From an uncultured Candidatus Saccharibacteria bacterium (lineage in GTDB: Bacteria > Patescibacteriota > Minisyncoccia > UBA6257 > 2-01-FULL-56-20): a DNA stretch of 64,000 bases. Every line of letters starts with the position of its first letter. The first letter of the stretch is position 1. The DNA is taken from contig CAZAFA010000001.1 of the NCBI GenBank assembly GCA_964484655.1, forward strand, positions 97,518 to 161,517, read 5' to 3'. Below, in pieces: positions 1-64,000 of this stretch. Under the pieces are notes generated by a model. It did not search any database. It was not told the origin of the DNA and saw only the letters and a list, made by a program, of their open reading frames with translations. The position numbers and the translations under genes are program-made.

Positions 1-158
1 TCCCGGTCATGACCCACGGCCGCTCCCTCGAGGAGCTGATCGAGAACATGGAAAGGGCGATCGCGCTGTTCCTCAGCGAGGACGGCCTGGCGCCGGGGCC
101 GGGTGAGGAGGAGTCCGTGGTCGCGGTGCGGATCGCCCTTCCGGACTGCCCGGCGTAG
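1..158 (+). CDS. 3' end of a HicB-like (UPF0150) antitoxin-family protein; partial, 5' end outside window
   Basis: Frame 3 reads ...THGRSLEELIENMERAIALFLSED... to a TAG at 156-158. The G-x-[ST]-LEEAL-N motif matches HicB/DUF1902-type antitoxins. Third codon positions are GC-rich, as in other coding regions here. Confidence 0.35.
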   Translation, partial: PVMTHGRSLEELIENMERAIALFLSEDGLAPGPGEEESVVAVRIALPDCPA

Positions 159-199
159 GTATTGCGTAGTCGGGGGTTTTCCAGTACTGTGCCCCGGCA

Positions 200-595
200 A
201 TGCTTTCACTCAAGCTCCAGCGCATCGGACGCCGCCACCAGCCCGCTTACCGGGTCGTGGTAGCCGAGAGCCGCTCCAAGCTCATCGCGCCTCCGATCGA
301 GGACCTGGGCTCCTACAACCCGTTCACGAAGGCACTCAACGTCAAGGCTGATCGCGTCCAGTACTGGGTCGGCGTCGGCGCTCAGCCGACGGTGACGGTC
401 CACAACCTGCTCGCCAAGGGGGGCATCCTGGACGCGAAGCCGATCAAGCTCGCCATGCCGCCGAAGCCTCCGGTTGAGGAGCAGCCGGAAGAGACCCCCG
501 CCGCAGTAGCGGAGACGCCCGCGGCGGAGGAGCCTGCCGCCACGGAGGCGAGCGAGGAAGCGGCAGGCGATGCCGCCGAGGAGGCCGAAGCGTAA
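200..595 (+). CDS. rpsP: 30S ribosomal protein S16 with an acidic Ala/Glu/Pro-rich C-terminal extension
   Basis: N-terminal MLSLKLQRIGRRHQPAYRVVVAESRSK...GSYNP matches the S16 family, and the typical KH-protein gene follows. The C-terminal ~50 aa are low-complexity. Confidence 0.85.
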   Translation: MLSLKLQRIGRRHQPAYRVVVAESRSKLIAPPIEDLGSYNPFTKALNVKADRVQYWVGVGAQPTVTVHNLLAKGGILDAKPIKLAMPPKPPVEEQPEETPAAVAETPAAEEPAATEASEEAAGDAAEEAEA

Positions 596-642
596 GCTCC
601 GGCCTCTGCTATACTGCACGCGCATTCGCAACACCGACTGAT

Positions 643-930
643 ATGAGCAACCACGCCGATACCGCATTCCTGGAATACGTCGTCCAGTCGCTCGTCGATC
701 ATCCCGACGAGGTGAAGGTCGAGCGCAAGGTTGACGAACGCGGCGTCCTCCTGACCCTGCACGTGAATCCGCAGGACATGGGATACATCGTCGGCCGCGG
801 CGGCACGACCGCGAAGGCGATCCGGACGCTGCTGCGTATCGTCGGCATCCGCAACAACGCGCGCGTGAACCTCAAGGTGGAGGAGCCCGAGGGGAGCGGC
901 CGGCGCCGCTCGTTCGAGCCCAGCGAGTAG
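643..930 (+). CDS. KH-domain RNA-binding protein (UPF0109/YlqC-like)
   Basis: ~95 aa with IVGRGGTTAKAIRTLL (KH GXXG loop), in the conserved position after rpsP. Confidence 0.8.
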   Translation: MSNHADTAFLEYVVQSLVDHPDEVKVERKVDERGVLLTLHVNPQDMGYIVGRGGTTAKAIRTLLRIVGIRNNARVNLKVEEPEGSGRRRSFEPSE

Positions 931-960
931 GCAGGAGCGCCGCCGGAAGGCGGCGCTGCC

Positions 961-977
961 TTTATCGTCCCTTTATC
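961..977 (+). promoter_or_regulatory. Direct repeat TTTATC-N5-TTTATC, putative OmpR-family response-regulator box, 14 nt upstream of the HK start
   Basis: TTTATCgtcccTTTATC with 11-bp periodicity. The same box plus the following TCCG..TACGATG..CGCATG is repeated upstream of the response regulator at 13991-14031. Confidence 0.45.
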
Positions 978-990
978 TCCGGTTGATACG

Positions 991-2529
991 ATGATCCGCA
1001 TGGATCTCGTCGTCGGATTGGCAGTGAGCGCCTATGCCTTCGGCCTCGGCGTCTTCCTGCTCGCGCAGCGGGGCGGGGATGCGTTCCGCTTCGCCGGCGT
1101 GGCGTTCTCCTCGGGGGCGTACGTGCTCTCGCTGACGCTGCTGTTCTTCACCGAGCGCTTCGTCTTCAGTCATGCCGCGATCCTCTCGGGTGCCGCGACC
1201 TTGGCCGCGATCTTCCTCTTCTCGATCTCGTTCCGCCGCCAGCCGCGCCCCTGGGAGTACGCGCTCGCGCTGCCGCTCCTCGGTCTCGCCGCCGCCGACC
1301 TGTCGGGCGCTTTCGTCATCGGCATCCGGCACGGGCCGGACGGCATCGCGCCCGTGCACGGGCCGTACGCTCCGGCGCTCCTTCTCGTGACGCTCGGGTA
1401 CGCGCTCGCGAGCCTCGTGATGCTCTACCGGGCGCGCTATCGCTCACGCGGGCGCTGGCACCAGCAGGCGCGCTACGTATTCCTCGCGCTGCTGGTGCTC
1501 CTCGCGAGCATCCTCGCGTTCAACGTCGCCGCTCCGCTCCGCGGCATGGCCGACGCGAACATGATGACTGCGCTCAGTCTCCTCGCGTTCCTCGCCATAG
1601 TCACCTACGCGCTGACGCATCGCGGGCTCTTCTCGGCGCGGCTCCTGCTCACAGGCGCCACGGCCGCCGCGCTCGCCCCGGTCTGCGCGGCGCTCGGCAT
1701 CGGCGCAGGCTTCGCCTTCGTCGCGATCCTGCGGATCCCGCCGAGCGAGCCGGTGCTCCTGACCGTCGCAGCTCTGGGCGCCGCCGCCGGCATCGCCTTC
1801 GCCGAGACGATCAGGCCGAGGAGCGCGCTGTTCCTGCAGCGCGTGCTCGGCGACCGTCCGACGCATGGACAGGAAGCGGAGCGGCGGATGATCGCGGAGA
1901 TCGTGCACGACCTACAGACGCCGCTCGCGGTCCTGCGTACGGAGACCGAGGGAGCGGGGCTCGAGCCCTTGCCGCGCGCACGCGCGCTGCGCGCCGTCGA
2001 CGACTTGAGCGCGCGCATCCGCCGCCTCGCGGAATTCGCCCGCGCCGGCATGCCGGTCAGGCAGGCGGCGGAACCGGTCCGGCTGGACCGGATCGTCGCC
2101 GAGGTCGCCGAGTATGTCGGCGTGGTCGCAGCTGAGCGCGGCGTGCGTCTCGCGCTGGAGACCAATCAGGTCCGCGTACGCGGAAGGCGCGCGGACCTGG
2201 AGGCGCTCGTGACGAACCTGCTGAGCAACGCGCTCGAGCACGCGTCGCGCGGTACCGCGCCTCACGAGGTCTTCATCTCCTGCGGGAGCGAGCATGAGCA
2301 TGCGGTGCTTAAGGTAGGGGATACCGGTCCCGGGATGCCGGCAGCGGAGCGCGCACGCGCCTGCGAGCCGTTCTACCGGGCGCCGGGGACGCGAGGCAGC
2401 CCCGGCATGGGCCTCGGCCTCGCGATCGCGCGCCAGGTCGCCGTCGCGCACGGCGGCACGCTCGCTCTCGACGAGCGTCCCGGCGGCGGCCTGCTCGCGA
2501 CGGCGCGCCTGCCCGAGCTGGTACACTGA
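991..2529 (+). CDS. Sensor histidine kinase (multi-TM N-terminus, HisKA plus HATPase_c)
   Basis: Hydrophobic N-terminal half. The H-box EIVHDLQTPLAVL carries the phosphorylatable His and the G2 box is GMGLGLAIARQVAVAHGGTL. A second in-frame ATG at 1000 is an alternative start. Confidence 0.8.
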   Translation: MIRMDLVVGLAVSAYAFGLGVFLLAQRGGDAFRFAGVAFSSGAYVLSLTLLFFTERFVFSHAAILSGAATLAAIFLFSISFRRQPRPWEYALALPLLGLAAADLSGAFVIGIRHGPDGIAPVHGPYAPALLLVTLGYALASLVMLYRARYRSRGRWHQQARYVFLALLVLLASILAFNVAAPLRGMADANMMTALSLLAFLAIVTYALTHRGLFSARLLLTGATAAALAPVCAALGIGAGFAFVAILRIPPSEPVLLTVAALGAAAGIAFAETIRPRSALFLQRVLGDRPTHGQEAERRMIAEIVHDLQTPLAVLRTETEGAGLEPLPRARALRAVDDLSARIRRLAEFARAGMPVRQAAEPVRLDRIVAEVAEYVGVVAAERGVRLALETNQVRVRGRRADLEALVTNLLSNALEHASRGTAPHEVFISCGSEHEHAVLKVGDTGPGMPAAERARACEPFYRAPGTRGSPGMGLGLAIARQVAVAHGGTLALDERPGGGLLATARLPELVH

Positions 2530-2533
2530 GCCC

Positions 2534-3286
2534 ATGCCACGCACGTACGCCCTCCCTTCCACCGATCTCATGCTCAGCCATGCGCCGCAGCCGTACCGCA
2601 TCGCCGTCCGCGACCTCCCGCGCGAGGAGCGCCCGCGGGAGAGGCTCGTCGAGCGCGGCCCCCAGGAGCTGAGCATGGCCGAGCTGCTCGCCGTCGTCTT
2701 CGGCGTCGGCAGCAGGGGAGAGGAGGTCCTCGCGCTCAGCCACCGCATCCTGCGCGAGTACGGCGAGCGCGCCGTCACCGAGCAGCGCGACGCGCGCGTG
2801 CTCGCCGCGGCCGCGGATATCCCGCTCGGGAAGGCGGCGCAGCTGATCGCCTGCTTCGAGCTGGGGCGGAGGCTCTTCCGCGATCCCGCGCCGGGCGGGC
2901 AGCAGGTCATACTGCGCGGGATCGAGCAGGTGGTCGCGCACGTCGGTTCGATGCGCGGCCTCGCCAAGGAGCAGCTGCGCGGCCTCTACCTCAACGCGCA
3001 CTTCGGCGTCATCCACGAGGAGGTCCTCTCCGTCGGCACGCTCACCGGGAGCCTCGTGCATCCCCGCGAGGTCTTTCAGCCGGCGCTCGCGTACGGCGCT
3101 TCCGCGCTCATCCTCGTGCACAACCATCCCTCGGGCGTGGCGGAGCCGAGCGATGCCGATCTTGCCGTCACCGCCCAGATCGTCGCGGCCGGCCGCATCC
3201 TCGGCATCGCCGTGCTCGATCACGTGATCGTCACCAAGCACTCATTCACCAGCATCCCCGCATCCTACGATGAACCACAACCGTGA
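2534..3286 (+). CDS. radC: RadC-like JAB/MPN domain protein (UPF0758)
   Basis: C-terminal LILVHNHPSG...PS.AD JAMM motif at typical RadC length. Starts 5 nt after the HK stop. Confidence 0.8.
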   Translation: MPRTYALPSTDLMLSHAPQPYRIAVRDLPREERPRERLVERGPQELSMAELLAVVFGVGSRGEEVLALSHRILREYGERAVTEQRDARVLAAAADIPLGKAAQLIACFELGRRLFRDPAPGGQQVILRGIEQVVAHVGSMRGLAKEQLRGLYLNAHFGVIHEEVLSVGTLTGSLVHPREVFQPALAYGASALILVHNHPSGVAEPSDADLAVTAQIVAAGRILGIAVLDHVIVTKHSFTSIPASYDEPQP

Positions 3287-3560
3287 CTACCGCCTCTCGC
3301 CGGCGCTGCTCGTGACCGCCGACGGGTGGATCGCCCACTCGCTGCTCGTCCGTGACGAGCCGGTCTCTGCGCGCCGCCTCCGCGAGCATCTCGCCGCGGT
3401 ACATGCGCGCCTCGTCGACCGCCTCGGCGGCCTGGTCGAGCGTGAGACGGCGCCGCAGCGCCGCGAGGAGCGCGAGCTCCGCTTCATGCTCGACGAGCTC
3501 ATAGAGGCCCTCCACCGGCTCGCGGCGGAGCGCGATCCCGGATCCGACGTGGTATCCTGA
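3270..3560 (+). CDS. Hypothetical protein
   Basis: 96-aa ORF with strong third-position GC bias. It overlaps the radC end by 17 nt and has no recognisable domain. Confidence 0.35.
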   Translation: MNHNRDYRLSPALLVTADGWIAHSLLVRDEPVSARRLREHLAAVHARLVDRLGGLVERETAPQRREERELRFMLDELIEALHRLAAERDPGSDVVS

Positions 3561-3565
3561 TACCC

Positions 3566-4624
3566 ATGACAGCGCGCCGCGAAGCCCGCTTCCTCCTGTT
3601 CTCGCTGCTGGCGGTCGCCGCCCTCGTGGCGATGATCGTCCTGCCGTACGTGAACACGCTCACGCTCGCCGTGGTGCTCGGCATCGTGTTCTCGCCGCTC
3701 GCCGGACGCCTCCGGAAAGCCGTGCGGAGCGAAGCGCTCGCGGCTGGCCTGACGCTGCTGATCGCGCTCATCCTGGTCATCACGCCGCTCGCGTTCTTCG
3801 GCTACCAGGCGGGACAGGAGGCCTTCGGCCTCTACGAGCGGCTGACGCGCGACCACACGTTCGGGGAGCTGAGCACGGCCTCCCTGCCGCTGCAGCGCCT
3901 CACGGGCGCCCTTCCTGAGGGAATCCGCGGGCTCGTTCCCGAGACGCTCGACCTCGGTCCCATACTGCGATCGGCAGGCGCCTGGATCGTCGAGCGCGCC
4001 GGATCCCTGTTCGGGATCCTCACGAGCCTCGCCCTCGAGCTCTTCCTGCTGATCATCGGCACGTACTACGTCATCAAGGACGGGCGGCGCTTCGTGGACT
4101 ACCTGGTCGGCCTCGTGCCGCTCGAGGCTTCCTACGACCGCGTGCTCTTCGACAAGCTGCACGCGAGCGTGATCTCGGTCGTCCGCGGCGCGCTCGTCAT
4201 CGCCGTCATCCAGGGCGCGGCGGCGGGCCTCGGATTCTTCGTCTTCGGCGTCCCGAACGCGGCGCTCTGGGGAGCGGCGACGACCGTGGCCGCGCTCATC
4301 CCGATCGTGGGCACCTCGATCACGCTCGTGCCTGCCGTGGCCTACCTCGTGCTGACCGGCCAGCCCGTGCTCGCCGCATTCCTCGCGCTCTGGGGCGTCC
4401 TCATCGTGGGCCTCGTGGACAACTTCTTCCGCGGACAGGTCATGAAGCGGGGCATGGACATCCACCCGTTCTTCATCCTGCTCTCCGTGCTCGGCGGCCT
4501 CGAGTTCTTCGGGCCGATCGGCTTCATCTCCGGTCCGCTCCTGCTCTCGGTCCTCGTGGCGCTCCTCGACATCTACAAGAGCTTCAGGGGACGCCTTGAC
4601 GCGCCTGCTACACTGAACCCATGA
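3566..4624 (+). CDS. AI-2E family transporter (PerM/UPF0118-like permease)
   Basis: 352 aa, about 8 predicted TM helices, family-typical layout with a long loop containing ...YYVIKDGRRFVDYL... Confidence 0.7.
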   Translation: MTARREARFLLFSLLAVAALVAMIVLPYVNTLTLAVVLGIVFSPLAGRLRKAVRSEALAAGLTLLIALILVITPLAFFGYQAGQEAFGLYERLTRDHTFGELSTASLPLQRLTGALPEGIRGLVPETLDLGPILRSAGAWIVERAGSLFGILTSLALELFLLIIGTYYVIKDGRRFVDYLVGLVPLEASYDRVLFDKLHASVISVVRGALVIAVIQGAAAGLGFFVFGVPNAALWGAATTVAALIPIVGTSITLVPAVAYLVLTGQPVLAAFLALWGVLIVGLVDNFFRGQVMKRGMDIHPFFILLSVLGGLEFFGPIGFISGPLLLSVLVALLDIYKSFRGRLDAPATLNP

Positions 4625-4875
4625 AGCGCGTAACGATCTATACCACACACAACTGCCATTTCTGTCACCTGGCCAAGGAGTACTTCAAGCAGCACAACGT
4701 GCCCTACCAGGAGAAGGACGTGGAGACGGACGTCGCCGCGCAGCGCGAGATGATCGAGAAGACCGGCCAGTTCGGCGTGCCGGTCATCGAGCTCGCCGAG
4801 GAGGACGGGAGCAACCCGCAGTACGTGATCGGCTTCGAGCGCGAGCTCCTGGCTCGCGAGCTTTCCATCGCCTAG
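4621..4875 (+). CDS. Glutaredoxin-like/NrdH-like small redoxin
   Basis: 84 aa, N-terminal beta-strand then a CHFC (CxxC) active site, and GVP..IG later. The ATGA start overlaps the transporter stop by 4 nt. Confidence 0.7.
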   Translation: MKRVTIYTTHNCHFCHLAKEYFKQHNVPYQEKDVETDVAAQREMIEKTGQFGVPVIELAEEDGSNPQYVIGFERELLARELSIA

Positions 4876-4880
4876 GAGGC

Positions 4881-5222
4881 GTGGCGTTCCTGCCGCACGC
4901 CCGGAACCTGATCTGGACGGCGCACAGCCGTGACAAGATGCGCCAGTACCGTCTCGGTGAGGGGCGCATCCGGCGCATCCTCAACAGCCCGCACCGCGTC
5001 GAGGAGGGGATAGCGGAAGGCACCGTCGCGATGATGCAGCGGAGCGACGGCAAGAACCCGTACGAGCTCTGGGTGATGATCGTCGACGAGCAGAAGGGGC
5101 GGAAGGTGATCTCCGCCTGGCGCTACCCGGGCGTGACCGAGCCGCGGAACGAGCTGCCCGCAGCCGTGAAGCACGGCCTCCAGCGGGCTATCGAGGAGGC
5201 GCTTGGGGAAAACGGCGTTTGA
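4881..5222 (+). CDS. Hypothetical protein, possibly DUF4258-like
   Basis: 113 aa. The motif AHSRDKMRQYRLGEGRIRRIL resembles the H..R...R.I core of DUF4258 proteins. Assignment is weak. Confidence 0.4.
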   Translation: MAFLPHARNLIWTAHSRDKMRQYRLGEGRIRRILNSPHRVEEGIAEGTVAMMQRSDGKNPYELWVMIVDEQKGRKVISAWRYPGVTEPRNELPAAVKHGLQRAIEEALGENGV

Positions 5223-5246
5223 CACGCGTCAGGCCCGGCGTACCAT
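5219..5246 (+). promoter_or_regulatory. Sigma70-like promoter (TTGACA-16-TACCAT) overlapping the stop of the upstream gene
   Basis: TTGACA at 5219-5224, a 16-nt spacer, then TACCAT at 5241-5246. It would start a ~150-nt leader that ends at the terminator at 5374-5408. Confidence 0.35.
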
Positions 5247-5373
5247 TCCTGACATGGCGCAAGCCACCAATTCCCGCATCTGGTCCGTTACGTGCATGCA
5301 CGCAGTGTTTGCGCGTCTTTACGTATCCAGATAGCGGGAAGGTTTCGTCTACAGCATCCAACGTACCTGTACA

Positions 5374-5408
5374 CCTCCTCCCCGCATCGCGGGGAGGAGG
5401 TGTTTTTC
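5374..5408 (+). terminator. Rho-independent terminator or attenuator hairpin that sequesters the pepA SD
   Basis: 12-bp perfect stem CCTCCTCCCCGC/GCGGGGAGGAGG with a 3-nt loop, followed by TGTTTTTC. The GGAGG of the right arm is the only SD-like sequence before the pepA ATG at 5414. Confidence 0.6.
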
Positions 5409-5413
5409 ATCCC

Positions 5414-6865
5414 ATGACCATCACCCCCACCACAGAACCCGACGCTGACGCCGTGCCTGCCGTGATCCTCGCCGGCCCGGCGCCGGCGGGCGCGTTCGGC
5501 GCGGGCCGGCTCTCCAAGGCCGACGCCGCCTATCTCGCGACCGCGCTCGCCAGCGAGCACCGGCCCGACTTCGCGCGCCTGACGACGCTGCCGAGCGGCG
5601 CGCGCGCCATCGTGCTGCGCTCACGGAGCAAGCTGACGCACCGTGCGCTCATCCGCGCCGTGCGACGCGTCGTGCGCATCGCGCTCGAGGAGCGGATCCC
5701 GTCGATCGCGCTGCCGTTCGACGCCCTCGCCGCAGGGAGCGCCTACGCGCCGCCGCAGCTCGCCGAGGTCGTCGCGACGCAGGTCCTGCTGGCATCCTTC
5801 GACTACGTCGCGTACAAGGCGCCTCCCGCGGAGGGCTGGTTCGCGTTCGAGCGCGTCGCTCTGGTGACCCGGTTCCCGCGCAGGATCGCGCGAGCGGCCG
5901 AAGCCGGCGTGATCGTCGGCGAGGAGAGCAACGCGGCGCGGGCGCTCTCCAACACGCCGGGAGGGGACATGACGCCGGCGCTGCTCGCGGAGCACGCGAA
6001 GCGGCTCGCCCGCATCCCGGGCGTGCGCGTGAAGGTGCTGGACGCCGTTGCCATGGAGAAGCTCGGCATGGGCGGGGTGCTCGGCGTCGGGCGCGGATCG
6101 GCCGTGCCTCCGCGTTTCATCGTCGCGGAATACCGCGGCGGCGGCGATGCGGCGCCGACGGTCCTCGTCGGCAAGGGCGTCACCTTCGATACGGGCGGCA
6201 TCAACATCAAGGTGGCCGGCGCGAGCTACGAGATGCACCTCGACATGTCCGGCGGCGCCACGGTGCTGCACGCGCTTGCCGCGCTCGCGCGCATGAAGGC
6301 GAAGCGCAACGTCGTGGCGCTCGTGCCCGCGGTCGAGAACATGCCATCCGGCGAGAGCTACCGCCCCGGCGACCTCCTCAGGTCCCTCTCGGGCAAGACG
6401 ATCGAGGTGCTCAACACGGACGCCGAGGGACGGGTCATCCTCGCCGACGCGCTCACGTACGCGGAGCGGTACAAGCCGAGGGAGGTCGTCGACGTCGCGA
6501 CGCTGACCGGTGCCGCGGTCGTCTCGCTGGGCCTGCGCATGTCCGGGCTCTTCACCCCTGACGACGCCTTCGCGGACCGCCTCAGGGCGGCCGGCGACCT
6601 CGCGGGTGATCCCGTCTGGCGGCTTCCGCTCTGGGAGGAGCACGAGGGCGAAGTGAAGGGAACCTTCGGCGACGTCGCGAACATGGGCAAGCACAAGACG
6701 TACGGCGGCGCGATCGCGGGAGCGGCCTTCCTCTGGCAGTTCGCCAAGGCGTACCGCTGGGCGCATATCGACATCGCTCCACGCATGACCGCCATCGACG
6801 ACGAATGCCTCGGCAAGGGCTCGGTCGCGGCAGGGCTGCAGATGCTCGTCACGTACCTCCGCTAA
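5414..6865 (+). CDS. pepA: Leucyl aminopeptidase (M17 family)
   Basis: The C-terminal catalytic domain has VLVGKGVTFDTGG and the NTDAEGR signature. The ORF track extends to 5219, but that stretch contains the terminator hairpin, so the start is placed at the ATG at 5414. Confidence 0.85.
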   Translation: MTITPTTEPDADAVPAVILAGPAPAGAFGAGRLSKADAAYLATALASEHRPDFARLTTLPSGARAIVLRSRSKLTHRALIRAVRRVVRIALEERIPSIALPFDALAAGSAYAPPQLAEVVATQVLLASFDYVAYKAPPAEGWFAFERVALVTRFPRRIARAAEAGVIVGEESNAARALSNTPGGDMTPALLAEHAKRLARIPGVRVKVLDAVAMEKLGMGGVLGVGRGSAVPPRFIVAEYRGGGDAAPTVLVGKGVTFDTGGINIKVAGASYEMHLDMSGGATVLHALAALARMKAKRNVVALVPAVENMPSGESYRPGDLLRSLSGKTIEVLNTDAEGRVILADALTYAERYKPREVVDVATLTGAAVVSLGLRMSGLFTPDDAFADRLRAAGDLAGDPVWRLPLWEEHEGEVKGTFGDVANMGKHKTYGGAIAGAAFLWQFAKAYRWAHIDIAPRMTAIDDECLGKGSVAAGLQMLVTYLR

Positions 6866-6882
6866 TGCGGCGCGATGCATTT

Positions 6883-6910
6883 CCAGGGGAGCTCCCGCTG
6901 GCTCCCCTGG
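6883..6910 (+). terminator. GC-rich hairpin after pepA, no U-tract
   Basis: CCAGGGGAGC-tcccgctg-GCTCCCCTGG (10-bp stem) 18 nt after the pepA stop. Confidence 0.4.
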
Positions 6911-6992
6911 AAAGCTGACCCCTGCGAATGGACCCCGGTCGATTCAAGGGACGCAGCTTATACAAAGGAATAATGAGGAGAAGGAGAACGCC

Positions 6993-7199
6993 ATGAAGAA
7001 GAAGGAACTGCCAGGAGAGAAGCAGCGCCGCCGTGCCACGACGCGGCAGCATTCGGACGAGCACGCCGACCGCGGCGAGACCTACGAGGGCGCGACCGAG
7101 CGCGTGGACAGCATAGACGGCACCGGTGCCAGGAGCTCCGGCGGATCGAGCTTCGACGGGTCGGACAGCGGCTACGTCGGCGCGATGCTCGTCGGATGA
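6993..7199 (+). CDS. Small hydrophilic hypothetical protein (68 aa)
   Basis: Strong RBS AGGAGAAGGAGA 5 nt upstream of the ATG and coding-like third-position GC. Followed immediately by a terminator. Confidence 0.45.
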   Translation: MKKKELPGEKQRRRATTRQHSDEHADRGETYEGATERVDSIDGTGARSSGGSSFDGSDSGYVGAMLVG

Positions 7200-7203
7200 G
7201 AAG

Positions 7204-7230
7204 GAAGCAGCTACGGCTGCTTCTTCGTTG
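7204..7230 (+). terminator. Rho-independent terminator
   Basis: GAAGCAGC-tacg-GCTGCTTC followed by TTCTTCGTT, 5 nt after the stop. Confidence 0.55.
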
Positions 7231-7244
7231 TGCACACGAGCGGT

Positions 7245-7272
7245 TTGACTACGAGGGAAAGCGCGCGATAAT
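7245..7272 (+). promoter_or_regulatory. Orphan sigma70-like promoter TTGACT-16-GATAAT
   Basis: Near-consensus -35 and -10 with a 16-nt spacer and no obvious protein gene downstream before a terminator at ~7386. Confidence 0.45.
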
Positions 7273-7278
7273 GAGCGC

Positions 7279-7416
7279 ATCATGCGACGCATGCCCGCCT
7301 CCCGCTTCCAGGCCATCTGCTCGACGGCCATCTTCGCGACCCTTCGTCGCGGGCAGGGGACACGGTAGGAAGCGCGCTACTGAAACCCCCTGCCCGAACG
7401 GCAGGGGGTTTTCGTT
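7279..7416 (+). ncRNA. Candidate small RNA or small-ORF transcript (~135 nt) bounded by promoter and terminator
   Basis: Predicted TSS ~7279. The terminator is CCCCCTGCC-cgaac-GGCAGGGGG plus TTTTCGTT at 7386-7416. The only ORFs inside are 28-33 codons or read through the terminator. Confidence 0.3.
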
Positions 7417-7507
7417 CGCGGATTGGGATCGTGCCTCGCACTCCCCAGTCCGGGAAACCGGCTGGAGGACGCAGTTCTTTTATTTCAACTCGTAGGAGCA
7501 CGCACAT

Positions 7508-7723
7508 ATGACCGAAGCAACGAAGATTGGCGAGGAGCTATCGCCCATTACGAACGACCTGGACATCGATCCGTTCGGATCGACGTTCGACGCCCTGCAT
7601 GACTCGTCGGCAGGCAACCGGCGGTTCCGCCTCGGCGGAGCCCCGCCCAAGCGCGACCTGGACTCTCTCGCGGACGAGGAGCCACCAGAGAAGCGTTATA
7701 CCGGCAGCGATAGCTGGCGATGA
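7508..7723 (+). CDS. Small acidic hypothetical protein (71 aa)
   Basis: RBS TAGGAG 8 nt upstream, coding-like codon bias, terminator after the stop. Confidence 0.4.
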   Translation: MTEATKIGEELSPITNDLDIDPFGSTFDALHDSSAGNRRFRLGGAPPKRDLDSLADEEPPEKRYTGSDSWR

Positions 7724-7749
7724 GCGGATCCCCGCTCCCAATACAAATC

Positions 7750-7770
7750 AGGCACCTCAGTGCCTTTTTT
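7750..7770 (+). terminator. Rho-independent terminator
   Basis: AGGCAC-ctca-GTGCCT followed by TTTTTT. Confidence 0.6.
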
Positions 7771-7784
7771 GTTACGCGCGGTGC

Positions 7785-7793
7785 TGTTAGGAT
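7785..7793 (+). promoter_or_regulatory. Extended -10 (TGtTAGGAT) 9 nt upstream of the ychF ATG; leaderless-type promoter
   Basis: TG-n-TAGGAT at 7785-7793 and ATG at 7803. The same TGcTAGGAT sits 6 nt before the hpf ATG. Confidence 0.4.
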
Positions 7794-7802
7794 GGCCCGG
7801 CA

Positions 7803-8798
7803 ATGAAGCTATCTATCGGCATCGTCGGCCTCCCGAACGTGGGCAAGTCCACGCTCTTCAAGGCGCTCACCAAACAGGACATCGTCGTCGCGAACTACCC
7901 CTTCGCCACCATCGACCCGAACGTCGGCATCGTGAGCGTTCCCGACGAGCGCCTGGACGCGCTCGCGGCGATGAGCCAGTCCAGGAAGAAGGTTCCCGCC
8001 ATCGTCGAGTTCTACGACATCGCGGGCCTCGTGAAGGGCGCGTCCGCAGGCGAGGGTCTCGGGAACCAGTTCCTGACCCACATCCGCGAGACGGACGCGG
8101 TCGCTTTCGTGCTGCGCGTCTTCCAGGACGACGGCATCCACCACGTGGAGGGCACCGTGGACCCGGTACGCGATCTCGAGGTCATCGAGACCGAGCTCAT
8201 GCTCAAGGATCTCGAGACGGTCACGAAGCGTCACGCCTCGCTCGAGAAGGAGGCGAAGGCAGGCCTGCCCGGCGCGCGCGAGCAGCTCGCCGCCCTCGAG
8301 AAGGCCAAGGAGGCGCTCGAGGCGGGGCAGTGGCTGACGGAGTTCTCCGGCGAGGAGGCGGTGCGCGGACTGCAGCTGCTCTCCGCGAAGCCGCGCCTGT
8401 TCGTGATCAACGGCACCGAGGACGAGATCCCCGACGCGCTGCGCGACGCGGTCGCCGCGCGCGGCGGCGAGATGGTCGTCCTCGACCTCGCGGGCGAGCC
8501 CGACCTCGCGCCCCTGATCCGGAACGCGTACCGCATGCTCGGCCTCGCGAGCTTCTTCACCACCGGCGAGGACGAGACGCGCGCGTGGACGATCCGCGCG
8601 GGAGCGCTCGCGCCCGAGGCGGCCGGCGCGATCCATTCCGACTTCCAGGCGAAGTTCATCCGCGCCGAGGTCGTCTCCGCGAAGGACCTCCTCGAGCAGG
8701 GGAGCTGGAGCAAGGCGAAGGGCAAGGGCCTCGTCCGCCTCGAGGGCAAGGAGTACGCGGTCCAGGACGGGGACGTCCTCGTCGTCCGGCACGGGTAG
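7803..8798 (+). CDS. ychF: Redox-regulated ATPase YchF (Obg-family GTPase/ATPase with TGS domain)
   Basis: G1 motif GIVGLPNVGKSTLF, NxxE-type specificity region and a C-terminal TGS domain (...GKEYAVQDGDVLVVRHG). Confidence 0.85.
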   Translation: MKLSIGIVGLPNVGKSTLFKALTKQDIVVANYPFATIDPNVGIVSVPDERLDALAAMSQSRKKVPAIVEFYDIAGLVKGASAGEGLGNQFLTHIRETDAVAFVLRVFQDDGIHHVEGTVDPVRDLEVIETELMLKDLETVTKRHASLEKEAKAGLPGAREQLAALEKAKEALEAGQWLTEFSGEEAVRGLQLLSAKPRLFVINGTEDEIPDALRDAVAARGGEMVVLDLAGEPDLAPLIRNAYRMLGLASFFTTGEDETRAWTIRAGALAPEAAGAIHSDFQAKFIRAEVVSAKDLLEQGSWSKAKGKGLVRLEGKEYAVQDGDVLVVRHG

Positions 8799-8827
8799 TT
8801 GACTTTCCCGTCAAACTGCGCTATAGT
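8799..8827 (+). promoter_or_regulatory. Strong sigma70-like promoter TTGACT-17-TATAGT directly after the ychF stop
   Basis: Near-consensus boxes. The -35 context TTGACTTTCCC is also found at 33150. No protein gene follows. Confidence 0.5.
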
Positions 8828-8833
8828 CCCATC

Positions 8834-8921
8834 CGGATGAGTGAAAGTGCATGTTATTAATGTGTCACTAGCTCCTCTGCTTGGCACCACGGCCCCCGCA
8901 AGGGGGCCGTGGTGTTCCTTT
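8834..8921 (+). ncRNA. Candidate small RNA (~90 nt) ending in a 13-bp GC hairpin with a GCAA loop
   Basis: Predicted TSS ~8834. The terminator-like hairpin CACCACGGCCCCC-gcaa-GGGGGCCGTGGTG is followed by TTCCTTT. The only ORF inside is 7 codons. Confidence 0.3.
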
Positions 8922-8942
8922 ACCCTCCCTTGAAACCGGTTC

Positions 8943-9093
8943 TGATATACTCGTGGAAGGTCTTTCGCAGGAGCGTTGCGAGCGGGTGTGATGCGAGCAC
9001 TCATCTACCACAAGCAGACGGAGGTCCACCCGTCACACTCGCTCGGAACGCTGCTGAAGGAGAACGCGCCGTCATGATGACGGCGCGTTCTCC
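8943..9093 (+). ncRNA. Second candidate structured RNA downstream of an extended -10 (TGaTATACT)
   Basis: Extended -10 at 8943-8951. A 13-bp long-range helix (8979-8991 with 9033-9045, one G.U pair) is followed by a perfect 35-nt palindrome GGAGAACGCGCCGTCATGATGACGGCGCGTTCTCC at 9059-9093. No plausible ORF. Confidence 0.3.
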
Positions 9094-9228
9094 GTTCCGA
9101 TGCGCGATGCGCGCGCGTGTATGACGCGATCATGCGCATCGCATGATCATGAAAAAAAGTTTTCGCGCATGTCGCGATGCAGTTATCCACACGTTCGCGC
9201 GCATGCCGTTTACTACAATTAGATACAA

Positions 9229-9243
9229 GAACGTGCAACGTTC
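9229..9243 (+). promoter_or_regulatory. Operator-like palindrome GAACGT-gca-ACGTTC upstream of the histone-like gene
   Basis: Perfect 6-bp inverted repeat with a 3-bp spacer, 55 nt upstream of the ATG at 9298. The region also carries repeated GCGCATG motifs and a 9-bp-stem hairpin at 9128-9148. Confidence 0.3.
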
Positions 9244-9297
9244 TCGTCGGATGCAATCCATAGTCGACAACCGACGTCACACACCACACTTGCTTCC

Positions 9298-9483
9298 ATG
9301 GCCAAGAAAGCAGCACGCAAGTCCACGAAGAAGACCGTGAAGCGGGCTTCGAAGAAGACTGTGAAGAAGGCGGCGAAGAAGACCGTGAAGAAGGCGGCGA
9401 AGAAGACCACGAAGAAGGCTTCCCGCAAGACCGCTAAGAAGTCCACGAAGAAGGCTTCGAAGAAGACGGCCCGCCGTCGCTAA
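9298..9483 (+). CDS. Histone H1-like Lys/Ala-rich DNA-binding protein (tandem KKTVKKAAK repeats)
   Basis: 61-aa protein made of KK(T/A)VKKA(A/S)KK repeats, encoded by tandem ~30-nt nucleotide repeats. It resembles bacterial H1-like/HupB C-terminal tails. Confidence 0.6.
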   Translation: MAKKAARKSTKKTVKRASKKTVKKAAKKTVKKAAKKTTKKASRKTAKKSTKKASKKTARRR

Positions 9484-9503
9484 GTACGACATTACCCACT
9501 TAC

Positions 9504-9531
9504 GCAAAGCCCCCGATTCCGGGGGCTTTGC
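9504..9531 (+). terminator. GC-rich terminator hairpin
   Basis: GCAAAGCCCCCG-attc-CGGGGGCTTTGC, a 12-bp stem 20 nt after the stop. No U-tract. Confidence 0.5.
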
Positions 9532-9570
9532 GCGTCTGCGGCCGGCCGACCGACCTGCTAGGATAGGGGT

Positions 9571-9903
9571 ATGAAGACCTCAATCCACTACGAGAACGTC
9601 GATCGCTCGCCGGCCCTGGAGGACCTCATACAGGGGAAGATGGCATCCGTGGCGACCATCCTCGCGGCCTACGACGCGGACGACGCCGTAGCCTGCAACG
9701 TGACGGTTGAGCGCGCCACCGGCCACCACCACGGCGACGTGTACGCCGTCCGCGCGACCGTCGAGGTGAACGGTACGGTCCTGACCGCCCATGCGACCGG
9801 CGACGACCCGTACAAGCTCGCCGACGAGGTGCGCGACACGCTCCACGGCGCCGTCCAGCGCTTCAAGGAGCAGGACGTTGCGCGCCGCCACGCCGAGGGC
9901 TAA
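9571..9903 (+). CDS. hpf: Ribosome hibernation promoting factor / RaiA family (short form)
   Basis: 110 aa. N-terminal ...IHYENVDRSPALEDLIQGKM and C-terminal DDPYKLADEVRDTLHGAVQRFKE match the HPF/YfiA beta-alpha-beta fold family. TGcTAGGAT sits 6 nt upstream of the ATG. Confidence 0.65.
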   Translation: MKTSIHYENVDRSPALEDLIQGKMASVATILAAYDADDAVACNVTVERATGHHHGDVYAVRATVEVNGTVLTAHATGDDPYKLADEVRDTLHGAVQRFKEQDVARRHAEG

Positions 9904-9926
9904 GCTCACGCGGCACATCTCCTCAC

Positions 9927-12506
9927 GTGATACGGATCATCCGCAATATTTTCGACCGCAAGGCGCTCGCCGGCTACCGGAAGCGCCTGGTGCCGATCGC
10001 AGACCTCGAGCCCGAGCTCCAGGAGCTCGCCGACGCGGCGATCACCGAGCGCAGCCTCGCGCTCCGCGACAAGCTCCGGTCCGGGGCCCTGTCCGTCGAC
10101 GAGGCCATGCCGGAAGCGTTCGCGCTCGCCCGCGAGGCGGCCCGGCGCACGCTCGGGCAGCGCCCGTACGACGTCCAGCTCATCGGCGGCATCGTGCTCT
10201 ATGAAGGAGGGATCGCCGAGATGGGAACCGGAGAGGGAAAGACCCTCGCGGGCGTGGCCCCGGCCTACCTGCATGCCCTGACCGGGCGCGGCGTCCACAT
10301 GGTCACGGTCAACGAGTACCTGGCCCGCCGCGACGCCGTCTGGATGGGCCAGATCTACCGCCTGCTGGGCCTCTCGGTCGCGTGCCTCGTCCCCGAGGCG
10401 GCCTTCGTCTACGACGCGGACTTCAAGGGCGAGGAGAACGCCGAAGAGGACCGCGACGAGACGGGCGGCTTCAAGGTGCACCAGGAGTTCCTGCGCCCGG
10501 TCTCGCGCCGCGAGGCCTACCTCGCCGACGTGACCTACGGCACGAACCACGAGTTCGGCTTCGACCATCTCCGGGACAACCTCCAGTACCGCGCCGAGAT
10601 GCAGGTCCAGCGCCCGCACTACTTCGCGATCATCGACGAGGCTGACAGCATCCTCATCGACGAGGCGCGCACCCCGATGATCATCTCCGCGCCGGACCGG
10701 GAGAGCAGCGAGATGTATCGCACCTTCGCGAGCATCGCGCGCCGCCTGCAGCGCGACACGCACTACGAGGTCGACGAGAAGTACAAGGCGGTCACCATGA
10801 TGCCGGAGGGCATCGAGGAGGTGGAGCGCATCCTCGGCATCGCGAACCTCTACGCGCCGGAGAACGTCCGCCTCGTCCGCTACCTCGACGAGGCGCTCAA
10901 GGCGGAGTCCCTCTTCATCAAGGATCGCGAGTACGTCGTCCGCGAGGGCGAGATCCTCATCGTGGACGAGTTCACGGGCCGCATCCTCGCCGGGCGCCGC
11001 TACAGCGGGGGACTGCACCAGGCCATCGAGGCCAAGGAGGGCGTGAAGGTGAAGGAGGAGAGCCGCACGTACGCGAAGATCTCCGTCCAGAACTACTTCC
11101 GCCTCTACGAGCGGATCTCCGGCATGACCGGCACCGCCGAGACCTCCGCCGAGGAATTCCACAAGGTGTACGGCCTGCCCGTCGTCTCCGTGCCGCCGCA
11201 CCGCCCGGTGGTGCGCCAGGACCTGCCGGACCTCGTCTACAAGAGCCGCGAGATCAAGTACCGCGCCATCGCGGCGGACGTGAAGGAGCGGCACGAGAAG
11301 GGCCAGCCGGTCCTCATCGGCACGACCTCGATCGAGAAGAACGAGGAGCTCTCCGCGTATCTCGATCGCGCCGGCATCCCGCACAGCCTCCTCAACGCCA
11401 AGAACAACGAGAAGGAGGGTGCGACGATCGCGCAGGCCGGCCGCAAGGGCGCCGTCACCGTCGCCACGAACATGGCCGGCCGCGGCGTCGACATCATCCT
11501 GGGCGGCAACCCGTCCACGAAGGAGGAGGGGGACGAGGTCCGCGCGCTCGGCGGCCTGCATGTGATCGGCACGGAGCGGCACGACTCGCGCCGCGTGGAC
11601 AACCAGCTCCGCGGCCGCGCCGGACGCCAGGGCGACCCGGGATCCTCGCAGTTCTTCCTCTCCCTCGACGACGACCTCATGCGCATCTTCGGCGGGGACC
11701 GCATCAAGGGCCTCATGGAGCGGTTCAACCTCCCCGAGGACGAGCCGATCCAGATGGCCATGGTCACGCGCGCCATCGCGGAGGCCCAGTCGAAGGTCGA
11801 GGGGTACCACTTCGACAGCCGCAAGCGCGTCATGGAGTACGACGACGTGCTCAACAAGCAGCGCGCGGCCGTCTACGCGAAGCGCCAGCAGCTGGTCGAC
11901 TCGCGCACCGGCGAGGACGTCGCGCGCGAGGTCGGCGAGGCGGCCCGCGCCTTCCTCGACCGGGTCCTCGGCAAGGACGGCGTGGTGCCGGACGGCAGCG
12001 AGCCGCTTGCCGAGCTCCAGAAGCTCTTCGCCGAGGCGGGCATCACCGACGCGGAGCATCCATGGCCGGAAGGGCACGTCGACGTGGCGCACCTGCAGGA
12101 CCTCATCGACCACCGCAGCGCCCACGCCGCGACCGATCCGCAGACCCTCGGCCGCCTGCTCGGCATCCTCGACCAGCTCTGGATGACCCACCTCGAGGAT
12201 CTCGAGGACCTGGATCAGAACGTGCGCCTGCGCGGCTACGCCCAGCGCGACCCGCTCGTCGAGTTCCGGCGCGAGGCTTCCGAGTACTACGAGCGCATGT
12301 GGAGCAACTACGAGGAGTGGGTCTTCATGAACGCCATCCGCCTCGCGCAGCCCGGCGATCCCGCCGCTGCGTTCGAGCTCCCGCAGCAGAACGCGCCGAA
12401 GGCCGCCGAGCTCGACGACCCGAAGTTCCAGAACGTCGGCCGCAACGATCCCTGTCCGTGCGGCAGCGGCAAGAAGTTCAAGAAGTGCCATGGCGCAGGA
12501 CTCTAG
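9927..12506 (+). CDS. secA: Preprotein translocase ATPase SecA
   Basis: 859 aa with DEAD-like motor motifs, Walker A MGTGEGKTL, and a C-terminal zinc finger CPCGSGKKFKKCHG. GTG start. Confidence 0.95.
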   Translation: MIRIIRNIFDRKALAGYRKRLVPIADLEPELQELADAAITERSLALRDKLRSGALSVDEAMPEAFALAREAARRTLGQRPYDVQLIGGIVLYEGGIAEMGTGEGKTLAGVAPAYLHALTGRGVHMVTVNEYLARRDAVWMGQIYRLLGLSVACLVPEAAFVYDADFKGEENAEEDRDETGGFKVHQEFLRPVSRREAYLADVTYGTNHEFGFDHLRDNLQYRAEMQVQRPHYFAIIDEADSILIDEARTPMIISAPDRESSEMYRTFASIARRLQRDTHYEVDEKYKAVTMMPEGIEEVERILGIANLYAPENVRLVRYLDEALKAESLFIKDREYVVREGEILIVDEFTGRILAGRRYSGGLHQAIEAKEGVKVKEESRTYAKISVQNYFRLYERISGMTGTAETSAEEFHKVYGLPVVSVPPHRPVVRQDLPDLVYKSREIKYRAIAADVKERHEKGQPVLIGTTSIEKNEELSAYLDRAGIPHSLLNAKNNEKEGATIAQAGRKGAVTVATNMAGRGVDIILGGNPSTKEEGDEVRALGGLHVIGTERHDSRRVDNQLRGRAGRQGDPGSSQFFLSLDDDLMRIFGGDRIKGLMERFNLPEDEPIQMAMVTRAIAEAQSKVEGYHFDSRKRVMEYDDVLNKQRAAVYAKRQQLVDSRTGEDVAREVGEAARAFLDRVLGKDGVVPDGSEPLAELQKLFAEAGITDAEHPWPEGHVDVAHLQDLIDHRSAHAATDPQTLGRLLGILDQLWMTHLEDLEDLDQNVRLRGYAQRDPLVEFRREASEYYERMWSNYEEWVFMNAIRLAQPGDPAAAFELPQQNAPKAAELDDPKFQNVGRNDPCPCGSGKKFKKCHGAGL

Positions 12507-13002
12507 GCCGCTCCTGATCGCGACCATCGGCTGCCCGGGCTCAGGCAAGAGCTACCTCTCCGCCCTGCTCGCAGCCGACCTGCGCGCCGCGCACCTGCGC
12601 AGCGACGACTTCCGCTTCTGGCTCTTCGAGGAGCCGACGTTCTCGTCAGAGGAGCATGCAGCCGTGTTCGGGCTCATGGACAACATCGCCGAGAAGCTCC
12701 TCTCGACCGGCGTGTCCGTGGTCTACGACGCCAACTTCAACTTCAAGCGCCATCGCGACGCCGCCCGGCGCCTCGCGGAGCGGTACGGGGCGCAGTTCGT
12801 GCTCCTGTACGTCGACACGCCGCTCGAGGTAGCGATCGAGCGCGCGGCGAACCGTGCCACGCACCAGCTTACGCGCGAAACGGTGGAGCAGATGAGCGCG
12901 GAGATCGAGTCATTCCACGACGAGGGCGCGATCCACGTCGACGGAACCCTCTCGTACGAGGACCAGCGCGACGAGCTCCTCGCGCGCATCGACCGGGGTT
13001 AG
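12490..13002 (+). CDS. P-loop kinase-like ATPase (AAA_33/zeta-toxin-like fold)
   Basis: N-terminal Walker A GCPGSGKS, at 170 aa typical of small nucleotide/polynucleotide kinase-like proteins. Overlaps the secA end by 17 nt. Confidence 0.55.
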   Translation: MAQDSRPLLIATIGCPGSGKSYLSALLAADLRAAHLRSDDFRFWLFEEPTFSSEEHAAVFGLMDNIAEKLLSTGVSVVYDANFNFKRHRDAARRLAERYGAQFVLLYVDTPLEVAIERAANRATHQLTRETVEQMSAEIESFHDEGAIHVDGTLSYEDQRDELLARIDRG

Positions 13003-13003
13003 G

Positions 13004-13477
13004 ATGCCGGACATCCACGAGCGCATGGCCGAGATCGCCGAGGGGATCTTCGGCACCGAGGCCGATCCGGACCAGATCCCGATCACCGACGAGTCCCGGG
13101 CCAAGCTCGATACGCTCACGCCGCACTGGTTCCGCCACCGCCTCGACGAGAGCGGGGAGCCGATCGCCTGGGTCGTGGTGGTGCCGACGGACCGCGACCT
13201 CGCGGAAGCCTTCCTGCGGGGCGAGATCCCCGAGCGCGCGCTCCTCGACCGCGCGGAGCCGCGGGAGCGCTATGACGCGCTCTACCTGTGCGCGGCGATC
13301 ACCGTTCCCGGTCACCGGCGCAAGGGACTCGCCACGACGCTCTTCCAGGAGGCGTTGGAGGCTATCCCGCATACGGAGGACTGCCTCCTCTTCACCTGGC
13401 TCTACAGCGAGGACGGCCGGACCGCGTTCGCGTCCGCCGAGCGCAAGCTCGGGCGGCCCATCCGCGCCCGTACCTGA
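13004..13477 (+). CDS. GNAT-family acetyltransferase-like protein
   Basis: Motif-A-like segment AAITVPGHRRKGLATTLFQEAL (R-x-x-G-x-A acetyl-CoA loop) at ~157 aa. Confidence 0.45.
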   Translation: MPDIHERMAEIAEGIFGTEADPDQIPITDESRAKLDTLTPHWFRHRLDESGEPIAWVVVVPTDRDLAEAFLRGEIPERALLDRAEPRERYDALYLCAAITVPGHRRKGLATTLFQEALEAIPHTEDCLLFTWLYSEDGRTAFASAERKLGRPIRART

Positions 13478-13480
13478 CCC

Positions 13481-13990
13481 ATGCGCGTCTTCGTCGCCCT
13501 CGCCCTCCCGCCCGAGCTCGTCGCGGCAGTCTTGCGCTACCAGGAGCTCCTCAAGGATGTCCCCGGCGTGCGTCTCCTCGACGCAGAGGGCCTGCACGCG
13601 ACGGTCATACCGCCGTGGGACGAGCGCGATCCCGATGCGGTGCTGCGCGACTTCGCCGCGATCGACAGCGGTCCGCTGACGCTCCGATTCGACCAGGCGT
13701 CCGTCCGTACCGACCCCGGCAAGCCGGGCCTCGGCGGCCTCCTCTGGCTGGGCGCGACCGCGACGCCCGAGACGCGCAGCCTCTGGCTGCAGGCCTGGCG
13801 TGCGCTCATGAGCCAGGACCCGCCGCGCCCGCCGCTGCCGCACGCGACGGTGGCGCGCTTCCCGCACGACGCGGCGCTGCCGGAGCTGACGCCGCTCGAG
13901 CCGCTGACCGTCGCGCTCGACCGGCTGTGCCTGTACGAGAGTCAGGGCGACCTCCGCTACCGCGTCGTCGGCGAGCGGCGCCTCGGCTAG
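13481..13990 (+). CDS. thpR: RNA 2',3'-cyclic phosphodiesterase (2H phosphoesterase, LigT/ThpR)
   Basis: Two H-x-T-x motifs (LHATVIP and PHATVARF) at LigT-typical spacing. Confidence 0.7.
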   Translation: MRVFVALALPPELVAAVLRYQELLKDVPGVRLLDAEGLHATVIPPWDERDPDAVLRDFAAIDSGPLTLRFDQASVRTDPGKPGLGGLLWLGATATPETRSLWLQAWRALMSQDPPRPPLPHATVARFPHDAALPELTPLEPLTVALDRLCLYESQGDLRYRVVGERRLG

Positions 13991-14007
13991 TTTATGGAGC
14001 CTTTATC
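13991..14007 (+). promoter_or_regulatory. Direct repeat TTTATG-N5-TTTATC, second copy of the putative response-regulator box
   Basis: Same half-sites and 11-bp periodicity as 961-977. The following 25 nt also closely match the HK upstream sequence. Confidence 0.45.
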
Positions 14008-14028
14008 TCCGAGGAGTACGATGTGCGC

Positions 14029-14700
14029 ATGCGCATCCTTCTGGTAGAGGACGAGCCGAGCATCGCGGCGTACCTTGCCAAGCGCCTCGAGGAACAGAGC
14101 TTCGTCGTCGACCGCGCTGAGGACGGCGCAGAGGGCTCCTTCCTCGGGCGCACGAACGAGTACGATCTCGTCATCCTCGACAACCTGCTCCCCAAGAAGC
14201 TCGGCATAGACGTGGTGCGCGACCTGCGCAGCCGCGGCAAGACGATGCCGATCCTCATGCTGTCGGTCCGGGGCGACGTCGAGACGAAGGTCGAGCTCCT
14301 CAACGCAGGCGCCGACGATTACCTCGCCAAGCCCTTCTCCTTCGACGAGCTGCTGGCGCGCATCGGCGCGCTGCTCAGGCGGCCGCCGCACGTGACCAAG
14401 CCCGTGCTCAAGGTCGCCGACCTCATGCTCAACGAGGCGACGCACGAGGTCCGCCGCGGCGGGAAGGAGATAAGCCTGACGCGCAAGGAGTTCTCGCTGC
14501 TGCGCTACCTGATGCGCAACGCCTCGGTCGTGCTCTCGCGCGGCCTGCTGCTCGAGCACGTCTGGAATATCGACATGGACCCGTTCTCGAACACGGTGGA
14601 AGCGCACATCGCGAGCCTGCGCCGCAAGGTGGACGCGCCGTTCGGCAAGAAGCTCATCAAGACGGTCCTCGGCAGGGGATACAAGATATCCGCGCGTTGA
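14029..14700 (+). CDS. OmpR/PhoB-family response regulator (REC plus winged-helix)
   Basis: MRILLVEDEP...DLVILD...K, then a C-terminal trans_reg_C with RRGGKEISLTRKEFSLLRYL and GRGYKI. An alternative GTG start at 14023 has better spacing to the GAGGAG at 14011-14016. Confidence 0.85.
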   Translation: MRILLVEDEPSIAAYLAKRLEEQSFVVDRAEDGAEGSFLGRTNEYDLVILDNLLPKKLGIDVVRDLRSRGKTMPILMLSVRGDVETKVELLNAGADDYLAKPFSFDELLARIGALLRRPPHVTKPVLKVADLMLNEATHEVRRGGKEISLTRKEFSLLRYLMRNASVVLSRGLLLEHVWNIDMDPFSNTVEAHIASLRRKVDAPFGKKLIKTVLGRGYKISAR

Positions 14701-15224
14701 AGTCCCTACCACAGCTACTAGCACCGCGAGAACGGACGTTCTGCTCGATCGACTTCGGCAACGTCAATCGCTGGTTCGTCCGCGACGGACTTGAGATTGA
14801 CTTAGCCGGTCTCGCCGCCTGCGCTTCATCGCTCGCTGCTCGCACGAATTTCTATTACGGGCATGATGCGCAGAAGCCGGGATCGCTGGCATTCCTTAGC
14901 CAGACGCGCTTGCATTTCGGACGTTCTCGCGTCATCACGAAGCCGATCCAGAAGATAGCCACTGCCTCCGGCCAGCCGATTCTCAAGGCGAACTTCGATG
15001 TCGAGATAGCTGTCGATGCGATGAGGCTCATGGAGCATTATGATGCTTTCGTACTCTTATCCGGCGATGCCGATTTCGCCTACCTGCTCAAGAGGCTGCG
15101 CGAGGCAGGAAAGAAGACGATTCTGATCAGGAAGGGATACATCGCGTATGCCTTGCGTGATGCCGCAGATCTCGTCCTTGATGCTGCTGACTTCGCAGAA
15201 TCCATAACTAGACCGCCCCGCTGA
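14697..15224 (+). CDS. NYN-domain protein (LabA-like predicted RNase)
   Basis: DVEIAVDAMRL...DAFVLLSGDADFAYLLKRLREAGKKT matches the NYN/PIN-like acidic core. Confidence 0.7.
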   Translation: MKSLPQLLAPRERTFCSIDFGNVNRWFVRDGLEIDLAGLAACASSLAARTNFYYGHDAQKPGSLAFLSQTRLHFGRSRVITKPIQKIATASGQPILKANFDVEIAVDAMRLMEHYDAFVLLSGDADFAYLLKRLREAGKKTILIRKGYIAYALRDAADLVLDAADFAESITRPPR

Positions 15225-15237
15225 TGCGGGGCGGTCT
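15210..15237. terminator. Bidirectional GC hairpin between the convergent NYN gene and recR
   Basis: AGACCGCCCCGC-tgat-GCGGGGCGGTCT, a 12-bp stem. The NYN stop codon lies in the loop. Confidence 0.5.
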
Positions 15238-15314
15238 GGAGAGCAGGTCCGCTATCGCGGACGCCTCGTTTTCACGAGCATCCTCATCATAGCGTCATCC
15301 GAGCCGCTTTTCAA

Positions 15315-15911
15315 CTAGTGCCGGTTGTCGAGCGAGTAGCCGAGCGTGTCCTCGTCGGCGAACTCGATCTCGCCGCCGCGCGGCAGGCCTCTCCCGAGCT
15401 GAGTCACCTTGCGCGCCGAAGGCGCGAGCGATCGCGATACCGCTTCCGCGAGCACCGTGCCCGCGGGGGACGCGGGAAGGCCGAGGATCAGCTCGTCGAG
15501 GCCGCCTGACGCGGCTACGCGCGCCGCGAGCGCGCCGAGGCGCTCCTGCTGGGCAGGGGAGAGCGCGCCGCCGCGCGGGAGCGTCCCCACGATGAAGTAG
15601 CGCCCAGCGTACCGGCCGGTTTTCTCCATAGAGAGGAGGTCCGTCTCCTTTTCGACCGCCATGAGGATCCTCGGCGAGCGCTGCGGGTCGCTGCAGATCT
15701 CGCAGCGCTCGCTCTCGCCCTCGTGCGGGAAGCCGCAGTCCGCGCAACGGGTGACGCGCGGGAGCGCGCCGAGGGCCTGGACGAGGCGCTCCTGCTCGGC
15801 GGCCGGCATGCCGGAGACGTGCACCGCGAGGCGGATCGCCTGGCGCGGGCCGATGGACGGCAGCTTCGCGAGGGCCTCCGCCAGGTGACGGAGCGTGGGC
15901 GGCAGGCGCAT
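15315..15911 (-). CDS. recR: Recombination protein RecR
   Basis: N-terminal HhH (LPSIGPRQAIRLA), C4 zinc finger (C..C...C..C) and Toprim domain. Confidence 0.85.
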   Translation of the reverse strand: MRLPPTLRHLAEALAKLPSIGPRQAIRLAVHVSGMPAAEQERLVQALGALPRVTRCADCGFPHEGESERCEICSDPQRSPRILMAVEKETDLLSMEKTGRYAGRYFIVGTLPRGGALSPAQQERLGALAARVAASGGLDELILGLPASPAGTVLAEAVSRSLAPSARKVTQLGRGLPRGGEIEFADEDTLGYSLDNRH

Positions 15912-17314
15912 CAGAAGTCGTCGTACGAGTGCTCGCGGTCGATGTCGCGGAAGCTCGCCGGCTCGGGAGCCCAGCCGAGCTCGATCGTCCTCGTCGGGCC
16001 GTTGCGGTGCTTGGCTATGACGATGTTCGCCTTGTTCTTCACGTCGTCGGGGATCTCGTGGTCCTGCTTGCCCTGGATCTTGAGGTCGCGGTCCTTGCGA
16101 TAGATGAACATGACCACGTCGGCGTCCTGCTCGATGGAGCCCGACTCGCGGAGGTCGTGCAGCTGCGGGGTGCGGTTGTCGCGCTGGTCCACGCCGCGGC
16201 TCAGCTGGGAGAGGGCGAGCACGGGGATCTGGAGCTCGCGCGCGATGAGCTTGAGGCCGCGGCTGATCTCGGTGACCTGCTGGACCATGTTGTCGCGCGA
16301 GTTGCGCGGCGCGATGAGCTGGAGGTAGTCGACGACGAGGAGGCCGAGGCCGTGCTGCATCTGGAGGCGGCGGGCCATGGCGCGCATCTGGAGGATGGTC
16401 GGGGCCGGGGTGTCGTCGATGTAGATCGGCGCGTTGGCGAGCTTGGCGAGGCCTTCCTTGACCATGCCGAGCTCGTACTCGTCGCGGATGTTGCCGGTGC
16501 GCAGCTGCCAGAGGCTCGCGTCGCCGGCGGCGGCGACGAGGCGGTCCACGACCTCCTCGCGGCTCATCTCGAGCGAGAAGACGCCGACGGGCGTGCCGGC
16601 CAGCGCGGCGTGGCGGGCGATGTCGAGCGCGAGCGAGGTCTTACCCATGGACGGGCGGGCGCCGAGGATCACGAGGTTGCTCCGCTGGAGCCCGGAGAGC
16701 GCGCGGTTGAGCTCCTTGAAGCCGGTGGTGACGCCGCGGAGCTCGCCCTTGTGCTCGCGGAGGTACTCGATGCGCTCGAAGGCGTCGGCGAGCTCGCCCG
16801 AGATCGGCACGAAGTTCTGGGTGACCGAGTGCTGCGCGATGCCCATGATGCGCTTCTCGACCTCGCCGAGGAGCTCCTCGACGTCCTCGGCGCCGTCGCC
16901 GAGCGCCGCTTCCGCGATCTGCGCGGACGCGTTGAGGAGCTCGCGGAGCACCTTCTTCTGGCGGACAACCTCGGCGTAGTGCGCGACGTGGCTGGCGGTG
17001 GCGACGTAGTTGGTGAGCTCGGCCAGGTACGTGGCGCCGCCCACGGCCTCGAGTTCGGCGCGGTCCTTGAGGGCGGACGTGACGGAGACGACGTCGATCG
17101 GCTGGCTCTTCTCGAGCAGCTGCACGATGGCCGCGTAGATAGTCGCGTGTGCCGGGATGTAGAAGTCGTCCGCGGCGATGACGTCGCTGACCTTGTAGAT
17201 CGCCTGCGGGTCGATCAGCAGGGCCCCGAGAGTCGCGCGTTCGGCGTCCAGGCTGTGCGGGACGATGCGGGCGTCAACGATGGAGTCGGTGTGCTTGGTA
17301 GGGCGGGTCGCCAT
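15911..17314 (-). CDS. dnaB: Replicative DNA helicase DnaB (no intein)
   Basis: 467 aa with Walker A GARPSMGKTSLAL, an N-terminal DnaG-binding domain and RecA-like H2-H4 motifs. Confidence 0.9.
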   Translation of the reverse strand: MATRPTKHTDSIVDARIVPHSLDAERATLGALLIDPQAIYKVSDVIAADDFYIPAHATIYAAIVQLLEKSQPIDVVSVTSALKDRAELEAVGGATYLAELTNYVATASHVAHYAEVVRQKKVLRELLNASAQIAEAALGDGAEDVEELLGEVEKRIMGIAQHSVTQNFVPISGELADAFERIEYLREHKGELRGVTTGFKELNRALSGLQRSNLVILGARPSMGKTSLALDIARHAALAGTPVGVFSLEMSREEVVDRLVAAAGDASLWQLRTGNIRDEYELGMVKEGLAKLANAPIYIDDTPAPTILQMRAMARRLQMQHGLGLLVVDYLQLIAPRNSRDNMVQQVTEISRGLKLIARELQIPVLALSQLSRGVDQRDNRTPQLHDLRESGSIEQDADVVMFIYRKDRDLKIQGKQDHEIPDDVKNKANIVIAKHRNGPTRTIELGWAPEPASFRDIDREHSYDDF

Positions 17315-18684
17315 CAGCGGGGCAGGATGCGCGGACCCGTCGGCGAGTCCTCTACGGCGTATCCTAGCCCTTCGATCCGCGCGCGGAAAGCGTCGGCCTG
17401 CATAAACTGTTTACTAGTCCGCGCCATCTCGCGTTTGCTGGCCAATTCGCGCACCTCGTCTGGAATATCCGGCATCTCGTCAAGGATGCGGAGCGCGTCG
17501 TCCATGGCGGCGAGGGTCGCGCGGCGCGCGCCCACCGGCAGCTTCGCCGCCTCGTGCATGAGCGCGAGCGCGCGCGGCGAGCCGAGGTCGTCGGCGAGGG
17601 CGGCCCAGAACCGGTCCATGAGCTCCTCGTCGCGCGTGCCCGCATCCGCGTCGGACCAGTACGCCTCCAGGAGCGAGCGCCGTCCCGCCTTCGCCGCGGC
17701 GAGCGCGTCCCAGGTGAAGTTGAAGCGCGTGCGGTAATGGCTGCCGAGCACGAGGTAGCGGAAGTCGGCGGGGGAGAAGCCGCGCTCGACGAGGTCCTTG
17801 AGGAGGAAGACGTTGCCGAGGCTCTTGCTGATTTTCTCGCCCTCGGTGAGGAGGTGTTCGCAGTGCAGCCACGCCTTAGAGAAGGGAGCGCCATACGCGC
17901 CCTCGCTCTGCGCGATCTCGTTGGTGTGGTGGGGGAAGAGGTGGTCGATGCCGCCGGTGTGGATGTCGATCGGATGCCCGAGGAACCGGTGCGCGAGCGC
18001 GGAGCACTCGAGGTGCCAGCCGGGGAAGCCAACGCCCCAGGGCGAGTCCCAGACCTGGATCGCCTTCGCGTACCGCCCGACGGCCTTGAGCCAGACGGCG
18101 AAGTCCGCCGGATTGCGCTTGCTCGTCTCCGTGACCACCTCCTCGCGCGCGCCGACCATCCGACTCGCCTGATCCTGGCCAGTGAGCGCGCCGTATCCCG
18201 GGAAGGTCGTCACGTCGAAATACACGCCCTCGGGCGTGTCGTACGCGTGCCCCTTGTCGATGAGCAGCCGCACGAGCGCGATCTGGTCGTCCACGAACCT
18301 GCTCGCGCGCGGCATCTGGTCCGGGCGCGCGATGCGGAGCGCGTCCCAGTCGGCGAGGAAGGCGTCCGTGTACTTCGCGATGATCTCCTCGACGTCGACC
18401 TTCTCGCGCTCCACGGCGACCTCCATCTTGTCCTGGCCCTCGTCGCCGTCGTCGGTGAGGTGGCCGACGTCGGTGATGTTCATCACGTGCTCGACGCCGT
18501 ACCCGAGGCCGCGGAGCGTGCGGACGAGGAGGTCGTCGAAGAGAAACTTCCGGAAGTTCCCGATGTGCTGGAAGTTGTAGACCGTGGGGCCGCAGGCGTA
18601 GAGGCGGAGCGGGCCGTCCTCGCGCGGCTCGACTACGACCTCCTTCCGGCCGAGGCTGTCCCGGACCCGCAGCTTCAGTTCCAT
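17314..18684 (-). CDS. cysS: Cysteinyl-tRNA synthetase
   Basis: HIGH motif (HIGN), KISKS (KMSKS) and CGPTVY, a zinc-binding Cys characteristic of CysRS. Confidence 0.9.
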   Translation of the reverse strand: MELKLRVRDSLGRKEVVVEPREDGPLRLYACGPTVYNFQHIGNFRKFLFDDLLVRTLRGLGYGVEHVMNITDVGHLTDDGDEGQDKMEVAVEREKVDVEEIIAKYTDAFLADWDALRIARPDQMPRASRFVDDQIALVRLLIDKGHAYDTPEGVYFDVTTFPGYGALTGQDQASRMVGAREEVVTETSKRNPADFAVWLKAVGRYAKAIQVWDSPWGVGFPGWHLECSALAHRFLGHPIDIHTGGIDHLFPHHTNEIAQSEGAYGAPFSKAWLHCEHLLTEGEKISKSLGNVFLLKDLVERGFSPADFRYLVLGSHYRTRFNFTWDALAAAKAGRRSLLEAYWSDADAGTRDEELMDRFWAALADDLGSPRALALMHEAAKLPVGARRATLAAMDDALRILDEMPDIPDEVRELASKREMARTSKQFMQADAFRARIEGLGYAVEDSPTGPRILPR

Positions 18685-18723
18685 GCCCCCGATGCAGCTC
18701 TGCGACGCATGGGCGCCATTGTA

Positions 18724-19194
18724 TCAGAGGTGCCCGCCGTGCCGATGGTGCCCGTGCCACTGCCGGTGCACGAGCCAGAGGGAGATCAGCTGGAGGACGA
18801 CCATGGAACCGATGATGGTCCGGTGCAGGTTCAGGAGGACGTTCCCGAAGTACGTGCCGCGGACGAGCTCCATGGCCGCCTCCGGCAGGAGTGGTAGGAC
18901 GAAGGCGGCGCAGATGAGGCCCGTGATGAGGAAGGGGACGACCTGCACGAGCAGGCGGCGGCGGGAGACGGTGCGCCGCAGGAGGTACCCGGTGACGAGC
19001 ATCGGCACGAAGATGATCGCGAGGTGCCCGGGACCGTGCACGTGGAGCAGCGCGTCGAGGTCGTTCCCGAAATAGCGGGCGAGGAGCTCGCCGGCCATGA
19101 GGCTGAAGAAGACGTGCGAGACGCTGACGCGCCAGGCGAGGCCGATCGCGAGCGGGACGAGCAGGACCGACCAGAGGATGACGTCCCCGAGCAT
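18724..19194 (-). CDS. Hypothetical membrane protein with a His-rich C-terminus
   Basis: 156 aa, 4-5 TM segments, tail HRQWHGHHRHGGH. A metal-related function is only a guess. Confidence 0.45.
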   Translation of the reverse strand: MLGDVILWSVLLVPLAIGLAWRVSVSHVFFSLMAGELLARYFGNDLDALLHVHGPGHLAIIFVPMLVTGYLLRRTVSRRRLLVQVVPFLITGLICAAFVLPLLPEAAMELVRGTYFGNVLLNLHRTIIGSMVVLQLISLWLVHRQWHGHHRHGGHL

Positions 19195-19242
19195 GCCAGA
19201 AGTATACGCGTAACGAAGAAGGAGCCCTAAGGCTCCTCTTTC

Positions 19243-19539
19243 TCATTCCAACCAGTGCCCGGCAGGCACCGCGTTAATCTCCGCAGCCTGGGCTGCCGCT
19301 TTGGGCTTCAGCAGCCGGATGCCGGTCTTCTCCTTGATGTCAGACCAGAGATAGACAATCGGCATCACAGGGCCGGTTCCCAGCACGAAGATCGTCGCGA
19401 AAACGAATAATCCGAAATCTCTCTGATAGAGCATGTAGAAGAGGCTTTCATGCCTCGAGTTCGCATCCATCAGAAACCAGATGTCGCGCGCGAGAAAGAT
19501 CGCCCACGACGCTTTCCATATAAACCAGACTAGTTCCAC
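19243..19539 (-). CDS. Small membrane protein, PLD-nuclease N-terminal (PLDc_N)-like
   Basis: 98 aa with two TM helices and LGTGPVMPIVYLWSDI, resembling the PLDc_N/cardiolipin-synthase N-terminal family. GC content is lower than the surroundings. Confidence 0.4.
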   Translation of the reverse strand: MELVWFIWKASWAIFLARDIWFLMDANSRHESLFYMLYQRDFGLFVFATIFVLGTGPVMPIVYLWSDIKEKTGIRLLKPKAAAQAAEINAVPAGHWLE

Positions 19540-19621
19540 AGAATTATTTCTCCCTATTACGTATTATTTGCCGTAGCTGATACAACTTATAATACATTAT
19601 CGGCTACCAGTCAATCATAGA

Positions 19622-19648
19622 TTAGCAATCTTGACCGGGGACTGCTAA
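19622..19648 (+). promoter_or_regulatory. CIRCE-like operator (HrcA binding site) upstream of hrcA
   Basis: TTAGCAaTC-N9-GAcTGCTAA versus consensus TTAGCACTC-N9-GAGTGCTAA (2 mismatches), 22 nt upstream of the hrcA ATG in an AT-rich divergent intergenic region. Confidence 0.65.
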
Positions 19649-19669
19649 CCGCGCACAATTACCTCCGCC

Positions 19670-20356
19670 ATGCGGAACCGCGCCGCTGAAATCCTGGAAG
19701 CAACCGTCCGCGAGTTCATCCTCACGGGCCTGCCGGTGAGCTCGTCGCATCTCTACGAGCGCTACGATTTCGGGATCAAGCCGGCGAGCATCCGCATCGA
19801 GCTAACGGACCTTACCGACGAGGGATTCCTCGAGCAGCCGCACCACGCGGCGGGACACGTGCCCAGCGACCGCGGGTACGAGTACTACGCGCTCCGCGCG
19901 CTCGAGGACCCGGCGCCGTCCCGGGGCTTCCGCGGGATGGCCGACGCCGTCCGCGCGAGCGCCTACGACGACCTCGCCGACCTCCTCGCGGAGCAGGTGG
20001 GCGCGGTCGGGGTCGTCGCCGACCTCGACCGGGGCTACGCGGTGACCCGCGGCCTCCCGGCGCTCGTCGAGCGCCTCGACTGGGAGAGCCGCGAGGAGCT
20101 CGCGGGCATCCTCCGCGACATCGAGGGCATCGACGAGCGCATCGCGCGGTTCGGCGCCAAGATCGGCACCGACCCGCGGCCGTACATCGGCTCCCGGAGC
20201 CCGTTCGGCGGCCACGGGGCGCTCGCCGCGATCGCGGCGCGCTACTCGCTGCACGGGCGGCCGGTCGCCATCATCGCGGTCGGGCCCAAACGAATGGACT
20301 ACGACCGGGCCGCGACCCTCTTCGCCGCGCTCCAGGACCTTTCCGAAGCTGACTAA
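19670..20356 (+). CDS. hrcA: Heat-inducible transcription repressor HrcA (short, 228 aa)
   Basis: N-terminal wHTH and the HrcA signature EQPHHAAGHVPSDRGYEYY, followed by grpE-dnaK-dnaJ. Shorter than the usual ~340 aa. Confidence 0.75.
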   Translation: MRNRAAEILEATVREFILTGLPVSSSHLYERYDFGIKPASIRIELTDLTDEGFLEQPHHAAGHVPSDRGYEYYALRALEDPAPSRGFRGMADAVRASAYDDLADLLAEQVGAVGVVADLDRGYAVTRGLPALVERLDWESREELAGILRDIEGIDERIARFGAKIGTDPRPYIGSRSPFGGHGALAAIAARYSLHGRPVAIIAVGPKRMDYDRAATLFAALQDLSEAD

Positions 20357-20372
20357 CCACTATTCACACACC

Positions 20373-20891
20373 ATGGACGAGAACACGATCAACCCCGACA
20401 GCGAGCTCCCGGTCGCGCCCGGCGCGCAGGAGCTCGAGGACATCCGCACCGACCTCGAGCGCGAGCGCGACGAGTACAAGGACGGCTGGATGCGCGCGAA
20501 GGCGGACCTCATCAACCACAAGAAGCAGGAAGCGGAGCGCGTGAGCGCTGCGATCGCCACCGGGCTGCAGTCCGTCGTCAGCGACGTCCTCCTCGTCCTC
20601 GACAGCTTCGACGTGGCCATCGCCGCCATCCAGGACGAGACGGCGGCGCAGGGCCTCCGCATGATCCGCTCTCAGCTCCTCGACGTGCTCAAGCGGTACG
20701 GCGTCGCGCAGGTCCCGGCCGCCGAGCTCGTCGGCAAGGAGTTCGACCCCGCCGTCGCCGAGGCCATCGGCACGCAGCCGAGCGACCAGCCCGAGGGGAC
20801 CGTCGTGACGGTCGTCCAGGAGGGCTACCGCATGGGGGACAAGGTCCTCCGCGCCGCCCGCGTCCTCGTCGCCGCACCCGCCCAGTCGTAA
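20373..20891 (+). CDS. grpE: Nucleotide exchange factor GrpE
   Basis: Coiled-coil N-terminus and a C-terminal beta-sheet domain with GYRMGDKVLRAARV. Confidence 0.9.
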   Translation: MDENTINPDSELPVAPGAQELEDIRTDLERERDEYKDGWMRAKADLINHKKQEAERVSAAIATGLQSVVSDVLLVLDSFDVAIAAIQDETAAQGLRMIRSQLLDVLKRYGVAQVPAAELVGKEFDPAVAEAIGTQPSDQPEGTVVTVVQEGYRMGDKVLRAARVLVAAPAQS

Positions 20892-20906
20892 CCACCACCC
20901 ATCACC

Positions 20907-22799
20907 ATGCCTAAGATCATCGGAATCGACCTCGGTACCACCAACTCCGCCGTCGCCGTCACGGAGGGCGGCGAGCCGCGCATCCTCGAGAATCACGAGG
21001 GCAACCGCACCACGCCGTCCATCGTCGCCGTCAACAAGGCGGGAGAGCGCCTCGTCGGCCTCCTCGCCAAGCGCCAGGCGATCACGAACCCGGCGAACAC
21101 CATCTACTCGGTGAAGCGCCTCATCGGCCGCTCCTTCGACGACCCCGAGGTGCAGCGGGACATCACGCTGCTCCCGTACGAGGTGCGGAAGGCCAGCAGC
21201 GGCGGCGTCGAGGTGAAGCTCGGCGACGCGTGGCACACCCCCGAGGCGATCTCCTCGTTCGTCCTCGCAAAACTCAAGGCGGACGCGGAAGCCAAGCTCG
21301 GCGACACGGTCACCGAGGCGGTCATCACGGTGCCGGCCTACTTCGACGACGCGCAGCGCCAGGCGACCAAGAACGCGGGCGAGATCGCGGGCCTGAAGGT
21401 GCGCCGCATCATCAACGAGCCGACCGCGGCCGCGCTCGCGTACGGGCTAAACAAGAACAAGCACGAGAAGGTGGTGGTGTACGACTTCGGCGGCGGCACG
21501 TTCGACGTGTCGGTGCTCGAGATCGGCGACGACACGGTCGAGGTGGTCGCGACCGGCGGCGACACGCACCTGGGCGGCGACGACTTCGACAACGCGCTTC
21601 AGAACCATCTCCTCGCCGAGTACAAGAAGCAGGAGGGCATCGACCTCGCCAAGGACCCGCTCGCGCTCCAGCGCATCAAGGAGGCGGCAGAGCGCGCCAA
21701 GCACGAGCTCTCGACCGCGACCGAGACGGAGATCAACATCCCGTACATCACCAGCGACGCGAACGGGCCGAAGCACTTCCTCCTCAAGCTGACCCGCGCC
21801 ACGCTCGAGGAGCTCACGCGCGAGCTCGTGGAGCGGTCCGTGGCGATCACCAAGGAGGTGGTCACCGCGCCCGCGCCGAAGGGCGCCGGCTTCCAGATCG
21901 CGGACATCGCGGAGGTCATCCTCGTCGGCGGCCAGACGCGCATGCCGGCCATCCAGGAGGCGGTGAAGGGCCTCTTCGGCAAGGAGCCGCATCGCGGCAT
22001 CAACCCGGACGAGGTGGTCGCCTCGGGCGCCGCGGTCCAGGCGGGCATCCTCCAGGGCGACGTGAAGGACATCCTCCTGCTCGACGTCACCCCGCTGACG
22101 CTCTCCATCGAGACGCTCGGCGGCGTCGCGACCCCGATGATCGAGAAGAACACCACGGTCCCGACCAACAAGACCCAAACCTTCTCGACGGCCGCGGACA
22201 ACCAGCCGAGCGTCGAGGTGCACATCCTCCAGGGCGAGCGGCCGATGGCTTCCGACAACAAGACGCTCGCGCGCTTCATCCTGGACGGCATCCCGCCGGC
22301 CCCGCGCGGCGTGCCGCAGATCGAGGTCAGCTTCGACATCGACGCCAACGGCATCCTGAACGTCTCCGCCAAGGACAAGGCCTCCGGCAAGAGCCAGTCC
22401 GTCCGCATCGAGGCGAGCACGGCGCTCTCCAAGGAGGAGATCGAAAAGCTCCGGAACGACGCGGCCGCGCACGCCGAGGAGGACCGCAAGCGCAAGGAGC
22501 TCGTCGAGACGCGGAACAACGCCGAGAGCCTCGCGTACACCGCGGAGAAGGCTCTCGCCGACGCCGGCGACAAGGTCCCCGCGGACCTCAAGGCCGGGGT
22601 GGAGGAGAAGGTGAAGGCGGTGCGCGACGCGCTCGCCGGCGAGGACGCGGACGCTATCAAGTCGGCGTCCGACGCGCTAAGCTCTGAGATGCAGAAGATC
22701 GGCGAGCAGCTCTACAAGCAGCCCGAGACGCCGCACGACAGCAGTGCTGATACTCAACCCCGAGAACCTGGAGAAGACGCAGGCCCCGCTGCGTCCTGA
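20907..22799 (+). CDS. dnaK: Chaperone DnaK (Hsp70)
   Basis: [29 protein letters not shown] and a C-terminal lid. 630 aa. Confidence 0.95.
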
Positions 22800-23763
22800 G
22801 GCGACGCGGCCCGCGCGGTACGCCTCGGTGCTCCGCGTATCCCTCGCGATCATCACGACCGCGGCGGCGTTCCTGTCGGGCTACGCGGTGACGCAGTACT
22901 TCGCGCTCGCCTGGCCGCTCTGGTACGCCGCGGCGGCGATCGGCGGGTTCGTCTACCTGGCCGCGCTCGTCGCGATCACGGTCGACGGGTTGCGCTGGCA
23001 CATCCCGCTCGCGGTCATCTGGGGCGCCTGCTTCGCGCTCGGCCTCCCGTGGCGCGACGGCGCCGAGGCGTTCGCGATGGCGGGCATCGTCGCGGCCGGG
23101 TCCGTCCTGGCGTACATGACGTACGCCTCGGGGGCGAGCTCCTTCGCGACGCTCCATACCTTCACCGTGTCCCGCCGCTATGCGTCGGCGCTCGCGAGCG
23201 GCATCGTGCTCGCGCTCATCGTCCTCTACGGCGCCGCGCTCAGTCGCGGAAACCCGATCCTTCCCGAGAATGCGTTCGCCGGCGTCGCCGACCACGCGGC
23301 GCGCCTCGTGCCGACGTTCCTCCCTACGGTCCCGCAGAACGGCTCGTCGACTTTGTCGGTCAACGACCTCGCGCGCGCTTCCGTCACGGCGCAGCTCAAG
23401 GACGACCCGCGCTTCAAGGCGCTCGACCCTGCCGAGCAGCAGGAGGTGCTCGAGAACGCCGTGGAGCAGGCCGCGAAGTCCTTCACCAAGCAGCTCGGCG
23501 CGGCGAGCTCCTCGCCGGACGCGTCGGTCGGGTCGGTCACGCAGACGGCGCTCGCGAGCATGCTCAACCGCTTCCGCGACCAGTTCGGCTGGTACTTCAT
23601 CGCCGCCTGGCTCCTCGGCGCCTTCTTCGTCGCGCGTTCGGCCGCGTTCGTGATCACGCTCGCTATCGCCGGCGTCGTCTGGCTCACCGTCCTCGCGGCG
23701 CTCTCGCTGGGCATCCTCCGCGTCGATACGATCCCGGCGTACCGCGAGCGCCTCATACTCTGA
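22744..23763 (+). CDS. Hypothetical polytopic membrane protein between dnaK and dnaJ
   Basis: The 339-aa ORF overlaps the dnaK 3' end by 55 nt. An in-frame GTG at 22828 would remove the overlap. About 8 TM helices, no recognisable domain. Confidence 0.5.
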
Positions 23764-23770
23764 CCCCGTC

Positions 23771-24826
23771 ATGGCGAAGGACTACTACCAGATCCTGGGC
23801 GTTTCGCGCGACGCTTCCCCGGAGGAGATCAAGAAGGCGTACCGCAAGGCCGCGCACCAGCACCACCCTGACAAGCAGGGCGGCGACGAGGCGCGCTTCA
23901 AGGAGGTCAACGAGGCGTACCAGGTGCTCGGGAACGCCGAGAAGCGCGCCCGCTACGACCGTACCGGCTCCGCGGATGGCTTCCCGGGCGGCGGAGCTGG
24001 ATTCGGCGGCTTCGGCGCGGAGGGCTTCGAGGTGAACTTCGAGGACCTCGGGGACCTGTTCTCGAGCGTCTTCTCCGGCGGCTTCGGCGGGGGATCGCCG
24101 CGCCGCCGCGATCGCGGCGACGATCTTCACGTGGAGCTCCGCATCTCGCTCGAGGAAGCCTTCTCCGGCGGCGACCACGGCTTCCGCGTCCCGGCGCAGG
24201 TGAAGTGCGATACGTGCGCGGGCTCGGGCGCCGCGGAGGGCAGCAAGCTGGTCACCTGCGCGACCTGCCACGGCAAGGGGCAGGTGGTGCAGACGCGCCG
24301 CGTGCTCTTCGGGCAGTTTCAGCAGGCGATCCCGTGTCCGGACTGCGAGGGAAGCGGGCAGAAGCCGGAGAAGCCGTGCCCGGCATGCCACGGAGCAGGA
24401 CGCGTGAAGGGGACGCGTGACGTGAAGGTCCACATCGACCCGGGCGTGCAGGACGGGCAGGTCATTGCTGTTCCCGACATGGGCGACGCGGGCCAGCGCG
24501 GCCTGCCGGCCGGATCGCTGGGCGTCCTGGTGCGTATCGCGCGGCACAAGACCTTCGTCCGCGAGGGCGACGAGCTCCTCGCCGACGTGCCGGTCTCGCC
24601 GCTCGAGCTCCTCGCGCACGAGCCGATCCAGGTGCCCGTCATCGACGGCGGCACGGAGCCGGTCTCGATCCCGGCGGGCACGGACCTGTCCCAGCTGTTC
24701 CGCGTGAAGGGGAAGGGGATGCCGCGTTTCCGCGGCAGGGGACGCGGGGACCTGCTCGTGCGGTTCCACGTCATCACGACCAAGAGGCCTGGGAAGCGGG
24801 AGGTAGAGAAGCTGTTCGAGTCCTAG
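23771..24826 (+). CDS. dnaJ: Co-chaperone DnaJ
   Basis: J domain with HPD, a G/F-rich region and four CxxCxGxG zinc-finger repeats. Confidence 0.9.
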
Positions 24827-24890
24827 TCTGCCAAGTTCCTCGCGGAAGTAGGCAAGGAAATCAGCACGAAGTTGTGGGCTGTAGTGATAC

Positions 24891-24917
24891 ATAAAGACCG
24901 TGCATTACGGCACGGTC
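24891..24917 (-). terminator. Rho-independent terminator (minus-strand orientation) at the left edge of the low-GC block
   Basis: GACCGTGC-attacg-GCACGGTC followed on the minus strand by TTTAT. It sits just downstream of the minus-strand ORF ending at 24944. Confidence 0.5.
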
Positions 24918-24943
24918 ATCATCGGGATTACGTACCCCGGTCT

Positions 24944-25324
24944 TTACCCGGAAGTTTCCGATAAAGGCTTGGAGGGGAGATAGGCAGGGTTAATCTGGAC
25001 GAAGCCCGTCTTCCCGGTACCAATCATCAAAAAATCTGTGATAGCTCCCTTGGTTTGTTTCATAACCTTGCTTTGAACATCTTCAGCGGCACGAACGTAT
25101 GTGCGTGCACTAGCCTCAGAATGATCGTCAGCTGCATCGTCAGAAAGCTCTGAATAATAAAAGCGTTCGTCAGGATTGCGTAGCATCCGCTCTATGAGAT
25201 AAAAGCCCTCGGTTTTTGCTTGCCGCAAGTTAAGACTGATCGGGAATGAGCCTATATGTAGGGTGCCTGTATCTGAATCTAGGCTGAGCACGCGCTCGTC
25301 CTTATCTTCGGGTTTAGTAAGCCA
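24944..25324 (-). pseudogene. C-terminal part of a frameshifted hypothetical gene; continues the reading frame of 25314..25820
   Basis: This frame is protein-like only downstream of ~25325 (...VWLTKPEDKDERVLSLDSDTGTLHIGSF...MLRNPDERFYYSELSDD...). Upstream it is Cys/Ser/Arg-rich junk. The in-phase partner ORF stops at 25314, so a 1-nt frameshift near 25315-25330 would fuse them into a ~300-aa protein. Low GC. Confidence 0.35.
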
Positions 25325-25820
25325 GACCCTGCACGCCTCGATTACGAGGGGGGTGCGTGAAACGCAGCCAATTCTTGTAGCGATCCTTGCGGAGCAAGAA
25401 GTGGTTATCAGGCATCGGCTTATCGTCAATTGCAAATTCAGTGAGGAGCATCGCAAAGCGCGTCCCAGTTTCAGGCCTACTGCCATCCTCAATTTTCCTG
25501 AGCAAAGTTTCGACTGCACCGTATACCTGCCATAGCTCGTCATAGACAGGCCAGAAGTGAAGCTCGTGAAGGGTAGTGAGCATAGCTTCGCGGTCTAGAT
25601 CCGGGGCAGTCAGAACCTTTTTCTTAATCTCTTGCCACTTCGCAAACTCTTCGTACAGAAAATGGCCTTCGAGTCCGTGGGTGTTAGCCACGGTTTTTAC
25701 ATAGCCGTGAATCTCCCTGAAGAGTTGCAAATCCGGCTCCATAGTCATCATGAGTTGGTAGCGGCGTTCGAGGTCGGCAATAACCTGATCTGCCGTAGGG
25801 GGAGTCTCTGATTGGGCCAT
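25314..25820 (-). CDS. Hypothetical protein (N-terminal part of the putative frameshifted gene), low-GC block
   Basis: ORF with a protein-like C-terminus (...HFLLRKDRYKNWLRFTHPPRNRGVQGLAY). The start is set at MAQSETPP (25820). Upstream in-frame ATGs up to 25970 would overlap the divergent gene. No known domain. Confidence 0.4.
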   Translation of the reverse strand: MAQSETPPTADQVIADLERRYQLMMTMEPDLQLFREIHGYVKTVANTHGLEGHFLYEEFAKWQEIKKKVLTAPDLDREAMLTTLHELHFWPVYDELWQVYGAVETLLRKIEDGSRPETGTRFAMLLTEFAIDDKPMPDNHFLLRKDRYKNWLRFTHPPRNRGVQGLAY

Positions 25821-25929
25821 AAATCTGGTGGCTTTCAAGGTGCCTATTACTGCACTAAACTGCAAGCTATAGCAGTGGCTATCCAGAAGCCCTTCCATTA
25901 GGCTTTTGGCAAAATCCCATAGAACACCC

Positions 25930-26889
25930 ATGCGCCTAGGAGAAATCAAAAAGATACTAGACAGAGTCACTGATGGCTCGGTTATTGCCGTAGCGCATGA
26001 ACCCCTTTATGGAGATCAAGCTCAGCGTGTTGGCAACTACGGGGATGTAATCGCCGCTCTCGAGGTGCTATCTGAGCAGGACTGGAGCGAGCTCGATAAG
26101 GCAACCCTGAATAGCCTGCTGGAAAAACATCCTTCTACAGAATCCGCCATTCTCACCCAGGAAGAGTTTAGTCAGCTAAATGCGCTGGTGAGTGCAGTAA
26201 ATCAAAAGCTGCCCGTTTTCTATTCCATACTTAAAAATATGGTTGACTCTCAGGAAGAGCAGACCATTAACATTAAGCTACCAGCGGGTATTGATTCGAT
26301 TGCTAAGCTAACGAAATTCAATAACAACATCGAGAATGTACTGAAGCGTTTCAATGTTGACGGTCAGTTTGATTTTAAACAGTTCGATAAAGGATCCGAT
26401 TGGTATGTCATCGTTGCTACCAGTTATCTTTCTTACAGGTTCTTACTTGCGGGCCTGGCAACGGCGCAGAAATACCTAGAAATGAGAAAGGCCAGTTTCG
26501 AATCAAAAACTGCTGAACTAGAATACCGGGCTGCAGTTGATAAACCTGAAGTCGAACCAAAGGAAGTAAAAGCCTTCGTGGAACGCAAGCTTAAACTTTT
26601 CGTGGAGAACGAAGTCCAAGAAGCAATACAGCAACTTGGTACAGGATCAAATACTGAAGGTGAGCTTCGCGTGAAGTTGATACAGGCAACCACAGCTCTT
26701 ATTAAGGAGCTTGATGATGGAGCGGAATTCCACCTATCACTTAATCCTCCAGCTTATGCAGAGGAAAATGGTGGTCAGCTGAGGATTGACTACTCGAAAA
26801 TGCGGCCCCTTATCGAAAAGAAGGAAGAGGACAGCAAGCAACTGAACGCTCCCGCAGAGGCAGATTCCGTGGAAGATCAAACCGAATAA
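25930..26889 (+). CDS. Hypothetical protein (320 aa, acidic, coiled-coil-rich, one hydrophobic segment), low-GC block
   Basis: ATG at 25930; the track's 25906 is a TTG. No recognisable family. One central hydrophobic segment WYVIVATSYLSYRFLLAGLATA. AT-rich codon usage unlike the host genes. Confidence 0.5.
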   Translation: MRLGEIKKILDRVTDGSVIAVAHEPLYGDQAQRVGNYGDVIAALEVLSEQDWSELDKATLNSLLEKHPSTESAILTQEEFSQLNALVSAVNQKLPVFYSILKNMVDSQEEQTINIKLPAGIDSIAKLTKFNNNIENVLKRFNVDGQFDFKQFDKGSDWYVIVATSYLSYRFLLAGLATAQKYLEMRKASFESKTAELEYRAAVDKPEVEPKEVKAFVERKLKLFVENEVQEAIQQLGTGSNTEGELRVKLIQATTALIKELDDGAEFHLSLNPPAYAEENGGQLRIDYSKMRPLIEKKEEDSKQLNAPAEADSVEDQTE

Positions 26890-26903
26890 GGGTTGTTAAA
26901 TTA

Positions 26904-27371
26904 ATGGAAATCATTTTTCTCAAAGATCGGGATTGGCGGGTAAATGATGGTCGCCTTAGTCTGATTAGAGAATTTAAGCCCTTTCTAGGAAGTAAGGTAG
27001 AAAATGGGATGGCTATCACGGTAGATTCTTCTATTCCTTATGCCTCGGTAGAATTTGTAAGTCATAACCTTCCTAACCAGGCAACGGGTTTTATCACTCA
27101 CAAAGAGGACTTTATAAATCTATGGAAGGTTTTTAATGACAGGGGGATAGCCTCGAATGAAGAAGTAATTTTTTACTGGTCTACAAAGCATTACAAATCA
27201 AAAATAGTAGGGTTTCTTTCAAAAATGCTTCCCAAAATGGCTATTTACGTAGTGCCAAGCGGCACATATCAAACTGTCAGTGATATGGATTTACCGAAAG
27301 TAGATACTGCAAATGTCATGTATTACGCACTAGCGGCGAAGGATGCTTGGATCCCGGAAATAATGACTTAA
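26904..27371 (+). CDS. Hypothetical protein (155 aa), low-GC block
   Basis: Follows the previous gene after 14 nt. No recognisable domain. Low GC. Confidence 0.45.
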   Translation: MEIIFLKDRDWRVNDGRLSLIREFKPFLGSKVENGMAITVDSSIPYASVEFVSHNLPNQATGFITHKEDFINLWKVFNDRGIASNEEVIFYWSTKHYKSKIVGFLSKMLPKMAIYVVPSGTYQTVSDMDLPKVDTANVMYYALAAKDAWIPEIMT

Positions 27372-27390
27372 ATTCGGCCATAACAATATT

Positions 27391-27418
27391 ATCGTTCGAA
27401 CATCGTCCACGGCCCCCA
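27391..27418 (+). repeat. 28-bp direct repeat, copy 1
   Basis: ATCGTTCGAACATCGTCCACGGCCCCCA, identical at 27/28 positions to 27632-27659. Contains the palindrome GTTCGAAC. Confidence 0.6.
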
Positions 27419-27631
27419 ATTAGTATGATTTAGATATGAAGAGACACTGGCTTGAGCATATTGAAGGATCATTCTCGCTATCGCCCTACCTGCGGGTTTG
27501 ATAGCCTTATTACTTGATCCGTCAGCGACAAATGGCCTCCTATTTCTTATCCTCGCAGTAGCGTGGAAGCACGCAAATGGCGCCCTATAAAGGCGCGGCT
27601 ATTTGGTATCGGTTAAATTTTCAGACACAAA

Positions 27632-27659
27632 ATCGTTCGAACATCGTCCACGACCCCCA
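27632..27659 (+). repeat. 28-bp direct repeat, copy 2
   Basis: ATCGTTCGAACATCGTCCACGACCCCCA, 241 bp downstream of copy 1 in a noncoding stretch. Confidence 0.6.
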
Positions 27660-27672
27660 GTGGATATTTGAA

Positions 27673-27700
27673 AAGGCACCTGTTAAGTAACAAGTGCCTT
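27673..27700 (-). terminator. Rho-independent terminator for the minus-strand small membrane protein gene
   Basis: The stem AAGGCAC...GTGCCTT has an internal TGTTA/TAACA extension. On the minus strand it is followed by TTTTCAAATAT. Confidence 0.5.
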
Positions 27701-27724
27701 CACCTCATCAAGAGTCTGGTCAAT

Positions 27725-27955
27725 CTAATTTTCGTCGAGATAACCGCGCAGCTTCTCTACGGTTAAAGAATCGCCTCGGATAAATTCCCTCAAGCTGATT
27801 CCACAAAATCCAATAGTTAAGCTCGAGATGCCGATGATTCCAAAAAAGATGACACTGACCCAAACGCCGCCGTGAATGGTCTGCGGGTGCGTGGACATCT
27901 CATACCAACCCATAACTGTTGCAATAGCGATTAACACTAGCCCTAATAGTTTCAT
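27725..27955 (-). CDS. Small two-TM membrane protein (76 aa), low-GC block
   Basis: Start chosen at MKLLGLVLIAIATVMGW... because GGAGGT lies 8 nt upstream. The track ORF extends to 28114 but has no RBS there. Confidence 0.5.
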   Translation of the reverse strand: MKLLGLVLIAIATVMGWYEMSTHPQTIHGGVWVSVIFFGIIGISSLTIGFCGISLREFIRGDSLTVEKLRGYLDEN

Positions 27956-28072
27956 TGTGAATACCTCCGCTGAACATACTAAGTATATTGACGAATTATT
28001 CAATAGTACGCATAAGGGTTCCGATAACGTCCCACTGCGCCAGCAGCCATTTTTTAGCGATACAATTCGGTC

Positions 28073-28657
28073 ATGAAGAGCCTCAAGGACTTTGATCCGA
28101 ACGAGGTGGCACATCTCGATCTAGAGATGTGGAAGGCATACTACAGCCATAGGTTCGTCCGCCTGTTTTTCTTACTTGTTAGACTCCTGCGTAAGCAATT
28201 CGGGCTGGGCCTGTTTACTGCCATCCGTGCCGCATCTTTCGCCGCCGCGGCAGCAACCGATTTCCGTCGTAACAAAGGGAAGGAAGACAAGCAGCGTGTG
28301 TATGAGAAAGTTCTACGCTTCACGCAAATTGTTTCTGCTAACGCGCCAGAAGAGTTCAATGCAGAACAAGCTGCTACAACCGAAGTTGAGTGGTGGTTTG
28401 TCGATCGTTACCCCGAGAACTTCCTAGAAGGGGAACGTGAGAGAGGGCTAGCACGTGCAATGAGTGCTATCTACGGAGTAAACCCGGAGGCCTTAGCGGA
28501 TTATGCCAAGTATCGTGCTCAGGCCATGGTGCTCCAGGATGAAGCTGAAGAGACAGGCAAGGAGGCAGATTGGGAGAGGATGGGGATCCTGCTCAGGGAT
28601 TCCTATCGGGCATTATTCACCGCTCTTCACGAGGAGGATCGTTCGAAGTTCGTCTAG
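28073..28657 (+). CDS. Hypothetical protein (194 aa), intermediate GC
   Basis: No recognisable domain. An N-terminal amphipathic/hydrophobic segment and a C-terminal acidic region. The gene is followed by a T-tract. Confidence 0.45.
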   Translation: MKSLKDFDPNEVAHLDLEMWKAYYSHRFVRLFFLLVRLLRKQFGLGLFTAIRAASFAAAAATDFRRNKGKEDKQRVYEKVLRFTQIVSANAPEEFNAEQAATTEVEWWFVDRYPENFLEGERERGLARAMSAIYGVNPEALADYAKYRAQAMVLQDEAEETGKEADWERMGILLRDSYRALFTALHEEDRSKFV

Positions 28658-28710
28658 CTTGGCCAGCGCGGCGAGCGTTCAGGCTTTTTTCTTGATGCTA
28701 TTCTAGAGAC

Positions 28711-29091
28711 ATGACCACCATCTTCCTCGCCCAGCTCTGGGGGCCGATCTTACTCGCTGTCGCGCTCGGGATCTTCTTCAGCGCCTCGTACTACCGCCGC
28801 ATCTACCGCGAGCTCGAGAAGGACTCGCTCGCCGTCCTTCTCTTCGGCATGACCGCCACCGCGGCCGGCATCGCGCACGTCCTGTTCCATAACTCCTGGG
28901 CTTCTACGCCGGAGATTGTCGTATCCCTCCTCGGCTGGGGACTCCTCCTCAAGGGCATGCTCTTCATCATCGCACCCGGGTTCGTGGACCGCGCCGGGGA
29001 CCGATGGGCGAAGCTCAAGCTAATCCCGTTCGCAGGAGCTCTCACGCTACTGGTCGGCTTGTATCTGACCTGGTTCGCGTACCTCGCGTAG
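28711..29091 (+). CDS. Hypothetical membrane protein (126 aa, 4 TM), host-like high GC
   Basis: Four predicted TM helices. Codon usage returns to the high-GC pattern of the flanking chromosome. Confidence 0.5.
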   Translation: MTTIFLAQLWGPILLAVALGIFFSASYYRRIYRELEKDSLAVLLFGMTATAAGIAHVLFHNSWASTPEIVVSLLGWGLLLKGMLFIIAPGFVDRAGDRWAKLKLIPFAGALTLLVGLYLTWFAYLA

Positions 29092-29155
29092 AGAAGCAGT
29101 CGGCAGAGGTATCTGGTCACAATGGCAACGCACCCGTACGGGTGCGTTGTGCTAG

Positions 29156-29569
29156 CTAGTCAGACTCGAGCGGCTCCCAGTAGATCGACTCCACGACCTC
29201 TGCGGGAGCGTCGGGAGGCCACCACTCCTTGCGTATCCGTGCGACGACCGCGTCGCGGTCGGTCTCGGTGCCGAAGAGCAGGGCGAACGCCCGCTGGCGG
29301 TCGCGCGTGACCCAGGGATTCCTGCTGCGGGTTATCCATGCCTCGACCGAGTTCTCCTCCAGGAAGGCGGCGACCTCGTGCGGCGTGTGCTCGCCGCTGA
29401 GCTTGTGCCAGGCGCGATGCTCGCGTTGCGGCTTGTACAGCAGGTTGCCTCCCTCCATGTCTGGATTATGGAAGTAGCCGGCCTCGAGGAGGCGCGACTG
29501 GGGCAGGGGATGATGCGCGGTGATGCGCATGAGGTCCCGCTCCTGGCGCCTCTTCTTCTTGCGTCTCAT
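29156..29569 (-). CDS. HNH endonuclease-domain protein (137 aa)
   Basis: Starts at MRRKKKRRQERDL with GAGGT 6 nt upstream. It carries HH-x14-N-x8-N-x8-H-x3-H (HHPLPQ...FHNPD...GGNLL...HRAWH), a typical HNH core. The track ORF is longer but its extension is Arg-rich junk. Confidence 0.6.
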   Translation of the reverse strand: MRRKKKRRQERDLMRITAHHPLPQSRLLEAGYFHNPDMEGGNLLYKPQREHRAWHKLSGEHTPHEVAAFLEENSVEAWITRSRNPWVTRDRQRAFALLFGTETDRDAVVARIRKEWWPPDAPAEVVESIYWEPLESD

Positions 29570-29745
29570 TGCGCGACCTCGTTCCCGATGCCGAGCAGCC
29601 GCTTCGCGGACATCCAGAACCCGCCGGCTATGGCGTGGACGACGAACGCGATCAGCCAGAACGGCAGGACGACGTGCGACGTCCAAGGAGTCTCCGTCTC
29701 GCTCGCGAGCGCTCTCTCCATGCAGGTGTTACATAAGATGCTCAT
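29566..29745 (-). CDS. Small hypothetical protein (59 aa) with CxxC and a hydrophobic helix, translationally coupled to the HNH gene
   Basis: ATG at 29745 with AAGAGGAGG 6 nt upstream. Its TGA overlaps the HNH ATG (ATGA). At 59 aa it is below the ORF-track cutoff. A TTGACA-17-TAAAAC promoter lies on the minus strand at 29791-29819. Confidence 0.4.
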   Translation of the reverse strand: MSILCNTCMERALASETETPWTSHVVLPFWLIAFVVHAIAGGFWMSAKRLLGIGNEVAQ

Positions 29746-29831
29746 ACAGCACCTCCTCTTGATAGTATTTTGGAATCGTTGCCGAGCGCAGTTTTATCTA
29801 TTATCCTCCTAATTGTCAATATCCGGTGCCT

Positions 29832-30260
29832 ATGACCATCTTCGAGCGCGCCAAGAAGTTCGGCCTCCCGGCGGGCGAGTACGCGGTCTTCGGCAGCGCG
29901 CTGCTCGGCGCCTGGGGGATCCGCCCCGCGAAGGATCTCGACCTGATCGTCAAGCCCGATCTCTTCGCGCGGCTGCGCGCTGACGGGTGGCGGGAGTGGG
30001 TGACGCAGATGGGGCACCCGATCCTCACGCGCGACGACGCGGACGCGACGACGTACCAGGAGCCCGATCCGCGCATCGGCTACAACCCGGACCGCGCGCG
30101 GCTCATCAAGGAGGCGGTCCTGATCGAGGGCGTGCCGTTCGTGCGCGTCGAGGAGGTGATCGCGTGCAAGCGCGACTACGACCGTCCGAAGGACCGCGAC
30201 GACATCGCCGCGATCGCGCGCTATCTCGCGGAGCGGGGAGGGGATGCGATCTACGGCTAG
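29832..30260 (+). CDS. Minimal nucleotidyltransferase (MNT)-like protein
   Basis: YAVFGSALLGAWGIRPAKDLDLIV matches the GS-x9-13-DhD nucleotidyltransferase core. 143 aa; an alternative GTG start is at 29826. Confidence 0.5.
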   Translation: MTIFERAKKFGLPAGEYAVFGSALLGAWGIRPAKDLDLIVKPDLFARLRADGWREWVTQMGHPILTRDDADATTYQEPDPRIGYNPDRARLIKEAVLIEGVPFVRVEEVIACKRDYDRPKDRDDIAAIARYLAERGGDAIYG

Positions 30261-30261
30261 C

Positions 30262-30843
30262 ATGCGGGCTGCCTCCTTCCTCCGCCGCAACGCCTGGGTC
30301 ATAACCGGCACCGCCGCTGCCCTGGTCGCGCTCGCGGTCCTCGAGCTGCACGGCGGCCGCCTGCCGTGGGGCCCGGACGGGCGGTTCGGCTGGTGGGACG
30401 GGAACATCCACGGCAGCGAGAACTCGCAGCGCGTCGCCGACGCGTACTCGTTCACGCACGTCCTGCACGGCATCCTCATCTACGCGGGACTCTGGCTCTT
30501 CGCGCGCCGGGTCCCGGCCCGGTACCGCTTCCTCGCCGCGGTGCTCATCGAGGCGGGATGGGAGCTCCTCGAGAACTCGCCGTTCGTCATCGAGCGGTAC
30601 CGGGCGGGAACGGTCTCGCAGGGCTACGTGGGCGACAGCGTCCTCAACTCCGTCTCCGACGTGCTCATGATGGCGCTCGGCTTCCTCGTGGCGCACGCCT
30701 CGCCCGCGCGGCTGACCGTCGCGCTCGCTATCGCGATGGAGGTCGGACTGCTGCTCTGGGTGGGGGACAACCTCACGATCAACGTCGTCATGCTCGTCCA
30801 TCCGATCCCCGCGATCCGGGAGTGGCAGGCGGCCCATTTCTGA
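30262..30843 (+). CDS. DUF2585/UPF0314-family membrane protein
   Basis: SENSQRVADAYSFTHVLHGILIYAGLW and ...ENSPFVIERYR... resemble the conserved core of UPF0314 proteins. 4-5 TM helices. An alternative ATG lies at 30244. Confidence 0.5.
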   Translation: MRAASFLRRNAWVITGTAAALVALAVLELHGGRLPWGPDGRFGWWDGNIHGSENSQRVADAYSFTHVLHGILIYAGLWLFARRVPARYRFLAAVLIEAGWELLENSPFVIERYRAGTVSQGYVGDSVLNSVSDVLMMALGFLVAHASPARLTVALAIAMEVGLLLWVGDNLTINVVMLVHPIPAIREWQAAHF

Positions 30844-30917
30844 GACGGACGCGGGCGCGCATCACGCCGCAACCTTGCCACCGCGTCCACTGGTCGGTAT
30901 GCTTTGCCGCGACCTGA

Positions 30918-30990
30918 GCCCCTATAGCTCAGTTGGTAGAGCAGCTCCCTTTTAAGGAGACGGTCCTAGGTTCGAGCCCTAGTGGGGGCA
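30918..30990 (+). tRNA. tRNA-Lys (anticodon UUU), CCA not encoded
   Basis: Cloverleaf: acceptor GCCCCTA/TGGGGGC, D-arm GCTC-AGTTGGTA-GAGC, anticodon loop CTTTTAA (TTT), T-arm CTAGG-TTCGAGC-CCTAG, discriminator A. 73 nt. Confidence 0.9.
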
Positions 30991-31000
30991 CTCATTTTTC

Positions 31001-32257
31001 ATGGCGAAGCATCCCAAATTCTTCCTCACCCTGATCGTCCTGGTCTCGGTCGCGGCCGGCTTCTTCGCCTACCCGGGCTCGCCGCTGGCGAAGTACCGGC
31101 CGTGGCGCCTCGGCCTCGACCTTGTGGGCGGCTCGCACCTGACCTACGAGGTCGACCTGTCGACCGTGCAGGGAGGGGACCGCCAGCTCGTCCTCGACGG
31201 CCTGCGCGACGTCATCGAGAAGCGCGTGAACCTCTTCGGCGTCGCCGAGCCGCAGGTGTACGTCGCGAGCACCGGCGACAAGAGCAACCTCGTCGTCGAG
31301 CTCGCGGGCATCCGCGACGTCAGCGAGGCCATCAGGCTCATCGGCGAGACGCCGACCCTCGACTTCCGCGAGCTCTCGTCCTCGACGCCGAGCGTCGCCA
31401 TCGGCACGAGCACCGACGAGTTCGTCCCGACGGAGCTCACGGGCCGCTTCATCACCGGCGCGCAGCAGGTCTTCGACCCGCAGACGCGCGCGCCGATGGT
31501 CTCGATCGCGTTCAACAGCGAGGGCGCGAAGCTCTTCGGCGAGATCACCGGCCGCAACGTCGGCAAGCCGGTCGCGATCTACCTCGACGGCGCGCCGATC
31601 TCCATGCCGCGCGTGAACGAGCGCATCGACGCCGGCAACGCCGTGATAACCGGCCTCTCCGTCGACGAGGGCCGTCTCCTCGCGCAGCGCTTCAACGCGG
31701 GCGCGCTCCCGGCGCCGATCACGCTCATCGAGCAGAAGACCGTCGACGCGACGCTAGGCGCGCGCTCGCTGACCAAGGCGGCGGAAGCCGGCGCGATCGG
31801 CACGCTCCTGGTCATGATCTTCATGATCCTGTTCTACCGCGTGCGCGGCTTCTACGCCGCCCTGGCGCTCCTGATCTACGTCGTCCTCACCCTCGCGCTC
31901 TTCAAGCTCGTCCCGGTGACGCTCACGCTCGCGGGCCTTGCCGGCTTCATCCTGACCATCGGCATGGCCGTGGACGCGAACATCCTCATCTTCGAGCGCA
32001 TCAAGGAGGAGGAGCGCGCGGGTCGCTCACGCCTGGACGCGATCCGCGAGGGCTTCCATCGCGCGTGGCCGTCCATCCGCGACTCCAACATGAGCACGAT
32101 CATCACGGCCATCATCCTCTACTACTTTACGAGCGGCTTCGTGCGCGGCTTCGCCCTCACGCTCCTCCTCGGCGTCCTCGTGAGCATGTTCTCGGCGATC
32201 ACCACGACGCGCCTCTTCCTTCTGGCCTTCACCCGTAACAAGACTGCACGCGCATGA
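31001..32257 (+). CDS. secD: Protein translocase subunit SecD
   Basis: LGLDLVGGSHLTYEV..., a periplasmic domain and a C-terminal 6-TM domain. Confidence 0.9.
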   Translation: MAKHPKFFLTLIVLVSVAAGFFAYPGSPLAKYRPWRLGLDLVGGSHLTYEVDLSTVQGGDRQLVLDGLRDVIEKRVNLFGVAEPQVYVASTGDKSNLVVELAGIRDVSEAIRLIGETPTLDFRELSSSTPSVAIGTSTDEFVPTELTGRFITGAQQVFDPQTRAPMVSIAFNSEGAKLFGEITGRNVGKPVAIYLDGAPISMPRVNERIDAGNAVITGLSVDEGRLLAQRFNAGALPAPITLIEQKTVDATLGARSLTKAAEAGAIGTLLVMIFMILFYRVRGFYAALALLIYVVLTLALFKLVPVTLTLAGLAGFILTIGMAVDANILIFERIKEEERAGRSRLDAIREGFHRAWPSIRDSNMSTIITAIILYYFTSGFVRGFALTLLLGVLVSMFSAITTTRLFLLAFTRNKTARA

Positions 32258-33147
32258 GCATCACTCGCTTCAAGAACTGGTACCTCGCGATAGCCGTCGT
32301 GCTCGCGGCTGCGTCCATCGCCGCGATCGCGACCTACGGCTTCCGCCTCGGCATCGACTTCACCGGCGGCGCGCTCTGGGAGATCCAGGCGCCGAACCTG
32401 AGCTCGGAGCAGGTGAGCGCCACGCTCTCCGAGGCGGCGGGAGGCGCGGTGCACGTCTCGCGCGACGCGACCACCGGCCATTACCTCGTCCGTCTCGGCG
32501 AGTCGGACCAGGAGACGTACCAGCGCGTGCGCGCGGCGGTCCAGGAGGCCGATCCCGATTTCGCGGAATCGAGCTTCTCGTCCATCGGCCCCTCGGTGTC
32601 GACCAAGCTCCGGACCGGCGCGTTCCTCGCGATCGGCCTCGTGATCGCCTTCATCTCGCTCTACATCGTCTTCAGCTTCCGCGGCGCCGCGGGCCCGGTG
32701 AAGAGCTGGGCGTACGGCGTGTCGACCCTTATCTCGCTCTTCCACGACGTCGCCATTCCGGCCGCCGTCATCGCGCTGCTGGGCCACTACAGCCAGGTGG
32801 AGGTGGACACCAACTTCATCGTGGCGCTCCTGGTGGTCATGGGCTTCTCGGTGCACGACACCATCGTCGTCTTCGACCGCGTCCGCGAGAACGTCGGCCG
32901 CATGCGCGCCAGCTTCGGCGAGGTGGTGGACGCGTCCGTCCGCCAGACCCTCGCACGTTCGCTCGCGACCTCTTTCACGCTGGCGCTGGTCCTCGTGGCG
33001 CTCCTGTTCGGCGGCCCGCCGAGCCTCTACTACTTCGTCCTGATCCTCCTCATCGGCGTCATCGCCGGAGCCTACTCGTCGATATTCGTGGCCTCTCCTA
33101 TCCTGCTGCTCCTGAGCGGGGGACGGCGGGCCAGGAAGCGCACCTAG
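32254..33147 (+). CDS. secF: Protein translocase subunit SecF
   Basis: GIDFTGG..., a 6-TM SecF core with a 4-nt overlap with secD. Confidence 0.9.
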   Translation: MSITRFKNWYLAIAVVLAAASIAAIATYGFRLGIDFTGGALWEIQAPNLSSEQVSATLSEAAGGAVHVSRDATTGHYLVRLGESDQETYQRVRAAVQEADPDFAESSFSSIGPSVSTKLRTGAFLAIGLVIAFISLYIVFSFRGAAGPVKSWAYGVSTLISLFHDVAIPAAVIALLGHYSQVEVDTNFIVALLVVMGFSVHDTIVVFDRVRENVGRMRASFGEVVDASVRQTLARSLATSFTLALVLVALLFGGPPSLYYFVLILLIGVIAGAYSSIFVASPILLLLSGGRRARKRT

Positions 33148-33149
33148 GC

Positions 33150-33180
33150 TTGACTTTCCCACCAAAATCGCCGATATTAT
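33150..33180 (+). promoter_or_regulatory. Sigma70-like promoter TTGACTTTCCC...GATATTAT
   Basis: The -35 TTGACT lies within the context TTGACTTTCCC, as at 8799. The -10 candidates are GATATT (17-nt spacer) or TATTAT (19-nt spacer). The ATG of the next gene is at 33198. Confidence 0.4.
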
Positions 33181-33197
33181 CCAACATAAGTAAACAG

Positions 33198-34229
33198 ATG
33201 TCCATCACGAAGCTAATCGAGAACGCCTGGGCACACCTGCAGCCTCGCCAGCGCGACATCCTCGCCGGCCGCTTCGGCGTCGGGGAGTACGACGAGCAGC
33301 AGACCCTCGCCGCGCTTGGCGAGCGGTACGGCATCACCCGCGAGCGGGTCCGCCAGATCGAGGCCGCCGCGCTCGCCGGGCTCCGCGAGGCGCTCTCCGA
33401 TTCCGCGGACGCGAAGGCGCTCCAGGACAAGGTGAAGAAGATCGTGAAGGAGCATGCCGGCGTGGCTTCCGTCGAGCAGGTGCTCGCCGGGCTCAAGAGC
33501 GAGGTGAAGGACCTCTCGGCCAACGCGCTCCAGCTCGTCATCCGTGCGATGAACAACCTGCACTACCACGACGGCGACGACCGCTTCGTGGCCGCGTACG
33601 CGCAGGACGCCGCGGCCTTTAAGTCCATGGCCGAGCACGTCGCGGGCTGGATCAAGACGCTCGAGCAGAAGAAGGAGCACGTGCTCGCGAGCAACGCGTA
33701 CAAGGCGCTGCAGACGGCGTACGCCAAGGATCGCCAGATCACCGTCCGCGCGCTCGAGCAGTACGCGGGCCTCTCGAAGAAGCTCGTGACCAACGCCTTC
33801 GGGCAGACCGGCCTCGTCCACTGGACCGAGGTGAACCCGCGCACCGTCCGCGACCAGATCTACCTGATCCTGCGCAAGCACCAGGCGCCGCTCCATTTCG
33901 AGGAGATCGCGACGGCTATCAACAAGAGCGGCATCGCCGCGCGCCCCGCGCTCTCCGCGACCGTGCACAACGAGCTCATCAAGGACGAGCGCTTCGTGCT
34001 CGTCGGACGCGGCAAGTACGCGCTCGCCGAGGCCGGCTACACGCCGGGCACCGCGCGCGAGGTCGTGCACCGCATCCTCAAGGAGCAGGGCCCGCTCGAC
34101 GCGAACGAGGTCATCGAGGCCGTCCAGAAGGAGCGCCTCTTCAAGCCCAACACCATCCTGGTCAACCTGCAGAACCGGCAGCACTTCAGCCGCAACCCGG
34201 ACGGGACGTACCAGGTACGCGAGGCGTAG
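33198..34229 (+). CDS. DNA-binding protein: N-terminal sigma-70 region-4-like HTH plus two C-terminal HARE-HTH-like winged-helix domains
   Basis: RQRDILAGRFGV...TLAALGERYGITRERVRQIEAAAL is a classical sigma region 4.2 HTH. Later EIATAINKSG...RFVLVGRGKYALAE and EVIEAVQKERLF...PDGTYQVRE fit the HARE-HTH pattern. Confidence 0.55.
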   Translation: MSITKLIENAWAHLQPRQRDILAGRFGVGEYDEQQTLAALGERYGITRERVRQIEAAALAGLREALSDSADAKALQDKVKKIVKEHAGVASVEQVLAGLKSEVKDLSANALQLVIRAMNNLHYHDGDDRFVAAYAQDAAAFKSMAEHVAGWIKTLEQKKEHVLASNAYKALQTAYAKDRQITVRALEQYAGLSKKLVTNAFGQTGLVHWTEVNPRTVRDQIYLILRKHQAPLHFEEIATAINKSGIAARPALSATVHNELIKDERFVLVGRGKYALAEAGYTPGTAREVVHRILKEQGPLDANEVIEAVQKERLFKPNTILVNLQNRQHFSRNPDGTYQVREA

Positions 34230-34250
34230 CGTAGAATAGGGAGTGATCCC

Positions 34251-35459
34251 ATGACGCTCGCTGACATCTTCTTCGGTAGCGGGCTCGCCGCCCTGCTCTG
34301 GCTCCTCGTCGCGGCGCTCCCGCTGCTCCTGATCCGCCCGATGCTCTCGGCGCTCACGTTCTGGCGCCAGCAGCTCTACATCAGCAAGAGCATGGAGTCG
34401 ACGGTGCTCGAGCTCCGCATCCCGCCGGACCTGCACCGCAGCCCGCGCGCCATGGAGCAGGTGCTCGTCGCGCTGCACGGGCTCCGCAACGCCCCGAAGA
34501 CCTGGCGCCAGTACCACGTCGACGGCGTGGTCACGCGCTGGTTCTCGTTCGAGATCGTCAGCCAGGGCGGCCAGCTCCGCTTCTTCATGCGCGTCCCGAG
34601 CGCGCTCAAGAACCTCGTCGAGTCGGCGCTGTTCTCGTACTACCCCGAGGTCGAGGTGATCGCGGTGCCGGACTACGTCGCGACGCTGCCGCACACGGTC
34701 TTCGACCTCGAGGCGCAGAAGCTCGATCTCTGGGGCACCGAGATCGCCGCCGCGAAGCCGGCCGTCATCCCGTTCAAGACGTACCAGGCGTTCTCGTCCG
34801 GCGAGAAGGACGGCATCGACCCGCTCTCGTCCATGGTCGAGGTGCTCGGCAAACTCAAGAAGGAGGAATTCGCCGCCATGCAGATCGTCGCGGCGCCCGC
34901 GGACCGGTCCTGGAGCAAGGACGGGGCCGCGATCATCGCGAAGATCAAGGAGACCGGCGCGCTCACGCCGGGCGAGACCACGAACGTGAAGGAGATCGAG
35001 GACAACGTCGGCAAGCCGGCATTCGACGCTCTCGTGCGCGCGGTCTATATCGCTCCCGCCGAGGGCTTCTCGTCCGGCTTCGCCGCGGCGGGCATCACCA
35101 ACGCGCTCAACCAGCTCAGCAGCCCGAAGCACAACGCCTTCGCGCCCGTGCTCGGCACCGGCGGCAAGGGCGCGCAGGCCGTGCGCAGCAGCAAGGCGCG
35201 CATGCTCTGGGCGTTCCGCACGCGCGCTATCCCGCAGAAGGAGTTCTGGGGCAAGTTCCTGACCTCGCTCCCGGGATACCGCAACAACAAGGAGCGCTGG
35301 GCGCCGCTCTCGGTGGAGACGCTTGCGACCATGTTCCACCCCCTCCCGTCGAGCGTCCTCACCGCGCCGCACCTCGAGCGCCTCGCCAGCCGCCGCGTCT
35401 CCGCTCCGGCCGGCCTGCCGATCTACGGCGACGAGGAGGCCATCAAAAAGTTCCTCTAG
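34251..35459 (+). CDS. Hypothetical membrane-anchored protein (402 aa)
   Basis: N-terminal TM hairpin, then a large soluble domain with no recognisable family. Tightly linked to the flanking genes. Confidence 0.5.
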   Translation: MTLADIFFGSGLAALLWLLVAALPLLLIRPMLSALTFWRQQLYISKSMESTVLELRIPPDLHRSPRAMEQVLVALHGLRNAPKTWRQYHVDGVVTRWFSFEIVSQGGQLRFFMRVPSALKNLVESALFSYYPEVEVIAVPDYVATLPHTVFDLEAQKLDLWGTEIAAAKPAVIPFKTYQAFSSGEKDGIDPLSSMVEVLGKLKKEEFAAMQIVAAPADRSWSKDGAAIIAKIKETGALTPGETTNVKEIEDNVGKPAFDALVRAVYIAPAEGFSSGFAAAGITNALNQLSSPKHNAFAPVLGTGGKGAQAVRSSKARMLWAFRTRAIPQKEFWGKFLTSLPGYRNNKERWAPLSVETLATMFHPLPSSVLTAPHLERLASRRVSAPAGLPIYGDEEAIKKFL

Positions 35460-35462
35460 CCC

Positions 35463-35951
35463 ATGTTCGAAACCATCCTCGGCTACCTGGCCCTCGTCCT
35501 GCTCTTCCTGCTCCTGCTGGATGCGGTCATCGTGGCCCTGTTTGTCTGGTTCTCGCGCGAGGCGGCCGCGGTGAAGCCGGACATCCTGGGCGCGCCGAGC
35601 ACGGCGGCCCAGGAGGCCGCGCAGAGCTCCCGCGCCGAGGCCGTGCGGAAGGCGTGGGGCGAGATCGAGGCGTCCGCGACCGCCGGAACGGACGGGAAGC
35701 GCCTCGCGGTCATCAACGCCGACCGGCTCGTCGACCGCCTCCTCAAGGATGCGGGCTACGAGGGCGAGGGCGCGCTCGAGCGCATGAAGGCGCTCCCGCG
35801 CGAGAAGGTGGCGACCGCCGCGGACCTCATGGCCGCGCACCGCTTCCGCAACCGCCTCGTGCACGAGGTCGGCTTCCAGCCGGACGACCGCGCGCTCGAC
35901 GGCGCGCTCGCGCAGTTCCGCGCGTTCCTGACCGAAGTCGGGTATCTTTAG
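35463..35951 (+). CDS. Hypothetical membrane-anchored protein (162 aa)
   Basis: Single N-terminal TM, then a soluble domain. Starts 4 nt after the previous stop. Confidence 0.5.
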   Translation: MFETILGYLALVLLFLLLLDAVIVALFVWFSREAAAVKPDILGAPSTAAQEAAQSSRAEAVRKAWGEIEASATAGTDGKRLAVINADRLVDRLLKDAGYEGEGALERMKALPREKVATAADLMAAHRFRNRLVHEVGFQPDDRALDGALAQFRAFLTEVGYL

Positions 35952-35954
35952 CGC

Positions 35955-37055
35955 ATGGCTGAGAAGAAGCCAGCTCGCCTCGAGCTGCACATGGTCAAGT
36001 ACACGCCGCCGCCTGCGGACCTGCCGGTGTACGGCTCGGTGCCGGCCGGCAAGCTCACCGTGATGGGGCGCAGCACGTACGTCGCGCCCATGACCGACGA
36101 GCAGGGCTACGTCTTCGGCATCCTCGAGGAGGACCGCGCGTCGGGAGTGCACGTGATCGGGCGCGCCGGCTCGGGGAGGACGAAGCTCCTCGAGGCCATG
36201 GCGCGGCAGGACCTGGCTGCGCGACGGCCGATCGCCGTGATCGACGCGAGCGGGGACCTGATCGCGAGCCTTCTGGGCGGCATGGGCGAGGAGGCGCGCA
36301 AGGCGGCGGTCGTGATAGGGGAAGGGTATCCGGGAGGCATCGATCTGCTCCCGCAGCCGGGGCAGGAGTTCCTCTTCGCGGACACGCTCGCCGAGGCCGC
36401 GGCGGAGTTCGCCGGCACCGGCTTCGACCCGAAGCTCAGGCGCGTCATCGCCGCCGAGCTCGCGGCGCGTCCGGCCTCGATGCTCGAGCTCGCCGAGCGC
36501 CTCAAGGGCAACGAGGACGCGGCCGCGGTCTCGGACATGCTCGAGGAGATCCTCGCGTACCCGACCGGCAAGGAGATCCTCGGCGGCGGGCATCCGCCGA
36601 CGGGCACGATCTTCGCGCTCCTGCAGCCGGCAGAGCTCGGCTTCTCCCGCGCCCGCGCGCTCGCGCACCTGGTCTCGGACGCGGTCATCCGCGCGCACGC
36701 GGAGGAGCGCCTCCTGCCGCTCTACGTGGACGGGCTCGAGATCCTCTCGGGACGCGGCGGCCTGCAGCTGCTGCGCGACATGCATACGCACCGGATCGCG
36801 CCGGTACTCGCGCACCGCATCTACGCCGACATCTCGCCGGCGGTGCTCTCGACGATCTCGGGCACCATCGGGACCGAGGTGGCGTTCCGGCTCTCGGGCG
36901 AGGATGCCAGCCGCGCGCGCAACGAGTTCTCGCAGACGTTCGACGTCCGCGACTTCCTCGTGATGGGCTCGCGCCAGTGCTACGTGCGCCTCCAGATCAG
37001 GGGCGAGCTCCGCGAGCCGTTCTCGGCGGAGACGCTGCCCCTCGTGCGGCAGTGA
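35955..37055 (+). CDS. Degenerate paralog of the DUF87/HerA/VirB4-type ATPase at 38516; predicted catalytically inactive
   Basis: Block-wise alignable to the 38516-40210 protein (VHVIGRAGSGRTKLLEAM..IAVIDASGDL versus MYIIGKSGTGKSTLIGNM..VAVVDPHGEL, and the C-terminal ...FRLSGEDASRARNEF... versus ...FRVGADDAAFLEREF...). Walker A is GSGRT (Lys to Arg) and Walker B is YVDGLE instead of YVDEFQ (Glu lost). Confidence 0.6.
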   Translation: MAEKKPARLELHMVKYTPPPADLPVYGSVPAGKLTVMGRSTYVAPMTDEQGYVFGILEEDRASGVHVIGRAGSGRTKLLEAMARQDLAARRPIAVIDASGDLIASLLGGMGEEARKAAVVIGEGYPGGIDLLPQPGQEFLFADTLAEAAAEFAGTGFDPKLRRVIAAELAARPASMLELAERLKGNEDAAAVSDMLEEILAYPTGKEILGGGHPPTGTIFALLQPAELGFSRARALAHLVSDAVIRAHAEERLLPLYVDGLEILSGRGGLQLLRDMHTHRIAPVLAHRIYADISPAVLSTISGTIGTEVAFRLSGEDASRARNEFSQTFDVRDFLVMGSRQCYVRLQIRGELREPFSAETLPLVRQ

Positions 37056-37768
37056 AGGCCGCCGAGGACTTCCCGCGGCGCATCAACAAGCATCTCGCGA
37101 TGCTCGGCGTCGACACGCGGCGCGGCGCGGACGACCTGATCAAGGCCGGGAAGGTGACGATCAACGGGGCCGTCGCCAAGGCGGGGGACTGGGTGCATGA
37201 AGGCGACCGCGTCGAGGTCGCGGGCGCCGGGCCGAAGCGGTACGCCTACTTCGCGTACCACAAGCCGGTCGGGGTGGTCACGCACTCGCCCCAGGAAGGG
37301 GAGACCGGCATCAAGGAGCGGACGGCGTTCTCCGGCATGCCGAAGGACGTCTTCCCGCTCGGGCGCCTCGACAAGGCGTCCTCCGGCCTAATCCTCCTCA
37401 CCAACGACGGCCGCGTCACCGACCGCCTCCTGAACCCGAAGTTCGCGCACGACAAGGAATATATCGTCACGACGAAGGAGCGCATCGGGCCGAGCTTCCA
37501 GCGCATCCTGACCAAGGGCGTCGACATCGGCGGGTACGTGACGCTGCCGAGCGTGGTGAAGCTGCGCGGCGACCACGAGTTCTCGATCCAGCTCCGGGAG
37601 GGGAAGAAGCACCAGATCCGGCGCATGGTCGTCGCACTCCGCAACGACGTGGTCACGCTCAAGCGGATACGGGTCATGAACGTCCGTCTCGGGACGCTCA
37701 AGCCCGGACAGGCGCGGCCGATCGAGGGCGAGGAGCTCGAGACGTTCCTGAAGGGGCTCGGCCTGTAG
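37052..37768 (+). CDS. rsuA: 16S/23S rRNA pseudouridine synthase, RsuA/RluB family
   Basis: S4 domain (RINKHLAMLGV..SRR-like), catalytic GRLDKASSGLILLTNDG and C-terminal KKHQIRRM. The GTG start overlaps the upstream stop (GTGA). Confidence 0.8.
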   Translation: MKAAEDFPRRINKHLAMLGVDTRRGADDLIKAGKVTINGAVAKAGDWVHEGDRVEVAGAGPKRYAYFAYHKPVGVVTHSPQEGETGIKERTAFSGMPKDVFPLGRLDKASSGLILLTNDGRVTDRLLNPKFAHDKEYIVTTKERIGPSFQRILTKGVDIGGYVTLPSVVKLRGDHEFSIQLREGKKHQIRRMVVALRNDVVTLKRIRVMNVRLGTLKPGQARPIEGEELETFLKGLGL

Positions 37769-37769
37769 G

Positions 37770-37797
37770 TTGCAAAATATATAAAAAGTGCTATAAT
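37770..37797 (+). promoter_or_regulatory. Consensus-like promoter TTGCAA-16-TGcTATAAT
   Basis: Perfect -10 TATAAT with an extended TG and a good -35. It is followed by a GCAGGC-ttcg-GCCTGC hairpin at 37810-37825 in the 5' UTR and AAGGAGA before the ATG at 37859. Confidence 0.6.
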
Positions 37798-37858
37798 ACT
37801 GGACGGTTAGCAGGCTTCGGCCTGCCGATACATCTGATACATAAGGAGACTGAATTTT

Positions 37859-38428
37859 ATGTTCGAAGGCGTCATCGCCAATCACAACGGAACCGGCTTC
37901 TCGAAGCTGGACAGGGATCTCTTGACCTTCCTGCGCGAGCGGGAAGCCAACAAGAAAGGATGGCACTCGTATAGCCATAGCGTGGGCAACCTCAGCTACG
38001 GGATCCGGGCGAAGTCCGTCGGAAACGACCTGATCGTGACCGTCAACGGCTTCTGCGTGCACAACACGCGGGAGAAGCGCCGCGTCGGGATTGCACTTCT
38101 CGAGGACAGCGCGCTCACGCTCGCGATCGGTCATGACATCGCGCTGATCGTCCCCACGGAGGATCTCGAGATGACCTGGGCGGTCAGGAAGCTCTTCCCG
38201 AACTTCCGCGCCGACCTCGCGCCGCATCTCGGTCGCGTGTTCGAGCTTGTCGAGTCTTACCTCAGAGGCGACGCCTCCAAGACGCTCAAGGCTCGTCTCG
38301 ACCCGGTCGCCGGGTTTCTCGGTCGCGACGTGAAGCACTGCATCAAACGGCTCGAGGAGCTCGTGCCCGAAAGAAAGGCGGAGCGAATCAACAACAGCAT
38401 GGCGACGCAGCTTGCTGCACTCGCCTGA
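37859..38428 (+). CDS. Hypothetical protein (189 aa)
   Basis: Strong promoter and RBS. No recognisable domain. Sits between the two ATPase paralogs. A terminator-like hairpin at 38442-38464. Confidence 0.5.
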   Translation: MFEGVIANHNGTGFSKLDRDLLTFLREREANKKGWHSYSHSVGNLSYGIRAKSVGNDLIVTVNGFCVHNTREKRRVGIALLEDSALTLAIGHDIALIVPTEDLEMTWAVRKLFPNFRADLAPHLGRVFELVESYLRGDASKTLKARLDPVAGFLGRDVKHCIKRLEELVPERKAERINNSMATQLAALA

Positions 38429-38498
38429 TCCACTCAAAGGAGGCCCCGTTCGCGGGGTCTTTTCGCATCCCGGGCGCACGGATAATTCATCCGGCCCC

Positions 38499-38507
38499 TG
38501 ATATACT
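38499..38507 (+). promoter_or_regulatory. Extended -10 TGaTATACT 8 nt upstream of the ATG (leaderless-type); conserved context CCGG..CTGATATACT.GCCTCGTATG
   Basis: Identical TGATATACT at 8943. The TATACT-[g/t]GCCTCGT-ATG arrangement is also found at 46957-46973. Confidence 0.4.
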
Positions 38508-38515
38508 GGCCTCGT

Positions 38516-40210
38516 ATGGCAGAGGACCAGGAGGACGTAACCTTCATCGGACGCACGGACTTCCGCGGCGCGGAGCGGCTCTTCGGCGTGAAGCGGAAGG
38601 ACCGCCGCCAGCACATGTACATCATCGGCAAGTCCGGCACGGGAAAGTCGACGCTCATCGGCAACATGCTCGTCCAGGACGTCGCCAACGGGGAGGGCGT
38701 CGCGGTCGTGGACCCGCACGGCGAGCTCGTCGAGGGCATCATGCGGAAGATCCCGCAGAGCCGCGCCGCGGACGTCGTGTACTTCAACCCGGCCGATCTC
38801 GAGTACTCCATCGGCTTCAACGTCCTCGAGCTGACCGACCCGGACGACCCCAAGGAGAAGAACCTGGTGGCCTCGGGCCTCATGAGCATCTTCGCGAAGA
38901 TCTGGGAGGGCGCCTGGTCCTCGCGCATGGAGCACATCCTGCTCAACACCATCCTCGCGCTCCTCGACAACCCGGGCTCGACGCTCCTCGGCATCCCGCG
39001 CATGTACGCGGACGCCGCGTACCGCCAGGCGATCCTCAACAACGTCACGGACCCGTCCGTGCTCTCGTTCTGGCTCAACGAGTACGCGACCTGGGACGAC
39101 CGCTACCGCAAGGAGGCGATCGCGCCAATCCAGAACAAGGTCGGCCGCTTCCTCTCCACGCCGCTGGTGCGCAACATCGTCGGTCAGAGCAAGAGCACCA
39201 TCGACCTGTACAAGCTCATGAACGAGGGGAAGATCTTCCTCGTGAACCTCTCCAAGGGCATGATCGGCGAGGACAACTCCGCGCTCCTCGGCGCGATGCT
39301 CATCACCAAGATCCAGCTCTCGGCCATGCGCCGCGTGGAGATCAAGGACGAGGACGAGCGCGTCGACTTCTACCTCTACGTCGACGAGTTCCAGAACTTC
39401 GCCACGGACTCCTTCGCGACCATCCTCTCCGAGGCGCGCAAGTACCGACTCAACCTCGTCGTGGCCCACCAGTACATCGGCCAGCTCGTCACGGACGCCT
39501 CGTCGCGCGTCCGCGACGCGATCTTCGGCAACGTCGGCACCATGCTCAGCTTCCGCGTCGGCGCCGACGATGCCGCCTTCCTGGAGCGGGAGTTCTCGCC
39601 GGAATTCACGGTGCACGATCTCATAAACCTCCCGAACCGCCGCATCTTCATCAAGCTCATGGTCGACGGCGTCTCCTCCCGCCCGTTCTCTGCCGCCACG
39701 CTCCCGCCGTTCAAGGCGACGGAGATCAGCATCCCTGAGGACGAGGTCGTCGCCAGCTCCCGGAAACGCTACGCGCGGCCGCGCTACCAGGTGGAGACGG
39801 AGATCAACCAGAGCTCCGGACTCGGCGGCGCCCAGCAGATGCGCGACCGCGCCGCGGCGCCGGGCGAGCGGCGCACCCCGCGCGTGCGCGCCCAGCAGGC
39901 GGATCCGGGGGACCTCGCCGCGCTCGGCTTCGACATCGCGCAGGCGACCCGGCCCCGCCCCCCGCGTCCCGCGCCCCGCCAGCATGCGTCGGCACCGCAC
40001 CCGCCGGCCCCGCGTCCGCGCGCTCCGGGCCAGGCGCCCGAGCGGCGTCCCGCGCCCCGCGCTTCAGAACCCGCGCGCGGGACCGGCGGGATCTCGCTCG
40101 CCGAACTCGGCCGGGCGCCCGGCAAGGAGGCGCCTGCCAAGCCCCAGGTCGACGTCAACGCCATGAAGGATGCCATCGCCAAAGCGCTCGAGAGCAGGAA
40201 AGAGGACTAG
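38516..40210 (+). CDS. DUF87/AAA_10-type P-loop ATPase (HerA/FtsK/VirB4/TraG superfamily) with a Pro/Arg/Ala-rich low-complexity C-terminal tail
   Basis: Walker A IIGKSGTGKSTLI, VAVVDPHGEL, Walker B FYLYVDEFQNF and arginine-finger-like NLVVAHQ...; no TM segment. The last ~130 aa are a low-complexity tail that overlaps the trmD start. Confidence 0.7.
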   Translation: MAEDQEDVTFIGRTDFRGAERLFGVKRKDRRQHMYIIGKSGTGKSTLIGNMLVQDVANGEGVAVVDPHGELVEGIMRKIPQSRAADVVYFNPADLEYSIGFNVLELTDPDDPKEKNLVASGLMSIFAKIWEGAWSSRMEHILLNTILALLDNPGSTLLGIPRMYADAAYRQAILNNVTDPSVLSFWLNEYATWDDRYRKEAIAPIQNKVGRFLSTPLVRNIVGQSKSTIDLYKLMNEGKIFLVNLSKGMIGEDNSALLGAMLITKIQLSAMRRVEIKDEDERVDFYLYVDEFQNFATDSFATILSEARKYRLNLVVAHQYIGQLVTDASSRVRDAIFGNVGTMLSFRVGADDAAFLEREFSPEFTVHDLINLPNRRIFIKLMVDGVSSRPFSAATLPPFKATEISIPEDEVVASSRKRYARPRYQVETEINQSSGLGGAQQMRDRAAAPGERRTPRVRAQQADPGDLAALGFDIAQATRPRPPRPAPRQHASAPHPPAPRPRAPGQAPERRPAPRASEPARGTGGISLAELGRAPGKEAPAKPQVDVNAMKDAIAKALESRKED

Positions 40211-40874
40211 GCCGCGCATCCGCTTCACGATCCTGACGGCGACTCCCGAGGTCGTCGCGCCGTACGCGGCGGGATCGGTGCTCGGCCGCGCGCAGAAAGC
40301 CGGCATCATAGCCGTGGAAACGGTGCCGCTGCGCGACTTCGCCGACCCGCCGCACTACCACATCGACGACCGCCCGTTCGGCGGGGGACCGGGCATGGTC
40401 CTCAAGGTGGAGCCGATCGCCCGCGCGGTGAAGGCCGCGATCCCGCGCAAGAGCGCCGGCGCACGCGTCATCCTGTTCTCGACGCGCGGGCGCGTCTTCG
40501 ACCAGAAGGAGGCGGAGCGACTGTCGAAGTACCGGCATCTCGTCTTCGTGTGCGGCCGCTACGAGGGCGTCGACGAGCGCGTGGCCGAGCATCTCGCCGA
40601 CGAGGAGCTGAGCCTCGGCGACTTCGTGCTCACCGGGGGCGAGCTGCCCGCGCTGACGGTCATCGACGCGGTCTCGCGCCTCGTGCCCGGCGTTCTGGGC
40701 AAGACCGAGTCCCTGGAGGGGATCAAGGGCAGCTTCCCGACCTACACCCGTCCCGCGTCCTACGCGCCGGGCAGGGGCAAGGTCACCTGGGACGTCCCTG
40801 ACGTGCTCGCCTCGGGCAATCACGCGGAGATAGAGCGGTGGCGACGTTCCGCCGGCTCTCAGGGGACGCGGTAG
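40170..40874 (+). CDS. trmD: tRNA (guanine37-N1)-methyltransferase TrmD
   Basis: SPOUT knot motifs GRYEGVDERV and SLGDFVLTGGELPALTVIDAVSRLVPGVLG. The only in-frame start codon is the ATG at 40170, 41 nt inside the preceding gene. Confidence 0.85.
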   Translation: MPSPKRSRAGKRTRPRIRFTILTATPEVVAPYAAGSVLGRAQKAGIIAVETVPLRDFADPPHYHIDDRPFGGGPGMVLKVEPIARAVKAAIPRKSAGARVILFSTRGRVFDQKEAERLSKYRHLVFVCGRYEGVDERVAEHLADEELSLGDFVLTGGELPALTVIDAVSRLVPGVLGKTESLEGIKGSFPTYTRPASYAPGRGKVTWDVPDVLASGNHAEIERWRRSAGSQGTR

Positions 40875-41956
40875 CGCTCGGCGCGGCAGGCCTGGTCGTC
40901 GGTACCGCGCTCGCCGCGCTGGGCGCTCCGTCCCTGCCCGTCCTCGCGTCCGCCGCGGGCTGTTCGTTGCTGCGCGTCAGAGGCAGGGGAGTCCTCTGCG
41001 CCAGCCTGCTCGCCGGCGCGCTCCTCGCGGGAGCGCGCGGCGTGGGGATGCGTGCCGAGATCCTCGATCCGCTCGACGGGACGCGGGACCGCCTGCTCCG
41101 CCCGCTCGTCGCCGCGATCCCGGGCGAAGCGGGCGCGCTCGCTGCTGGCCTGACGCTCGGGGAGAGCCGGTACTTCAGCCGCGCCTTCCGGGACGCGATG
41201 CGCGCGAGCGCGACCACGCACCTGGTAGCGCTCTCCGGCTTCAACGTGATGCTCGTCCTCGGCTTCGCGCGACGCCTGTTCCGGCTCTGGTTCGCGCTGC
41301 GGGAGGAGGCGCTCCTCGGCGTCCTGTTCCTCGCCGCGTTCGTCGCACTCGCAGGATTGCAGCCGTCCCTGCTGCGCGCGGCGATCATGGGGACCGCGCT
41401 TCTCGTTGCTCAGCTGGCTGGAAGACGCGTCGCGCCTGCACGCCTACTGCTGCTCGCCGCGGCGCTGATCCTGCTCTACGACCCGCGCCTTGCGACCCAT
41501 CTCGGATTTATCCTGTCGTTTATCAGCAGCTGGGCCCTGATGGCTATCTTCGGGGACGTGGAACGCTTCCTCGCAACCGGCATGCGCCTCGGCGCGACGA
41601 TCCGCAGAGTCCTGGTGCCGACGCTCGTCGCGCAGCTCGGCGTCGCGCCGGCGCTCCTGGCGACCGTCGGCTCGGTCTCGCTGATCGGCCTCGCCGTGAA
41701 CCCGGTCGCGATCGCGATGACCCCGTTCCTGACCGCGCTCTCGGGCGCGACGCTCCTCCTCGCGCACGCGGCGCCCCCGCTCGCCGCGCTCCTGGGACCC
41801 CTCGCGGGACTCGCAGGACTGCCCGCGATCGCCGCGATCACGCTCGCGGCGCGGCTGCCGCTCGAGGTCGCGGTAGCGGTCCCTGCGTGGGCGGCCTGCG
41901 TCCTCTACGCCGGCAGCGTCCTCTGGTCGCTGAAGCGGAAGCCGGAGCTATGGTGA
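40838..41956 (+). CDS. comEC: ComEC/Rec2 competence-channel core (membrane domain only)
   Basis: About 10 TM helices with the ComEC signature THLVALSGFNV. The N-terminal OB/DUF4131 region is short or absent. Confidence 0.75.
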   Translation: MATFRRLSGDAVALGAAGLVVGTALAALGAPSLPVLASAAGCSLLRVRGRGVLCASLLAGALLAGARGVGMRAEILDPLDGTRDRLLRPLVAAIPGEAGALAAGLTLGESRYFSRAFRDAMRASATTHLVALSGFNVMLVLGFARRLFRLWFALREEALLGVLFLAAFVALAGLQPSLLRAAIMGTALLVAQLAGRRVAPARLLLLAAALILLYDPRLATHLGFILSFISSWALMAIFGDVERFLATGMRLGATIRRVLVPTLVAQLGVAPALLATVGSVSLIGLAVNPVAIAMTPFLTALSGATLLLAHAAPPLAALLGPLAGLAGLPAIAAITLAARLPLEVAVAVPAWAACVLYAGSVLWSLKRKPELW

Positions 41957-42756
41957 GATGGTTCCTCGTCGCGGCGTTCGCGCTCGGCGGCGGCGCTGCG
42001 CTGCTTGCGACGCGTCCGGCAGCGGCCGCGCCGCGCCTGACCGTGCTCGACGTCGGCCAGGGGGACAGCGTCGTCATCGACGCCGGCCTCGCAGTCATGG
42101 TGGACACGGGAAATCCGGGATCGCAGGCGCTCGCAAAGGCGCGCGCCCGGGGTCATGCTGTCCGCGCGCTCCTGATCTCGCACCTCCACGACGACCACGC
42201 GGGGGACGCGTCCGCGGTGATCGCCTCCGGCATCACGGCGGCTTTCTGGAACGGCCGGACCGGCGGGGCGCTGCACGAGAAGCTGCACGCGGCAGCGGCG
42301 GATGCTGGCGTGCCGCTCGTCGCGGTCGTGCCCGGGGACCGCATCCGCGCCGGCGGCGCGACGCTCCGGGTGATCGGACCGGACCGCGGCTATCTCACCA
42401 GCGGCGACCCGAACGACACCTCGCTCTCGATCCGCGCCGAGCTGCCCGGCTTCGCCGCCATCCTCACCGGCGACGCTAATCTCGAGGGCGAGGAGGCGCT
42501 GCCTCCGGCGCTGCTCCGCGCCGACGTCCTCAAGGTCGGCCACCACGGCTCCAGGACGAGCTCCGGCGAGGTCTTCCTCGCTCGGGTCTCGCCGCGGATC
42601 GCGCTCGTCTCGAGCGGGGCAGGGAACCGGTACGGCCATCCCGCGCCTGAGGCGCTCGCGCGCCTCCGCGCCGCCGGCGCCGCGGTCTACCGGACCGATC
42701 AGGCGGGCACGATGACCGTGACGTTCGAAGGCGCCGGACTGCGGGTGCTCCGCTAG
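41950..42756 (+). CDS. ComEC C-terminal metallo-beta-lactamase domain encoded as a separate, translationally coupled ORF
   Basis: LTVLDVGQGDS...HLHDDHAG...VGHHGS...GHP, an MBL fold. Its ATG overlaps the upstream stop (ATGGTGA). Confidence 0.75.
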   Translation: MVRWFLVAAFALGGGAALLATRPAAAAPRLTVLDVGQGDSVVIDAGLAVMVDTGNPGSQALAKARARGHAVRALLISHLHDDHAGDASAVIASGITAAFWNGRTGGALHEKLHAAAADAGVPLVAVVPGDRIRAGGATLRVIGPDRGYLTSGDPNDTSLSIRAELPGFAAILTGDANLEGEEALPPALLRADVLKVGHHGSRTSSGEVFLARVSPRIALVSSGAGNRYGHPAPEALARLRAAGAAVYRTDQAGTMTVTFEGAGLRVLR

Positions 42757-42770
42757 GGTATACTCCTTCC

Positions 42771-43892
42771 GTGCAGGGCATCCGCCGCATCTTCAGACGG
42801 GCCCACGCGGCCGACACGATGCTGTCGGCCCTCCTTGCGCTGCTGGTGGTCGGCGGGCTGGTCATCCTCTCGTCGGCGGCGAGCAACCTCGGGGAGGTGA
42901 AGTACGGCGACTCGTACTACTTCATCAAGCACCAGATCCTCTACGGCCTGTCGATCGGCATCATCGGCTACCTGGTCGCCAGCCGCCTGGACTACCGCGT
43001 CCTCAAGAAGGCGGCCTTCCCGCTGCTTATCCTCTCCATCGCGCTGCTCGCGGCGGTCTTCACGCCTCTCGGCGTCTCCTCGGCGCTCGGCTCGGCCACG
43101 CGCTGGGTCGGCTTCGGGCCGTTCGTCTTCCAGCCGGGCGAGCTGCTGAAGCTGACCTACATCCTGTACCTGGCCGCCTGGCTCTCGGGCGCCAAGCGCC
43201 AGCGCACCGAGGACATCAAGACCGGCCTCGTGCCGTTCCTGATCGTCTCGGGCGTCATCGCCGCGCTGCTCCTCGCCCAGCCGGCGACCTCCATCGTCGT
43301 CATCCTCATCGGCTCGGGCGTCCTCCTGTACCTGTTCAGCGGCGCGCCGTGGCGGTACGTCATCGCGTCCGGCCTCGCGGCCGCGGTCCTGCTGGGCGGG
43401 ATCATCATGTCCAGCGAGTACCGGCGCGAGCGCGTCATGACGTTCATCAACCCGGACGCGGATACCCAGAACACCGGCTTCCACGTGAACCAGTCCCTGA
43501 TCGCCATCGGCTCCGGCGGCTTCACCGGCGTCGGCTACGGGAAGTCCACGACCAAGATCACGTACCTGCCCACGCCCGCCGACGACTCCATCTTCGCGGT
43601 GGCGGCGGAGGAGTTCGGCTTCATCGGCAGCAGCCTCCTCGTCTCGCTCTTCGCGCTGCTGGTGATACGCATGTACATGCTCGCCTGGCGCACCAAGGAG
43701 CAGTTCGGGCAGCTGCTGCTGGTCGGGTTCGGGACCGTGATCCTGTTCCAGTCGATGGTGAACATGGCGGCGATATCAGGCCTCATGCCGCTCACGGGCG
43801 TGCCGCTGCCGTTCATCAGCTACGGCGGCACCGCGCTTGCTATATTCATGACCATGGTCGGCATAGCCAGCAACGTGAGCGCGAACAACTGA
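42771..43892 (+). CDS. ftsW: SEDS-family peptidoglycan glycosyltransferase (FtsW/RodA)
   Basis: 10-TM SEDS fold with the conserved GxxxxDDSIFA and PLPFISYGG motifs. Adjacent to murG. Confidence 0.85.
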   Translation: MQGIRRIFRRAHAADTMLSALLALLVVGGLVILSSAASNLGEVKYGDSYYFIKHQILYGLSIGIIGYLVASRLDYRVLKKAAFPLLILSIALLAAVFTPLGVSSALGSATRWVGFGPFVFQPGELLKLTYILYLAAWLSGAKRQRTEDIKTGLVPFLIVSGVIAALLLAQPATSIVVILIGSGVLLYLFSGAPWRYVIASGLAAAVLLGGIIMSSEYRRERVMTFINPDADTQNTGFHVNQSLIAIGSGGFTGVGYGKSTTKITYLPTPADDSIFAVAAEEFGFIGSSLLVSLFALLVIRMYMLAWRTKEQFGQLLLVGFGTVILFQSMVNMAAISGLMPLTGVPLPFISYGGTALAIFMTMVGIASNVSANN

Positions 43893-43893
43893 C

Positions 43894-45015
43894 ATGGCGC
43901 GGCGCATACTCTTCACGGGCGGCGGGAGCGGGGGACACGTGTACCCGCTGCTCGCGGTCGCCGAGGCGCTCCACGACCTCGACATCTCCGAGAGCGTCGA
44001 GCTGTACTACCTCGGCCCGCACGACGCGTACGGGCACCTGTTCGAGCAGCTCGACACGAAGGTGTACGGCATCGCCGGCGCGAAGCTTCGGCGGTACGCC
44101 TCGCTGGACAACCTGCTCGACGTGCCGAAGTTCTGCATCTCGATTCTGCAGGCGTTCTGGCGCGTCTTCCTGATCATGCCCGACGTGGTGTTCTCCAAGG
44201 GCGGCCCGGGAGCGCTCCCGGTGGTCTTCGCCGCCTGGTTCTACCGCGTGCCGGTGCTCATCCACGAGTCAGACGTCGTTCCCGGCCTCACGAACCGCAT
44301 CTCCGCGCGCTTCGCGCGCCGCGTCGCGGTGAGCTTCCAGGAGGCGATGGCCTCGTTCCCGCCGCAGAAGGTCGCGTGGACGGGACACCCTGAGCGCCGC
44401 TCGATCCGCGAGGCAGGACTCACGCGCGAGGCGGCCAAGGCGCGTCTCGGCTTCATGACGGACGAGCCGCTCGTCGTTTTCGTCGGCGGGTCGCAGGGCT
44501 CGCAGCGCCTCAACGTGGCAGCCCTCGAGAGCCTGCAGCTGCTGGCGCCGCTCACGGCGGTGCTGCATCAGGCCGGCCCGGGCAACGAGGAGGAGGCGGC
44601 CAAGCTCGCCGAGGCCGGGATGCTCGGCATCGAGGGTACGGTCGCGGCGCGCCATCCGTGGCGCGTCGTGCCGTACCTCCTCGATATCGGCGTCGCGCTG
44701 ACCGCCGCGGACCTCGTTGTCTCGCGCGCCGGCAGCGGCAGCATCTTCGAGATCGCCTCGTTCGGACGCGCCGCGATCCTGGTCCCGCTCGAGGAGTCGG
44801 CCAACGACCACCAGCGCATGAACGCCATCGCCTTCATGCAGGCTGGCGCGGCCGCGGTCATCGAGGAAGGGAACCTCGTTCCCGGCATCCTCGCGCGCAC
44901 CGCGGGCGCCATCCTCGGCGATCCCGCCCGGCGTCAGCAGATGGAGATCGCCAGCCGCGAGTTCTCCAAGATGGACGGGGCGACGATCATCGCCTCGGAG
45001 CTGCTGCGGCTCTAG
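43894..45015 (+). CDS. murG: Undecaprenyldiphospho-muramoylpentapeptide beta-N-acetylglucosaminyltransferase MurG
   Basis: N-terminal GGGSGGHVYPLLAVAEAL and a C-terminal GT-B donor-binding domain (AGAAAV...). Confidence 0.9.
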   Translation: MARRILFTGGGSGGHVYPLLAVAEALHDLDISESVELYYLGPHDAYGHLFEQLDTKVYGIAGAKLRRYASLDNLLDVPKFCISILQAFWRVFLIMPDVVFSKGGPGALPVVFAAWFYRVPVLIHESDVVPGLTNRISARFARRVAVSFQEAMASFPPQKVAWTGHPERRSIREAGLTREAAKARLGFMTDEPLVVFVGGSQGSQRLNVAALESLQLLAPLTAVLHQAGPGNEEEAAKLAEAGMLGIEGTVAARHPWRVVPYLLDIGVALTAADLVVSRAGSGSIFEIASFGRAAILVPLEESANDHQRMNAIAFMQAGAAAVIEEGNLVPGILARTAGAILGDPARRQQMEIASREFSKMDGATIIASELLRL

Positions 45016-45094
45016 TTGTCAATCGGCGCGGAATGCGTATAAAGAGTGCAGCGCTGCGCCTGCAGCGACTTACCATCGGAAAAGGAGATCGCAT

Positions 45095-45403
45095 ATGCAG
45101 AGCATCATGCACGAGCCGGCCGCGTCGCGGCCGAGCAACTACACCCTGATCATCACCCTGGCGTTCCTGCTCGTCGCCACGACCGTGGCGGCGCTGCTGC
45201 TGACGACCAGCCTGTTCTGGCTCGCCGGCGTCGCCGGAGGAATCCTCGGGTGGCTGTTCTTCGTCCTCCTGGGACGGGAAGCGGACGAGACGACCGCGAG
45301 CGGCTTGGAGGTCATGGCATTCAGGACCTTCGTGAGCCTCGTGCTTATCGCCACGGGACCGGTTCTCTGCCTGTTCGTGGCCGCCGTCGGCTGGCTGCGC
45401 TGA
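45095..45403 (+). CDS. Small hypothetical membrane protein (102 aa, 3 TM)
   Basis: RBS AAGGAGA 7 nt upstream. The gene is followed by a classic terminator at 45423-45449 (AGCCGAGGC-acgc-GCCTCGGCT plus TTTCC). Confidence 0.45.
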   Translation: MQSIMHEPAASRPSNYTLIITLAFLLVATTVAALLLTTSLFWLAGVAGGILGWLFFVLLGREADETTASGLEVMAFRTFVSLVLIATGPVLCLFVAAVGWLR

Positions 45404-45473
45404 CCAAGGATAAGTAAAGGGAAGCCGAGGCACGCGCCTCGGCTTTTCCGTCTCCGGTGCTACTATGTCTCGC

Positions 45474-46925
45474 ATGACCGACCGGCCGATCCGCGTCCGC
45501 ATGGCCCCGTCCCCGACGGGCCACCTGCACGTCGGCACGGCTAAGGCGGCGCTCTTCAACTGGATGTTCGCGCGCCGGTACGGGGGCACGTTCGTACTGC
45601 GCCTCGAGGACACGGACGCGGAGCGCTCCCGCGACGAGTTCGCGCGCGAGCTCGTGACGGGCCTCTCCTGGCTCGGGATCGACTACGACGAGGGCCCGTA
45701 CCTGGCTCCGGACGGCGCCTGGGCGGAGAAGGGCGCGTACGGCCCGTACAAGCAGAGCGAGCGCTCTCTTCTCTACCGCGAGAAGCTCCAGCAGCTCCTC
45801 GACGCGGGCTCCGCGTACTGGTGCTACTGCACGAAGGAGGAGCTCGAGGTCGAGCGCCGCCGGCAGCAGGAGGCAGGGGAGCCGCTCCGCTACGCGGGCA
45901 CCTGCCGCGACCTCGCCACGCCGCCGGCAGGTAGGGATCCGCAGGTCATACGTCTGCGCGTGCCCGCGAAGCCGGTCGCGTTCACGGACCTCGTGCGCGG
46001 GCAGATCGTCACCGACGCGTCGCTCCTCGGCGACCTCGCTATCGCGCGCTCGCTCGACTCCGCGCTGTACAACTTCGCGGTCGTCGTCGACGACATCGCC
46101 ATGGAGATCACGCACGTCGTCCGCGGCGAGGACCACATCTCAAACACGCCCAAGCAGCTCCTCCTGTTCGAGGCCTTCGGCGCGGTGCCGCCGGCGTACG
46201 CGCATTTCCCGCTGAACCTCGACGCGGACCGGCGGAAGCTGAGCAAGCGCACGTCCGAGACCTCGCTCCTGGCGTATCGCGACGCCGGGTACCTGCCCGC
46301 CGCCTTGACCAACTTCCTCGCGCTCTCGGGCTGGCATCCGGCAGGGGACGAGGAGGTCTTCACGCTCCCTGAGCTGGCGCAGGCCTTCTCGACCGAGCGC
46401 ATGCAGCGCTCCGGCGCGGTCTTCGACGAGGCGAAGCTGCGCTGGCTCAACCGCGAGCATATGAAGCGCCTGCCCGCCGAGACGCTCGCCAAGCGCCTGC
46501 GCCCGTTCCTCGCGGACGGCGACGCGGTGCCGGCCGACGTCCTCGAGCGCTACGTCGATGCCGAGCGGGGGAGGGCGGACACGCTCGCGGAGCTCGCCGC
46601 TGCAGCCGCATGGCTCGGCCCGTACGCGCCGCCGAGCGCCGAAGCGCTCATACCTGCGGACAGCTCGCGCGCGGAGAGCCACGACCACCTGCGCGAGACC
46701 GCCACCGCCCTGGAGCATCTCGCGAGCGAGACGGAATGGCTCGAGCAGATGCAAGCGTTCCTCGAGGCACGCGCCGAGCGCCACGGCAAGCGTGCCGTCT
46801 TCCACCCGGTGCGCGTCGCGCTCTCGGCGATGGAACGCTCCCCGGATCCGGTCACGCTCATGCGCGTGCTTGGTCAGGACGAGAGCCGCGCGCGACTGCA
46901 GAAAGCGGCGGAAATACTGGCCTGA
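45474..46925 (+). CDS. gltX: Glutamyl-tRNA synthetase
   Basis: HVGTA (HIGH), KLSKR (KMSKS) and a class I catalytic core. Start set to the ATG at 45474 because an extended -10 TGcTACTAT at 45458-45466 would make it leaderless. The track start at 45465 is the alternative. Confidence 0.85.
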   Translation: MTDRPIRVRMAPSPTGHLHVGTAKAALFNWMFARRYGGTFVLRLEDTDAERSRDEFARELVTGLSWLGIDYDEGPYLAPDGAWAEKGAYGPYKQSERSLLYREKLQQLLDAGSAYWCYCTKEELEVERRRQQEAGEPLRYAGTCRDLATPPAGRDPQVIRLRVPAKPVAFTDLVRGQIVTDASLLGDLAIARSLDSALYNFAVVVDDIAMEITHVVRGEDHISNTPKQLLLFEAFGAVPPAYAHFPLNLDADRRKLSKRTSETSLLAYRDAGYLPAALTNFLALSGWHPAGDEEVFTLPELAQAFSTERMQRSGAVFDEAKLRWLNREHMKRLPAETLAKRLRPFLADGDAVPADVLERYVDAERGRADTLAELAAAAAWLGPYAPPSAEALIPADSSRAESHDHLRETATALEHLASETEWLEQMQAFLEARAERHGKRAVFHPVRVALSAMERSPDPVTLMRVLGQDESRARLQKAAEILA

Positions 46926-46970
46926 TCGCGGATTGGAGCCGTCCGCGATGCTGCGTTATACTTGCCTCGT

Positions 46971-48242
46971 ATGTCGTTGAGCAGCGCGAGGCGCCTGATT
47001 ACGGTCCTCGCTACAACCTCGGTCCTGATCGCCGCCATCGCCCTGCCGGGCTCCTGGACGGCTCCGTCGGCGATCGCCGACGAGGAAGCGGCGCTGCGCG
47101 CGCAGATCGAGGCGAACAACGCGAAGCTCAAGGCCGTGCAGGCCCAGCTCGACGCGGCGAAGTCGCGCCTGAACTCCACGACCGGCCAGCGGAAGAGCCT
47201 ACAGAGCGAGGTGAGCCGCCTCGAGGGGCAGATCAACCAGCTCAAGCTGAGCATCCAGGAGGACCAGCTCATGAGCCAGCGCCTCGGCTACGAGATCCAG
47301 GTGCTCAACAGCGACGTCAACTCCCTGAAGTCCAAGATGAAGGACAAGCAGGCGACCATCGCCGCCTTGCTGGTGGAGACGCAGAAGCAGGAAGGGCTCT
47401 CGCCGCTCATCACCCTGCTGGCGGCCGACAGCCTGAGCGAGACGATTAGGGACGCGAGCGCGAGCAAGGCGCTCCAGGACCGCATGCGCACCGACCTCGC
47501 GAGCCTGCGCGACATCCAGGAGAACGTCCTCAGCAAGATCGACCTGACCGACGCCAAGAAGACCGAGGCCGAGCGCCGCCGGATCGCCGCGCTCGCGAAG
47601 CAGGAAATCATCGCGGATCAGCAGGCGGACCGCGCCAAGGTGCTCGCGGTCACGAAGAACCAGGAGAGCGCCTACCAGAAGCAGGTCAACGACCTCCTCG
47701 CAGAGCAGAAGCGCATCGCAGCCGAGACCGAGGCGATCGACGCCGCGCTGCGCGCGAAGATCAACAAATCAACGCTTCCGACGAGCGGCCCGGGCGTCAT
47801 CGGCAAGCCGGTCGCGGGTCCGATCACCCAGGGATACGGCGCTACCGCGTTCGCGAAGACCGGCTACGCGGGCAAGTGGCACAACGGCATCGACATCGGC
47901 GCCGCCATCGGCACGCCGATCTACGCGGCCGCCGACGGCACGGTCTCGGGCGTGCACAACCAGGATGCCTTCTGTCCGCGCGGCGCCTACGGCCGCTTCA
48001 CGACCATCACGCATGACAACGGCCTCGTCTCGCTCTACGCGCACCAGTCCAAGCAGGCGGTCTCGGTCGGTCAGCGCGTGAAGCGCGGCGATCTCATCGG
48101 CTACGTCGGCGCAACCGGGTACGCGACGGGCCCGCACCTGCACTTCACGATCTACTCGAAGGACACGTTCCGCATCGGCGCGACGCGCGTTTGCGGACCC
48201 GGTCCCCAAGGCGGCGATCTCAACCCGCTCAACTACCTCTAG
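46971..48242 (+). CDS. M23-family peptidase with an N-terminal coiled-coil (EnvC/NlpD-like)
   Basis: Signal/TM N-terminus, ~250-aa coiled-coil and a C-terminal LytM domain (HNGIDIGAAIGTPIYAAADGTV...YVGATGYATGPHLHF). A -10 TATACT at 46957-46962 sits 8 nt upstream of the ATG. Confidence 0.8.
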   Translation: MSLSSARRLITVLATTSVLIAAIALPGSWTAPSAIADEEAALRAQIEANNAKLKAVQAQLDAAKSRLNSTTGQRKSLQSEVSRLEGQINQLKLSIQEDQLMSQRLGYEIQVLNSDVNSLKSKMKDKQATIAALLVETQKQEGLSPLITLLAADSLSETIRDASASKALQDRMRTDLASLRDIQENVLSKIDLTDAKKTEAERRRIAALAKQEIIADQQADRAKVLAVTKNQESAYQKQVNDLLAEQKRIAAETEAIDAALRAKINKSTLPTSGPGVIGKPVAGPITQGYGATAFAKTGYAGKWHNGIDIGAAIGTPIYAAADGTVSGVHNQDAFCPRGAYGRFTTITHDNGLVSLYAHQSKQAVSVGQRVKRGDLIGYVGATGYATGPHLHFTIYSKDTFRIGATRVCGPGPQGGDLNPLNYL

Positions 48243-48248
48243 AGTCCC

Positions 48249-48452
48249 ATGGCCGACCCTACGCGCGTCCTCGAGCTCATAGCCCAGGCTCGAGCCTTCC
48301 TCGAGACGTACGGACAGGTAATCCTCGAGGGGATATACCGCGCCCTCGCGTTCCTCGGCGACCTCATGTCCCAGCTTCCGGGCTGGACGAGCCAGGTGGG
48401 AGCCTTCCTCGCGAGCCTCATCGCGATCGTGCGCGGCTTCCTGAACCTCTAA
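48249..48452 (+). CDS. Small hypothetical amphipathic protein (67 aa)
   Basis: Begins 6 nt after the peptidase stop with coding-like codon bias. No domain. Confidence 0.3.
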   Translation: MADPTRVLELIAQARAFLETYGQVILEGIYRALAFLGDLMSQLPGWTSQVGAFLASLIAIVRGFLNL

Positions 48453-48490
48453 CTGCTGGCGCAAAGGTGGATAGGGTGTATAGTTCTGCT

Positions 48491-49672
48491 ATGCAGCCGC
48501 TAGCCGCACGTTTGCGCCCGAAGAGCCTCGACGAGTACGTCGGGCAGGAGCACCTCGTAGGGGAGGGGAAGCCGCTGCGCGTGGCCATGGAGCAGAAGAC
48601 GCTCTTCTCGTTCCTGCTCTGGGGCCCGCCGGGCACGGGAAAGACGACCCTGGCCCGCCTCTACGCGGATGCCGTCGGCGCGCAGTTCGTGGAGATGTCC
48701 GCGGTCTCGGCCGGCAAGGACGACATCCGCAAGGTCGTGGAACGCTCCGGCAAGCAGCTCCGGCCGACGCTGCTGTTCATCGACGAGATCCACCGGTTCA
48801 ACAAGGCGCAGCAGGACTTCCTCCTGCCGTACGTCGAGAGCGGCGTCCTGACGCTCGTCGGAGCCACGACCGAGAACCCGAGCTTCGAGGTCATCCCGGC
48901 GCTCCTGAGCCGCACGCGCGTCTTCGTGCTCAACGCGCTGGAGCCGCAGGAGCTTGACGTCATCATCGACCGGACTGGCTTCGCCGTGGACGATCACGCG
49001 CGCGAGTGGCTGGCGAACGTAGCCAACGGCGACGCGCGGCAGATGCTGGGCGTCCTCGAGGCCGCGGACGCTCTTTACGGCTCGATCACGCTCGAGTCCC
49101 TTGAGAACGCGCTCCAGAACCGCTTCGTCCGCTACGACAAGAAGGGCGACGAGCATTACAACACGATAAGCGCGTTCATCAAGTCGATGCGCGCGAGCCA
49201 GCCCGACGCGGCGCTGTACTACCTCGCGCGGATGATCGAGGCAGGGGAGGATCCGAAGTTCATCGCCCGCCGCATGGTCATCTTCGCTTCCGAGGATATC
49301 GGCATGGCCCAGCCGACCGCCCTCGTGGTCGCCAACGGGGTCTTCCGCGCCTGCGAGACCATCGGCCTGCCCGAATGCGGCATCAACCTCGCGCACGGCG
49401 TCGTCCACCTGTCCCAGGCTCCCAAGAGCAAGCATGCGTACTGGGCCTATCAGGAGGCGCTCGCGGACGTCCGCAAGACCGGGAACCTGCCGATACCCAA
49501 GAAGATCCTCAATGCGCCGACGAAGCTCATGAAGAACCTGGGCTACGGGTCCGGCTATGAGCGCTATACCAGCGACGAGCTGCTGCCGGACAAGCTCAAG
49601 GGCACGAGATACTTCCGCGCAGACCAGGATTCGGCGGATTCGCAGCATCCTTTCGGTACGAAGGCTGGATAG
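48491..49672 (+). CDS. rarA: Replication-associated recombination protein A (RarA/MgsA AAA+ ATPase)
   Basis: Walker A GPPGTGKTTLA, Walker B LFIDEIHRFNK, sensor motifs and a C-terminal MgsA domain. A -10 TATAGT lies 6 nt upstream of the ATG. Confidence 0.85.
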   Translation: MQPLAARLRPKSLDEYVGQEHLVGEGKPLRVAMEQKTLFSFLLWGPPGTGKTTLARLYADAVGAQFVEMSAVSAGKDDIRKVVERSGKQLRPTLLFIDEIHRFNKAQQDFLLPYVESGVLTLVGATTENPSFEVIPALLSRTRVFVLNALEPQELDVIIDRTGFAVDDHAREWLANVANGDARQMLGVLEAADALYGSITLESLENALQNRFVRYDKKGDEHYNTISAFIKSMRASQPDAALYYLARMIEAGEDPKFIARRMVIFASEDIGMAQPTALVVANGVFRACETIGLPECGINLAHGVVHLSQAPKSKHAYWAYQEALADVRKTGNLPIPKKILNAPTKLMKNLGYGSGYERYTSDELLPDKLKGTRYFRADQDSADSQHPFGTKAG

Positions 49673-49729
49673 GCCTCATTTCACTTTATTAGTACATAAA
49701 AGGGATATTCTGCGACGTATACCCAAGAA

Positions 49730-49760
49730 AGCGAGCCAGCGTTGCGCTGGCTCGCTCTTC
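49730..49760. terminator. Bidirectional terminator between convergent genes
   Basis: AGCGAGCCAGC-gttgc-GCTGGCTCGCT, an 11-bp stem flanked by T-rich sequence on both strands. Confidence 0.6.
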
Positions 49761-50207
49761 CTATCCGATCAGGTCGGGCCACTCCTCTTCCTCCGCTGCT
49801 TCGACGATCTCATCGAATGACGAGGCGTCAACCTCGATGATGTTCCACGTCTCGCGGATCAGGGCGTCAACGGCGTCGATGACCGCTTGCGGGCTTTCCG
49901 GCTCGTTCGGGTTGATGATCATGTAGTTCTCATGGACGGCGACCCCGTGCAGGCCGACGATGCATGCCATCTTCCGCACGAAATCCCGCAGGCGCGGGTC
50001 GAGGTCGTCCATGCTCCCCTGGAGCGGGACCATCATGCCCGGAGCGCGCTCCTCAGCCTCCAGGAAGCTCTCGCCTCCGGGGATGCTCGAGGTGACGTAC
50101 TTCACGAACAGGCAGTAGCATCGCGCGATCTCCTTCTCGCTCGTGAACACGAACGTCTCCGTGCCGCGGGACGGCAGCCATGTCGGCGGTTCTATGTCAG
50201 GAACCAT
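49761..50207 (-). CDS. Hypothetical acidic protein (148 aa)
   Basis: GGGAGGA lies 9 nt upstream of the ATG at 50207. No recognisable domain. Confidence 0.45.
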   Translation of the reverse strand: MVPDIEPPTWLPSRGTETFVFTSEKEIARCYCLFVKYVTSSIPGGESFLEAEERAPGMMVPLQGSMDDLDPRLRDFVRKMACIVGLHGVAVHENYMIINPNEPESPQAVIDAVDALIRETWNIIEVDASSFDEIVEAAEEEEWPDLIG

Positions 50208-50327
50208 ATCTTCTTCGTCCTCCCTATTTCAAAGATTCCCTGGAATCCTAGTCCCCTGTCCGGACATAGCGCAACGTACGCGAACGCGGCCCTCCGTGAA
50301 GAGGGTCGCGTTCCTTTGATTAGCCGC

Positions 50328-50867
50328 TTAGAGGGCTACAGCCAACTCCACCGGGCGCTCTTCCGCAGGGGGGAAGCCGACGCCCTTCTTGAGAACCGTG
50401 TACCCCCAGTGCCGCCAGTTGGCAGGCTTCTCCTGGATCATGCGCTTCGCGATCTGCTTCTGGAGGCCGCAGTCGTAGAGGTGCTTCTCCCAGGAGACGA
50501 CCTCGTCCGAGTCGAGAAGACCGTAACGGGTCGAGTATGCCTTGAAGGTAGCCATCTGGAACTGGAGGCATCCGTATGAGTAGCGTCCATTCACGTCGAG
50601 AACCTTGATGTTCGCGCGATTGTTGGACTCTGCGATCGCGAGCTTCTCCAGCCAGACATCGAGGTTGGTCATGACCGTCCCCGTGGCCGTGGTGGTGGCT
50701 GCGGTACTCGTAGAGCTTGTTGCGACGGAAGCCGTCGAACTCGCACTCTTCGGAGCTGTGCCGTATGTGGCTGTCGCGGTTATTGCGTTCAGATTGCTGA
50801 TGTGTAGACCACATACCAGCGCTCCTACTGCCATGCTCACGACAACGTTTTTGAGGTTAATACCCAT
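50328..50867 (-). CDS. Secreted transglycosylase-like (Rpf-like) domain protein with a Ser/Thr-rich linker
   Basis: Signal peptide, Thr/Ser/Ala-rich linker, then ...ESNNRANIKVLDVNGRYSYGCLQFQMATFKAY... resembling the resuscitation-promoting-factor lysozyme-like core. Followed by a 13-bp hairpin at 50282-50313. Confidence 0.45.
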   Translation of the reverse strand: MGINLKNVVVSMAVGALVCGLHISNLNAITATATYGTAPKSASSTASVATSSTSTAATTTATGTVMTNLDVWLEKLAIAESNNRANIKVLDVNGRYSYGCLQFQMATFKAYSTRYGLLDSDEVVSWEKHLYDCGLQKQIAKRMIQEKPANWRHWGYTVLKKGVGFPPAEERPVELAVAL

Positions 50868-51140
50868 TCAGCGGCAAAGTCGGCAGTATCGCGGTCTGTC
50901 GTTCGCTCCGACTTGCCTGAGGCTGCGACTCTTTCGCTGTAGCGCAATCTCAGACAAACCCCTCCTGGGTGCTATTGATCCTTTAGAGATGAAAACAGCT
51001 GCTCGCGCAGTCGTCTGGCGACGAGTATACCTGCTCGAGGGGCCAGAAGTCAACCCGCAAGGGCGGAAAGGCCTCAAAAAGGGCCCGGATTTGCTATCTT
51101 TTTGGGAGTTTTCCCCATATACTGGGAGGCACCTTTCCGC

Positions 51141-51908
51141 ATGGGAAAAAGCTTCTCCCCTACCCCGGCCCGCTTCCGCGAGGAGAACGGCTACGAGATC
51201 GACGGCACGTGGTATCCGCGCGTGACGTCGATCGTCGGCATCAAGTCGAAGCCTGCCCTGTACCACTTCTACGCGGGGCAGCCGAGCTATCACGCGGCGC
51301 AGGCGGTCACCGAGCGCTCCGCGGTCGAGGGCACGCGCATCCACGAGGCGGCCCAGGCGATCCTCCTCGGGCAGGACCCGGTCGTCGAGCCCGACATCGC
51401 GCCGGCCATCATGGCGTTCCGCTCCTTCATCGCGCGCCAGCCGATCGAGACGGTCGCCGAGCACATCGAGCGGCGCATCTGGCACCCCGGGGACCGCTTC
51501 GCGGGCACCATCGACATCCTCGGCACGATGAAGGGCAAGCTCGGCGTGATCGACATCAAGACGAGCCAGGACATCTACCGCGACTACAACCTGCAGACCG
51601 CGGCGTACATGGCGGCGCTCACGCCCGACTACCCCGAGCTGCAGACGCGCTGGATCCTCCGTCTGGACCAGGTCCAGTTCTGTCTCGAGTGCAACGCCTC
51701 GCGCCGGACGAAGGGCGGCCGCGAGAAGGTGAAGCGCGACTACGAGTCGAGGAAGCCCTCCTGCTCCCTCCACGCGTGGGGCCCGGTTACCGGCATCGCC
51801 CAGATCCGCGAGTTCCCCGAATGGGAGCAGGACTACGCGGCCTTCCTGGCTGCCAAGCGGCTCTGGGAGTGGGAGCACCAGGAACTCCTCGACGCGATCG
51901 GCTACTAG
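51141..51908 (+). CDS. PD-(D/E)xK superfamily nuclease (Cas4/RecB-like) with a C-terminal Cys cluster
   Basis: D..AGTIDIL...GKLGVIDIKTS (D...D-x-K) and YNLQTAAY (QxxxY), then CLEC...C..H. TATACT lies at 51118-51123 and GGGAGG before the ATG at 51141. Confidence 0.55.
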   Translation: MGKSFSPTPARFREENGYEIDGTWYPRVTSIVGIKSKPALYHFYAGQPSYHAAQAVTERSAVEGTRIHEAAQAILLGQDPVVEPDIAPAIMAFRSFIARQPIETVAEHIERRIWHPGDRFAGTIDILGTMKGKLGVIDIKTSQDIYRDYNLQTAAYMAALTPDYPELQTRWILRLDQVQFCLECNASRRTKGGREKVKRDYESRKPSCSLHAWGPVTGIAQIREFPEWEQDYAAFLAAKRLWEWEHQELLDAIGY

Positions 51909-52051
51909 CGCTCCCCGCACGGCTCGAGCACCAGCTCGGGAACGGCCTTGGTCCCTGCGGCGTACCCGAGCGAGGCCGCGCAGAAGGCCGCGGCCGCGAA
52001 CAGGACGGCCAGGTAGCGGACGCTGAGCGCGAACCGCGGTTTCGTTGACAT
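51905..52051 (-). CDS. Possible small secreted/membrane protein (48 aa)
   Basis: MSTKPRFALSVRYLAVLFAAAAFCAASLGYAAG... is signal-peptide-like. It overlaps the nuclease stop convergently (CTAG). Below the ORF-track cutoff and weakly supported. Confidence 0.25.
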   Translation of the reverse strand: MSTKPRFALSVRYLAVLFAAAAFCAASLGYAAGTKAVPELVLEPCGER

Positions 52052-52123
52052 ATCCGCACCCTACCCTAGAATAGCCAGGCACTATCGAGTCCCGGATGAA
52101 CACGGGCTTAACCACCGAAAGCA

Positions 52124-52402
52124 ATGGCACATACAGCCTCAGGCAGCAGTACCAAGAACGGCCGCGATTCACGGCCGAAGAGCCTTGGCGTCAAGCTCCA
52201 CGACGGTCAGCCGGCGGCGCCGGGCATGATCCTCGTCCGCCAGCGCGGCATGCGCTACCTCCCCGGCGAGGGCGTGCGCCGCGCTTCCGACGACACGCTC
52301 TACGCGGTCGCCGACGGCGTCGTGCGCTACGGCACGGTCACGAAGAACCGGTTCGACGGCAGCCGCCGCACGGCTACGGTTGTGGCCGTACGCGCGCAGT
52401 AA
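52124..52402 (+). CDS. rpmA: 50S ribosomal protein L27
   Basis: [24 protein letters not shown]...VRQRG matches the L27 consensus. Confidence 0.85.
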
Positions 52403-52820
52403 GCGTCGCGCGGATATCGGGTTTCCAGGAGGCCACCACGCGGTGGTCTCCTGCGTTCTTGAGCGGCTGCTTCGGCTCGAGTATCGCGTCGGGCGACATG
52501 CCGAACTCGTCGGCGATCGCGCGGACGATCTCGTCCGCCTTAACGGAGCCGAACACGGTGCCGGTCTTGTCGGTGCGCAGGAAGAAGTCGATCGCCTTCC
52601 CCTCCGCTGATTCCGCGACCGCGCGCGCGCGGGCGATGCGCTCCTGCTCCTTGGTCCTGCGCTGCGCCTCCCCTGCCTGATGCGCGGAAAGGGTCCCGCC
52701 GGTCGCCGGCGAGGCGAGCTTCCGCGCTATGAGGAAGTTGCGGCCGTATCCTTCGGCTACCTCCTTTATCTCTCCGCGCCTCCCCACTCCCCTGACGTCC
52801 GTCAGGAGCAGCACCTTCAT
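52374..52820 (-). CDS. rplI: 50S ribosomal protein L9
   Basis: [31 protein letters not shown]... at 148 aa. The track merges it into a long artefactual ORF. Its 3' end overlaps rpmA convergently by 29 nt. Confidence 0.85.
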
Positions 52821-52822
52821 GG

Positions 52823-54040
52823 CTATCGTCCCGAGCGCTGGCGGGCGATCTCGAGCGCCTTCTGGAGCTGCGGGTCGCCCTTCGCGTCCGTCGCCTGCGT
52901 GCTCGAGGCCTTGACCTCGAAGTCCGGCTTGAGGCCGACCTTGTTGATCTTGTTCCCGTTCGGGGTCAGCCATTCGGCGATCGTGAGCTTTATGCTCGCG
53001 CCCTGGCCGCCCGGGATGTCGCGGACCTCCTGGACGGTGCCCTTCCCGAAGCTGTTCTCGCCGACCAGCGGCGCGCGACGGAGGTCGCGGAGCGCGCCGG
53101 CGAGGATCTCCGAGGCCGACGCGGATCCCTCGTTGATGAGCACCACGACCGGCATGTCGACGAGGGTCGCGGGGCCTTTCGCGACGAACGGGCGCATCGT
53201 GCCGTCCTTCTCGAGCTCCTTCACGACCACGCTGTCGCGCGGCACGAACCAGCCGGCGATGTCGACGGACACCTCGAGGAAGCCGCCCGGGTTGTTGCGC
53301 ACGTCGAGGACCACCGCGGAGGTGTTCTTCGGGAGGCCGCGCATCGCCTCGCGGAACTTGGCGCCCGCGTCGGCGGTGAACTGGTAGATGGACACGTGCG
53401 CGACGGTGCCCTCCATCTTCACCTCGATGCTCGGGATCTCGATGCGCTCGCGCTTGATGGCTACCTCGCGCGGCTTGGCGCTTCCCGACATGATCAGCAG
53501 CGTGACCGTGGTGCCCTCGTTGCCGCGGATGAGGCTGACCGCGCGGTCGATGGAGATGCCCTCCGTGGTCGAGCTGTTGATGGCGAGGATGTAATCCCCC
53601 GCCTTCAGCCCGGCGCGCTCGGCCGGCGTGCCCTTGAGCGGCGCGATGACGGCGAGGTTGCCGTCCTTCATGCCGAGCTCGACGCCCACGCCGCCGAAGC
53701 TGCCCTGGACCTCCTGGCTGAAGCGCTGGTTCTCCTCCGGGCTGAAGAAGACCGTGTACGGGTCGCCGAGGCTGTCCACGAGGCCGCGGATGGCGCCGTA
53801 GATGCGCTGCTGCGAGGAATCGTCGTCGGCCTTGTACGCCGAGGCGTCCAGGAGGCGCCACGCCTTCCAGAACAGGCCGAAGTCGCCCGCGTCGATGTCG
53901 CTCGGGACGGTCGCGTTGGCGACGCTCGCCGCGCTCGCGTCCGGGTTCCGGGCCCCTGCCGCGTAGCCGCCCGCGAACGCGAACCCTCCCACGAGGACGA
54001 TCCCGGCGACGATGAGTGCTGCGAGTTTCTTGCGGCGCAT
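52823..54040 (-). CDS. ctpA: Carboxyl-terminal processing protease (S41, Ctp/Prc) with a PDZ domain
   Basis: Signal anchor, a PDZ domain (GLKAGDYILAIN) and the S41 catalytic region (...NEGSASASEILAGAL... with the Ser/Lys dyad). Confidence 0.85.
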   Translation of the reverse strand: MRRKKLAALIVAGIVLVGGFAFAGGYAAGARNPDASAASVANATVPSDIDAGDFGLFWKAWRLLDASAYKADDDSSQQRIYGAIRGLVDSLGDPYTVFFSPEENQRFSQEVQGSFGGVGVELGMKDGNLAVIAPLKGTPAERAGLKAGDYILAINSSTTEGISIDRAVSLIRGNEGTTVTLLIMSGSAKPREVAIKRERIEIPSIEVKMEGTVAHVSIYQFTADAGAKFREAMRGLPKNTSAVVLDVRNNPGGFLEVSVDIAGWFVPRDSVVVKELEKDGTMRPFVAKGPATLVDMPVVVLINEGSASASEILAGALRDLRRAPLVGENSFGKGTVQEVRDIPGGQGASIKLTIAEWLTPNGNKINKVGLKPDFEVKASSTQATDAKGDPQLQKALEIARQRSGR

Positions 54041-54080
54041 ACGCCGTGGAGCCTAGCAGAACCGGGCTCCCTCCGCTAGG

Positions 54081-54389
54081 ATGCGAGGAGTGCTTGACCG
54101 CGATCGCTACCTCAGTGAGCTCGCCGCGCGGCGGAGCCGGAGCCGCGTCAGGACCCGCCACCAGCTCATCGGCCTCCTGATCGCCGAGATCCTGCATGAC
54201 CGGGCGCACAAGTCCCTGTACATGCGCATGGCCAAGGACGGCGACCCCGACCTCCTCATGAGCCTCGCCAAGGACGTCGCCTCCCGGGCCGAGGTCGAGC
54301 ATCCCGGCGCCTACTTCATGGCCGTGGCGCACGAGCGCGGCCTCATCCCCTTCACCCATCCCGATGCACCGGATACTCCAGCTCGCTGA
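54081..54389 (+). CDS. Hypothetical protein (102 aa)
   Basis: Protein-like composition. Divergent from ctpA and overlaps the def start by 26 nt. Uncertain. Confidence 0.3.
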   Translation: MRGVLDRDRYLSELAARRSRSRVRTRHQLIGLLIAEILHDRAHKSLYMRMAKDGDPDLLMSLAKDVASRAEVEHPGAYFMAVAHERGLIPFTHPDAPDTPAR

Positions 54390-54861
54390 AGCCGCAGACG
54401 CGTCCGTCCTGCGGACTCCCGCCGTGCCGTACGACTTCTCCGCGCATGCGCCGTCCGAGACGCGCGCGCTCGTCGACGAGATGAAGAAGGTGATGCACGC
54501 GGCGCAGGGCATCGGCCTGTCGGCCAACCAGATCGGCCTCCCGTGGAACGTGTTCGTCGGCCAGCTCAGCAGCGCGCAGGGCAAGCCGAAGTTCTACGCG
54601 GTCTTCAACCCGAAGATCACGTGGAAAAGCTCGGAGACGTACGCCATGGAGGAGGGCTGCCTCTCGATCCCCCGGACGTACGGCATGGTGGAGCGCCCGG
54701 AGAAGATCGTCCTCGAGGGACAGGACAAGCACGGCCGGCCGATCCGGCTGAAGGTCTGGGGCCTGCTCGCGCGCATGTTCCAGCACGAGGTCGATCACCT
54801 CAGCGGCAAGGTGTTCCTGGACCGTGCCACGGCCGTGCAGCGCTACGGCGACGACCGATGA
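54364..54861 (+). CDS. def: Peptide deformylase
   Basis: GIGLSANQIG, EGCLS and HEVDHL, the three PDF motifs. Confidence 0.9.
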   Translation: MHRILQLAEAADASVLRTPAVPYDFSAHAPSETRALVDEMKKVMHAAQGIGLSANQIGLPWNVFVGQLSSAQGKPKFYAVFNPKITWKSSETYAMEEGCLSIPRTYGMVERPEKIVLEGQDKHGRPIRLKVWGLLARMFQHEVDHLSGKVFLDRATAVQRYGDDR

Positions 54862-55706
54862 GGTACGTCCTCTTCGCAACCTCCCGCTTCGGCGCCCTGA
54901 CGCTCGAGGCGCTCGACGCCGCGGGCTTCCCGCCCGCTGCCGTCGTCTCGACGCCGGACCGTCCGGCGGGGAGAAAACAGGAGCTCTCCCCCACCCCGGC
55001 GAAGGTCGCTGCCCAGCGGCTCGGCATCCCCGTGCTCGACCCGGAGCGGCTCGCCGACATCCACGAGGAGCTCCGCGCCCTCGGCGCCGACGTGTTCGTC
55101 GTGGCCTCGTTCGGGCGCATCCTCAAGCCGGAACTCGTGGCGATCCCGCCGAAGGGCGTGGTGGGCATCCATCCGTCCCTCCTGCCGCTCTACCGCGGTC
55201 CCGCGCCGATCCAGCAGGCCGTCCTCGACGGCGTCGCCGAGACGGGCGTGACTCTCTTCCTCGTGGACGACGATTCGGTCGATCACGGCCCGGTGATCGC
55301 GCACGAGCGGACCGACGTGCCTGATGGCGAGACCCTGCTCGAGCTCGAAGCCCGTCTCGCGCAGCTCGGCGCCTCGATGGCTGCAGAGTATCTTCCCCGC
55401 TACGTCGCAGGCGCGATCGTGCCGCATGCGCAGGACCACGAGCGCGCGACCTTCACGCGGAAGTTCTCGAGCGCGGACGGCTTCGTACCCCTGGAGGACC
55501 TGCGGGCCGCATGTGGCGGCGACGGGGAGCAGGCGCGCGCGATCCGTCGCAGGATAAACGCGTTCACGCCCGAGCCGGGCGCCTGGACCGAGCGCGACGG
55601 CGCGCGGATCAAGCTGCTGGCCGCGGACATCCGCGACGGGAAGGTCCGCATCACCCGCTACCAGAAGGCGGGCAAGCTGCCGCAGGACGGGGTCCTGGAA
55701 ATCTAG
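54858..55706 (+). CDS. fmt: Methionyl-tRNA formyltransferase
   Basis: Formyl_trans_N with SFGRILKPE...HPSLLPLYRG and a C-terminal domain. ATGA overlap with def. Confidence 0.9.
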   Translation: MRYVLFATSRFGALTLEALDAAGFPPAAVVSTPDRPAGRKQELSPTPAKVAAQRLGIPVLDPERLADIHEELRALGADVFVVASFGRILKPELVAIPPKGVVGIHPSLLPLYRGPAPIQQAVLDGVAETGVTLFLVDDDSVDHGPVIAHERTDVPDGETLLELEARLAQLGASMAAEYLPRYVAGAIVPHAQDHERATFTRKFSSADGFVPLEDLRAACGGDGEQARAIRRRINAFTPEPGAWTERDGARIKLLAADIRDGKVRITRYQKAGKLPQDGVLEI

Positions 55707-55713
55707 ATGCGAC

Positions 55714-55737
55714 AACGCCCCGGTGATGCCGGGGCGT
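55714..55737. terminator. Bidirectional GC hairpin between fmt and the convergent minus-strand gene
   Basis: ACGCCCCGG-tgat-GCCGGGGCGT. Confidence 0.5.
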
Positions 55738-55753
55738 CTTGATGTCGTTCGTG

Positions 55754-56218
55754 CTAATGCACGCTTGCGGGTGGCGAGACAGGCTTCGCCGCGCCGACTA
55801 CGAAATACCGTGACGGAAGCTCTTCTATCGGGACGCGCTTCACGCAATACTCGACCTTCGAGAAGGTCAGCGTGAGCAGGACCGCTTCGGTCTCCGTGAT
55901 GGGCATCACGAGATGGATCGGCTTGTCGCCGGGAATCCCGGTCTCAGCCAGGAACCATCGCGCGAGTTCCTGCCGCAGCGGCAGTCCCTCGTGAAACGAC
56001 TCGCCTATGGCGTGCCGCATCTCTGAGATGGTAACCGGCGGCTTCTCGCCGAAGACGTCCGTGGACGGGTAGATCCCTATCCGTTTGAAGAGTTCGGGAA
56101 GCGGCGGCGGTGTTGCCGGTCGGTTCTCGTTGCGCGAAGAGAGATTCTCAAGCACGCGTTCCTGAGTTCTTTCATAGTCGGCTGCCAGGCTGACGCCTGA
56201 ACCCGAGTTGTCTGTCAT
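55754..56218 (-). CDS. Hypothetical protein (154 aa)
   Basis: Start set at the ATG (MTDNSG...) with GGAGG 8 nt upstream. The track's upstream GTG adds 5 aa. No recognisable domain. Confidence 0.45.
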   Translation of the reverse strand: MTDNSGSGVSLAADYERTQERVLENLSSRNENRPATPPPLPELFKRIGIYPSTDVFGEKPPVTISEMRHAIGESFHEGLPLRQELARWFLAETGIPGDKPIHLVMPITETEAVLLTLTFSKVEYCVKRVPIEELPSRYFVVGAAKPVSPPASVH

Positions 56219-56282
56219 AATTATATCCTCCACAAGGGGTTTTAAAATCCGCTGGGTAAGCGGGGCTGGTGCCGTTCTCTAT

Positions 56283-59200
56283 TTAGCCTCGCGGGAACTT
56301 CCCAGTCAAGATGTCGTCCTCGAACCGCGCGATGCCGTCGGCGTTTTTCGGGTACGCGGAGATGTCCGGGAACGTGAGCGAGGTCACGAGCCCGTGCACT
56401 TCCTGCGCGAGTCGCGCGACCCGGTCCACCTCGTCCTGACGAAGATCGTCGAGCACGAGGTCGCGGATCGCGCCCTCGCCGTCCGGCACGACGAACGTGA
56501 GCTTGGCCTCCTTCACCGGCTTGCCGGCGAAGCGCGGCGACTGCTGCGCGAGGATCGCATAGAACAGGAGCTGGCGGCGGTTGGCGATGCGGGTGAGCTC
56601 CTTCCCCTTGTCGTCCCAGTCCCCCGCCGTGCCGGTCTTGTAGTCGATGATGACGAGGCCGTCCTCGTCCTCGCGGATCACGTCGGCCTTGCCGGTGAGG
56701 CGAGCCTGCCCGAGCGCGATGCGGTCGCGCGCGAAGCTGACCTCGACGTGCGTCGCGTTCCGCAGCTCGTCCGCCCTCTGCTCGACGAACGCAGCGATCG
56801 CGGCGGTGCCGAGGGCGAGGTGCTCGTCGAGCTCCTTGCCGAAGAACTTCTGCGCCTCGAGATGATCGCGCACGAGTGTCTCCGTCTCATTCCGATCGGG
56901 CAGAGGCTTATCCTGCTGGACGCGGACCGCGAGCCGCTCCAGGACGGCGTGCATGGCGTTCCCGAATCGCATGTGCGCGGTCTGGTGCTGCGGGAACCGG
57001 AGGAGGTGCTGCTCGAAGAAGAGCTCCGGCCCGCAGTGCGCGATGTCGAGGAAGTCGTTGAGCTGGGTCGGGCCGAGCTGAAAGTCAGCGACGAGCCCGC
57101 GGAGCGCCTCGCGCTCCCCCGCGCTCACCGGCTGCGCCTGCTCCTGCCAGGCCAGTCGCTCGCGTGCCTTCGCGGGCGGCGGGAGGCGCTGCGGCAGCTC
57201 GCCGAGGAGCGGCAGCGGCTCGCCCTGCTGCTTCCCCTCGCCGGGAGAGGTCGCGAGGTACAGCTCGCGCTTGGCGCGGGTCACGGCCACGTAAAGGTTC
57301 CGCAGCTGGTCGTCGAAGGAGTCGCCGGGCGGCGCGATCGGCAGGTTCTCGGGGAAGGCGATCTTCTCGCCGCGCCCGCGCCCGTGCCAGACGTCCGTGG
57401 CGCTGTGGAGGAGGACCACGACCTCGAACTCGCGGCCCTTCGCCTTGTGCGCGGTCAGGAGCTGTACCGCGGCAGCGGCTCCGGGTATGCGGGTCGGGAC
57501 CGGCTCGCGGTGCTCGCGGCGCAGGTCGGCGAAGCGCACGAAGTCGGCGAGCAGCGACTCGCTCCCCCGCCGGGAGCCGGCGAACGTCGCGAGGACGCCC
57601 CGCAGGGCGCCGACGAAGGCGAGGAGGCGCTCCGGGTATTCCGCGCGCTCCTCGGGCGTGACGTAGTGCGCGCGGAAGGGGCTCACGCGCCCGTCGGGCG
57701 TCGGACAGGTGCCCATCAGCTCGTCGAGAAGCTGGCTCGCCGAAACGTCCTTCGCGCGGAGGCCGACCTCGATGAGCAGGTCGCCCGCGTCGCGGATCGC
57801 CTGCTCCTCGCTCTCGCGCATGAGGTCTATCCAAGGACGCTTCTGCGCGTACGCCTCGCGTGAGAGCTTCCAGAGCGCGAGACGCGGGATACTCCAGAAA
57901 TCGAACGCTAGGACGCGCGGCAGGAGCGGGTCGGCCTTCCCGGGATCCTCGGCGAGCGCGACCGCGGCGCGCGCGGTCTCGATGAGCTCGACGACGTGCC
58001 GGTCCGCGAGGGCGTCGCGCTGGCGCTCGTAGCTCACCGGGATGCCGGCTTCGGCGAGGTGCGGCGCGAGCGCGTCGAGGTCCCGGTTGCGCCTCCCGAT
58101 GACGGCTATCTCCCCGGCGGGCACGCCCGCTGCAAGCCGCTCCTGCACGACCGCCACGACGGCGTCGCGCTCGTGCTCGCGCGTCGTCGCCGGAATCGCG
58201 ACGATGGCGGGATCGGCCACGGTTCCTCCCTGCGTGAGCGTCTTCGAGAGGCCGGGCATCCGCCCTTCGAGGCGCTCCTTTGCCGCGGCGATGTGGCTGC
58301 GCGCGAGGTCGAGGATGCGCTGGTGCGAGCGGTAGTTGACCGTCATGGTCACGACCGTCGCTTTCGGGTACCGCTCCAGGAAGCCGAGTATGTGGCTGAT
58401 CTCGGCGCCGTGGAAGCGGTATATGGCCTGGTCGTCGTCGCCGACCACCATGAGGTTCGGATTCCCTTCCGCCACGGGGCTGTCCGCGACGAGCGCGAGG
58501 AGCTCGGCCTGCGCGCCGTTGGTGTCCTGGTACTCGTCGACGAGGATGTACTGGTACTCCTCCTGGAGCTCGGCGCGCAGGTCCGGCTCGGTCCGCAGCG
58601 CGCTGACGAGGTCTACGATCAGGTCGTCGAAGTCGCGGAGCCCCCGCTCGGCGAGGAGCTGCTGGTACGTGCGGTACACCTGCGCGAGCGAGCGCAGCTT
58701 CGGCAGCTGCAGGCGCGACTTCAGGCCCGCTCCCTTCGGCTGGAGGGTCGCGCGCTTCCATGCCGAGACCGGCTCGGTGCTGTCCCCCGACTCGGCGTCG
58801 ATGATCGCGCCCTCGAGCGAGCGAGCGAGCGCGGTCGCGAGGTCCGGGTACGCCTTGAGCGGGAACGCGTCGCGCGGGAGATTGCGGATCGCGTCGGCCG
58901 CCTCCGCGTACGCGCGGAAGGCCTTCTTCGAGACCTTCTCCTGCATGAGCGGCGCGAGCGCCTCCTCGATGCGCGGCAGCAGCGCCTCGTTGTGATCGAG
59001 GATGCGGTAAAGCGTGTCGGAGTCGATGCCCGCCTTCTTCAGGTCGGTGATGCGCTGCACCGCGGCGCGGAGGTACACGAGCCCCTCGCTCGGGTGTTCA
59101 ACGCGGAGCGGATCGCGCAGCGGGAGCGCGCGGATCGCCTCGGCGACGAGCTCGAGCTGCTCGACCGCCTCCGCGGGATCGAGGCTCGCGCCGCCGCTGA

Positions 59201-59516
59201 AGTACGCCGGGTACTGCTCCGCGACCTGCTGCGCGAACGCGTGGAACGTGCCGATCTGCACGCGGTACGCGTCGGTGCCGATGAGCCCCGCGAGCCGGGC
59301 GCGCATGTTGCTCGCCGCGGCGTCGGTGAAGGTCAGGCAGAGGATGCTCGTCGGGCCGGCGTCGGTCTCCTGCAGGATGCGGGCGACGCGGAGGGCGAGG
59401 ATCTCGGTCTTCCCGCTTCCAGGCCCGGCGACGACGAGGACCGCGCCCTCGATCGTGTCGACCGCGCGCTTCTGCTCGGCGTTGAGTTGCCGGTACCGCT
59501 CCGGGAAGGAGTCCAT
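56283..59516 (-). CDS. UvrD/PcrA-family SF1 helicase fused to a C-terminal PD-(D/E)xK (RecB/AddA-type) nuclease domain
   Basis: N-terminal AGPGSGKTEILALRVA (Walker A), and helicase motifs II to VI. The C-terminus has GKADVI...GLVIIDYKTG...QLLFYAIL, a RecB-family nuclease core. 1077 aa. Confidence 0.8.
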   Translation of the reverse strand: MDSFPERYRQLNAEQKRAVDTIEGAVLVVAGPGSGKTEILALRVARILQETDAGPTSILCLTFTDAAASNMRARLAGLIGTDAYRVQIGTFHAFAQQVAEQYPAYFSGGASLDPAEAVEQLELVAEAIRALPLRDPLRVEHPSEGLVYLRAAVQRITDLKKAGIDSDTLYRILDHNEALLPRIEEALAPLMQEKVSKKAFRAYAEAADAIRNLPRDAFPLKAYPDLATALARSLEGAIIDAESGDSTEPVSAWKRATLQPKGAGLKSRLQLPKLRSLAQVYRTYQQLLAERGLRDFDDLIVDLVSALRTEPDLRAELQEEYQYILVDEYQDTNGAQAELLALVADSPVAEGNPNLMVVGDDDQAIYRFHGAEISHILGFLERYPKATVVTMTVNYRSHQRILDLARSHIAAAKERLEGRMPGLSKTLTQGGTVADPAIVAIPATTREHERDAVVAVVQERLAAGVPAGEIAVIGRRNRDLDALAPHLAEAGIPVSYERQRDALADRHVVELIETARAAVALAEDPGKADPLLPRVLAFDFWSIPRLALWKLSREAYAQKRPWIDLMRESEEQAIRDAGDLLIEVGLRAKDVSASQLLDELMGTCPTPDGRVSPFRAHYVTPEERAEYPERLLAFVGALRGVLATFAGSRRGSESLLADFVRFADLRREHREPVPTRIPGAAAAVQLLTAHKAKGREFEVVVLLHSATDVWHGRGRGEKIAFPENLPIAPPGDSFDDQLRNLYVAVTRAKRELYLATSPGEGKQQGEPLPLLGELPQRLPPPAKARERLAWQEQAQPVSAGEREALRGLVADFQLGPTQLNDFLDIAHCGPELFFEQHLLRFPQHQTAHMRFGNAMHAVLERLAVRVQQDKPLPDRNETETLVRDHLEAQKFFGKELDEHLALGTAAIAAFVEQRADELRNATHVEVSFARDRIALGQARLTGKADVIREDEDGLVIIDYKTGTAGDWDDKGKELTRIANRRQLLFYAILAQQSPRFAGKPVKEAKLTFVVPDGEGAIRDLVLDDLRQDEVDRVARLAQEVHGLVTSLTFPDISAYPKNADGIARFEDDILTGKFPRG

Positions 59517-59541
59517 GGCCCGATTCTACCCTACCGGAGCA

Positions 59542-60570
59542 CTAGCCGATGAGCGCGCGAGCCAGGGTCACGTATTCCGTGATCCAGGCGAGGCCCGTGA
59601 TCACGACCAGGACGCCGATGCCGTTGAGGATCAGACGCGGATGGCGGATATGCGCCTTCACGAACACCTTGAGCAGGACCGCGAGCGCGACAAGCGTCGC
59701 CAGGAGCGCATAGAAGAACTGGAGCGAACGCTTTGTGGGGAGCGGGACTGATGTCTGCTCCGGCGCCTGGGCCTGAGCAACCGCGATCGGCAGCGGCGTC
59801 ATGGCGAGCGGTTCGGTGGACGAGACGGCTGCAGGCGCGGTCGTGCTCGCGGCGGGCGCGGCTACGGTCGCCTGCGGAAGCACCTTCGGCTTCACCGCTG
59901 CGGCGACCTTCTGTGGTACAGTGGCGTGCTTCGGCGCGGGCGGCTGGACCGTCGGGGTCTCAAGTTCGGCAGCCTTCGCGACCGGCGCGAACGTCGCCGG
60001 GGTCCCGAACATCTGGACGACGTAGACGGCCTCCCGCCCCTTGTACGTGCCGACGGCGGTGGCGATGCCGATCTCGGTGTACTTCGGGCTGAGGATGTTC
60101 GCGCGGTGCGCGGGCGAGGCCATCCAGGCCGAGGTGACGTCCGAGGAGTCGACGAAGTTGACCGCGAGGTTCTCCCCCGCCACCCGGTAGACGTAGCCTG
60201 CCGAGCGGATCCAGTCCCAGGGCTGCGATCCGTCCGGGCTCTGGTGCGCGAAGTATCCCTTCGCGGCCATGTCGCTGGCCTTCGCCTGCGCGGCGCGCAC
60301 GAGGATCGGGTTCACCGTCAGGCCGCCGAGCCCCTGCTCTACACGCTGGGCGTTCGACTGCGAGACGAGGACCGACGTCGAGATGTCGCCCATCAGGGAG
60401 CGGCCGCCAACCTGCCAGTACTGGCCGAGGAAGAGCACCTGGCCGATCACCGCTATGGCGATGAGGCCGAACGCCATCTCGGTGCGCAGGAAGTACGGCC
60501 GGTGATCGTTCTCCGGGTGCGGGACGAAGTACCGCTTGAACGTCCGCGTCATGCCTAAATAATAGGACAA
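59542..60570 (-). CDS. Membrane-anchored CAP/SCP-domain protein (cysteine-rich secretory protein family) with a Pro/Ala-rich linker and a C-terminal TM
   Basis: KGYFAHQSPDG...GENLAVNF...AWMASPAHRANIL matches the CAP motifs. Begins with TTG at 60570; an alternative in-frame ATG is at 60552. Confidence 0.65.
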   Translation of the reverse strand: MSYYLGMTRTFKRYFVPHPENDHRPYFLRTEMAFGLIAIAVIGQVLFLGQYWQVGGRSLMGDISTSVLVSQSNAQRVEQGLGGLTVNPILVRAAQAKASDMAAKGYFAHQSPDGSQPWDWIRSAGYVYRVAGENLAVNFVDSSDVTSAWMASPAHRANILSPKYTEIGIATAVGTYKGREAVYVVQMFGTPATFAPVAKAAELETPTVQPPAPKHATVPQKVAAAVKPKVLPQATVAAPAASTTAPAAVSSTEPLAMTPLPIAVAQAQAPEQTSVPLPTKRSLQFFYALLATLVALAVLLKVFVKAHIRHPRLILNGIGVLVVITGLAWITEYVTLARALIG

Positions 60571-60580
60571 ATCGTGAAAA

Positions 60581-60609
60581 GAGCAATGCCCCGAGACGGG
60601 GCATTGCTC
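60581..60609 (-). terminator. Rho-independent terminator for the minus-strand surface-protein gene
   Basis: GAGCAATGCCCCG-agac-GGGGCATTGCTC followed on the minus strand by TTTTCACG. Confidence 0.55.
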
Positions 60610-60622
60610 GGAACCGGTCTCC

Positions 60623-62074
60623 CTAGGGGAGCTGCGGGACCTGGTTGAGGTCGGCGCACGCCAGGTTGTTGATCTTCGCCTGCGTGGTCTTGTAGACGAC
60701 GCCGCTCGGGGTCGCGGAAGCCATCAGGCCGAGGCGTACCCAGGGCATGAGGATGTCCTCCGCGTACTTCTGCTGGAACGCCATGACCGCGGTCCGTGTC
60801 AGGCCCCCGAAGACGCCAGTGACCGGCAGACCCGTTCCTTCGCGCTCGTTGAGGAAGCCCTGGAGCGCGAGCACTTGGTCGCGCGGGTTCTGCGCGCCCA
60901 TGCGCAGGTAGCTGGTGATTAGCGCGCTGCAGGCGGTAGTCGCGCCAAGGACTTCGCCCTCGGTGGAAGTGCCAAGAACCTGGCCAGGAACGGAGCTTCC
61001 CGACCTGCCGTTGCGTGCAGGATTCTCTGGTTGCGTGCTGGTCGTCGTGGTCGTGGTCTCGTCATCCCCGCCCTCCTCGTCATCGCCCTGCTGGGCGGTG
61101 TAGGTAAGCGTGCAGGAGAGCTCCTGACCGTCCGTCTCCGCCGTTCCGGAACAGGTCGCGCCGAGGTCGTAGCCCTCGACGGTGCTGCCGGTGACGAGGT
61201 AGGCGCCAAGCGGCAGATTATTGATTACGGTGCCACTCACGCTTCCCGGGAAACTTGAGCCGAAGTCTGAGCCAGTGACCGTTACGAGAGCGTCAGAAGA
61301 CGTTCCCGTTCCACCGACGAACTGGACGTAGACGGTGAGTCGCGCGTAGTCCGGATCAGGATCACCTTCCTCGTCATCTCCGCCTTCAGCGTCCTGGGTC
61401 AGGACGATCGTGCAGCTGGCGTTCGCGCCTACGGCAAGCGTGCCTGAGCAGTCGTTGCTGGTGACGGTGTATCCCGCAGGACCCGAGGTCTTGGCGATGC
61501 TGTAGCTGCCTGCCGTCAGTACGATCGCGGTCCCGCTCGCGTTACCCGCGAACGAGGATGGCGACGAGCTCGCGTTAGTAACTGCAAACTGGAAGTCGCT
61601 CGCTGCTGCGGGTGTGCCCGTCGTATTCACGACGGAAACTGTCGCGAGTAGGTTCGCCTCGGTCGGCTCCGGCTCAGACGAGCCGATGCAGACCTGAAGT
61701 GTGGTGCTGGCCTTCACCGAGTTCGCGTTACTGCTCGGATGCAGCTTGATCGTGACCGTGTACGTGCCCGAGGACGCGTACGTATGCGTGCCGGAATAGG
61801 TGTAGGGCTTGCTGTTGCCGGTGCCATTGAACGACCCGATGTTGCCGCTGGTTGTCCCGTCGCCCCAGTTGATGGTGACTGCATTGTTATTGCCGTTGAC
61901 GGTTCCCGCGCCGGCGATCGTGACCGCGTTCTCGAGGGTTGTCGGGCAGGAGTAGCTCGCGATCCCGTTCACCGTGCCGATCGCGATCGTCTCGGCCGCG
62001 GACGCGTACCGCGGAGCCATGACGAACGCGAGGGTAAGGGCGAGACCCGCGCTGATGATCTTGTGTGTCTTCAT
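60623..62074 (-). CDS. Secreted surface protein with two repeated beta-rich domains, acidic DDEEG linkers and a C-terminal peptidoglycan-binding domain (PG_binding_1)
   Basis: Signal peptide (MKTHKIISAGLALTLAFVMAPRYASA). Two ~110-aa repeats each end in C..T...DAEGGDDEEG. The C-terminal LQGFLNEREGTGLPVTGVFGGLTRTAVMAFQQKYA matches PF01471-like PG-binding helices. Confidence 0.65.
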   Translation of the reverse strand: MKTHKIISAGLALTLAFVMAPRYASAAETIAIGTVNGIASYSCPTTLENAVTIAGAGTVNGNNNAVTINWGDGTTSGNIGSFNGTGNSKPYTYSGTHTYASSGTYTVTIKLHPSSNANSVKASTTLQVCIGSSEPEPTEANLLATVSVVNTTGTPAAASDFQFAVTNASSSPSSFAGNASGTAIVLTAGSYSIAKTSGPAGYTVTSNDCSGTLAVGANASCTIVLTQDAEGGDDEEGDPDPDYARLTVYVQFVGGTGTSSDALVTVTGSDFGSSFPGSVSGTVINNLPLGAYLVTGSTVEGYDLGATCSGTAETDGQELSCTLTYTAQQGDDEEGGDDETTTTTTSTQPENPARNGRSGSSVPGQVLGTSTEGEVLGATTACSALITSYLRMGAQNPRDQVLALQGFLNEREGTGLPVTGVFGGLTRTAVMAFQQKYAEDILMPWVRLGLMASATPSGVVYKTTQAKINNLACADLNQVPQLP

Positions 62075-62203
62075 ACCTATGGTGGAAATGGTTGTACCGG
62101 GCTCCCGTGAGCCTGCAGATAAAACCTAACCATCCCCGCCATTACGGGTCAATGAAGCCTGTGCCTTACCGGTGTGTTGTCGGATTGCACCGCAGGAACA
62201 GTC

Positions 62204-63841
62204 CTATTTCATATGGCTCTGCGCGAAGGCCCAGTCCCCGCGGACCTTCTTGCCGGGATTGAATATCCCCTGCGGGTCCCAGATGTCCTTGGTTCGCTCG
62301 AAGAGCGCCATCATCTCGGGACCGAACTGGCGCTCCACGAACCGGGTCCGGATCAGGCCGTCGTTGTGCTCGCCGGACGTCGATCCGCCGAAGGCGAGCG
62401 TGAGCTCGACCGCCTCTTCCTGCAGCTTGTACATCGCCTCGCGCGCTTCGGGGTCGTGCAGGTTCATGAGCGGGATGATGTGGAAGTTCCCGTCGCCGAC
62501 GTGTCCCGCGATCGTGTACGTCATCTTGCTCGCGTACCGCTCCATCAGCTTCTCGAGCTGCGGCATGAACTCGGAGAGGTCCTCGACGCGTACGACGAGG
62601 TCGTCGATGAAGGGCGCCGTCTGGCGGTCGCGGACGTGCTCGCGCAGGAGCGAGAAGCTCTCGCGCCTGATCGCCCAGTACTTGTTCGCCTCGCCGCCGC
62701 TGCCCGCGGCGCGATAGCGGAATCCCTGCGCGCGCAGCATGGCCTGCAGCGCGTCGGAACGCTTCCTCAGGTCGCTCTCAGAGTAGTCGGCGAGCTCCAC
62801 GAGCACCGTCAGGCGCGGCAGGCCGTGCAGAAGCACCGAGAAGGCCTCCGGCACGAAGCGCGCGGCGAGGCCGAAGAGGCCCGTACCGAGGTGACGCGCG
62901 AGTACCGGGATGAAGCGGATCGCGAGCCCGAGCGTATGGTTGTCGAAGGACTCGAGGCTCTCCGGCTCGAACGCCAACAGGTCGTGCACGAAATGCGCGA
63001 TATGGCGCTCGTCGTCGAGGAAGACGACGGTCAGCGCGGTGTACGGCTTCGGCCGCTCGAGGCGGAGCTTCGCGTCGGTGACGAGGCAGAGCGTGCCCTG
63101 CGAGCCGACCACGACCTGGGTGAGGTCGAAGGTCTCCGTCTCGGGATCGTAGACGTCCCAGAGGTCGTACCCGGATGAGTTCTTGGTGACCCGGGGCCTT
63201 CCCTCGCGGATGGCGCGCTGGTTCTCCATGACGAGCGCGTGCATGTCGCGGTACAGCTCCCCTTCCCGGTTCTGCTGCGCGAGCTTCTCGGCGAGCTCCT
63301 TCTTGCCGAGCTTTCGCAGCTCGACGGCCGAGCCGTCGTCGAGGACCACGTCGAGGCGCTCTACGTACCGGTTCGTCTTCCCGTAGGCGAGGTTCTTCTC
63401 GCCCCCGGCGTTGTTCGCGATCATGCCGCCGAGCGCGCATATGTTCTTCGACGCCGGATAGCTGGGATAGAACCAGCCGCTGCCGGCGAGCCGCTTCTCG
63501 AGGTCGCGGTAGAAGGCGCCGGGCTGGACATGCACGTCCTTCCCGCCCTTGTACGCGATGTGGTTGAGCTTGGCGCAGTCCACCTGGATCGACGCCGTGA
63601 GGGATCCCCCGCTCATGCAGGTGCCACCTGCGCGCGCGGTCAGCGAGACGGGCACGCCCTTCCGCCGCACGTTCGCCACCGCCTTCACGGCCGCGGCGAG
63701 GTCCGCGGCGTCCTCCGGCACGAAGACGGCGCGAGGCGTCACCTTGAAGAGCGAGGCGTCCGTGCTGTGCGACTCGAGCGTTCCCTTGTCCTCGAGCACC
63801 TTGCCGCGCACCGCGGCCCTGAGGAAGGCGAGATCTACCAT
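62204..63841 (-). CDS. FAD-linked oxidase (GlcD / D-lactate dehydrogenase-like, FAD_binding_4 plus FAD-oxidase_C)
   Basis: Start at MVDLAFLRAAV... (ATG at 63841). The FAD-binding PCMH domain has ...RAGGTCMSGGS..., and the C-terminal domain has HVGDGNFH. Confidence 0.75.
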   Translation of the reverse strand: MVDLAFLRAAVRGKVLEDKGTLESHSTDASLFKVTPRAVFVPEDAADLAAAVKAVANVRRKGVPVSLTARAGGTCMSGGSLTASIQVDCAKLNHIAYKGGKDVHVQPGAFYRDLEKRLAGSGWFYPSYPASKNICALGGMIANNAGGEKNLAYGKTNRYVERLDVVLDDGSAVELRKLGKKELAEKLAQQNREGELYRDMHALVMENQRAIREGRPRVTKNSSGYDLWDVYDPETETFDLTQVVVGSQGTLCLVTDAKLRLERPKPYTALTVVFLDDERHIAHFVHDLLAFEPESLESFDNHTLGLAIRFIPVLARHLGTGLFGLAARFVPEAFSVLLHGLPRLTVLVELADYSESDLRKRSDALQAMLRAQGFRYRAAGSGGEANKYWAIRRESFSLLREHVRDRQTAPFIDDLVVRVEDLSEFMPQLEKLMERYASKMTYTIAGHVGDGNFHIIPLMNLHDPEAREAMYKLQEEAVELTLAFGGSTSGEHNDGLIRTRFVERQFGPEMMALFERTKDIWDPQGIFNPGKKVRGDWAFAQSHMK

Positions 63842-64000
63842 GCGAAGCAGGCGGTGAGGCGCTCCAGGTTCGCCTGGTCGGGGCCCATGTTCTCGAGCCC
63901 GGGCACCTCGAGCATCCACGCCGCGTGCGCGAGCCTGCCGCACTGCGCGAGCGCCTGGAAGCCGGCAAGGCCGATGTGCCCGTCCCCGATGTTCTCGTGC
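63835..64000 (-). CDS. nfo: Endonuclease IV (Nfo) C-terminal fragment; 5' end outside window
   Basis: ...HENIGDGHIGLAGFQALAQ...VPGLENM... matches the Nfo C-terminal metal-binding region. Its stop overlaps the downstream ATG (ATGGTAG). Confidence 0.55.
   Translation of the reverse strand, partial: HENIGDGHIGLAGFQALAQCGRLAHAAWMLEVPGLENMGPDQANLERLTACFAW

Follow-up and report, generated by a model that had tools for sequence, protein, structure and literature searches.

[quoted passage not shown] The two promoters are read here as activator-type promoters of one two-component system with separated genes, both of which would be activated by the phosphorylated RR dimer; a probability of about 0.7 is assigned to this reading. 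Positions refer to the window, i.e., the whole stretch of 64 kb that was analysed.

The kinase and regulator genes

The HK gene (1000..2529, + strand) encodes a kinase with a 7TM sensor (Pfam: HisKA_7TM (weak), HisKA, and HATPase_c), and the H-box and the kinase-domain glycine motifs can be recognized by eye in its translation. Database searching yielded eight HK orthologues. In the N-terminal alignments, the orthologues all start with M-(E/D/Q)-L/Y at the position of ATG 1000, which ruled out ATG 991, taken as the start when only the sequence was read. The RR gene (14029..14700, + strand) encodes an intact receiver and a winged helix (Pfam: Response_reg and Trans_reg_C), with Thermotoga DrrD (1kgs) as the closest solved structure; a database copy (P0001) was called two codons longer, from GTG 14023. 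The start of an NYN-domain gene (14697..15224, + strand; Pfam) overlaps the RR stop, an arrangement also seen in genome L172, and this gene is probably co-transcribed with the RR gene. The RR reached no NCBIfam equivalog cut-off, be it for PhoB, KdpE, CusR, OmpR, or any other named regulator, and the scores led to rejection of membership in both the PhoB/PhoR phosphate regulon (TIGR02154, RR 189 bits vs a cut-off of 296; TIGR02966, HK 86 vs 334) and the KdpD/KdpE system (NF007820, RR 129 bits vs 325; KdpD, 55 vs 1123).

The domains expected of a cognate two-component pair are thus found in the sole HK and the sole RR of the window, and the two families also co-occur and are linked elsewhere. 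In two more distant relatives (L175 and L177), the order RR-ThiF-x-HK is found on one strand, with an RR orthologue of 61-64% identity two genes upstream of the HK, and the L177 HK aligns to that of the window from end to end, 7TM domain included (E 5e-51). This linkage supports, independently of the promoters, the cognate pairing that the sequence-only reading had proposed. No homologues of the ThiF-like and 190-aa genes of these relatives were found in the window or in the clade loci, and a homologue of a box-preceded 110-aa gene of L170 is likewise absent. The arrangement of HK and RR seen in the window is syntenic in L002, L083, and L172; among the 80 Paceibacterota loci of a YchF-centred genome scan, it is kept in L002 only. 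In L169 and L170, the RR gene is directly followed by radC and a 90-aa gene, which in the window follow the HK gene, suggesting a past rearrangement.

Two copies of a rare direct repeat

The HK site reads CTTTAT cgtcc CTTTAT ctccggttga TACGAT gatccgc ATG (960 to 1002) and the RR site GTTTAT ggagc CTTTAT ctccgaggag TACGAT gtgcgc ATG (13990 to 14031). The direct repeat of the former (Box A, 960..976, + strand) spans -40..-24 relative to the A of ATG 1000 and has a position weight matrix (PWM) score of 28.1, and that of the latter (Box B, 13990..14006, + strand) spans -39..-23 relative to the A of ATG 14029, scores 21.7, and begins right after the stop codon of a LigT-like gene. At both sites the TTTAT cores are offset by exactly 11 bp, as had been noted from the letters alone, the repeat lies 10 bp upstream of TACGAT, and TACGAT lies 6-7 nt before the ATG. 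The claimed near-identity of the two upstream segments proved real: among 1830 pairwise local alignments of the regions -45..+3 of 61 window genes, the HK/RR pair ranks at the top with a score of 22 (mean 6.9, sd 1.8). The gap between TACGATG and CGCATG, on the other hand, is 3 and 2 nt rather than the 4-5 nt that had been given. The similarity ends at the ATG and includes no coding sequence, which rules out the duplication with coding sequence that had been named as the refuting explanation.

Within the window, the only exact copies of the 12-mer CCTTTATCTCCG are those at 970-981 and 14000-14011, and the exact patterns TTTATS-N5-TTTATC and TTTATCTC-N7-TACGAT are likewise confined to the HK and RR sites. 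The suggested search for further copies, performed on the window with a relaxed regular expression and the PWM, gave no other box at training-site strength (for a weak candidate in front of a small RNA, see below). A near-match at 52763 lacks the first half-site and a nearby -10, and a minus-strand match at 52112 overlaps the start of an ORF called at 52096-52680; both were discarded. Upstream of Box A, a GC-rich hairpin (AGCGCCGCC-ggaa-GGCGGCGCT; 936..957, + strand), read from the sequence, follows the KH-domain gene and abuts half-site 1. Since its T-run is short, it was not called by the terminator rule. Similar hairpins precede the HK box in L002, L171, L172, and L173, and in five of the seven HK promoters half-site 1 comes immediately after a GC hairpin, so that part of the T-richness of half-site 1 in HK promoters could be a terminator tail.

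Conservation of the box in orthologous promoters

Fifteen orthologous promoters (7 HK and 8 RR, from about 9 genomes) were compared, and the box is kept in all of them. Eight half-site columns are invariant (T2, T3, T4, A5, T13, T14, A16, and T17) and the 11-bp phasing is held throughout (15/15), while the N5 spacer is nearly free, with four columns at <=0.28 bits and the fifth at 0.97 bits, compared to 2.18 bits for an invariant column. The consensus of the direct repeat is (C)TTTAT-N5-(C)TT(T/A/C)AT; half-site 2 reads CTTAAT in the L002 and L083 RR promoters. The distance from box to -10 is 10 bp at 12 of the 15 sites and 9-11 bp overall, the deviations of 1 bp being those of three RR promoters. 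The combination of invariant half-site bases and free spacers argues for selection and against duplication. The OmpR/PhoB-type architecture that had been recognized in the two window sites is borne out by these conserved half-sites, free spacers, and phasing, and binding by the RR is what they would predict.

The box is retained upstream of the HK gene next to rpsP-KH (window, L171, and L173), a Mur ligase gene (L172), or def (L174), and upstream of the RR gene in genomes with differing neighbours. When 211 kb of related DNA was scanned with the PWM (listing threshold 14; lowest training-site score 21.3), all matches of at least 21.3 were HK or RR promoters, except for one L169 site (21.9) directly downstream of the RR gene. 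With two strong sites in the 64 kb and only sites of two-component genes in the 211 kb, the box is known solely from two-component system genes. In the more distant L175, the RR promoter reads TTTTAA-N5-CTTGAA-N10-TATGCT, and the promoter of the thiF-like gene has three half-sites in 11-bp phase. A metagenome scan with the RR protein gave only paralogues of <=51% identity, as one back-translated peptide was too generic, and was of no use for footprinting.

Promoter architecture and probable leaderless starts

Downstream of Box A lies an extended -10 element, TGaTACGAT (984..992, + strand), whose hexamer is separated from the box by 10 bp and from the ATG by 6-8 nt, and downstream of Box B a -10 hexamer TACGAT (14017..14022, + strand) that has no TG extension. 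This difference is systematic, since TGn precedes the hexamer in 7/7 HK promoters and 0/8 RR promoters. The start codon follows the hexamer by 6-8 nt in 14 of the 15 promoters (by 6 nt in 7/8 RR promoters). The exception is the L169 RR promoter, where the aligned ATG is not in frame with the RR and 17 nt separate the hexamer from the start codon, making its transcript not strictly leaderless. No sigma-70 -35/-10 pair was found at the HK site, and none of the eight RR promoters has a -35 hexamer or the TG extension; canonical TTGACT-N17-TATAGT promoters do occur in the same genome. The direct repeat thus overlaps the -35 region of promoters without a -35 hexamer, as in class II pho-box promoters.

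The TACGAT...ATG part of the shared segment is of a kind common in this genome. TANNNT stands 5-9 nt before the start codon in 17 of the 61 window genes (28%), compared to 1.2% of random positions (p = 5e-19), no enrichment of Shine-Dalgarno motifs was found upstream of these 61 genes, and none of the 15 other promoters of this kind carries the direct repeat. The shared segment is therefore a composite of a specific direct repeat and a generic -10 with leaderless start. The conserved box of the sequence-only reading stands for the repeat; TACGAT(G) and CGCATG were rejected as regulator contacts. Its placement of the box at the -35 position holds as well, albeit with no -35 hexamer, but the HK and RR transcripts, as judged from these spacings, are probably leaderless instead of short-leadered. 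In the literature searched, no description of leaderless transcription in Patescibacteria (Paceibacterota) and nothing on Patescibacteria promoters was found.

A possible third box and two small RNAs

Between ychF and the ribosome-hibernation gene hpf, two small RNAs are encoded. RNA a (8799..8915, + strand) has a TTGACT-N17-TATAGT promoter (8799-8827), an RNA of about 50 nt (8836-8886), and a GC hairpin terminator. RNA b (8968..9056, + strand) is a conserved long hairpin with covarying stem pairs (alignment and RNAalifold; folding z-score -7.7), is followed by a terminator at about 9059-9092, and has covariance-model matches in L169, L170, and L054. The apical part of RNA b is complementary to two segments of RNA a; differences between lineages are compensatory, and this pairing co-varies across three Paceibacterota lineages. 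No Rfam family was matched by either RNA, whether at gathering or at permissive thresholds. SRP RNA, 6S RNA, hammerhead, RNase P, and two-piece tmRNA were considered by eye or with ARAGORN and rejected, their core motifs being absent or not conserved. Elsewhere in the window, a single DnaA box, no more than expected by chance in 64 kb, was not accepted as oriC, and ORFs of a low-GC island had no Pfam matches.

Upstream of RNA b lies an uncertain, weak third box, CTTTAC-cctcc-CTTGAA, N11, TGaTATACT (8918..8951, + strand), in which half-site 1 shares bases with the T-tail of the RNA a terminator. The orthologous sites score 18-19 in L083, L085, and L172, are poor in L002 and L169, and in L168 and the window itself do not reach the PWM listing threshold (14). 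That this weak copy in the same position makes the box more than purely autoregulatory is doubtful; if true, the only visible two-component system of this reduced genome would control a previously undescribed two-piece RNA.

Comparison with known systems

The closest parallel is PhoB of Escherichia coli, likewise an OmpR/PhoB-family RR, whose Pho boxes (phoBR, pstS) are tandem direct repeats in 11-bp phase that take the place of the -35 hexamer and are followed, after 10 bp, by a TAnnnT -10 (PMC1906773). There, the two-component genes belong to their own regulon, as the boxes would imply here. The half-site (C)TTTAT differs from the Pho consensus in PMC1906773, the HK has a 7TM sensor and scores below the PhoR cut-off, HK and RR do not form one operon, the transcripts are predicted to be leaderless, and no pst genes with boxes were seen. 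Half-sites of E. coli KdpE, TTTATA/TTTACA, are 5 bp apart (PMC3264566), and the geometry and T-T-T-A core of its kdpFABC site nearly match (C)TTTAT-N5-(C)TTNAT. The RR is, however, not a KdpE equivalog, no KdpD-type kinase is present, and no kdp genes were noticed among the annotated window ORFs. The KdpE site, moreover, lies further upstream of its promoter and does not abut the -10. Cyanobacterial SphR uses Pho boxes of 8-bp direct repeats (CTTAACCT) and requires >=3 of them (PMC1906773); their cores resemble the CTTAAT half-site mentioned above, whereas two repeats suffice here, three occur only at the L175 thiF-like promoter, and no phosphate-uptake genes are associated. As for the start region, the abundance of TANNNT near ATG/GTG and the lack of Shine-Dalgarno enrichment are reminiscent of the leaderless promoters of Actinobacteria and Deinococcus, in which only a few nt separate the -10 from the start codon; the genome here is, in contrast, that of a member of the Patescibacteria (Paceibacterota).

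Proposed mechanism and alternatives

In the proposed mechanism, the 7TM kinase would phosphorylate the OmpR-family RR, which would dimerise head-to-tail so that each of its two winged-helix domains reads one half-site, both on the same DNA face, at -40..-24. Bound where a -35 hexamer is absent, the RR would recruit or stabilise RNA polymerase, as PhoB does at pho boxes, and both genes would be positively autoregulated. The promoter plan consists of the direct repeat, a TAnnAT -10 one helical turn (10 bp) downstream, and a start codon 6-8 nt after the -10. The TGn extension probably gives HK promoters basal activity without activator, and RR promoters, which lack it, should be more dependent on activation or else on transcripts that read through from the gene upstream.

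The same TGn raises an alternative. Extended -10 promoters can work without -35 contact, and a protein covering -40..-24 of such an HK promoter could repress as easily as activate, so that the RR may bind the box and, at least at the HK promoter, occlude the -35 region in negative autoregulation. This is considered unlikely, as the RR promoters have neither a -35 hexamer nor a TG extension and are built like the activator-dependent pho type, in which 10 bp separate the box from the -10 downstream (PMC1906773). The identity of the binding protein is another matter, since RR binding to the repeat is predicted from its form, the box scan covered part of the genome, and the element is AT-rich in a GC-rich genome, where DNA bending or UP-like effects could be the reason for selection of such tracts. 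That the repeat is read by another factor, or is a lineage-specific general promoter or UP-like element of leaderless genes, is nevertheless rather improbable: none of the other TANNNT promoters of the window carries it, the strong matches in related DNA are all but one HK or RR promoters, the box stays upstream of RR orthologues when neighbours change, and direct repeats of 6+5+6 geometry are characteristic of winged-helix dimers of the OmpR/PhoB family (PMC3264566, PMC1906773).

The similarity could also be purely historical, i.e., a promoter segment copied when an RR-HK operon split, or by gene conversion, with no shared regulatory meaning. The window identity does extend beyond the half-sites (CC...CTCCG, within the 12-mer), and the radC rearrangement fits such a past. 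But a neutral copy would decay evenly, and the half-site columns are invariant with randomised spacers. HK and RR sites of other genomes have the half-sites alone in common: within one genome they agree at 10-11/12 half-site positions but at 1-2/5 and 4-5/10 spacer positions, so that this is no recent copy, and a purely historical origin is very improbable.

Implications

The type of mechanism favoured here, in which a regulator of the OmpR/PhoB type binds a direct repeat beside the -10 and thereby activates its own genes, is already textbook knowledge, and the putative self-regulating circuit of this familiar type is well supported by the genomes of relatives. Patescibacteria (CPR) cannot be grown alone, and the locus offers a concrete, testable cis-regulatory code for one of their members. 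Two-component systems are few in such small genomes, and one of them is here given a position-specific box. The locus may also illustrate how identical promoters keep a kinase and its regulator in step once their genes have been separated, and it points to many leaderless mRNAs from extended -10 promoters in this lineage. Given a complete genome from the clade, the box matrix could be used to predict the regulon, which would provide a route to the signal of the 7TM sensor.

A direct repeat shared by the kinase and response regulator promoters

Domain searches bore out the gene identities proposed in the sequence-only reading: the histidine kinase (HK; 1000-2529, forward strand) has a seven-transmembrane (7-TM) N-terminal domain followed by HisKA and HATPase_c, and the OmpR-family response regulator (RR; 14029-14700, forward strand) has receiver and Trans_reg_C domains. 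Direct reading of the upstream regions gave CTTTAT-cgtcc-CTTTAT-ctccggttga-TACGAT-gatccgc-ATG for the HK (site A, 960-1002, forward strand) and GTTTAT-ggagc-CTTTAT-ctccgaggag-TACGAT-gtgcgc-ATG for the RR (site B, 13990-14031, forward strand). The TTTAT cores lie exactly 11 bp apart at both sites, as had been claimed, and the HK half-sites are at -40 to -35 and -29 to -24 (A of ATG = +1). The near-identity of the two segments also held up: the 12-mer CCTTTATCTCCG occurs twice in the 64 kb, and the patterns TTTATS-N5-TTTATC and TTTATCTC-N7-TACGAT likewise match sites A and B exactly and nothing else in the window. In pairwise alignment of the regions from -45 to +3 of 61 genes, the HK/RR pair ranked first of 1830 (score 22, mean 6.9, sd 1.8). 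Two details needed correction: the second internal gap measures 2-3 nt rather than 4-5 nt, and the HK starts at ATG 1000 instead of 991, since all orthologues have M-(E/D/Q)-L/Y as their N-terminus at the aligned ATG. Beyond the ATG the two sites are no longer similar and thus have no coding sequence in common, which speaks against a short duplicated segment that includes coding sequence.

The -10 element and probable leaderless starts

A listing of all upstream regions revealed that many genes of the window carry TGnTAnnnT 5-9 nt ahead of the start codon (e.g., 2520-2536, 3552-3568, 4607-4623, 9557-9573, 38499-38518, and 42756-42773). TANNNT lies 5-9 nt upstream of the start in 17 of the 61 genes, compared with 1.2% of randomly chosen positions (p = 5e-19), and Shine-Dalgarno-like motifs showed no enrichment in the window genes (18% vs 14%). 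The TACGAT...ATG part of the shared segment is thus the -10 and presumed leaderless start in common use in this genome, and what sets the two genes apart is the direct repeat alone; the proposal that the shared segment is a regulator box therefore stands for the repeat but not for the remainder. The distribution of these motifs suggests that leaderless mRNAs and extended -10 promoters are widespread in this Paceibacterota genome, with some promoters lying within the preceding gene. Canonical -35/-10 promoters exist here as well (e.g., TTGACT-N17-TATAGT at 8799-8827), which makes the absence of a -35 hexamer from the HK promoter in a sigma-70 promoter search meaningful.

Among orthologous promoters, the TGn extension is found in 7/7 for the HK and 0/8 for the RR (Fisher p = 1.6e-4). 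It is proposed that the HK promoter would keep basal activity via its extended -10, and that the RR promoter would be more dependent on activation, or on transcription continuing from ligT. The stretch from the stop codon of ligT to the RR box (13990-14006) contains no hairpin. An AGGAG motif lies 6 nt 5' of GTG 14023 (window 14012-14031), which is in frame two codons before ATG 14029, and P0001, a database copy of the RR with 225 aa, is annotated as starting at this GTG. Transcripts that run on from ligT could thus be translated from a start preceded by a Shine-Dalgarno motif; the AGGAG motif is not kept among RR orthologues.

Conservation of the box in related genomes

Orthologous loci were gathered by exact-protein look-ups and one genome scan. 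The order rpsP-KH-HK-radC-...-ychF-...-hpf-secA-...-ligT-RR is kept in the related loci L002, L082/L083, L085/L171, L168, and L172; the neighbours upstream of the HK differ in L172 and L174, yet the box is still present. The seven HK and eight RR promoters share the layout [C]TTTA[T]-N5-[C]TT[C/A/T]AT-N10-TAnnAT-N6-8-ATG. In the 17-column matrix built from these 15 promoters, positions 2-5 (TTTA), 13-14 (TT), and 16-17 (AT) are invariant, and the N5 spacer carries at most 0.28 bits in four of its five columns and 0.97 bits in the fifth. Box and -10 are separated by 10 bp in 12 of the 15 promoters and by 9 or 11 bp in the remaining three, and the -10 precedes the start codon by 6-8 nt in all but one: in L169 the ATG found 6 nt after the -10 is out of frame, and the RR itself begins 17 nt downstream of the -10. 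Within one genome, the half-sites of the HK and RR boxes match at 10-11 of 12 positions, whereas the spacers match at just 1-2 of 5 and 4-5 of 10 positions. This is the pattern to be expected if the box had been kept by selection on a protein-binding site, and not if it stemmed from a recent duplication. When 211 kb from the clade was scanned with the matrix on both strands, the only matches at or above the lowest training-site score were HK/RR promoters, bar one copy just downstream of the L169 RR; within the 64-kb window no further strong box was found.

Cognate pairing and separation of the genes

The window contains a single HK gene and a single RR gene. A database search with the HK yielded a narrow family of eight orthologues, and the five that were traced (window, L002, L082/L083, L171/L085, L172) come from genomes that carry an RR orthologue of 73-100% identity. 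In L175 and L177, from more distant Parcubacteria (Liptonbacteria-like), the order is RR-ThiF/E1-like-190aa-HK on one strand. The RR there is 61-64% identical, and the L177 kinase aligns with the window HK over its full length, 7-TM domain included (26% identity, E 5e-51); the ThiF/E1-like and 190-aa genes have no homologue in the window. In the more distant relatives L169 and L170, radC and a 90-aa gene come directly after the RR; in the window these two come after the HK. The additional strong box of L169 (TTTTAT-aaagt-TTTCAT, score 21.9), just past the RR stop codon and before radC (L169:10672-10800), appears to be either what remains of an HK promoter or a control site for radC and, with the gene order of L169 and L170, hints at how the pair was split. 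Taken with the sole HK and RR of the window, the traced co-occurrence, and the L175/L177 linkage, this suggests that an ancestral linked system was pulled apart and that each gene retained, or gained, a promoter with a box of its own.

Further candidate sites and two small RNAs

The thiF-like promoter of L175 (L175:6679-6784) has three half-sites in 11-bp phase, CTTCAT-N5-CTTTAA-N5-TTTAAC-N10-TATCGT. In L170 (L170:3214-3577), a box-like CTTTAA-gttgt-GTTAAT is followed by N10, TATGAT, N7, and the leaderless ATG of a gene for a 110-aa protein, presumably coiled-coil to judge by eye from its sequence; it has no homologue in the window and may belong to the regulon in that lineage only. L083, L085, and L172 each carry a weaker box (scores 18-19) followed by N11 and a TGnTATACT promoter; the window equivalent (CTTTAC-cctcc-CTTGAA, 8918-8951) precedes RNA b. 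Whether it is a real regulator site is uncertain, because the match is poor in L002 and L169 and the first half-site overlaps a terminator tail.

RNA b is one of two adjacent, unannotated small RNA genes between ychF and hpf (8799-9095), with counterparts at L002:10994-11285, L083:5710-5998, L085:5577-5872, L168:2687-2972, L172:15902-16190, L169:4727-5040, L170:3587-3927, and L054:6370-6587. RNA a (8836-8886, ~50 nt) has a terminator and the TTGACT-N17-TATAGT promoter at 8799-8827. RNA b (8968-9056), a ~90-nt hairpin plus terminator predicted to be transcribed from the weak-box promoter, shows covariation among its stem pairs and folds with a z-score of -7.7. RNA a has two segments complementary to the apical region of RNA b, with compensatory changes across three lineages: UCUGCUUGG with CCAAGCAGA in the window clade, GCCUGUUGG with CCAACAGGC in L169 and L170, and AAUUCUU with AAGAAUU in L054. 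RNAduplex assigned cognate pairs -20 to -29 kcal/mol and pairs mixed across lineages -15 to -21 kcal/mol. Neither RNA matched any Rfam family.

Genome background

The nearest relatives of the RR and YchF are from Patescibacteria/Candidatus Paceibacterota MAGs; the same RR protein occurs on a Logan contig from SRR11845634, and its database copy on a 235-kb NCBI contig. GC content is 64-72%, one island excepted (~24900-29100), where it falls to 0.43 (0.64-0.72 elsewhere). The island ORFs have low GC3 and no Pfam matches, and the island may be foreign DNA; a tRNA-Lys gene (30918-30991) lies just past it. A perfect DnaA box, TTATCCACA (9183-9191, region 9149-9483), is conserved in all relatives, with an A/T tract upstream and a TACAAT promoter and ~80-nt leader downstream. 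It precedes a lysine-rich basic protein of 61 aa (9298-9483) with KKTVKKAAKK repeats and no Pfam match. As the only DnaA box in 64 kb, it is probably not oriC. Cumulative GC skew drops steadily from the window start to ~56 kb and then climbs, and gene orientation changes from mostly plus to mostly minus at about the same place; this switch (~55000-56500) may mark a replication origin or terminus.

A proposed model of autoregulation

In the favoured model, given a probability of about 70%, a phosphorylated RR dimer would bind the direct repeat and activate transcription of both the HK and RR genes. The main rival is that the same protein, bound at the box, would repress. In E. coli, Pho boxes are tandem direct repeats 10 bp upstream of a TAN3T -10 (PMC1906773), the same geometry of repeat, 10 bp, and -10 as in the HK/RR box, and KdpE half-sites, TTTATA and TTTACA spaced 5 bp apart (PMC3264566), resemble those found here; by analogy, the box may work like a pho box while looking like a KdpE site. 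Assignment as PhoB/PhoR or KdpE/KdpD was rejected, since neither the window HK nor the RR reached any NCBIfam equivalog cut-off. The nearest solved structure to the RR is Thermotoga DrrD.

The reading of the two genes as a cognate, autoregulated pair is thus supported with refinements by sequence comparison, from which we infer RR binding, the sign of regulation, the start sites, and phosphotransfer. The pair appears to be an autoregulated OmpR/PhoB-type system of a kind already known; its unlinked genes under matching promoters, its probably leaderless transcripts, and its occurrence in Patescibacteria are unusual, though not without precedent.

Follow-up and report, generated by a model that had tools for sequence, protein, structure and literature searches.

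Small RNAs (sRNAs) that are embedded in the 3′ untranslated region (UTR) of an mRNA and have a promoter of their own are known in enterobacteria, for example DapZ and MicL, and pairs in which one sRNA acts on another in an anti-sRNA or sponge manner are exemplified by AgvB/AsxR against GcvB/FnrS and by SroC against GcvB. For the Patescibacteria, we know of no Hfq-type context, and no report on regulatory RNAs in this group, the Candidate Phyla Radiation, was found in the literature searched. A large structured RNA, the raiA motif RNA (RF03072), is known from Bacillota and Actinomycetota but not from Patescibacteria; 66% of its occurrences are located upstream of raiA, and secA is one of the genes associated with it (PMC10861870). 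It is organized around a helix P1, formed by the 5′ and 3′ ends, and a core of P3a-P3b, P4, PK1 and PK2 (PMC12968392).

Here, we analyse the 500-bp gap following ychF in a high-GC Patescibacteria genome, within a window of 64,000 nt (the whole stretch of DNA under study). This gap holds two conserved and previously undescribed predicted genes for small structured RNAs, RNA1 and RNA2, which probably pair with each other; they appear to be followed by a non-conserved spacer and by the promoter and leader of a gene for a Lys-rich H1-like protein. The reading that we favour, to which we would give an even chance, is that RNA1 and RNA2 are two tandem sRNA genes forming a new, clade-restricted family of mutually pairing RNAs. 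The features of the island are the following:

8799-8827, + strand: candidate promoter P1, with −35 TTGACT at 8799-8804, a 17-nt spacer and −10 TATAGT at 8822-8827
8834-8879, + strand: hairpin H1, the 5′ hairpin of RNA1, predicted by minimum free energy (MFE) folds
8835-8921, + strand: RNA1, predicted sRNA of about 87 nt, with ends placed by promoter and terminator geometry
8872-8884, + strand: segment b of RNA1, CUCC(n)UCUGCUUGG, single-stranded or switchable, invariant in 12 genomes
8884-8922, + strand: hairpin H2, GC-rich, 13 bp, putative intrinsic terminator of RNA1 and ychF
8943-8951, + strand: candidate promoter P2, extended −10 TGATATACT, with TG at 8943-8944 and the hexamer at 8946-8951
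8958-9097, + strand: RNA2, predicted sRNA of about 140 nt, in which a short leader precedes the long hairpin H4 and the putative terminator H5
8968-9056, + strand: hairpin H4, 89 nt, of 3 + 18 bp with a 3x3 internal loop, closing the conserved apex
8993-9034, + strand: apex of RNA2, 42 invariant nt, GCGAGCACUCAUCUAC(nn)CAAGCAGA(C/A)GGAGGUCCACCC(G/U)UC
9059-9093, + strand: hairpin H5, a 17-bp palindrome, putative intrinsic terminator of RNA2
9098-9181, no strand: spacer, unconserved in sequence and length, AT-rich in relatives
9182-9191, + strand: DnaA-box-like GTTATCCACA, with the perfect consensus TTATCCACA at 9183-9191
9214-9219, + strand: putative −10 element TACAAT of the H1-like gene, proposed from its conservation
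9228-9276, + strand: predicted H1-like mRNA leader carrying two inverted repeats or hairpins, AGAACG-N5-CGUUCU at 9228-9244 and CGUCGG...CCGACG at 9245-9250 with 9271-9276

A preliminary description of this DNA had listed promoters, hairpins and palindromes in the island, and all of them are present, at or within a few bases of the positions given there. Among them are the near-consensus promoter TTGACT-17-TATAGT directly after ychF, a 7-codon ORF (ATG at 8838) in the first predicted RNA, the perfect 35-nt palindrome at 9059-9093 (17 + 1 + 17), a hairpin with a 9-bp stem at 9128-9148, repeated GCGCATG motifs (3 copies in 9131-9205 vs 43 in the whole 64 kb) and the palindrome GAACGT-GCA-ACGTTC at 9229-9243, upstream of the histone-like gene and within its leader; the long-range helix 8979-8991/9033-9045 is the core of a 33-nt inverted repeat pairing 8968-9000 with 9024-9056. 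Two items need adjustment: the GC hairpin has the 13-bp stem and the GCAA loop ascribed to it, but the tail, described as U-rich, is only moderately so in the window; and the extended −10 element, of which a second copy does exist, follows this hairpin at 29 nt and not at 20 nt. Over the island, GC content falls from about 0.70 to 0.51-0.60. The region 8833-9097 folds with an MFE of −135.4 kcal/mol, vs −91.9 ± 5.2 in dinucleotide shuffles (z = −8.4; none of 200 reaches the native value), and in relative L001 the corresponding z is −9.9. Comparison was made with 12 related genomes (YchF 76-83% identical), in all of which the RNA module is attached to the ychF stop codon, and in which the promoters, the terminal hairpins and the long helix are kept, with compensatory changes. 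These comparative data favour the initial proposal of one or two small RNAs, with a promoter in front of each and a terminator-like hairpin at its end.

P1 starts one base past the ychF stop codon (TAG, 8796-8798) and is the sole promoter-like site called by a promoter scan between 8000 and 10000. The pattern TTGACTT-N16-TAnnnT is found once in the 64 kb, where shuffles expect 0, and across the 12 relatives TTGACTT is invariant, while the −10 element varies only as TA[T/G/C][A/T][G/A]T, with T-12, A-11 and T-7 fixed. The predicted 5′ end of RNA1 is a conserved (C)AGAUGAG, 7-8 nt past the −10, and the predicted 3′ end falls in the tail after H2, so that RNA1 would double as the 3′ UTR of ychF. 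Its 5′ part shows 84% mean pairwise identity, vs 55% at the third codon positions of ychF, and nhmmer detects RNA1 in all relatives with E-values of 1e-20 to 1e-23. In hairpin H1, the base stem, CGGA.GAGU with GCUC.UCUG, has 98.7% of its cells paired, and its variable A/G (alignment column 47) always pairs with U7; above it are an upper stem and a conserved loop, UUAUUAAUG (UUAUUCAUG in some relatives). H2 is a strongly covarying GC hairpin: its perfect 13-bp stem in the window (8885-8897 with 8902-8914) corresponds to stems of 12-15 bp in all relatives, built from differing sequences with energies of −19 to −34 kcal/mol. Most relatives have a tail of UUUUAU or UUUAU after H2, whereas that of the window is weak (TTCCTTTA / UUCCUUUA) and L093 has none; a terminator scan of the window called neither H2 nor H5. 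With DapZ and MicL, RNA1 would share a promoter placed where the upstream coding region ends, a terminator common with the upstream mRNA and a conserved seed at the extreme 5′ end; it differs in belonging to another phylum, in having no sequence relation with them and in its candidate partner, which is the neighbouring RNA and not an mRNA.

The interval between H2 and H4 is 45-70 nt long, variable in length and evolving at a neutral rate outside the extended −10 and the start-site motif. Within it, TG-n-TA-n-A-n-T of P2 is invariant in 11 relatives, surrounded by a spacer that is 53% identical, that is, roughly neutral, and a conserved CAG lies about 7 nt downstream; TGATATACT occurs twice in the window (the second copy at 38499), where 0.06 are expected. 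RNA2 is detected by nhmmer in all relatives (E = 1e-25 to 1e-28), and its covariance model (CM) scores 107-113 bits on the + strand, vs 41 bits on the − strand; this strand is also indicated by invariant G.U pairs, which fit the + strand only, and by T-runs after the hairpins, again on this strand only. The stems of H4, 84-86% identical pairwise, show changes on both sides at 5 of the 18 pairs of the main helix (for example, column 173/220 is C-G in 6 sequences, U-A in 3 and A-U in 2); about 96-97% of cells are paired, vs 32-47% when the partner is slid, and the covariation is reached by none of 500 shuffles. The apex that this helix closes has a mean pairwise identity of 96%, to be compared with 55% at ychF third codon positions. 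In addition to the segments a′ (8998-9006) and b′ (9010-9018, plus GGAG at 9020-9023), it contains a mini-hairpin of 3 bp, in which 9019-9021 pairs with 9030-9032 around the loop AGGUCCAC and whose pair 204/217 is C-G in eight sequences, A-U in one and broken in two. The apex loop is one-sided: its 28 nt are all on the 5′ side. H5 is a hairpin found at the same position in every relative with unrelated sequences; it is followed by U5-U7 in L082, L083, L085 and L087, by UUUGAC or UUUUGAC in L001 and L091, and by a poor tail, GUUCCG, in the window.

In all genomes, the 5′ end of RNA1 (segment a) and the segment between its hairpins (b) are complementary to the adjacent apex parts a′ and b′. Segment b matches RNA2 at 9010-9023, with 13 pairs kept in 99.3% of cells and never varying, and its sole variable position (column 47) pairs with U7 of RNA1 itself and not with RNA2; a mismatch is present at the 3′ end of a in at least five genomes. 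Among 2000 shuffles, 0-1 contain two distinct Watson-Crick runs as long as those observed, whereas the RNAduplex energy says little in the window, where it is no better than in shuffles (z = −0.1; −0.1 to −3.6 over the set of genomes). With both sides invariant, the helices never covary, so that covariation provides no test of them, and since the two intermolecular helices would stand in crossed order, both could form only in a side-by-side, pseudoknot-like geometry. The arrangement resembles the known sponge pairs in the conserved complementarity of one sRNA to the functional single strand of the other, as well as in the invariance of the targeted side and the tolerance of the partner for some mismatches; it departs from them in that the two genes are adjacent and co-oriented and that the predicted complementarity is bipartite (7-9 bp + 13 bp) and crossed.

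Several other explanations of the island have to be weighed against two pairing sRNAs. That it is the remnant of a degraded gene, as long ORF-free DNA in a compact genome might suggest, together with the pyridoxal phosphate (PLP)-aldolase gene that fills the neighbouring slot in some relatives, is hardly credible: the sequences surpass the adjacent essential gene in conservation, their stems carry compensatory changes, the most conserved block has 1-nt indels, and the aldolase gene, where present, follows the putative terminator of RNA2, while the window spacer has no similarity to it. The conservation and the compensatory changes thus contradict the pseudogene interpretation that the preliminary description had named as its possible refutation, and its view of the island as noncoding with structured RNA holds, with conserved covarying helices and no conserved ORF. 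Pfam and NCBIfam give no match for any ORF in the island; the ORFs of 30 and 33 aa on the + strand and of 102 aa on the − strand were rejected, and 1-nt indels in the apex (L090, L082), together with the lack of third-position-type variation, exclude coding. A known housekeeping RNA in diverged form (6S, SRP, RNase P, tmRNA or raiA), the leading idea at the outset, is very unlikely, although RNA2, a long hairpin with a conserved and largely unpaired apex, is loosely 6S-like or 4.5S-like, and bacterial SRP helix 8 also has the hexamers AAGCAG and AGGUCC, but in the opposite order. Of the conserved raiA linker UUAGA(C/A)GUAA (PMC12968392), itself absent from the locus, only the pentamer AGA(C/A)G is shared, here within CAAGCAGA(C/A)GGAGG. 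A gathering-threshold Rfam scan of the whole window revealed no known RNA family at the locus, and scans at E ≤ 10 (8700-9400, 701 nt; 8828-9100, 273 nt; eight relatives) gave only chance hairpin matches, for example to miRNA and CRISPR-DR models, with no model of 6S, SRP, RNase P, tmRNA or raiA among them; ARAGORN found neither tRNA nor tmRNA. RNA2 shares with 6S RNA a mostly double-stranded structure with a conserved unpaired region, but its hairpin has 89 nt vs about 180, and in place of the 6S rod (~150-200 nt, with a closing stem, a large central two-sided bubble and a terminal stem) H4 offers 21 bp, a one-sided apical loop of 28 nt and a 3-bp mini-hairpin; nor does any P1 join the 5′ and 3′ ends as in raiA. 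By eye, hammerhead (CAGAUGAG vs the core CUGAUGA), T-box, SRP helix 8 and the CR motifs of RNase P were discarded for wrong order or missing core motifs, consistently with the negative CM scans. The family is also absent from 78 further Paceibacteria ychF loci (YchF 52-66% identical), in which the nhmmer profiles and the calibrated RNA2 CM found nothing outside the close clade; 11 of these loci, inspected by eye, show no analogous promoter/hairpin layout after ychF. A metagenome scan with an invariant 21-mer returned one contig, from the same organism as L082, and a scan of IMG/VR no match.

It is also conceivable, but in our view quite improbable, that the elements act purely in cis, with H2 as the ychF terminator and H4/H5 stabilizing or attenuating the neighbouring genes. 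In fact, H2 is the first terminator-like structure after ychF, none preceding P1, and several strong hairpins in series can stabilize an mRNA; but terminators and stabilizers conserve structure and not 42 nt of invariant unpaired sequence, two conserved promoters point into the elements, and the downstream gene varies among relatives and would be shielded from read-through by H5, a putative terminator of canonical form. A more serious competitor, although still unlikely, is a single structured noncoding RNA of about 260 nt (8835-9097) folded as a double pseudoknot. Here H2 would be an internal structural hairpin, the extended −10 would arise by chance or serve only as an internal promoter, and the 5′ domain would be docked onto the H4 apex through the intramolecular tertiary helices a:a′ and b:b′; in function, this RNA would be comparable to other large structured RNAs, the raiA motif RNA among them. 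The tails of H2 and H5, weak in the window, and the missing H2 tail of L093 make two separate RNAs uncertain in the high-GC members; furthermore, the crossed order a, b, a′, b′ resembles an intramolecular pseudoknot, RNAs of this kind typically expose an unpaired surface that is extremely conserved, and the hpf(raiA)-secA neighbourhood is the usual location of the raiA motif (PMC10861870). Like that motif (PMC10861870, PMC12968392), the locus has a candidate promoter and a putative terminator of its own, two potential pairings over a long range and an exposed single strand under strong conservation. Its helix topology differs from that of RF03072, whose CM has no match at the locus at E ≤ 10: P1 is missing, the 5′ end is complementary to the H4 apex and not to the 3′ end, and the order a-H1-b-H2...H4(a′ b′)-H5 is unlike the raiA core. 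The RNAs here track ychF, and they are separated from the downstream hpf-secA by the H1-like gene, which always lies between, and in 5 of 12 relatives by the aldolase gene as well. Against a single RNA stand the neutral, length-variable H2-H4 interval, conserved only in the extended −10 and start-site pattern, the good U-tail after H2 in most relatives and pseudoknots that lack covariation support. Both promoter motifs vary only at positions that a −10 element tolerates, and each is followed by a conserved CA(G) 7-8 nt downstream, which supports two units, as does the U5-U7 run that comes after H5 in most relatives.

The distal third of the gap, which had been regarded as part of one 500-bp unit, is a non-conserved spacer followed by what appear to be the H1-like gene's own promoter and leader. 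The spacer contains the hairpin at 9128-9148, specific to the window, and two of the three GCGCATG copies. Beyond it, GTTATCCACA is invariant and precedes the putative −10 of the H1-like gene by 22 nt. The DnaA box is the sole match with at most one mismatch in the 64 kb, and it is perfect, and the only perfect box, in 10/10 relatives whose locus extends there, with 9 perfect boxes elsewhere in 618 kb of other loci. An origin of replication at this site was rejected, the box being single and GC skew showing no inversion near 9 kb. The −10 is conserved as TA(T/C)A(C/A)T, with GTTTAC before it, and was missed by the promoter scan because no −35 is present. In the leader, the first repeat is invariant save for one A-to-G change in L082, giving a G.U pair, and the second is CGUUAAG/CUUAACG in relatives and CGUCGG/CCGACG in the window, that is, three compensatory pairs. 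It had been suggested that the RNAs control the nucleoid protein encoded downstream; in 5 of 12 relatives, however, the aldolase gene separates the RNA module from the H1-like gene, and the comparison lends no support to a link between the two.

On the favoured reading of two tandem, mutually pairing sRNAs, RNA1 would be transcribed from P1, a near-consensus promoter of sigma-70 type, with the layout of a 3′-UTR-embedded sRNA having its own promoter, and H2 would end both RNA1 and the ychF transcript. RNA2 would be made from the extended −10 promoter, its long hairpin displaying the 42-nt apex as a functional surface for a protein or for target RNAs and its own terminator hairpin following. 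RNA1 may then act as a dedicated pairing partner of RNA2, in the manner of an anti-sRNA or sponge: pairing could nucleate between the single-stranded GCUUGG between the RNA1 hairpins and CCAAGC of the apex, and could then run through UCUG and CUCC, opening the 5′ stem of RNA1, after which the 5′ end released in this way, AGAUGAG, would bind the adjacent CUCAUCU, so that about 22 nt of the apex would be masked. When the window was searched for mRNA targets complementary to the apex of RNA2 or to the 5′ part of RNA1, the matches were 9-10-mers, no more than chance would give. A terminator-antiterminator logic was rejected: in the window the apex is partly complementary to H5, but as the sequence of H5 changes from genome to genome, this complementarity is not a conserved feature. 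The apex contains a Shine-Dalgarno-like GGAGGU and its partner in RNA1 a CUCC. We regard as a long shot the further idea that RNA1 and RNA2, whether joined in a single pseudoknotted transcript or associated as two pieces, constitute a compact structured RNA specific to a Patescibacteria lineage, whose apex could, given these motifs, engage the translation or hibernation machinery; such an RNA would be regulated by strand exchange between its two parts and would be the functional counterpart of the raiA motif RNA in the same hpf-secA neighbourhood.

The reach of these findings is limited by a narrow known distribution, about a dozen metagenome-derived genomes from one clade. In tiny genomes with little intergenic DNA, about 260 nt that are more conserved than the neighbouring essential GTPase gene are likely to matter. 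The annotation of the locus is corrected, in that the RNAs go with ychF and not with the nucleoid-protein gene, which appears to have its own conserved promoter with a DnaA box; and the pair would exemplify a new RNA family that presents 42 invariant nt as a surface and brings its own complementary partner with it.

The gap under study spans 499 bp between ychF and a 61-aa Lys/Ala-rich ORF (the H1-like gene), and across it the GC content, ~68% for the window as a genome fragment, drops from about 0.70 to 0.51-0.60. The preliminary description had listed here a promoter, hairpins, palindromes, GCGCATG motifs and a GAACGT palindrome, and all of these are found in the sequence: TTGACT-17-TATAGT at 8799-8827, the sole promoter call in 8000-10000; a GC hairpin (13 bp, GCAA loop) at 8885-8914; the extended -10 TGATATACT at 8943-8951, with one further copy at 38499; a long inverted repeat joining 8968-9000 with 9024-9056; a perfect palindrome at 9059-9093; a hairpin at 9128-9148; three copies of GCGCATG in a 75-nt stretch; and the palindrome GAACGT-GCA-ACGTTC (9229-9243). 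GCGCATG is in excess window-wide, beyond the gap (43 copies vs 20 +/- 4.7 expected). The features fall into module A, predicted to encode two small RNAs (RNA1 and RNA2, with promoters P1 and P2), and module B, next to the H1-like gene.

7803-8798, + strand: ychF
8799-8827, + strand: P1, predicted promoter; invariant TTGACTT, 17-nt spacer, then -10 TA[T/G/C][A/T][G/A]T
RNA1: H1, 5' hairpin with conserved loop UUAUUAAUG
RNA1: segment b, invariant CUCC(n)UCUGCUUGGCA
RNA1: H2, GC-rich hairpin of 12-15 bp in every genome, of varied sequence, -19 to -34 kcal/mol
H2-to-H4 spacer with P2, 45-70 nt: sole conserved feature TG-n-TA-n-A-n-T, then CAG ~7 nt on
8968-9056, + strand: H4, 89-nt hairpin of RNA2
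9059-9093: H5, RNA2 hairpin of fixed position, its sequence differing between genomes
9098-9181: non-conserved; contains hairpin 9128-9148 and two GCGCATG copies
9182-9191: perfect DnaA-box consensus GTTATCCACA, invariant
9214-9219: putative -10 TA(T/C)A(C/A)T, 22 nt downstream of the DnaA box
9228-9244: inverted repeat AGAACG-N5-CGUUCU in the H1-like leader, including the GAACGT palindrome
H1-like leader: second hairpin, CGUUAAG/CUUAACG in relatives and CGUCGG/CCGACG in the window, three compensatory pairs
9298-9483, + strand: 61-aa Lys/Ala-rich ORF (H1-like gene)
9571-9903: hpf (Ribosomal_S30AE), after the H1-like ORF
9927-12506: secA, after hpf

On the other side of ychF, the ~940 nt separating it from an M17 peptidase gene (6866-7802) hold small ORFs only, without family matches; in relatives the same slot is occupied by called genes (62-113 aa) that lack a Pfam match.

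The closest relatives of the YchF protein are found in Paceibacterota/Patescibacteria MAGs (best JALHNY010000001.1, 81% amino-acid identity) and form a tight clade at 76-83% identity, the next level down being at <=69%. The ychF-flanking DNA was recovered for 12 distinct members (loci L001/L081, L082/L089, L083-L088 and L090-L093), and in all 12 a homologue of 8799-~9093 (nhmmer E down to 1e-68), that is module A, lies directly 3' of the ychF stop codon. Neither a profile HMM nor a calibrated covariance model detected the element in 78 ychF loci of more distant relatives, and a search of IMG/VR gave no match; in the JGI metagenome collection a single contig matched, identical to L082 over this region.

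Average pairwise identity across ten genomes
ychF third codon positions: 55%
H2-H4 spacer: 53%
RNA1 5' part: 84%
H4 strands: 84-86%
H4 42-nt apex (8993-9034): 96%

The RNA2 apex, which is the tip of H4, thus evolves under much tighter constraint than ychF, the essential gene beside it. Structured RNAs had been proposed for this gap, and comparison with relatives bears this out, the structure being conserved with compensatory changes. In an 11-sequence alignment, 96.3% of the cells of the nested structure (H1, H4 and an apical mini-hairpin) are paired, vs 32-47% with partners slid by 1-3 columns; eight pairs carry changes on both sides, and the observed covariation is reached by 0/500 shuffles. 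H4 columns 173/220 are occupied by C-G in 6, U-A in 3 and A-U in 2 sequences, and columns 165/228 by U-A in 8 and A-U in 3. The + strand of 8833-9097 folds with an MFE of -135.4 kcal/mol vs -91.9 +/- 5.2 for shuffles (z = -8.4). The + strand is established as the RNA by three things: invariant G.U pairs (e.g. 169/224), which the other strand would turn into A.C; the T-runs; and the scores of the RNA2 covariance model (107 bits on the + strand vs 41 bits on the - strand).

At gathering scores no Rfam family is found in the gap, and at E<=10 only generic hairpins are matched in 8700-9400, 8828-9100 and eight related loci. ARAGORN found no tRNA or tmRNA, and the small ORFs of the gap have no Pfam or NCBIfam match. 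The earlier suggestion of a 6S-like RNA finds no support, since no covariance model matches and the architecture differs; a coding apex is rejected, given the 1-nt indels in L090 and L082 and no third-position-type variation. The RNA1-RNA2 locus is real, conserved, structured and noncoding. The sole Rfam match in the window is the tRNA at 30918 (30918-30990), which adjoins a low-GC stretch (~24000-30000; GC 0.43 at 26001-28000, genome about 0.68) that may be a horizontally acquired island.

The extended P1 pattern is unique in 64 kb, and a conserved CAG 7-8 nt downstream of its -10 gives (C)AGAUGAG as the predicted RNA1 5' end. The P1 -35 is also half of an inverted repeat, TTGAC-N6-GTCAA (8800-8815), kept in most relatives and missing in L001 and L091, which could be an operator overlapping P1. 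Between ychF and H2 there is no other terminator-like structure, so that RNA1 would double as the ychF 3' UTR; the H2 tail, usually UUUUAU or UUUAU, is weak in the window, where it reads UUCCUUUA, and L093 lacks it. After H5 most relatives have U5-U7, the window GUUCCG. We lean slightly towards two transcription units, RNA1 (~8835-8921) and RNA2 (~8958-9097), because P2 varies as an extended -10 should, amid sequence evolving at a neutral rate. This same pattern argues against one ~260-nt RNA, which we regard as rather unlikely; the poor U-tail after H2 in high-GC members, the window included, would favour such a single RNA or read-through past H2. The layout is best likened to that of sRNAs embedded in a 3' UTR and served by their own promoter, and to anti-sRNA or sponge pairs.

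The two halves are complementary. The RNA1 5' end AGAUGAGUG (8835-8843, segment a) matches RNA2 CACUCAUCU (8998-9006, a'), and RNA1 CUCC(n)UCUGCUUGG (8872-8884, segment b) matches RNA2 CCAAGCAGA(n)GGAG (9010-9023, b'). Both pairings are kept in all genomes (94.9% and 99.3% of cells, respectively), and two distinct stretches of Watson-Crick pairs as long as those observed occur in 0-1/2000 shuffles of the RNA1 segment; these helices show no covariation because both sides are essentially invariant. RNAduplex energies in the window are no better than those of shuffles, several genomes have changes at the 3' end of segment a that nothing compensates, and the sole variable position in b has U7 of RNA1 itself as its partner rather than an RNA2 base. 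Due to their crossed order (a, b, then a', b'), the helices could coexist only side by side, pseudoknot-like. Segment b shares bases with the 3' strand of the H1 base stem in RNA1 itself and, if the pairing is real, this overlap would point to a strand-exchange switch.

A leader function for the H1-like gene, with which the RNAs had been associated, does not hold. In 5/12 relatives (L001/L081, L086, L090, L091 and L092) a PLP-dependent Beta_elim_lyase/threonine-aldolase-like gene, absent from the window, lies directly 3' of the RNA2 terminator (5313-6395 in L001). Four of these five loci reach the H1-like gene promoter, with the aldolase gene in between, while module A stays at the ychF stop; L092 ends inside the aldolase gene. 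The stretch 9098-9181 is AT-rich and length-variable in relatives. The DnaA box beyond it is the sole match with <=1 mismatch in 64 kb and is present once, in the same place, in 10/10 relatives whose locus reaches it. Module B putatively supplies the H1-like gene with its promoter and a structured leader; oriC is rejected, there being a single DnaA box and no skew switch, and the arrangement suggests DnaA-dependent control of the nucleoid-protein gene, not a replication origin.

The H1-like gene is without a Shine-Dalgarno sequence (window 9277-9300, and relatives), its C/A/U-rich leader having a conserved (U)CACAUGG end; the next gene, hpf, carries a ribosome-binding site of the GGAUAGGGG type. 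The half-site GAACG/CGTTC recurs at 8971-8979 and 9228-9244 and at 6484-6500 of L001, as AGAACG-N5-CGTTCT within the leader of the H1-like gene and as AACGTTGCGCAACGTT beside the DnaA box in L001, and in relatives the RNA2 hairpin carries the uninterrupted palindrome GGAACGTTC(C) at its 5' base; this may reflect either a shared binding protein or coincidence.

The raiA motif RNA, often located near hpf and secA, is transcribed independently and has long-range pairings (PMC10861870, PMC12968392). The present locus also lies in the neighbourhood of hpf-secA, with the H1-like gene in between, and its independent transcription and long-range pairings are predicted, but it has no covariance model match to raiA, no P1 closing ends and no UUAGA(C/A)GUAA linker. 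The locus most likely comprises two sRNA genes in tandem, from a new family restricted to this clade, and it would matter, with moderate weight, as an RNA family from a phylum for which the literature searched describes no regulatory RNAs.

Follow-up and report, generated by a model that had tools for sequence, protein, structure and literature searches.

PrrC, an anticodon nuclease with an ABC-type ATPase N-domain and a C-terminal nuclease domain, is encoded in an hsd operon. CRISPR is absent from most Patescibacteria, which are believed to depend on R-M systems. TgvAB likewise lies within a type I R-M operon (PMC11411939), and the reading of embedded genes as defence genes ('guilt-by-embedding') underlies the PDC candidates (Payne et al., bioRxiv 10.1101/2024.01.29.577857). 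In genomic islands of Patescibacteria, horizontal gene transfer occurs mostly within the phylum and defence genes are enriched (PMC12455944).

The window analysed here (the whole stretch of DNA, 64 kb) holds a small low-GC island with five genes, designated A to E. None of these matched a Pfam, NCBIfam, PHROG or PADLOC family, in agreement with the first-pass annotation, which had recognised no family among them. The island is probably a recently acquired, integrase-less mosaic that was placed 3' of the dnaJ operon and came from a lower-GC Patescibacteria donor, with B as a stand-alone defence or R-M accessory gene, A as a broken regulator, and D and E as unrelated cargo. Its main parts are:

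24827..28700, no strand: low-GC island (GC and GC3 contrast; Logan assemblies L081, L082 and L122 cover the two junctions)
24944..25820, minus strand: gene A, OmpR/PhoB-type regulator (split ORFs 25314-25820 and 24944-25543)
25821..25929, no strand: A-B divergent intergenic region, 109 bp (B start set by homologues)
25930..26889, plus strand: gene B, 319-aa acidic protein of a Patescibacteria-wide unannotated family
26904..27371, plus strand: gene C, 155 aa, starting 14 nt after the end of B
27725..27955, minus strand: gene D, 76 aa, two TM-like segments (76-aa gene also called in L081)
28073..28657, plus strand: gene E, 194 aa, small conserved family of unknown function

Every ORF listed earlier was found again, including the frameshifted pair on the minus strand and the 155-aa, 76-aa and 194-aa proteins.

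Gene B and its genomic neighbourhoods

Gene B is a member of a family that extends across the Patescibacteria and had no annotation before; 86 homologues (312–334 aa) were found, and the few with names are from Patescibacteria. The start position was fixed from the N-terminal MRLGE, which is invariant in 35 homologues, and the gene is intact, with all 19 family-invariant residues kept. B had been described as an acidic protein of 320 aa with one hydrophobic segment; the acidity holds (pI 4.8) and the length is 319 aa, but the segment, whose best 19-residue Kyte-Doolittle window scores 1.36, is not hydrophobic enough to be called a TM helix with confidence. UGA is a sense codon in three of the loci that carry a homologue. 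No recognisable catalytic or nucleotide-binding domain was found in B, and comparison with solved and viral structures detected no relative of its predicted fold. PADLOC yielded no match for the island proteins; 35 members of the B family gave scattered weak matches, with at most two members per model.

The genomic neighbourhoods of the family are more informative. At 11 of about 30 distinct homologue loci, B is located inside a type I R-M operon (L083, L084, L086, L090, L091, L095, L097, L108, L112, L113 and L123). In these 11 loci B is directly upstream of hsdS or one gene away from it, and hsdM is at most two genes from B wherever the contig reaches the upstream side. The stop and start codons of B, placed between hsdM and hsdS, often overlap with those of its neighbours, and at L108 the gene is flanked on each side by 4-nt overlaps. 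At least five further loci adjoin other restriction or conflict-system genes. Other neighbours of B are an Eco57I-type IIG enzyme, DpnI, AbiEii, NYN, Schlafen/AlbA_2, a PIN-TPR protein, a reverse transcriptase and, on an element that carries the homologue at L098, a serine recombinase with a Rep protein. The search for homologues in defence neighbourhoods was thus positive for B (the 11 R-M loci and others) and negative for E, and the defence role proposed earlier for the block stands for B only, by genomic context (type I R-M operons and other conflict genes), the neighbourhoods of E being of a non-defence kind.

In 19 of the 23 loci compared, a count that includes a few duplicates, the B gene has a higher AT content than the locus around it. 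One complete Giovannonibacteria genome carries it as a solitary gene of 0.32 GC between housekeeping genes of 0.45–0.51 GC, an arrangement that a non-defence, selfish or regulatory role would fit as well. The copy studied here is separated from R-M genes: hsdM, hsdS and hsdR, or fragments of these, were not found in the 64-kb window at E ≤ 0.01. A PrrC-type nuclease was considered for B and rejected, as there was no ATPase or nuclease match, either by family or by structure, and the operon position of PrrC is shared by homologues of B but not by the window copy.

From its neighbourhoods we infer that B is a candidate for a stand-alone phage-defence or R-M-accessory gene. It is more tentative, and somewhat short of probable, that the family as a whole (including the lineages with UGA as a sense codon) is a new, Patescibacteria-specific group with a predicted fold without detectable relative, which would act in phage defence or as an R-M accessory, would normally lie between hsdM and hsdS, and would spread or persist as a single-gene insertion.

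Genes A, C, D and E, repeats and terminators

Several smaller features bear on the state of the other genes:

24896..24917, minus strand: hairpin followed by TTTATGTAT, terminator-like, downstream of A (terminator scan)
25349..25354, minus strand: C6 homopolymer (G6 on the plus strand), site of the 1-nt insertion that disrupts gene A (three-frame translation)
27391..27418, plus strand: 28-bp direct repeat, copy 1 (0 expected by chance)
27632..27659, plus strand: 28-bp direct repeat, copy 2, 27/28 identical (0 expected by chance)
27672..27705, minus strand: 12-bp-stem hairpin followed by TTTTC, terminator-like, downstream of D (sequence reading; also in the minimum-free-energy fold)
28638..28665, plus strand: degenerate third repeat copy (19/28; common 10-mer ATCGTTCGAA), spanning the E stop codon at the right-hand GC boundary
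28665-28695: weak terminator-like site after E

Deletion of one C restores a 291-aa protein from the two ORFs of gene A. The reading frames show A to be broken, and so inactivated, by a 1-nt insertion in the C6 run; assemblies from two samples agree exactly in the frameshifted sequence. The protein aligns collinearly across the frameshift with P0119. Its C-terminal part is an OmpR/PhoB-type winged-helix DNA-binding domain, with the N-terminal beta-sheet, the three helices and the C-terminal beta-hairpin wing of this fold, and it is preceded by an uncharacterised N-terminal domain. For the N-terminal 160 residues the sole alignment is to the N-terminal domain of P0119; they gave no family match and are not a receiver domain. 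OmpR/PhoB winged-helix regulators include receiver-less members, such as CadC, ToxR, EmbR and AfsR. Gene A differs from the OmpR/PhoB regulators in that Pfam Trans_reg_C matched neither A (no Pfam at E ≤ 0.1) nor ten A homologues (E ≤ 0.01), in an N-terminal domain of no known family, and in the frameshift of the present copy. The PDB held no match to A by sequence or profile.

The 109-bp divergent region between A and B had been delimited correctly, the start of B being confirmed by homologues. It contains CTGCA-N5-CTGCA direct repeats with 10-bp spacing, which could be an operator. A never adjoins B elsewhere among the B loci fetched, and regulation of B (and C) by A is a conjecture.

Gene C is probably co-transcribed with B. 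It is nearly an orphan, with 2 homologues among 5.8 billion proteins, one of which adjoins an FRG-domain gene. Gene D has a GGAGGT Shine-Dalgarno sequence 7 nt before its ATG. Gene E belongs to a family of 10 homologues (43–54% identity) with the motifs MWxAYY, DFRxNKG and WWFVDRYP; it is intact and every family-invariant residue is kept. The homologues of E are found next to NUDIX, GNAT acetyltransferase and other miscellaneous genes, which are not defence-related.

The spacer between C and D (353 bp) is non-coding and carries the two 28-bp direct repeats, a pair noted in the first-pass annotation and found to be real. The same annotation credited the block with intrinsic terminators of its own. 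Good hairpins with T-tracts do follow A and D, but the site after E is weak, and the region has no excess of terminator-like sites over shuffled sequence (5 found, 6.6 expected).

These observations raise the question of whether the island is what is left of a once larger mobile element or R-M locus, now decaying, without function and heading to deletion after the loss of its integrase or hsd genes. Gene A is a pseudogene, B is orphaned from its usual hsd partners and, at L098, the B homologue rides an element that also encodes a serine recombinase and a Rep protein; the repeats of the C-D spacer and the degenerate third copy at the island edge could be old recombination joints. However, B and E have retained every family-invariant residue, the window contains no hsd fragment at the threshold given above, and B stands alone and intact in the complete Giovannonibacteria genome. 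Patescibacteria genomes are streamlined, and useless DNA should therefore be short-lived in them. We consider such a remnant unlikely, though it is the strongest of the alternatives.

Clearly less probable is a single co-functional defence or abortive-infection module, in which B and C would be a sensor or effector, D a membrane effector, E a partner and A the regulator. The compact layout with a divergent promoter region and terminators of its own would fit such a module, as would the defence-type neighbourhoods of B elsewhere, and small two-TM proteins such as D are a common type of abortive-infection effector. The distribution of the genes argues against it. In tblastn searches A, C, D and E had no homologue at any B locus fetched, and the other island proteins, including B, did not co-occur with the homologues of C and E at their loci. 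Moreover, the relatives of E are found among NUDIX, GNAT and miscellaneous genes, C is a near-orphan, the GC content is unequal between the genes (0.39 to 0.52), the regulator A is frameshifted, and no PADLOC model matches. The earlier proposal of a cargo, defence or abortive-infection module was not borne out; as far as the sequences indicate, the island appears to be a mosaic of independently distributed accessory genes and not one functional system.

Composition, junctions and acquisition of the island

The sharp drop in GC content from the dnaJ stop to about 28.66 kb, claimed earlier, was confirmed by calculation. The GC content is 0.469 over 24830-28660 and 0.676 in the remainder of the window; in 500-bp windows the mean is 0.462 inside and 0.677 outside (sd 0.041), corresponding to z = −5.3, and outside the island it is never below 0.51. 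Along the sequence the GC content changes from 0.70–0.71 (24000-24800) to 0.38–0.52 (24800-28400) and is at least 0.61 past 28600. GC3 behaves likewise, with values of 0.37–0.59 for the island ORFs and 0.91–0.95 for dnaK, orf339, dnaJ, H144 and DUF2585. The change is abrupt and coincides exactly with gene borders: the left edge is the stop codon of dnaJ (24824-26), the last gene of the heat-shock operon hrcA-grpE-dnaK-orf339-dnaJ, and the right edge is the start (28711) of a host-like 126-aa membrane gene. Lesser GC dips occur in the window at 8.8–9.6 kb, 14.7–15.2 kb, 19.2–19.7 kb and 50.3–51.2 kb.

The host is a high-GC Patescibacterium; its best DnaJ matches are all from Patescibacteria, in which the order dnaK-orf339-dnaJ is conserved. 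No close relative was found, either in a DnaJ scan of species-representative genomes or in look-ups with the exact proteins. The nearest DnaJ in the collection scanned is 48% identical, with a gene order downstream of dnaJ that differs among those genomes, and the exact proteins retrieved only the arrangement of the window itself.

The homologues of B, C and E reside in loci of 0.26–0.55 GC, those of B and E in Patescibacteria genomes of much lower GC content than the host. Together with the extreme GC and GC3 contrast and the reproduced junctions, this supports the earlier claim of horizontal acquisition, and the island is well supported as foreign DNA. The absence of an integrase or transposase, also noted before, holds: Pfam, NCBIfam and PHROG searches revealed no mobility gene (integrase, transposase or recombinase) among the island ORFs. 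The island had no phage or plasmid match, and its borders share no repeat, direct or inverted, of at least 9 bp. A tRNA-Lys is present at 30918-30991, 2.2 kb from the island border and not at it.

That the genes are native, with a low GC content caused by local selection (for AT-rich regulatory DNA, for instance, or for particular expression requirements) and without any transfer, is very improbable. The smaller dips elsewhere in the window would speak for it, but neither expression nor amino-acid usage explains a GC3 shift of 35–55 points that runs through five genes in a row on both strands, the homologues belong to genomes of low GC content, and in most of its hosts B stands out as foreign in composition. 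Least credible is an assembly or binning chimera, in which low-GC DNA of another organism was wrongly joined to a high-GC contig: the abrupt GC change at the gene borders would be expected, but both junctions were assembled independently from two samples, in L081 (window 23894-30953, both junctions, 100% identical), in L082 from the second sample (24470-27882, left junction, 100% identical) and in L122, also from the second sample, which places gene E beside host-side genes (right junction).

Acquisition of a mosaic island would have proceeded as follows. DNA from the gene pool of lower-GC Patescibacteria would have been inserted immediately 3' of the hrcA-grpE-dnaK-orf339-dnaJ operon. B would be an 'orphan' copy, probably transcribed together with C, of a family that occupies a place like that of PrrC and other defence genes within R-M operons. 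The divergent gene A plausibly regulated the B-C unit before the 1-nt insertion inactivated it, and D and E would be unrelated cargo.

Comparison with known systems

Small acquired islands are ordinary, and this one adds little by itself; its value is as a pointer to the B family, about 86 unannotated proteins that are restricted to Patescibacteria, are repeatedly wired into type I R-M operons, and have no known domain or relative of solved structure. If B is indeed a defence or R-M accessory gene, the family would count as a further, lineage-specific part of immunity in the Candidate Phyla Radiation. The window is also an unusually clean case of transfer from a low-GC donor to a 68%-GC Patescibacterium, and the island could serve the study of amelioration and DNA uptake in Patescibacteria.

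Compared with the genomic islands of Patescibacteria/CPR (PMC12455944), the island is similar in being a compositionally deviant accessory block in a streamlined genome, with likely donors within the Patescibacteria and a link to defence for part of its content. It differs in its very small size (3.8 kb), in the lack of an integrase, a tRNA border and flanking repeats, and in its unusually GC-rich host, which accounts for the extreme GC contrast. Compared with PrrC, TgvAB (PMC11411939) and the PDC candidates (bioRxiv 10.1101/2024.01.29.577857), the window copy of B lies outside any R-M system, and B lacks an ABC-ATPase, a nuclease, a GmrSD and any other recognisable domain, as well as a PADLOC match. 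What the B family shares with these systems is the arrangement hsdM-B-hsdS-hsdR on the same strand, often overlapping at the stop and start codons, an operon position that is the site of proven embedded defence genes.

Composition, borders and genomic setting of the low-GC block

The sharp fall in GC content that the first-pass annotation had noticed behind dnaJ was borne out by calculation, with values of 0.469 for the island (24830-28660) and 0.676 for the remaining window. In 400-bp windows the GC content was 0.69-0.71 through dnaJ, dropped to 0.49 at 24800, stayed at 0.38-0.52 to ~28400 and was at least 0.61 from 28600. In 500-bp windows the mean was 0.462 inside the island and 0.677 (sd 0.041) outside (z = -5.3), and the lowest value outside was never below 0.51. 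The contrast was greater at third codon positions (GC3) than in overall GC: GC3 was 0.95 for dnaK, 0.94 for orf339, 0.91 for dnaJ and 0.94 and 0.93 for two genes further to the right, against 0.37-0.59 for the ORFs of the island. The left border is the stop codon of dnaJ; the right border was placed at ~28660-28700 because the 126-aa membrane-protein gene at 28711 has a GC3 of 0.87. The main features are as follows.

19670-24826: hrcA-grpE-dnaK-orf339-dnaJ operon, with the island directly 3' of it
22744-23763: orf339, gene for a 339-aa membrane protein, in the same place in the Patescibacteria loci L001, L003 and L016
24944-25820, minus strand: gene A
25930-26889: gene B
26904-27371, plus strand: gene C
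27391-27418, plus strand: 28-bp repeat, copy 1
27632-27659, plus strand: 28-bp repeat, copy 2
27725-27955, minus strand: gene D
28073-28657, plus strand: gene E
28638-28665, plus strand: degenerate copy 3 of the repeat
30918-30991: tRNA-Lys (UUU), a single tRNA gene separated from the island by 2.2 kb with host-like genes

All ORFs named in the first-pass annotation are present, the divergent spacer between A and B is indeed 109 bp long, and the 28-bp repeat pair is real (0 expected in shuffles). The claim that the block has its own intrinsic terminators held in part: good hairpins with T-tracts follow A and D, but the site after E is weak and the number of sites is not above chance. As anticipated, the island proteins gave no useful match to Pfam, NCBIfam, PHROGs or PADLOC.

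Among one-genome-per-species representatives the best DnaJ matches were all from Patescibacteria, none above 48% identity, and the host is accordingly a Patescibacterium of unusually high GC content for which the collections contain no close sequenced relative. The membrane-protein gene orf339, which is without a Pfam or NCBIfam family, keeps its position between dnaK and dnaJ in three of these Patescibacteria genomes; the genes 3' of dnaJ vary among distant relatives. A search for an island-free strain by exact look-up of DnaJ and the flanking 126-aa protein gave nothing new.

Some other stretches of the window are also atypical. A second small low-GC patch (~0.50; 19243-19650) lies just upstream of hrcA and holds a 98-aa membrane-protein ORF (19243-19539, minus strand). 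Two more lower-GC patches (0.55-0.58) are found at 8800-9600 and 50300-51200, the former containing a lysine-/alanine-rich 61-aa ORF (9298-9483) of histone H1-like appearance. An NYN-domain ORF (14697-15224) of atypical composition (GC 0.56, GC3 0.65) is 26% identical to the NYN protein neighbouring a B homologue in locus L083, and may be another acquired gene. A 144-aa ORF (29826-30260) runs 17 nt into the start of a DUF2585 gene; as read from the sequence it contains a G-S...D-x-D motif of the kind typical for minimal nucleotidyltransferases, and it has a weak PHROG match (phrog_12854, E 7e-4).

The protein family of gene B and its neighbourhoods

For gene B 86 homologues were found (312-334 aa, 34-59% identity), the few named ones belonging to Staskawiczbacteria, Giovannonibacteria and 'Patescibacteria group'. 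An N-terminal MRLGE is common to all family members and fixes the start codon of B, and 19 columns are invariant, including those of an EFHLSLNPP motif. Three homologues (L099:210-1193, L104:4295-5218 and L105:1691-2641) contain 8-13 in-frame TGA codons but neither TAA nor TAG; the family therefore reaches lineages reading UGA as sense (translation table 25 or 4). The AlphaFold2 model of B is confident (pLDDT 85, pTM 0.73) and consists of an alpha/beta N-terminal part, a long helical hairpin, C-terminal strands and a disordered acidic tail. A membrane location was rejected: the hydrophobic helix reaches only 1.36 in a 19-residue Kyte-Doolittle window and is part of the long hairpin in the model. 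The sequence profile of B found nothing in the PDB and no relative in IMG/VR viral contigs, and tblastn against phages and plasmids gave no match.

About 40 places with B homologues were fetched, of which ~30 are distinct. B was found inside a type I R-M operon at 11 loci (L083, L084, L086, L090, L091, L095, L097, L108, L112, L113 and L123), with hsdS directly after B or one gene later in 11/11 and hsdM within two genes upstream wherever the contig includes that side. In L108, B (8001-8984) overlaps both hsdM (6544-8004) and hsdS (8981-10090) by 4 nt. Further neighbours are listed below.

Other genes neighbouring homologues of B, with their loci
Eco57I-type IIG enzyme: L103
DpnI: L085
AbiEii: L111
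NYN: L083, L100
Schlafen/AlbA_2 protein: L109
HTH-ImmA/IrrE protein: L107
PIN-TPR protein: L088
Reverse transcriptase: L093
Large serine recombinase, RepSA/REP_ORF2-G2P replication protein and 158-aa protein: L098:3760-8993

The B homologue of L098 looks like cargo of an integrative element. The 158-aa protein there carries a PD-(D/E)xK-like motif (read from the sequence), and in L100, too, B is followed by a homologue of it. B stands solitary between rluA/rplS and tsaD in the complete Giovannonibacteria genome CP066687.1 (L125:8001-8990), with a GC content of 0.32 between flanks of 0.45-0.51, an insertion of one gene among housekeeping genes that resembles the setting after dnaJ in the window. 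B was AT-richer than its surroundings in 19/23 loci of at least 5 kb, a few of which are duplicate places. The neighbourhoods and the AT-richness together indicate that B has been transferred repeatedly as a unit of one gene and strongly favours R-M and conflict-system loci. Overall, the B family is unannotated, restricted to Patescibacteria, without a detectable structural relative, and repeatedly embedded in type I R-M operons.

Genes A, C, D and E and the repeats

Gene A is split into two overlapping ORFs, each representing one half of it. Searching 1.84 billion representative proteins with the downstream half yielded 97 remote homologues (E <= 0.001), most of them 200-320 aa long with the matched domain at the C-terminal end and none assigned a Pfam family; the AlphaFold2 model of this half (pLDDT 81.5) shows a beta-sheet, three helices and a beta-hairpin. 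For the upstream half an alignment was obtained with the N-terminal domain of P0119, a 284-aa member of the family. Removal of one C from a C6 run (25349-25354) yields a 291-aa protein that aligns with P0119 over residues 7-280, straight across the frameshift (29% identity, E 3e-23). From the model and this alignment we conclude that A is the gene of a winged-helix regulator, disrupted by the insertion of 1 nt. The C6 run is identical in assemblies from both samples. A programmed +1 frameshift at CCC-C is conceivable but without support, and the frameshift is treated as a mutation. Repaired A gave no tblastn match in phages and plasmids, and the A-domain profile had no relative in IMG/VR viral contigs.

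Gene C starts 14 nt after B; in a set of 5.8 billion proteins just two homologues of C were found, one of which adjoins an FRG-domain gene. D encodes a 76-aa two-TM protein behind a strong Shine-Dalgarno sequence. E has ten homologues (43-54% identity) with strongly conserved motifs; its profile found nothing in the PDB and no relative in IMG/VR viral contigs. The Pfam match of E to iHD-CE (E 0.0017, 18 bits for a cut-off of 27) was rejected as too weak. The expectation that homologues of the island genes occur in defence islands held for B, at its R-M and conflict-system loci, but not for E, whose homologues have NUDIX, acetyltransferase, deacetylase and transporter genes around them and nothing suggestive of defence.

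The 64-kb window contains the 10-mer ATCGTTCGAA at three places, all of them on the plus strand and inside the island. The 28-bp repeats of the C-D spacer account for two; the third lies in a 19/28 copy that extends over the stop codon of E and coincides exactly with the GC boundary on the right. No other non-identical match to the repeat in the window is as good as this copy. The D-E pair is enclosed by copies 2 and 3, which may be joints left by old recombination or else operator sites. The repeat was not found in viral contigs. Compared with shuffles, the 353-bp C-D spacer has a somewhat better fold on either strand (z about -2.7); Rfam gave nothing over the island at E <= 1, and an RNA gene in the spacer was rejected, no RNA family or conserved homologue supporting it.

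Origin of the island and the place of gene B

We consider it fairly probable that the block is a recent, integrase-less mosaic island. Its DNA would come from lower-GC Patescibacteria; B, which is probably transcribed together with C, would be the orphan copy of a candidate defence gene associated with R-M systems, A a winged-helix regulator, now broken, and D and E unrelated cargo. The reported absence of integrase and transposase was confirmed. The two borders share no repeat of at least 9 bp, neither target-site duplications nor inverted repeats flank the island, and the island DNA had no match in phage and plasmid collections. According to published work, islands are common in Patescibacteria, most detected transfer occurs within the phylum, and defence genes are over-represented among the transferred genes (PMC12455944).

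That the block is what is left of a larger element or R-M locus in decay seems unlikely, though the broken A would fit this; neither hsd genes nor remnants of them were found in the window, so that the copy of B here is an orphan. A single five-gene defence module, close to what the first-pass annotation had proposed, is improbable. By tblastn, no relative of A, C, D or E was found at any B locus, nor of the remaining island genes at the C and E loci, and the proposed module did not stand. Given this lack of co-occurrence and gene-wise GC contents from 0.39 (C) up to 0.52 (A, E), the island is a mosaic rather than a conserved module. Native genes with odd composition are highly improbable: foreign DNA had been rightly suspected, as the differences in overall GC and in GC3 between the island and the host genes attest. 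An assembly chimera is the least credible account, and the island is not one, since two sequencing runs yielded it again in their Logan assemblies (L081 corresponds to window 23894-30953 and L082 to window 24470-27882, each at 100% identity), the right junction being also covered by L122 from the second run.

A small acquired island is ordinary in itself, and the added value of this mosaic island lies in the B family. Judged from genomic context, B might be a defence or R-M accessory factor, an assignment we make tentatively. PrrC is a defence gene embedded in type I R-M operons. Genes in the same position also proved to be defence genes in the case of TgvAB (PMC11411939) and in a 'guilt-by-embedding' screen (bioRxiv 10.1101/2024.01.29.577857). 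As an R-M-embedded defence candidate, B would belong to an already known kind of gene.
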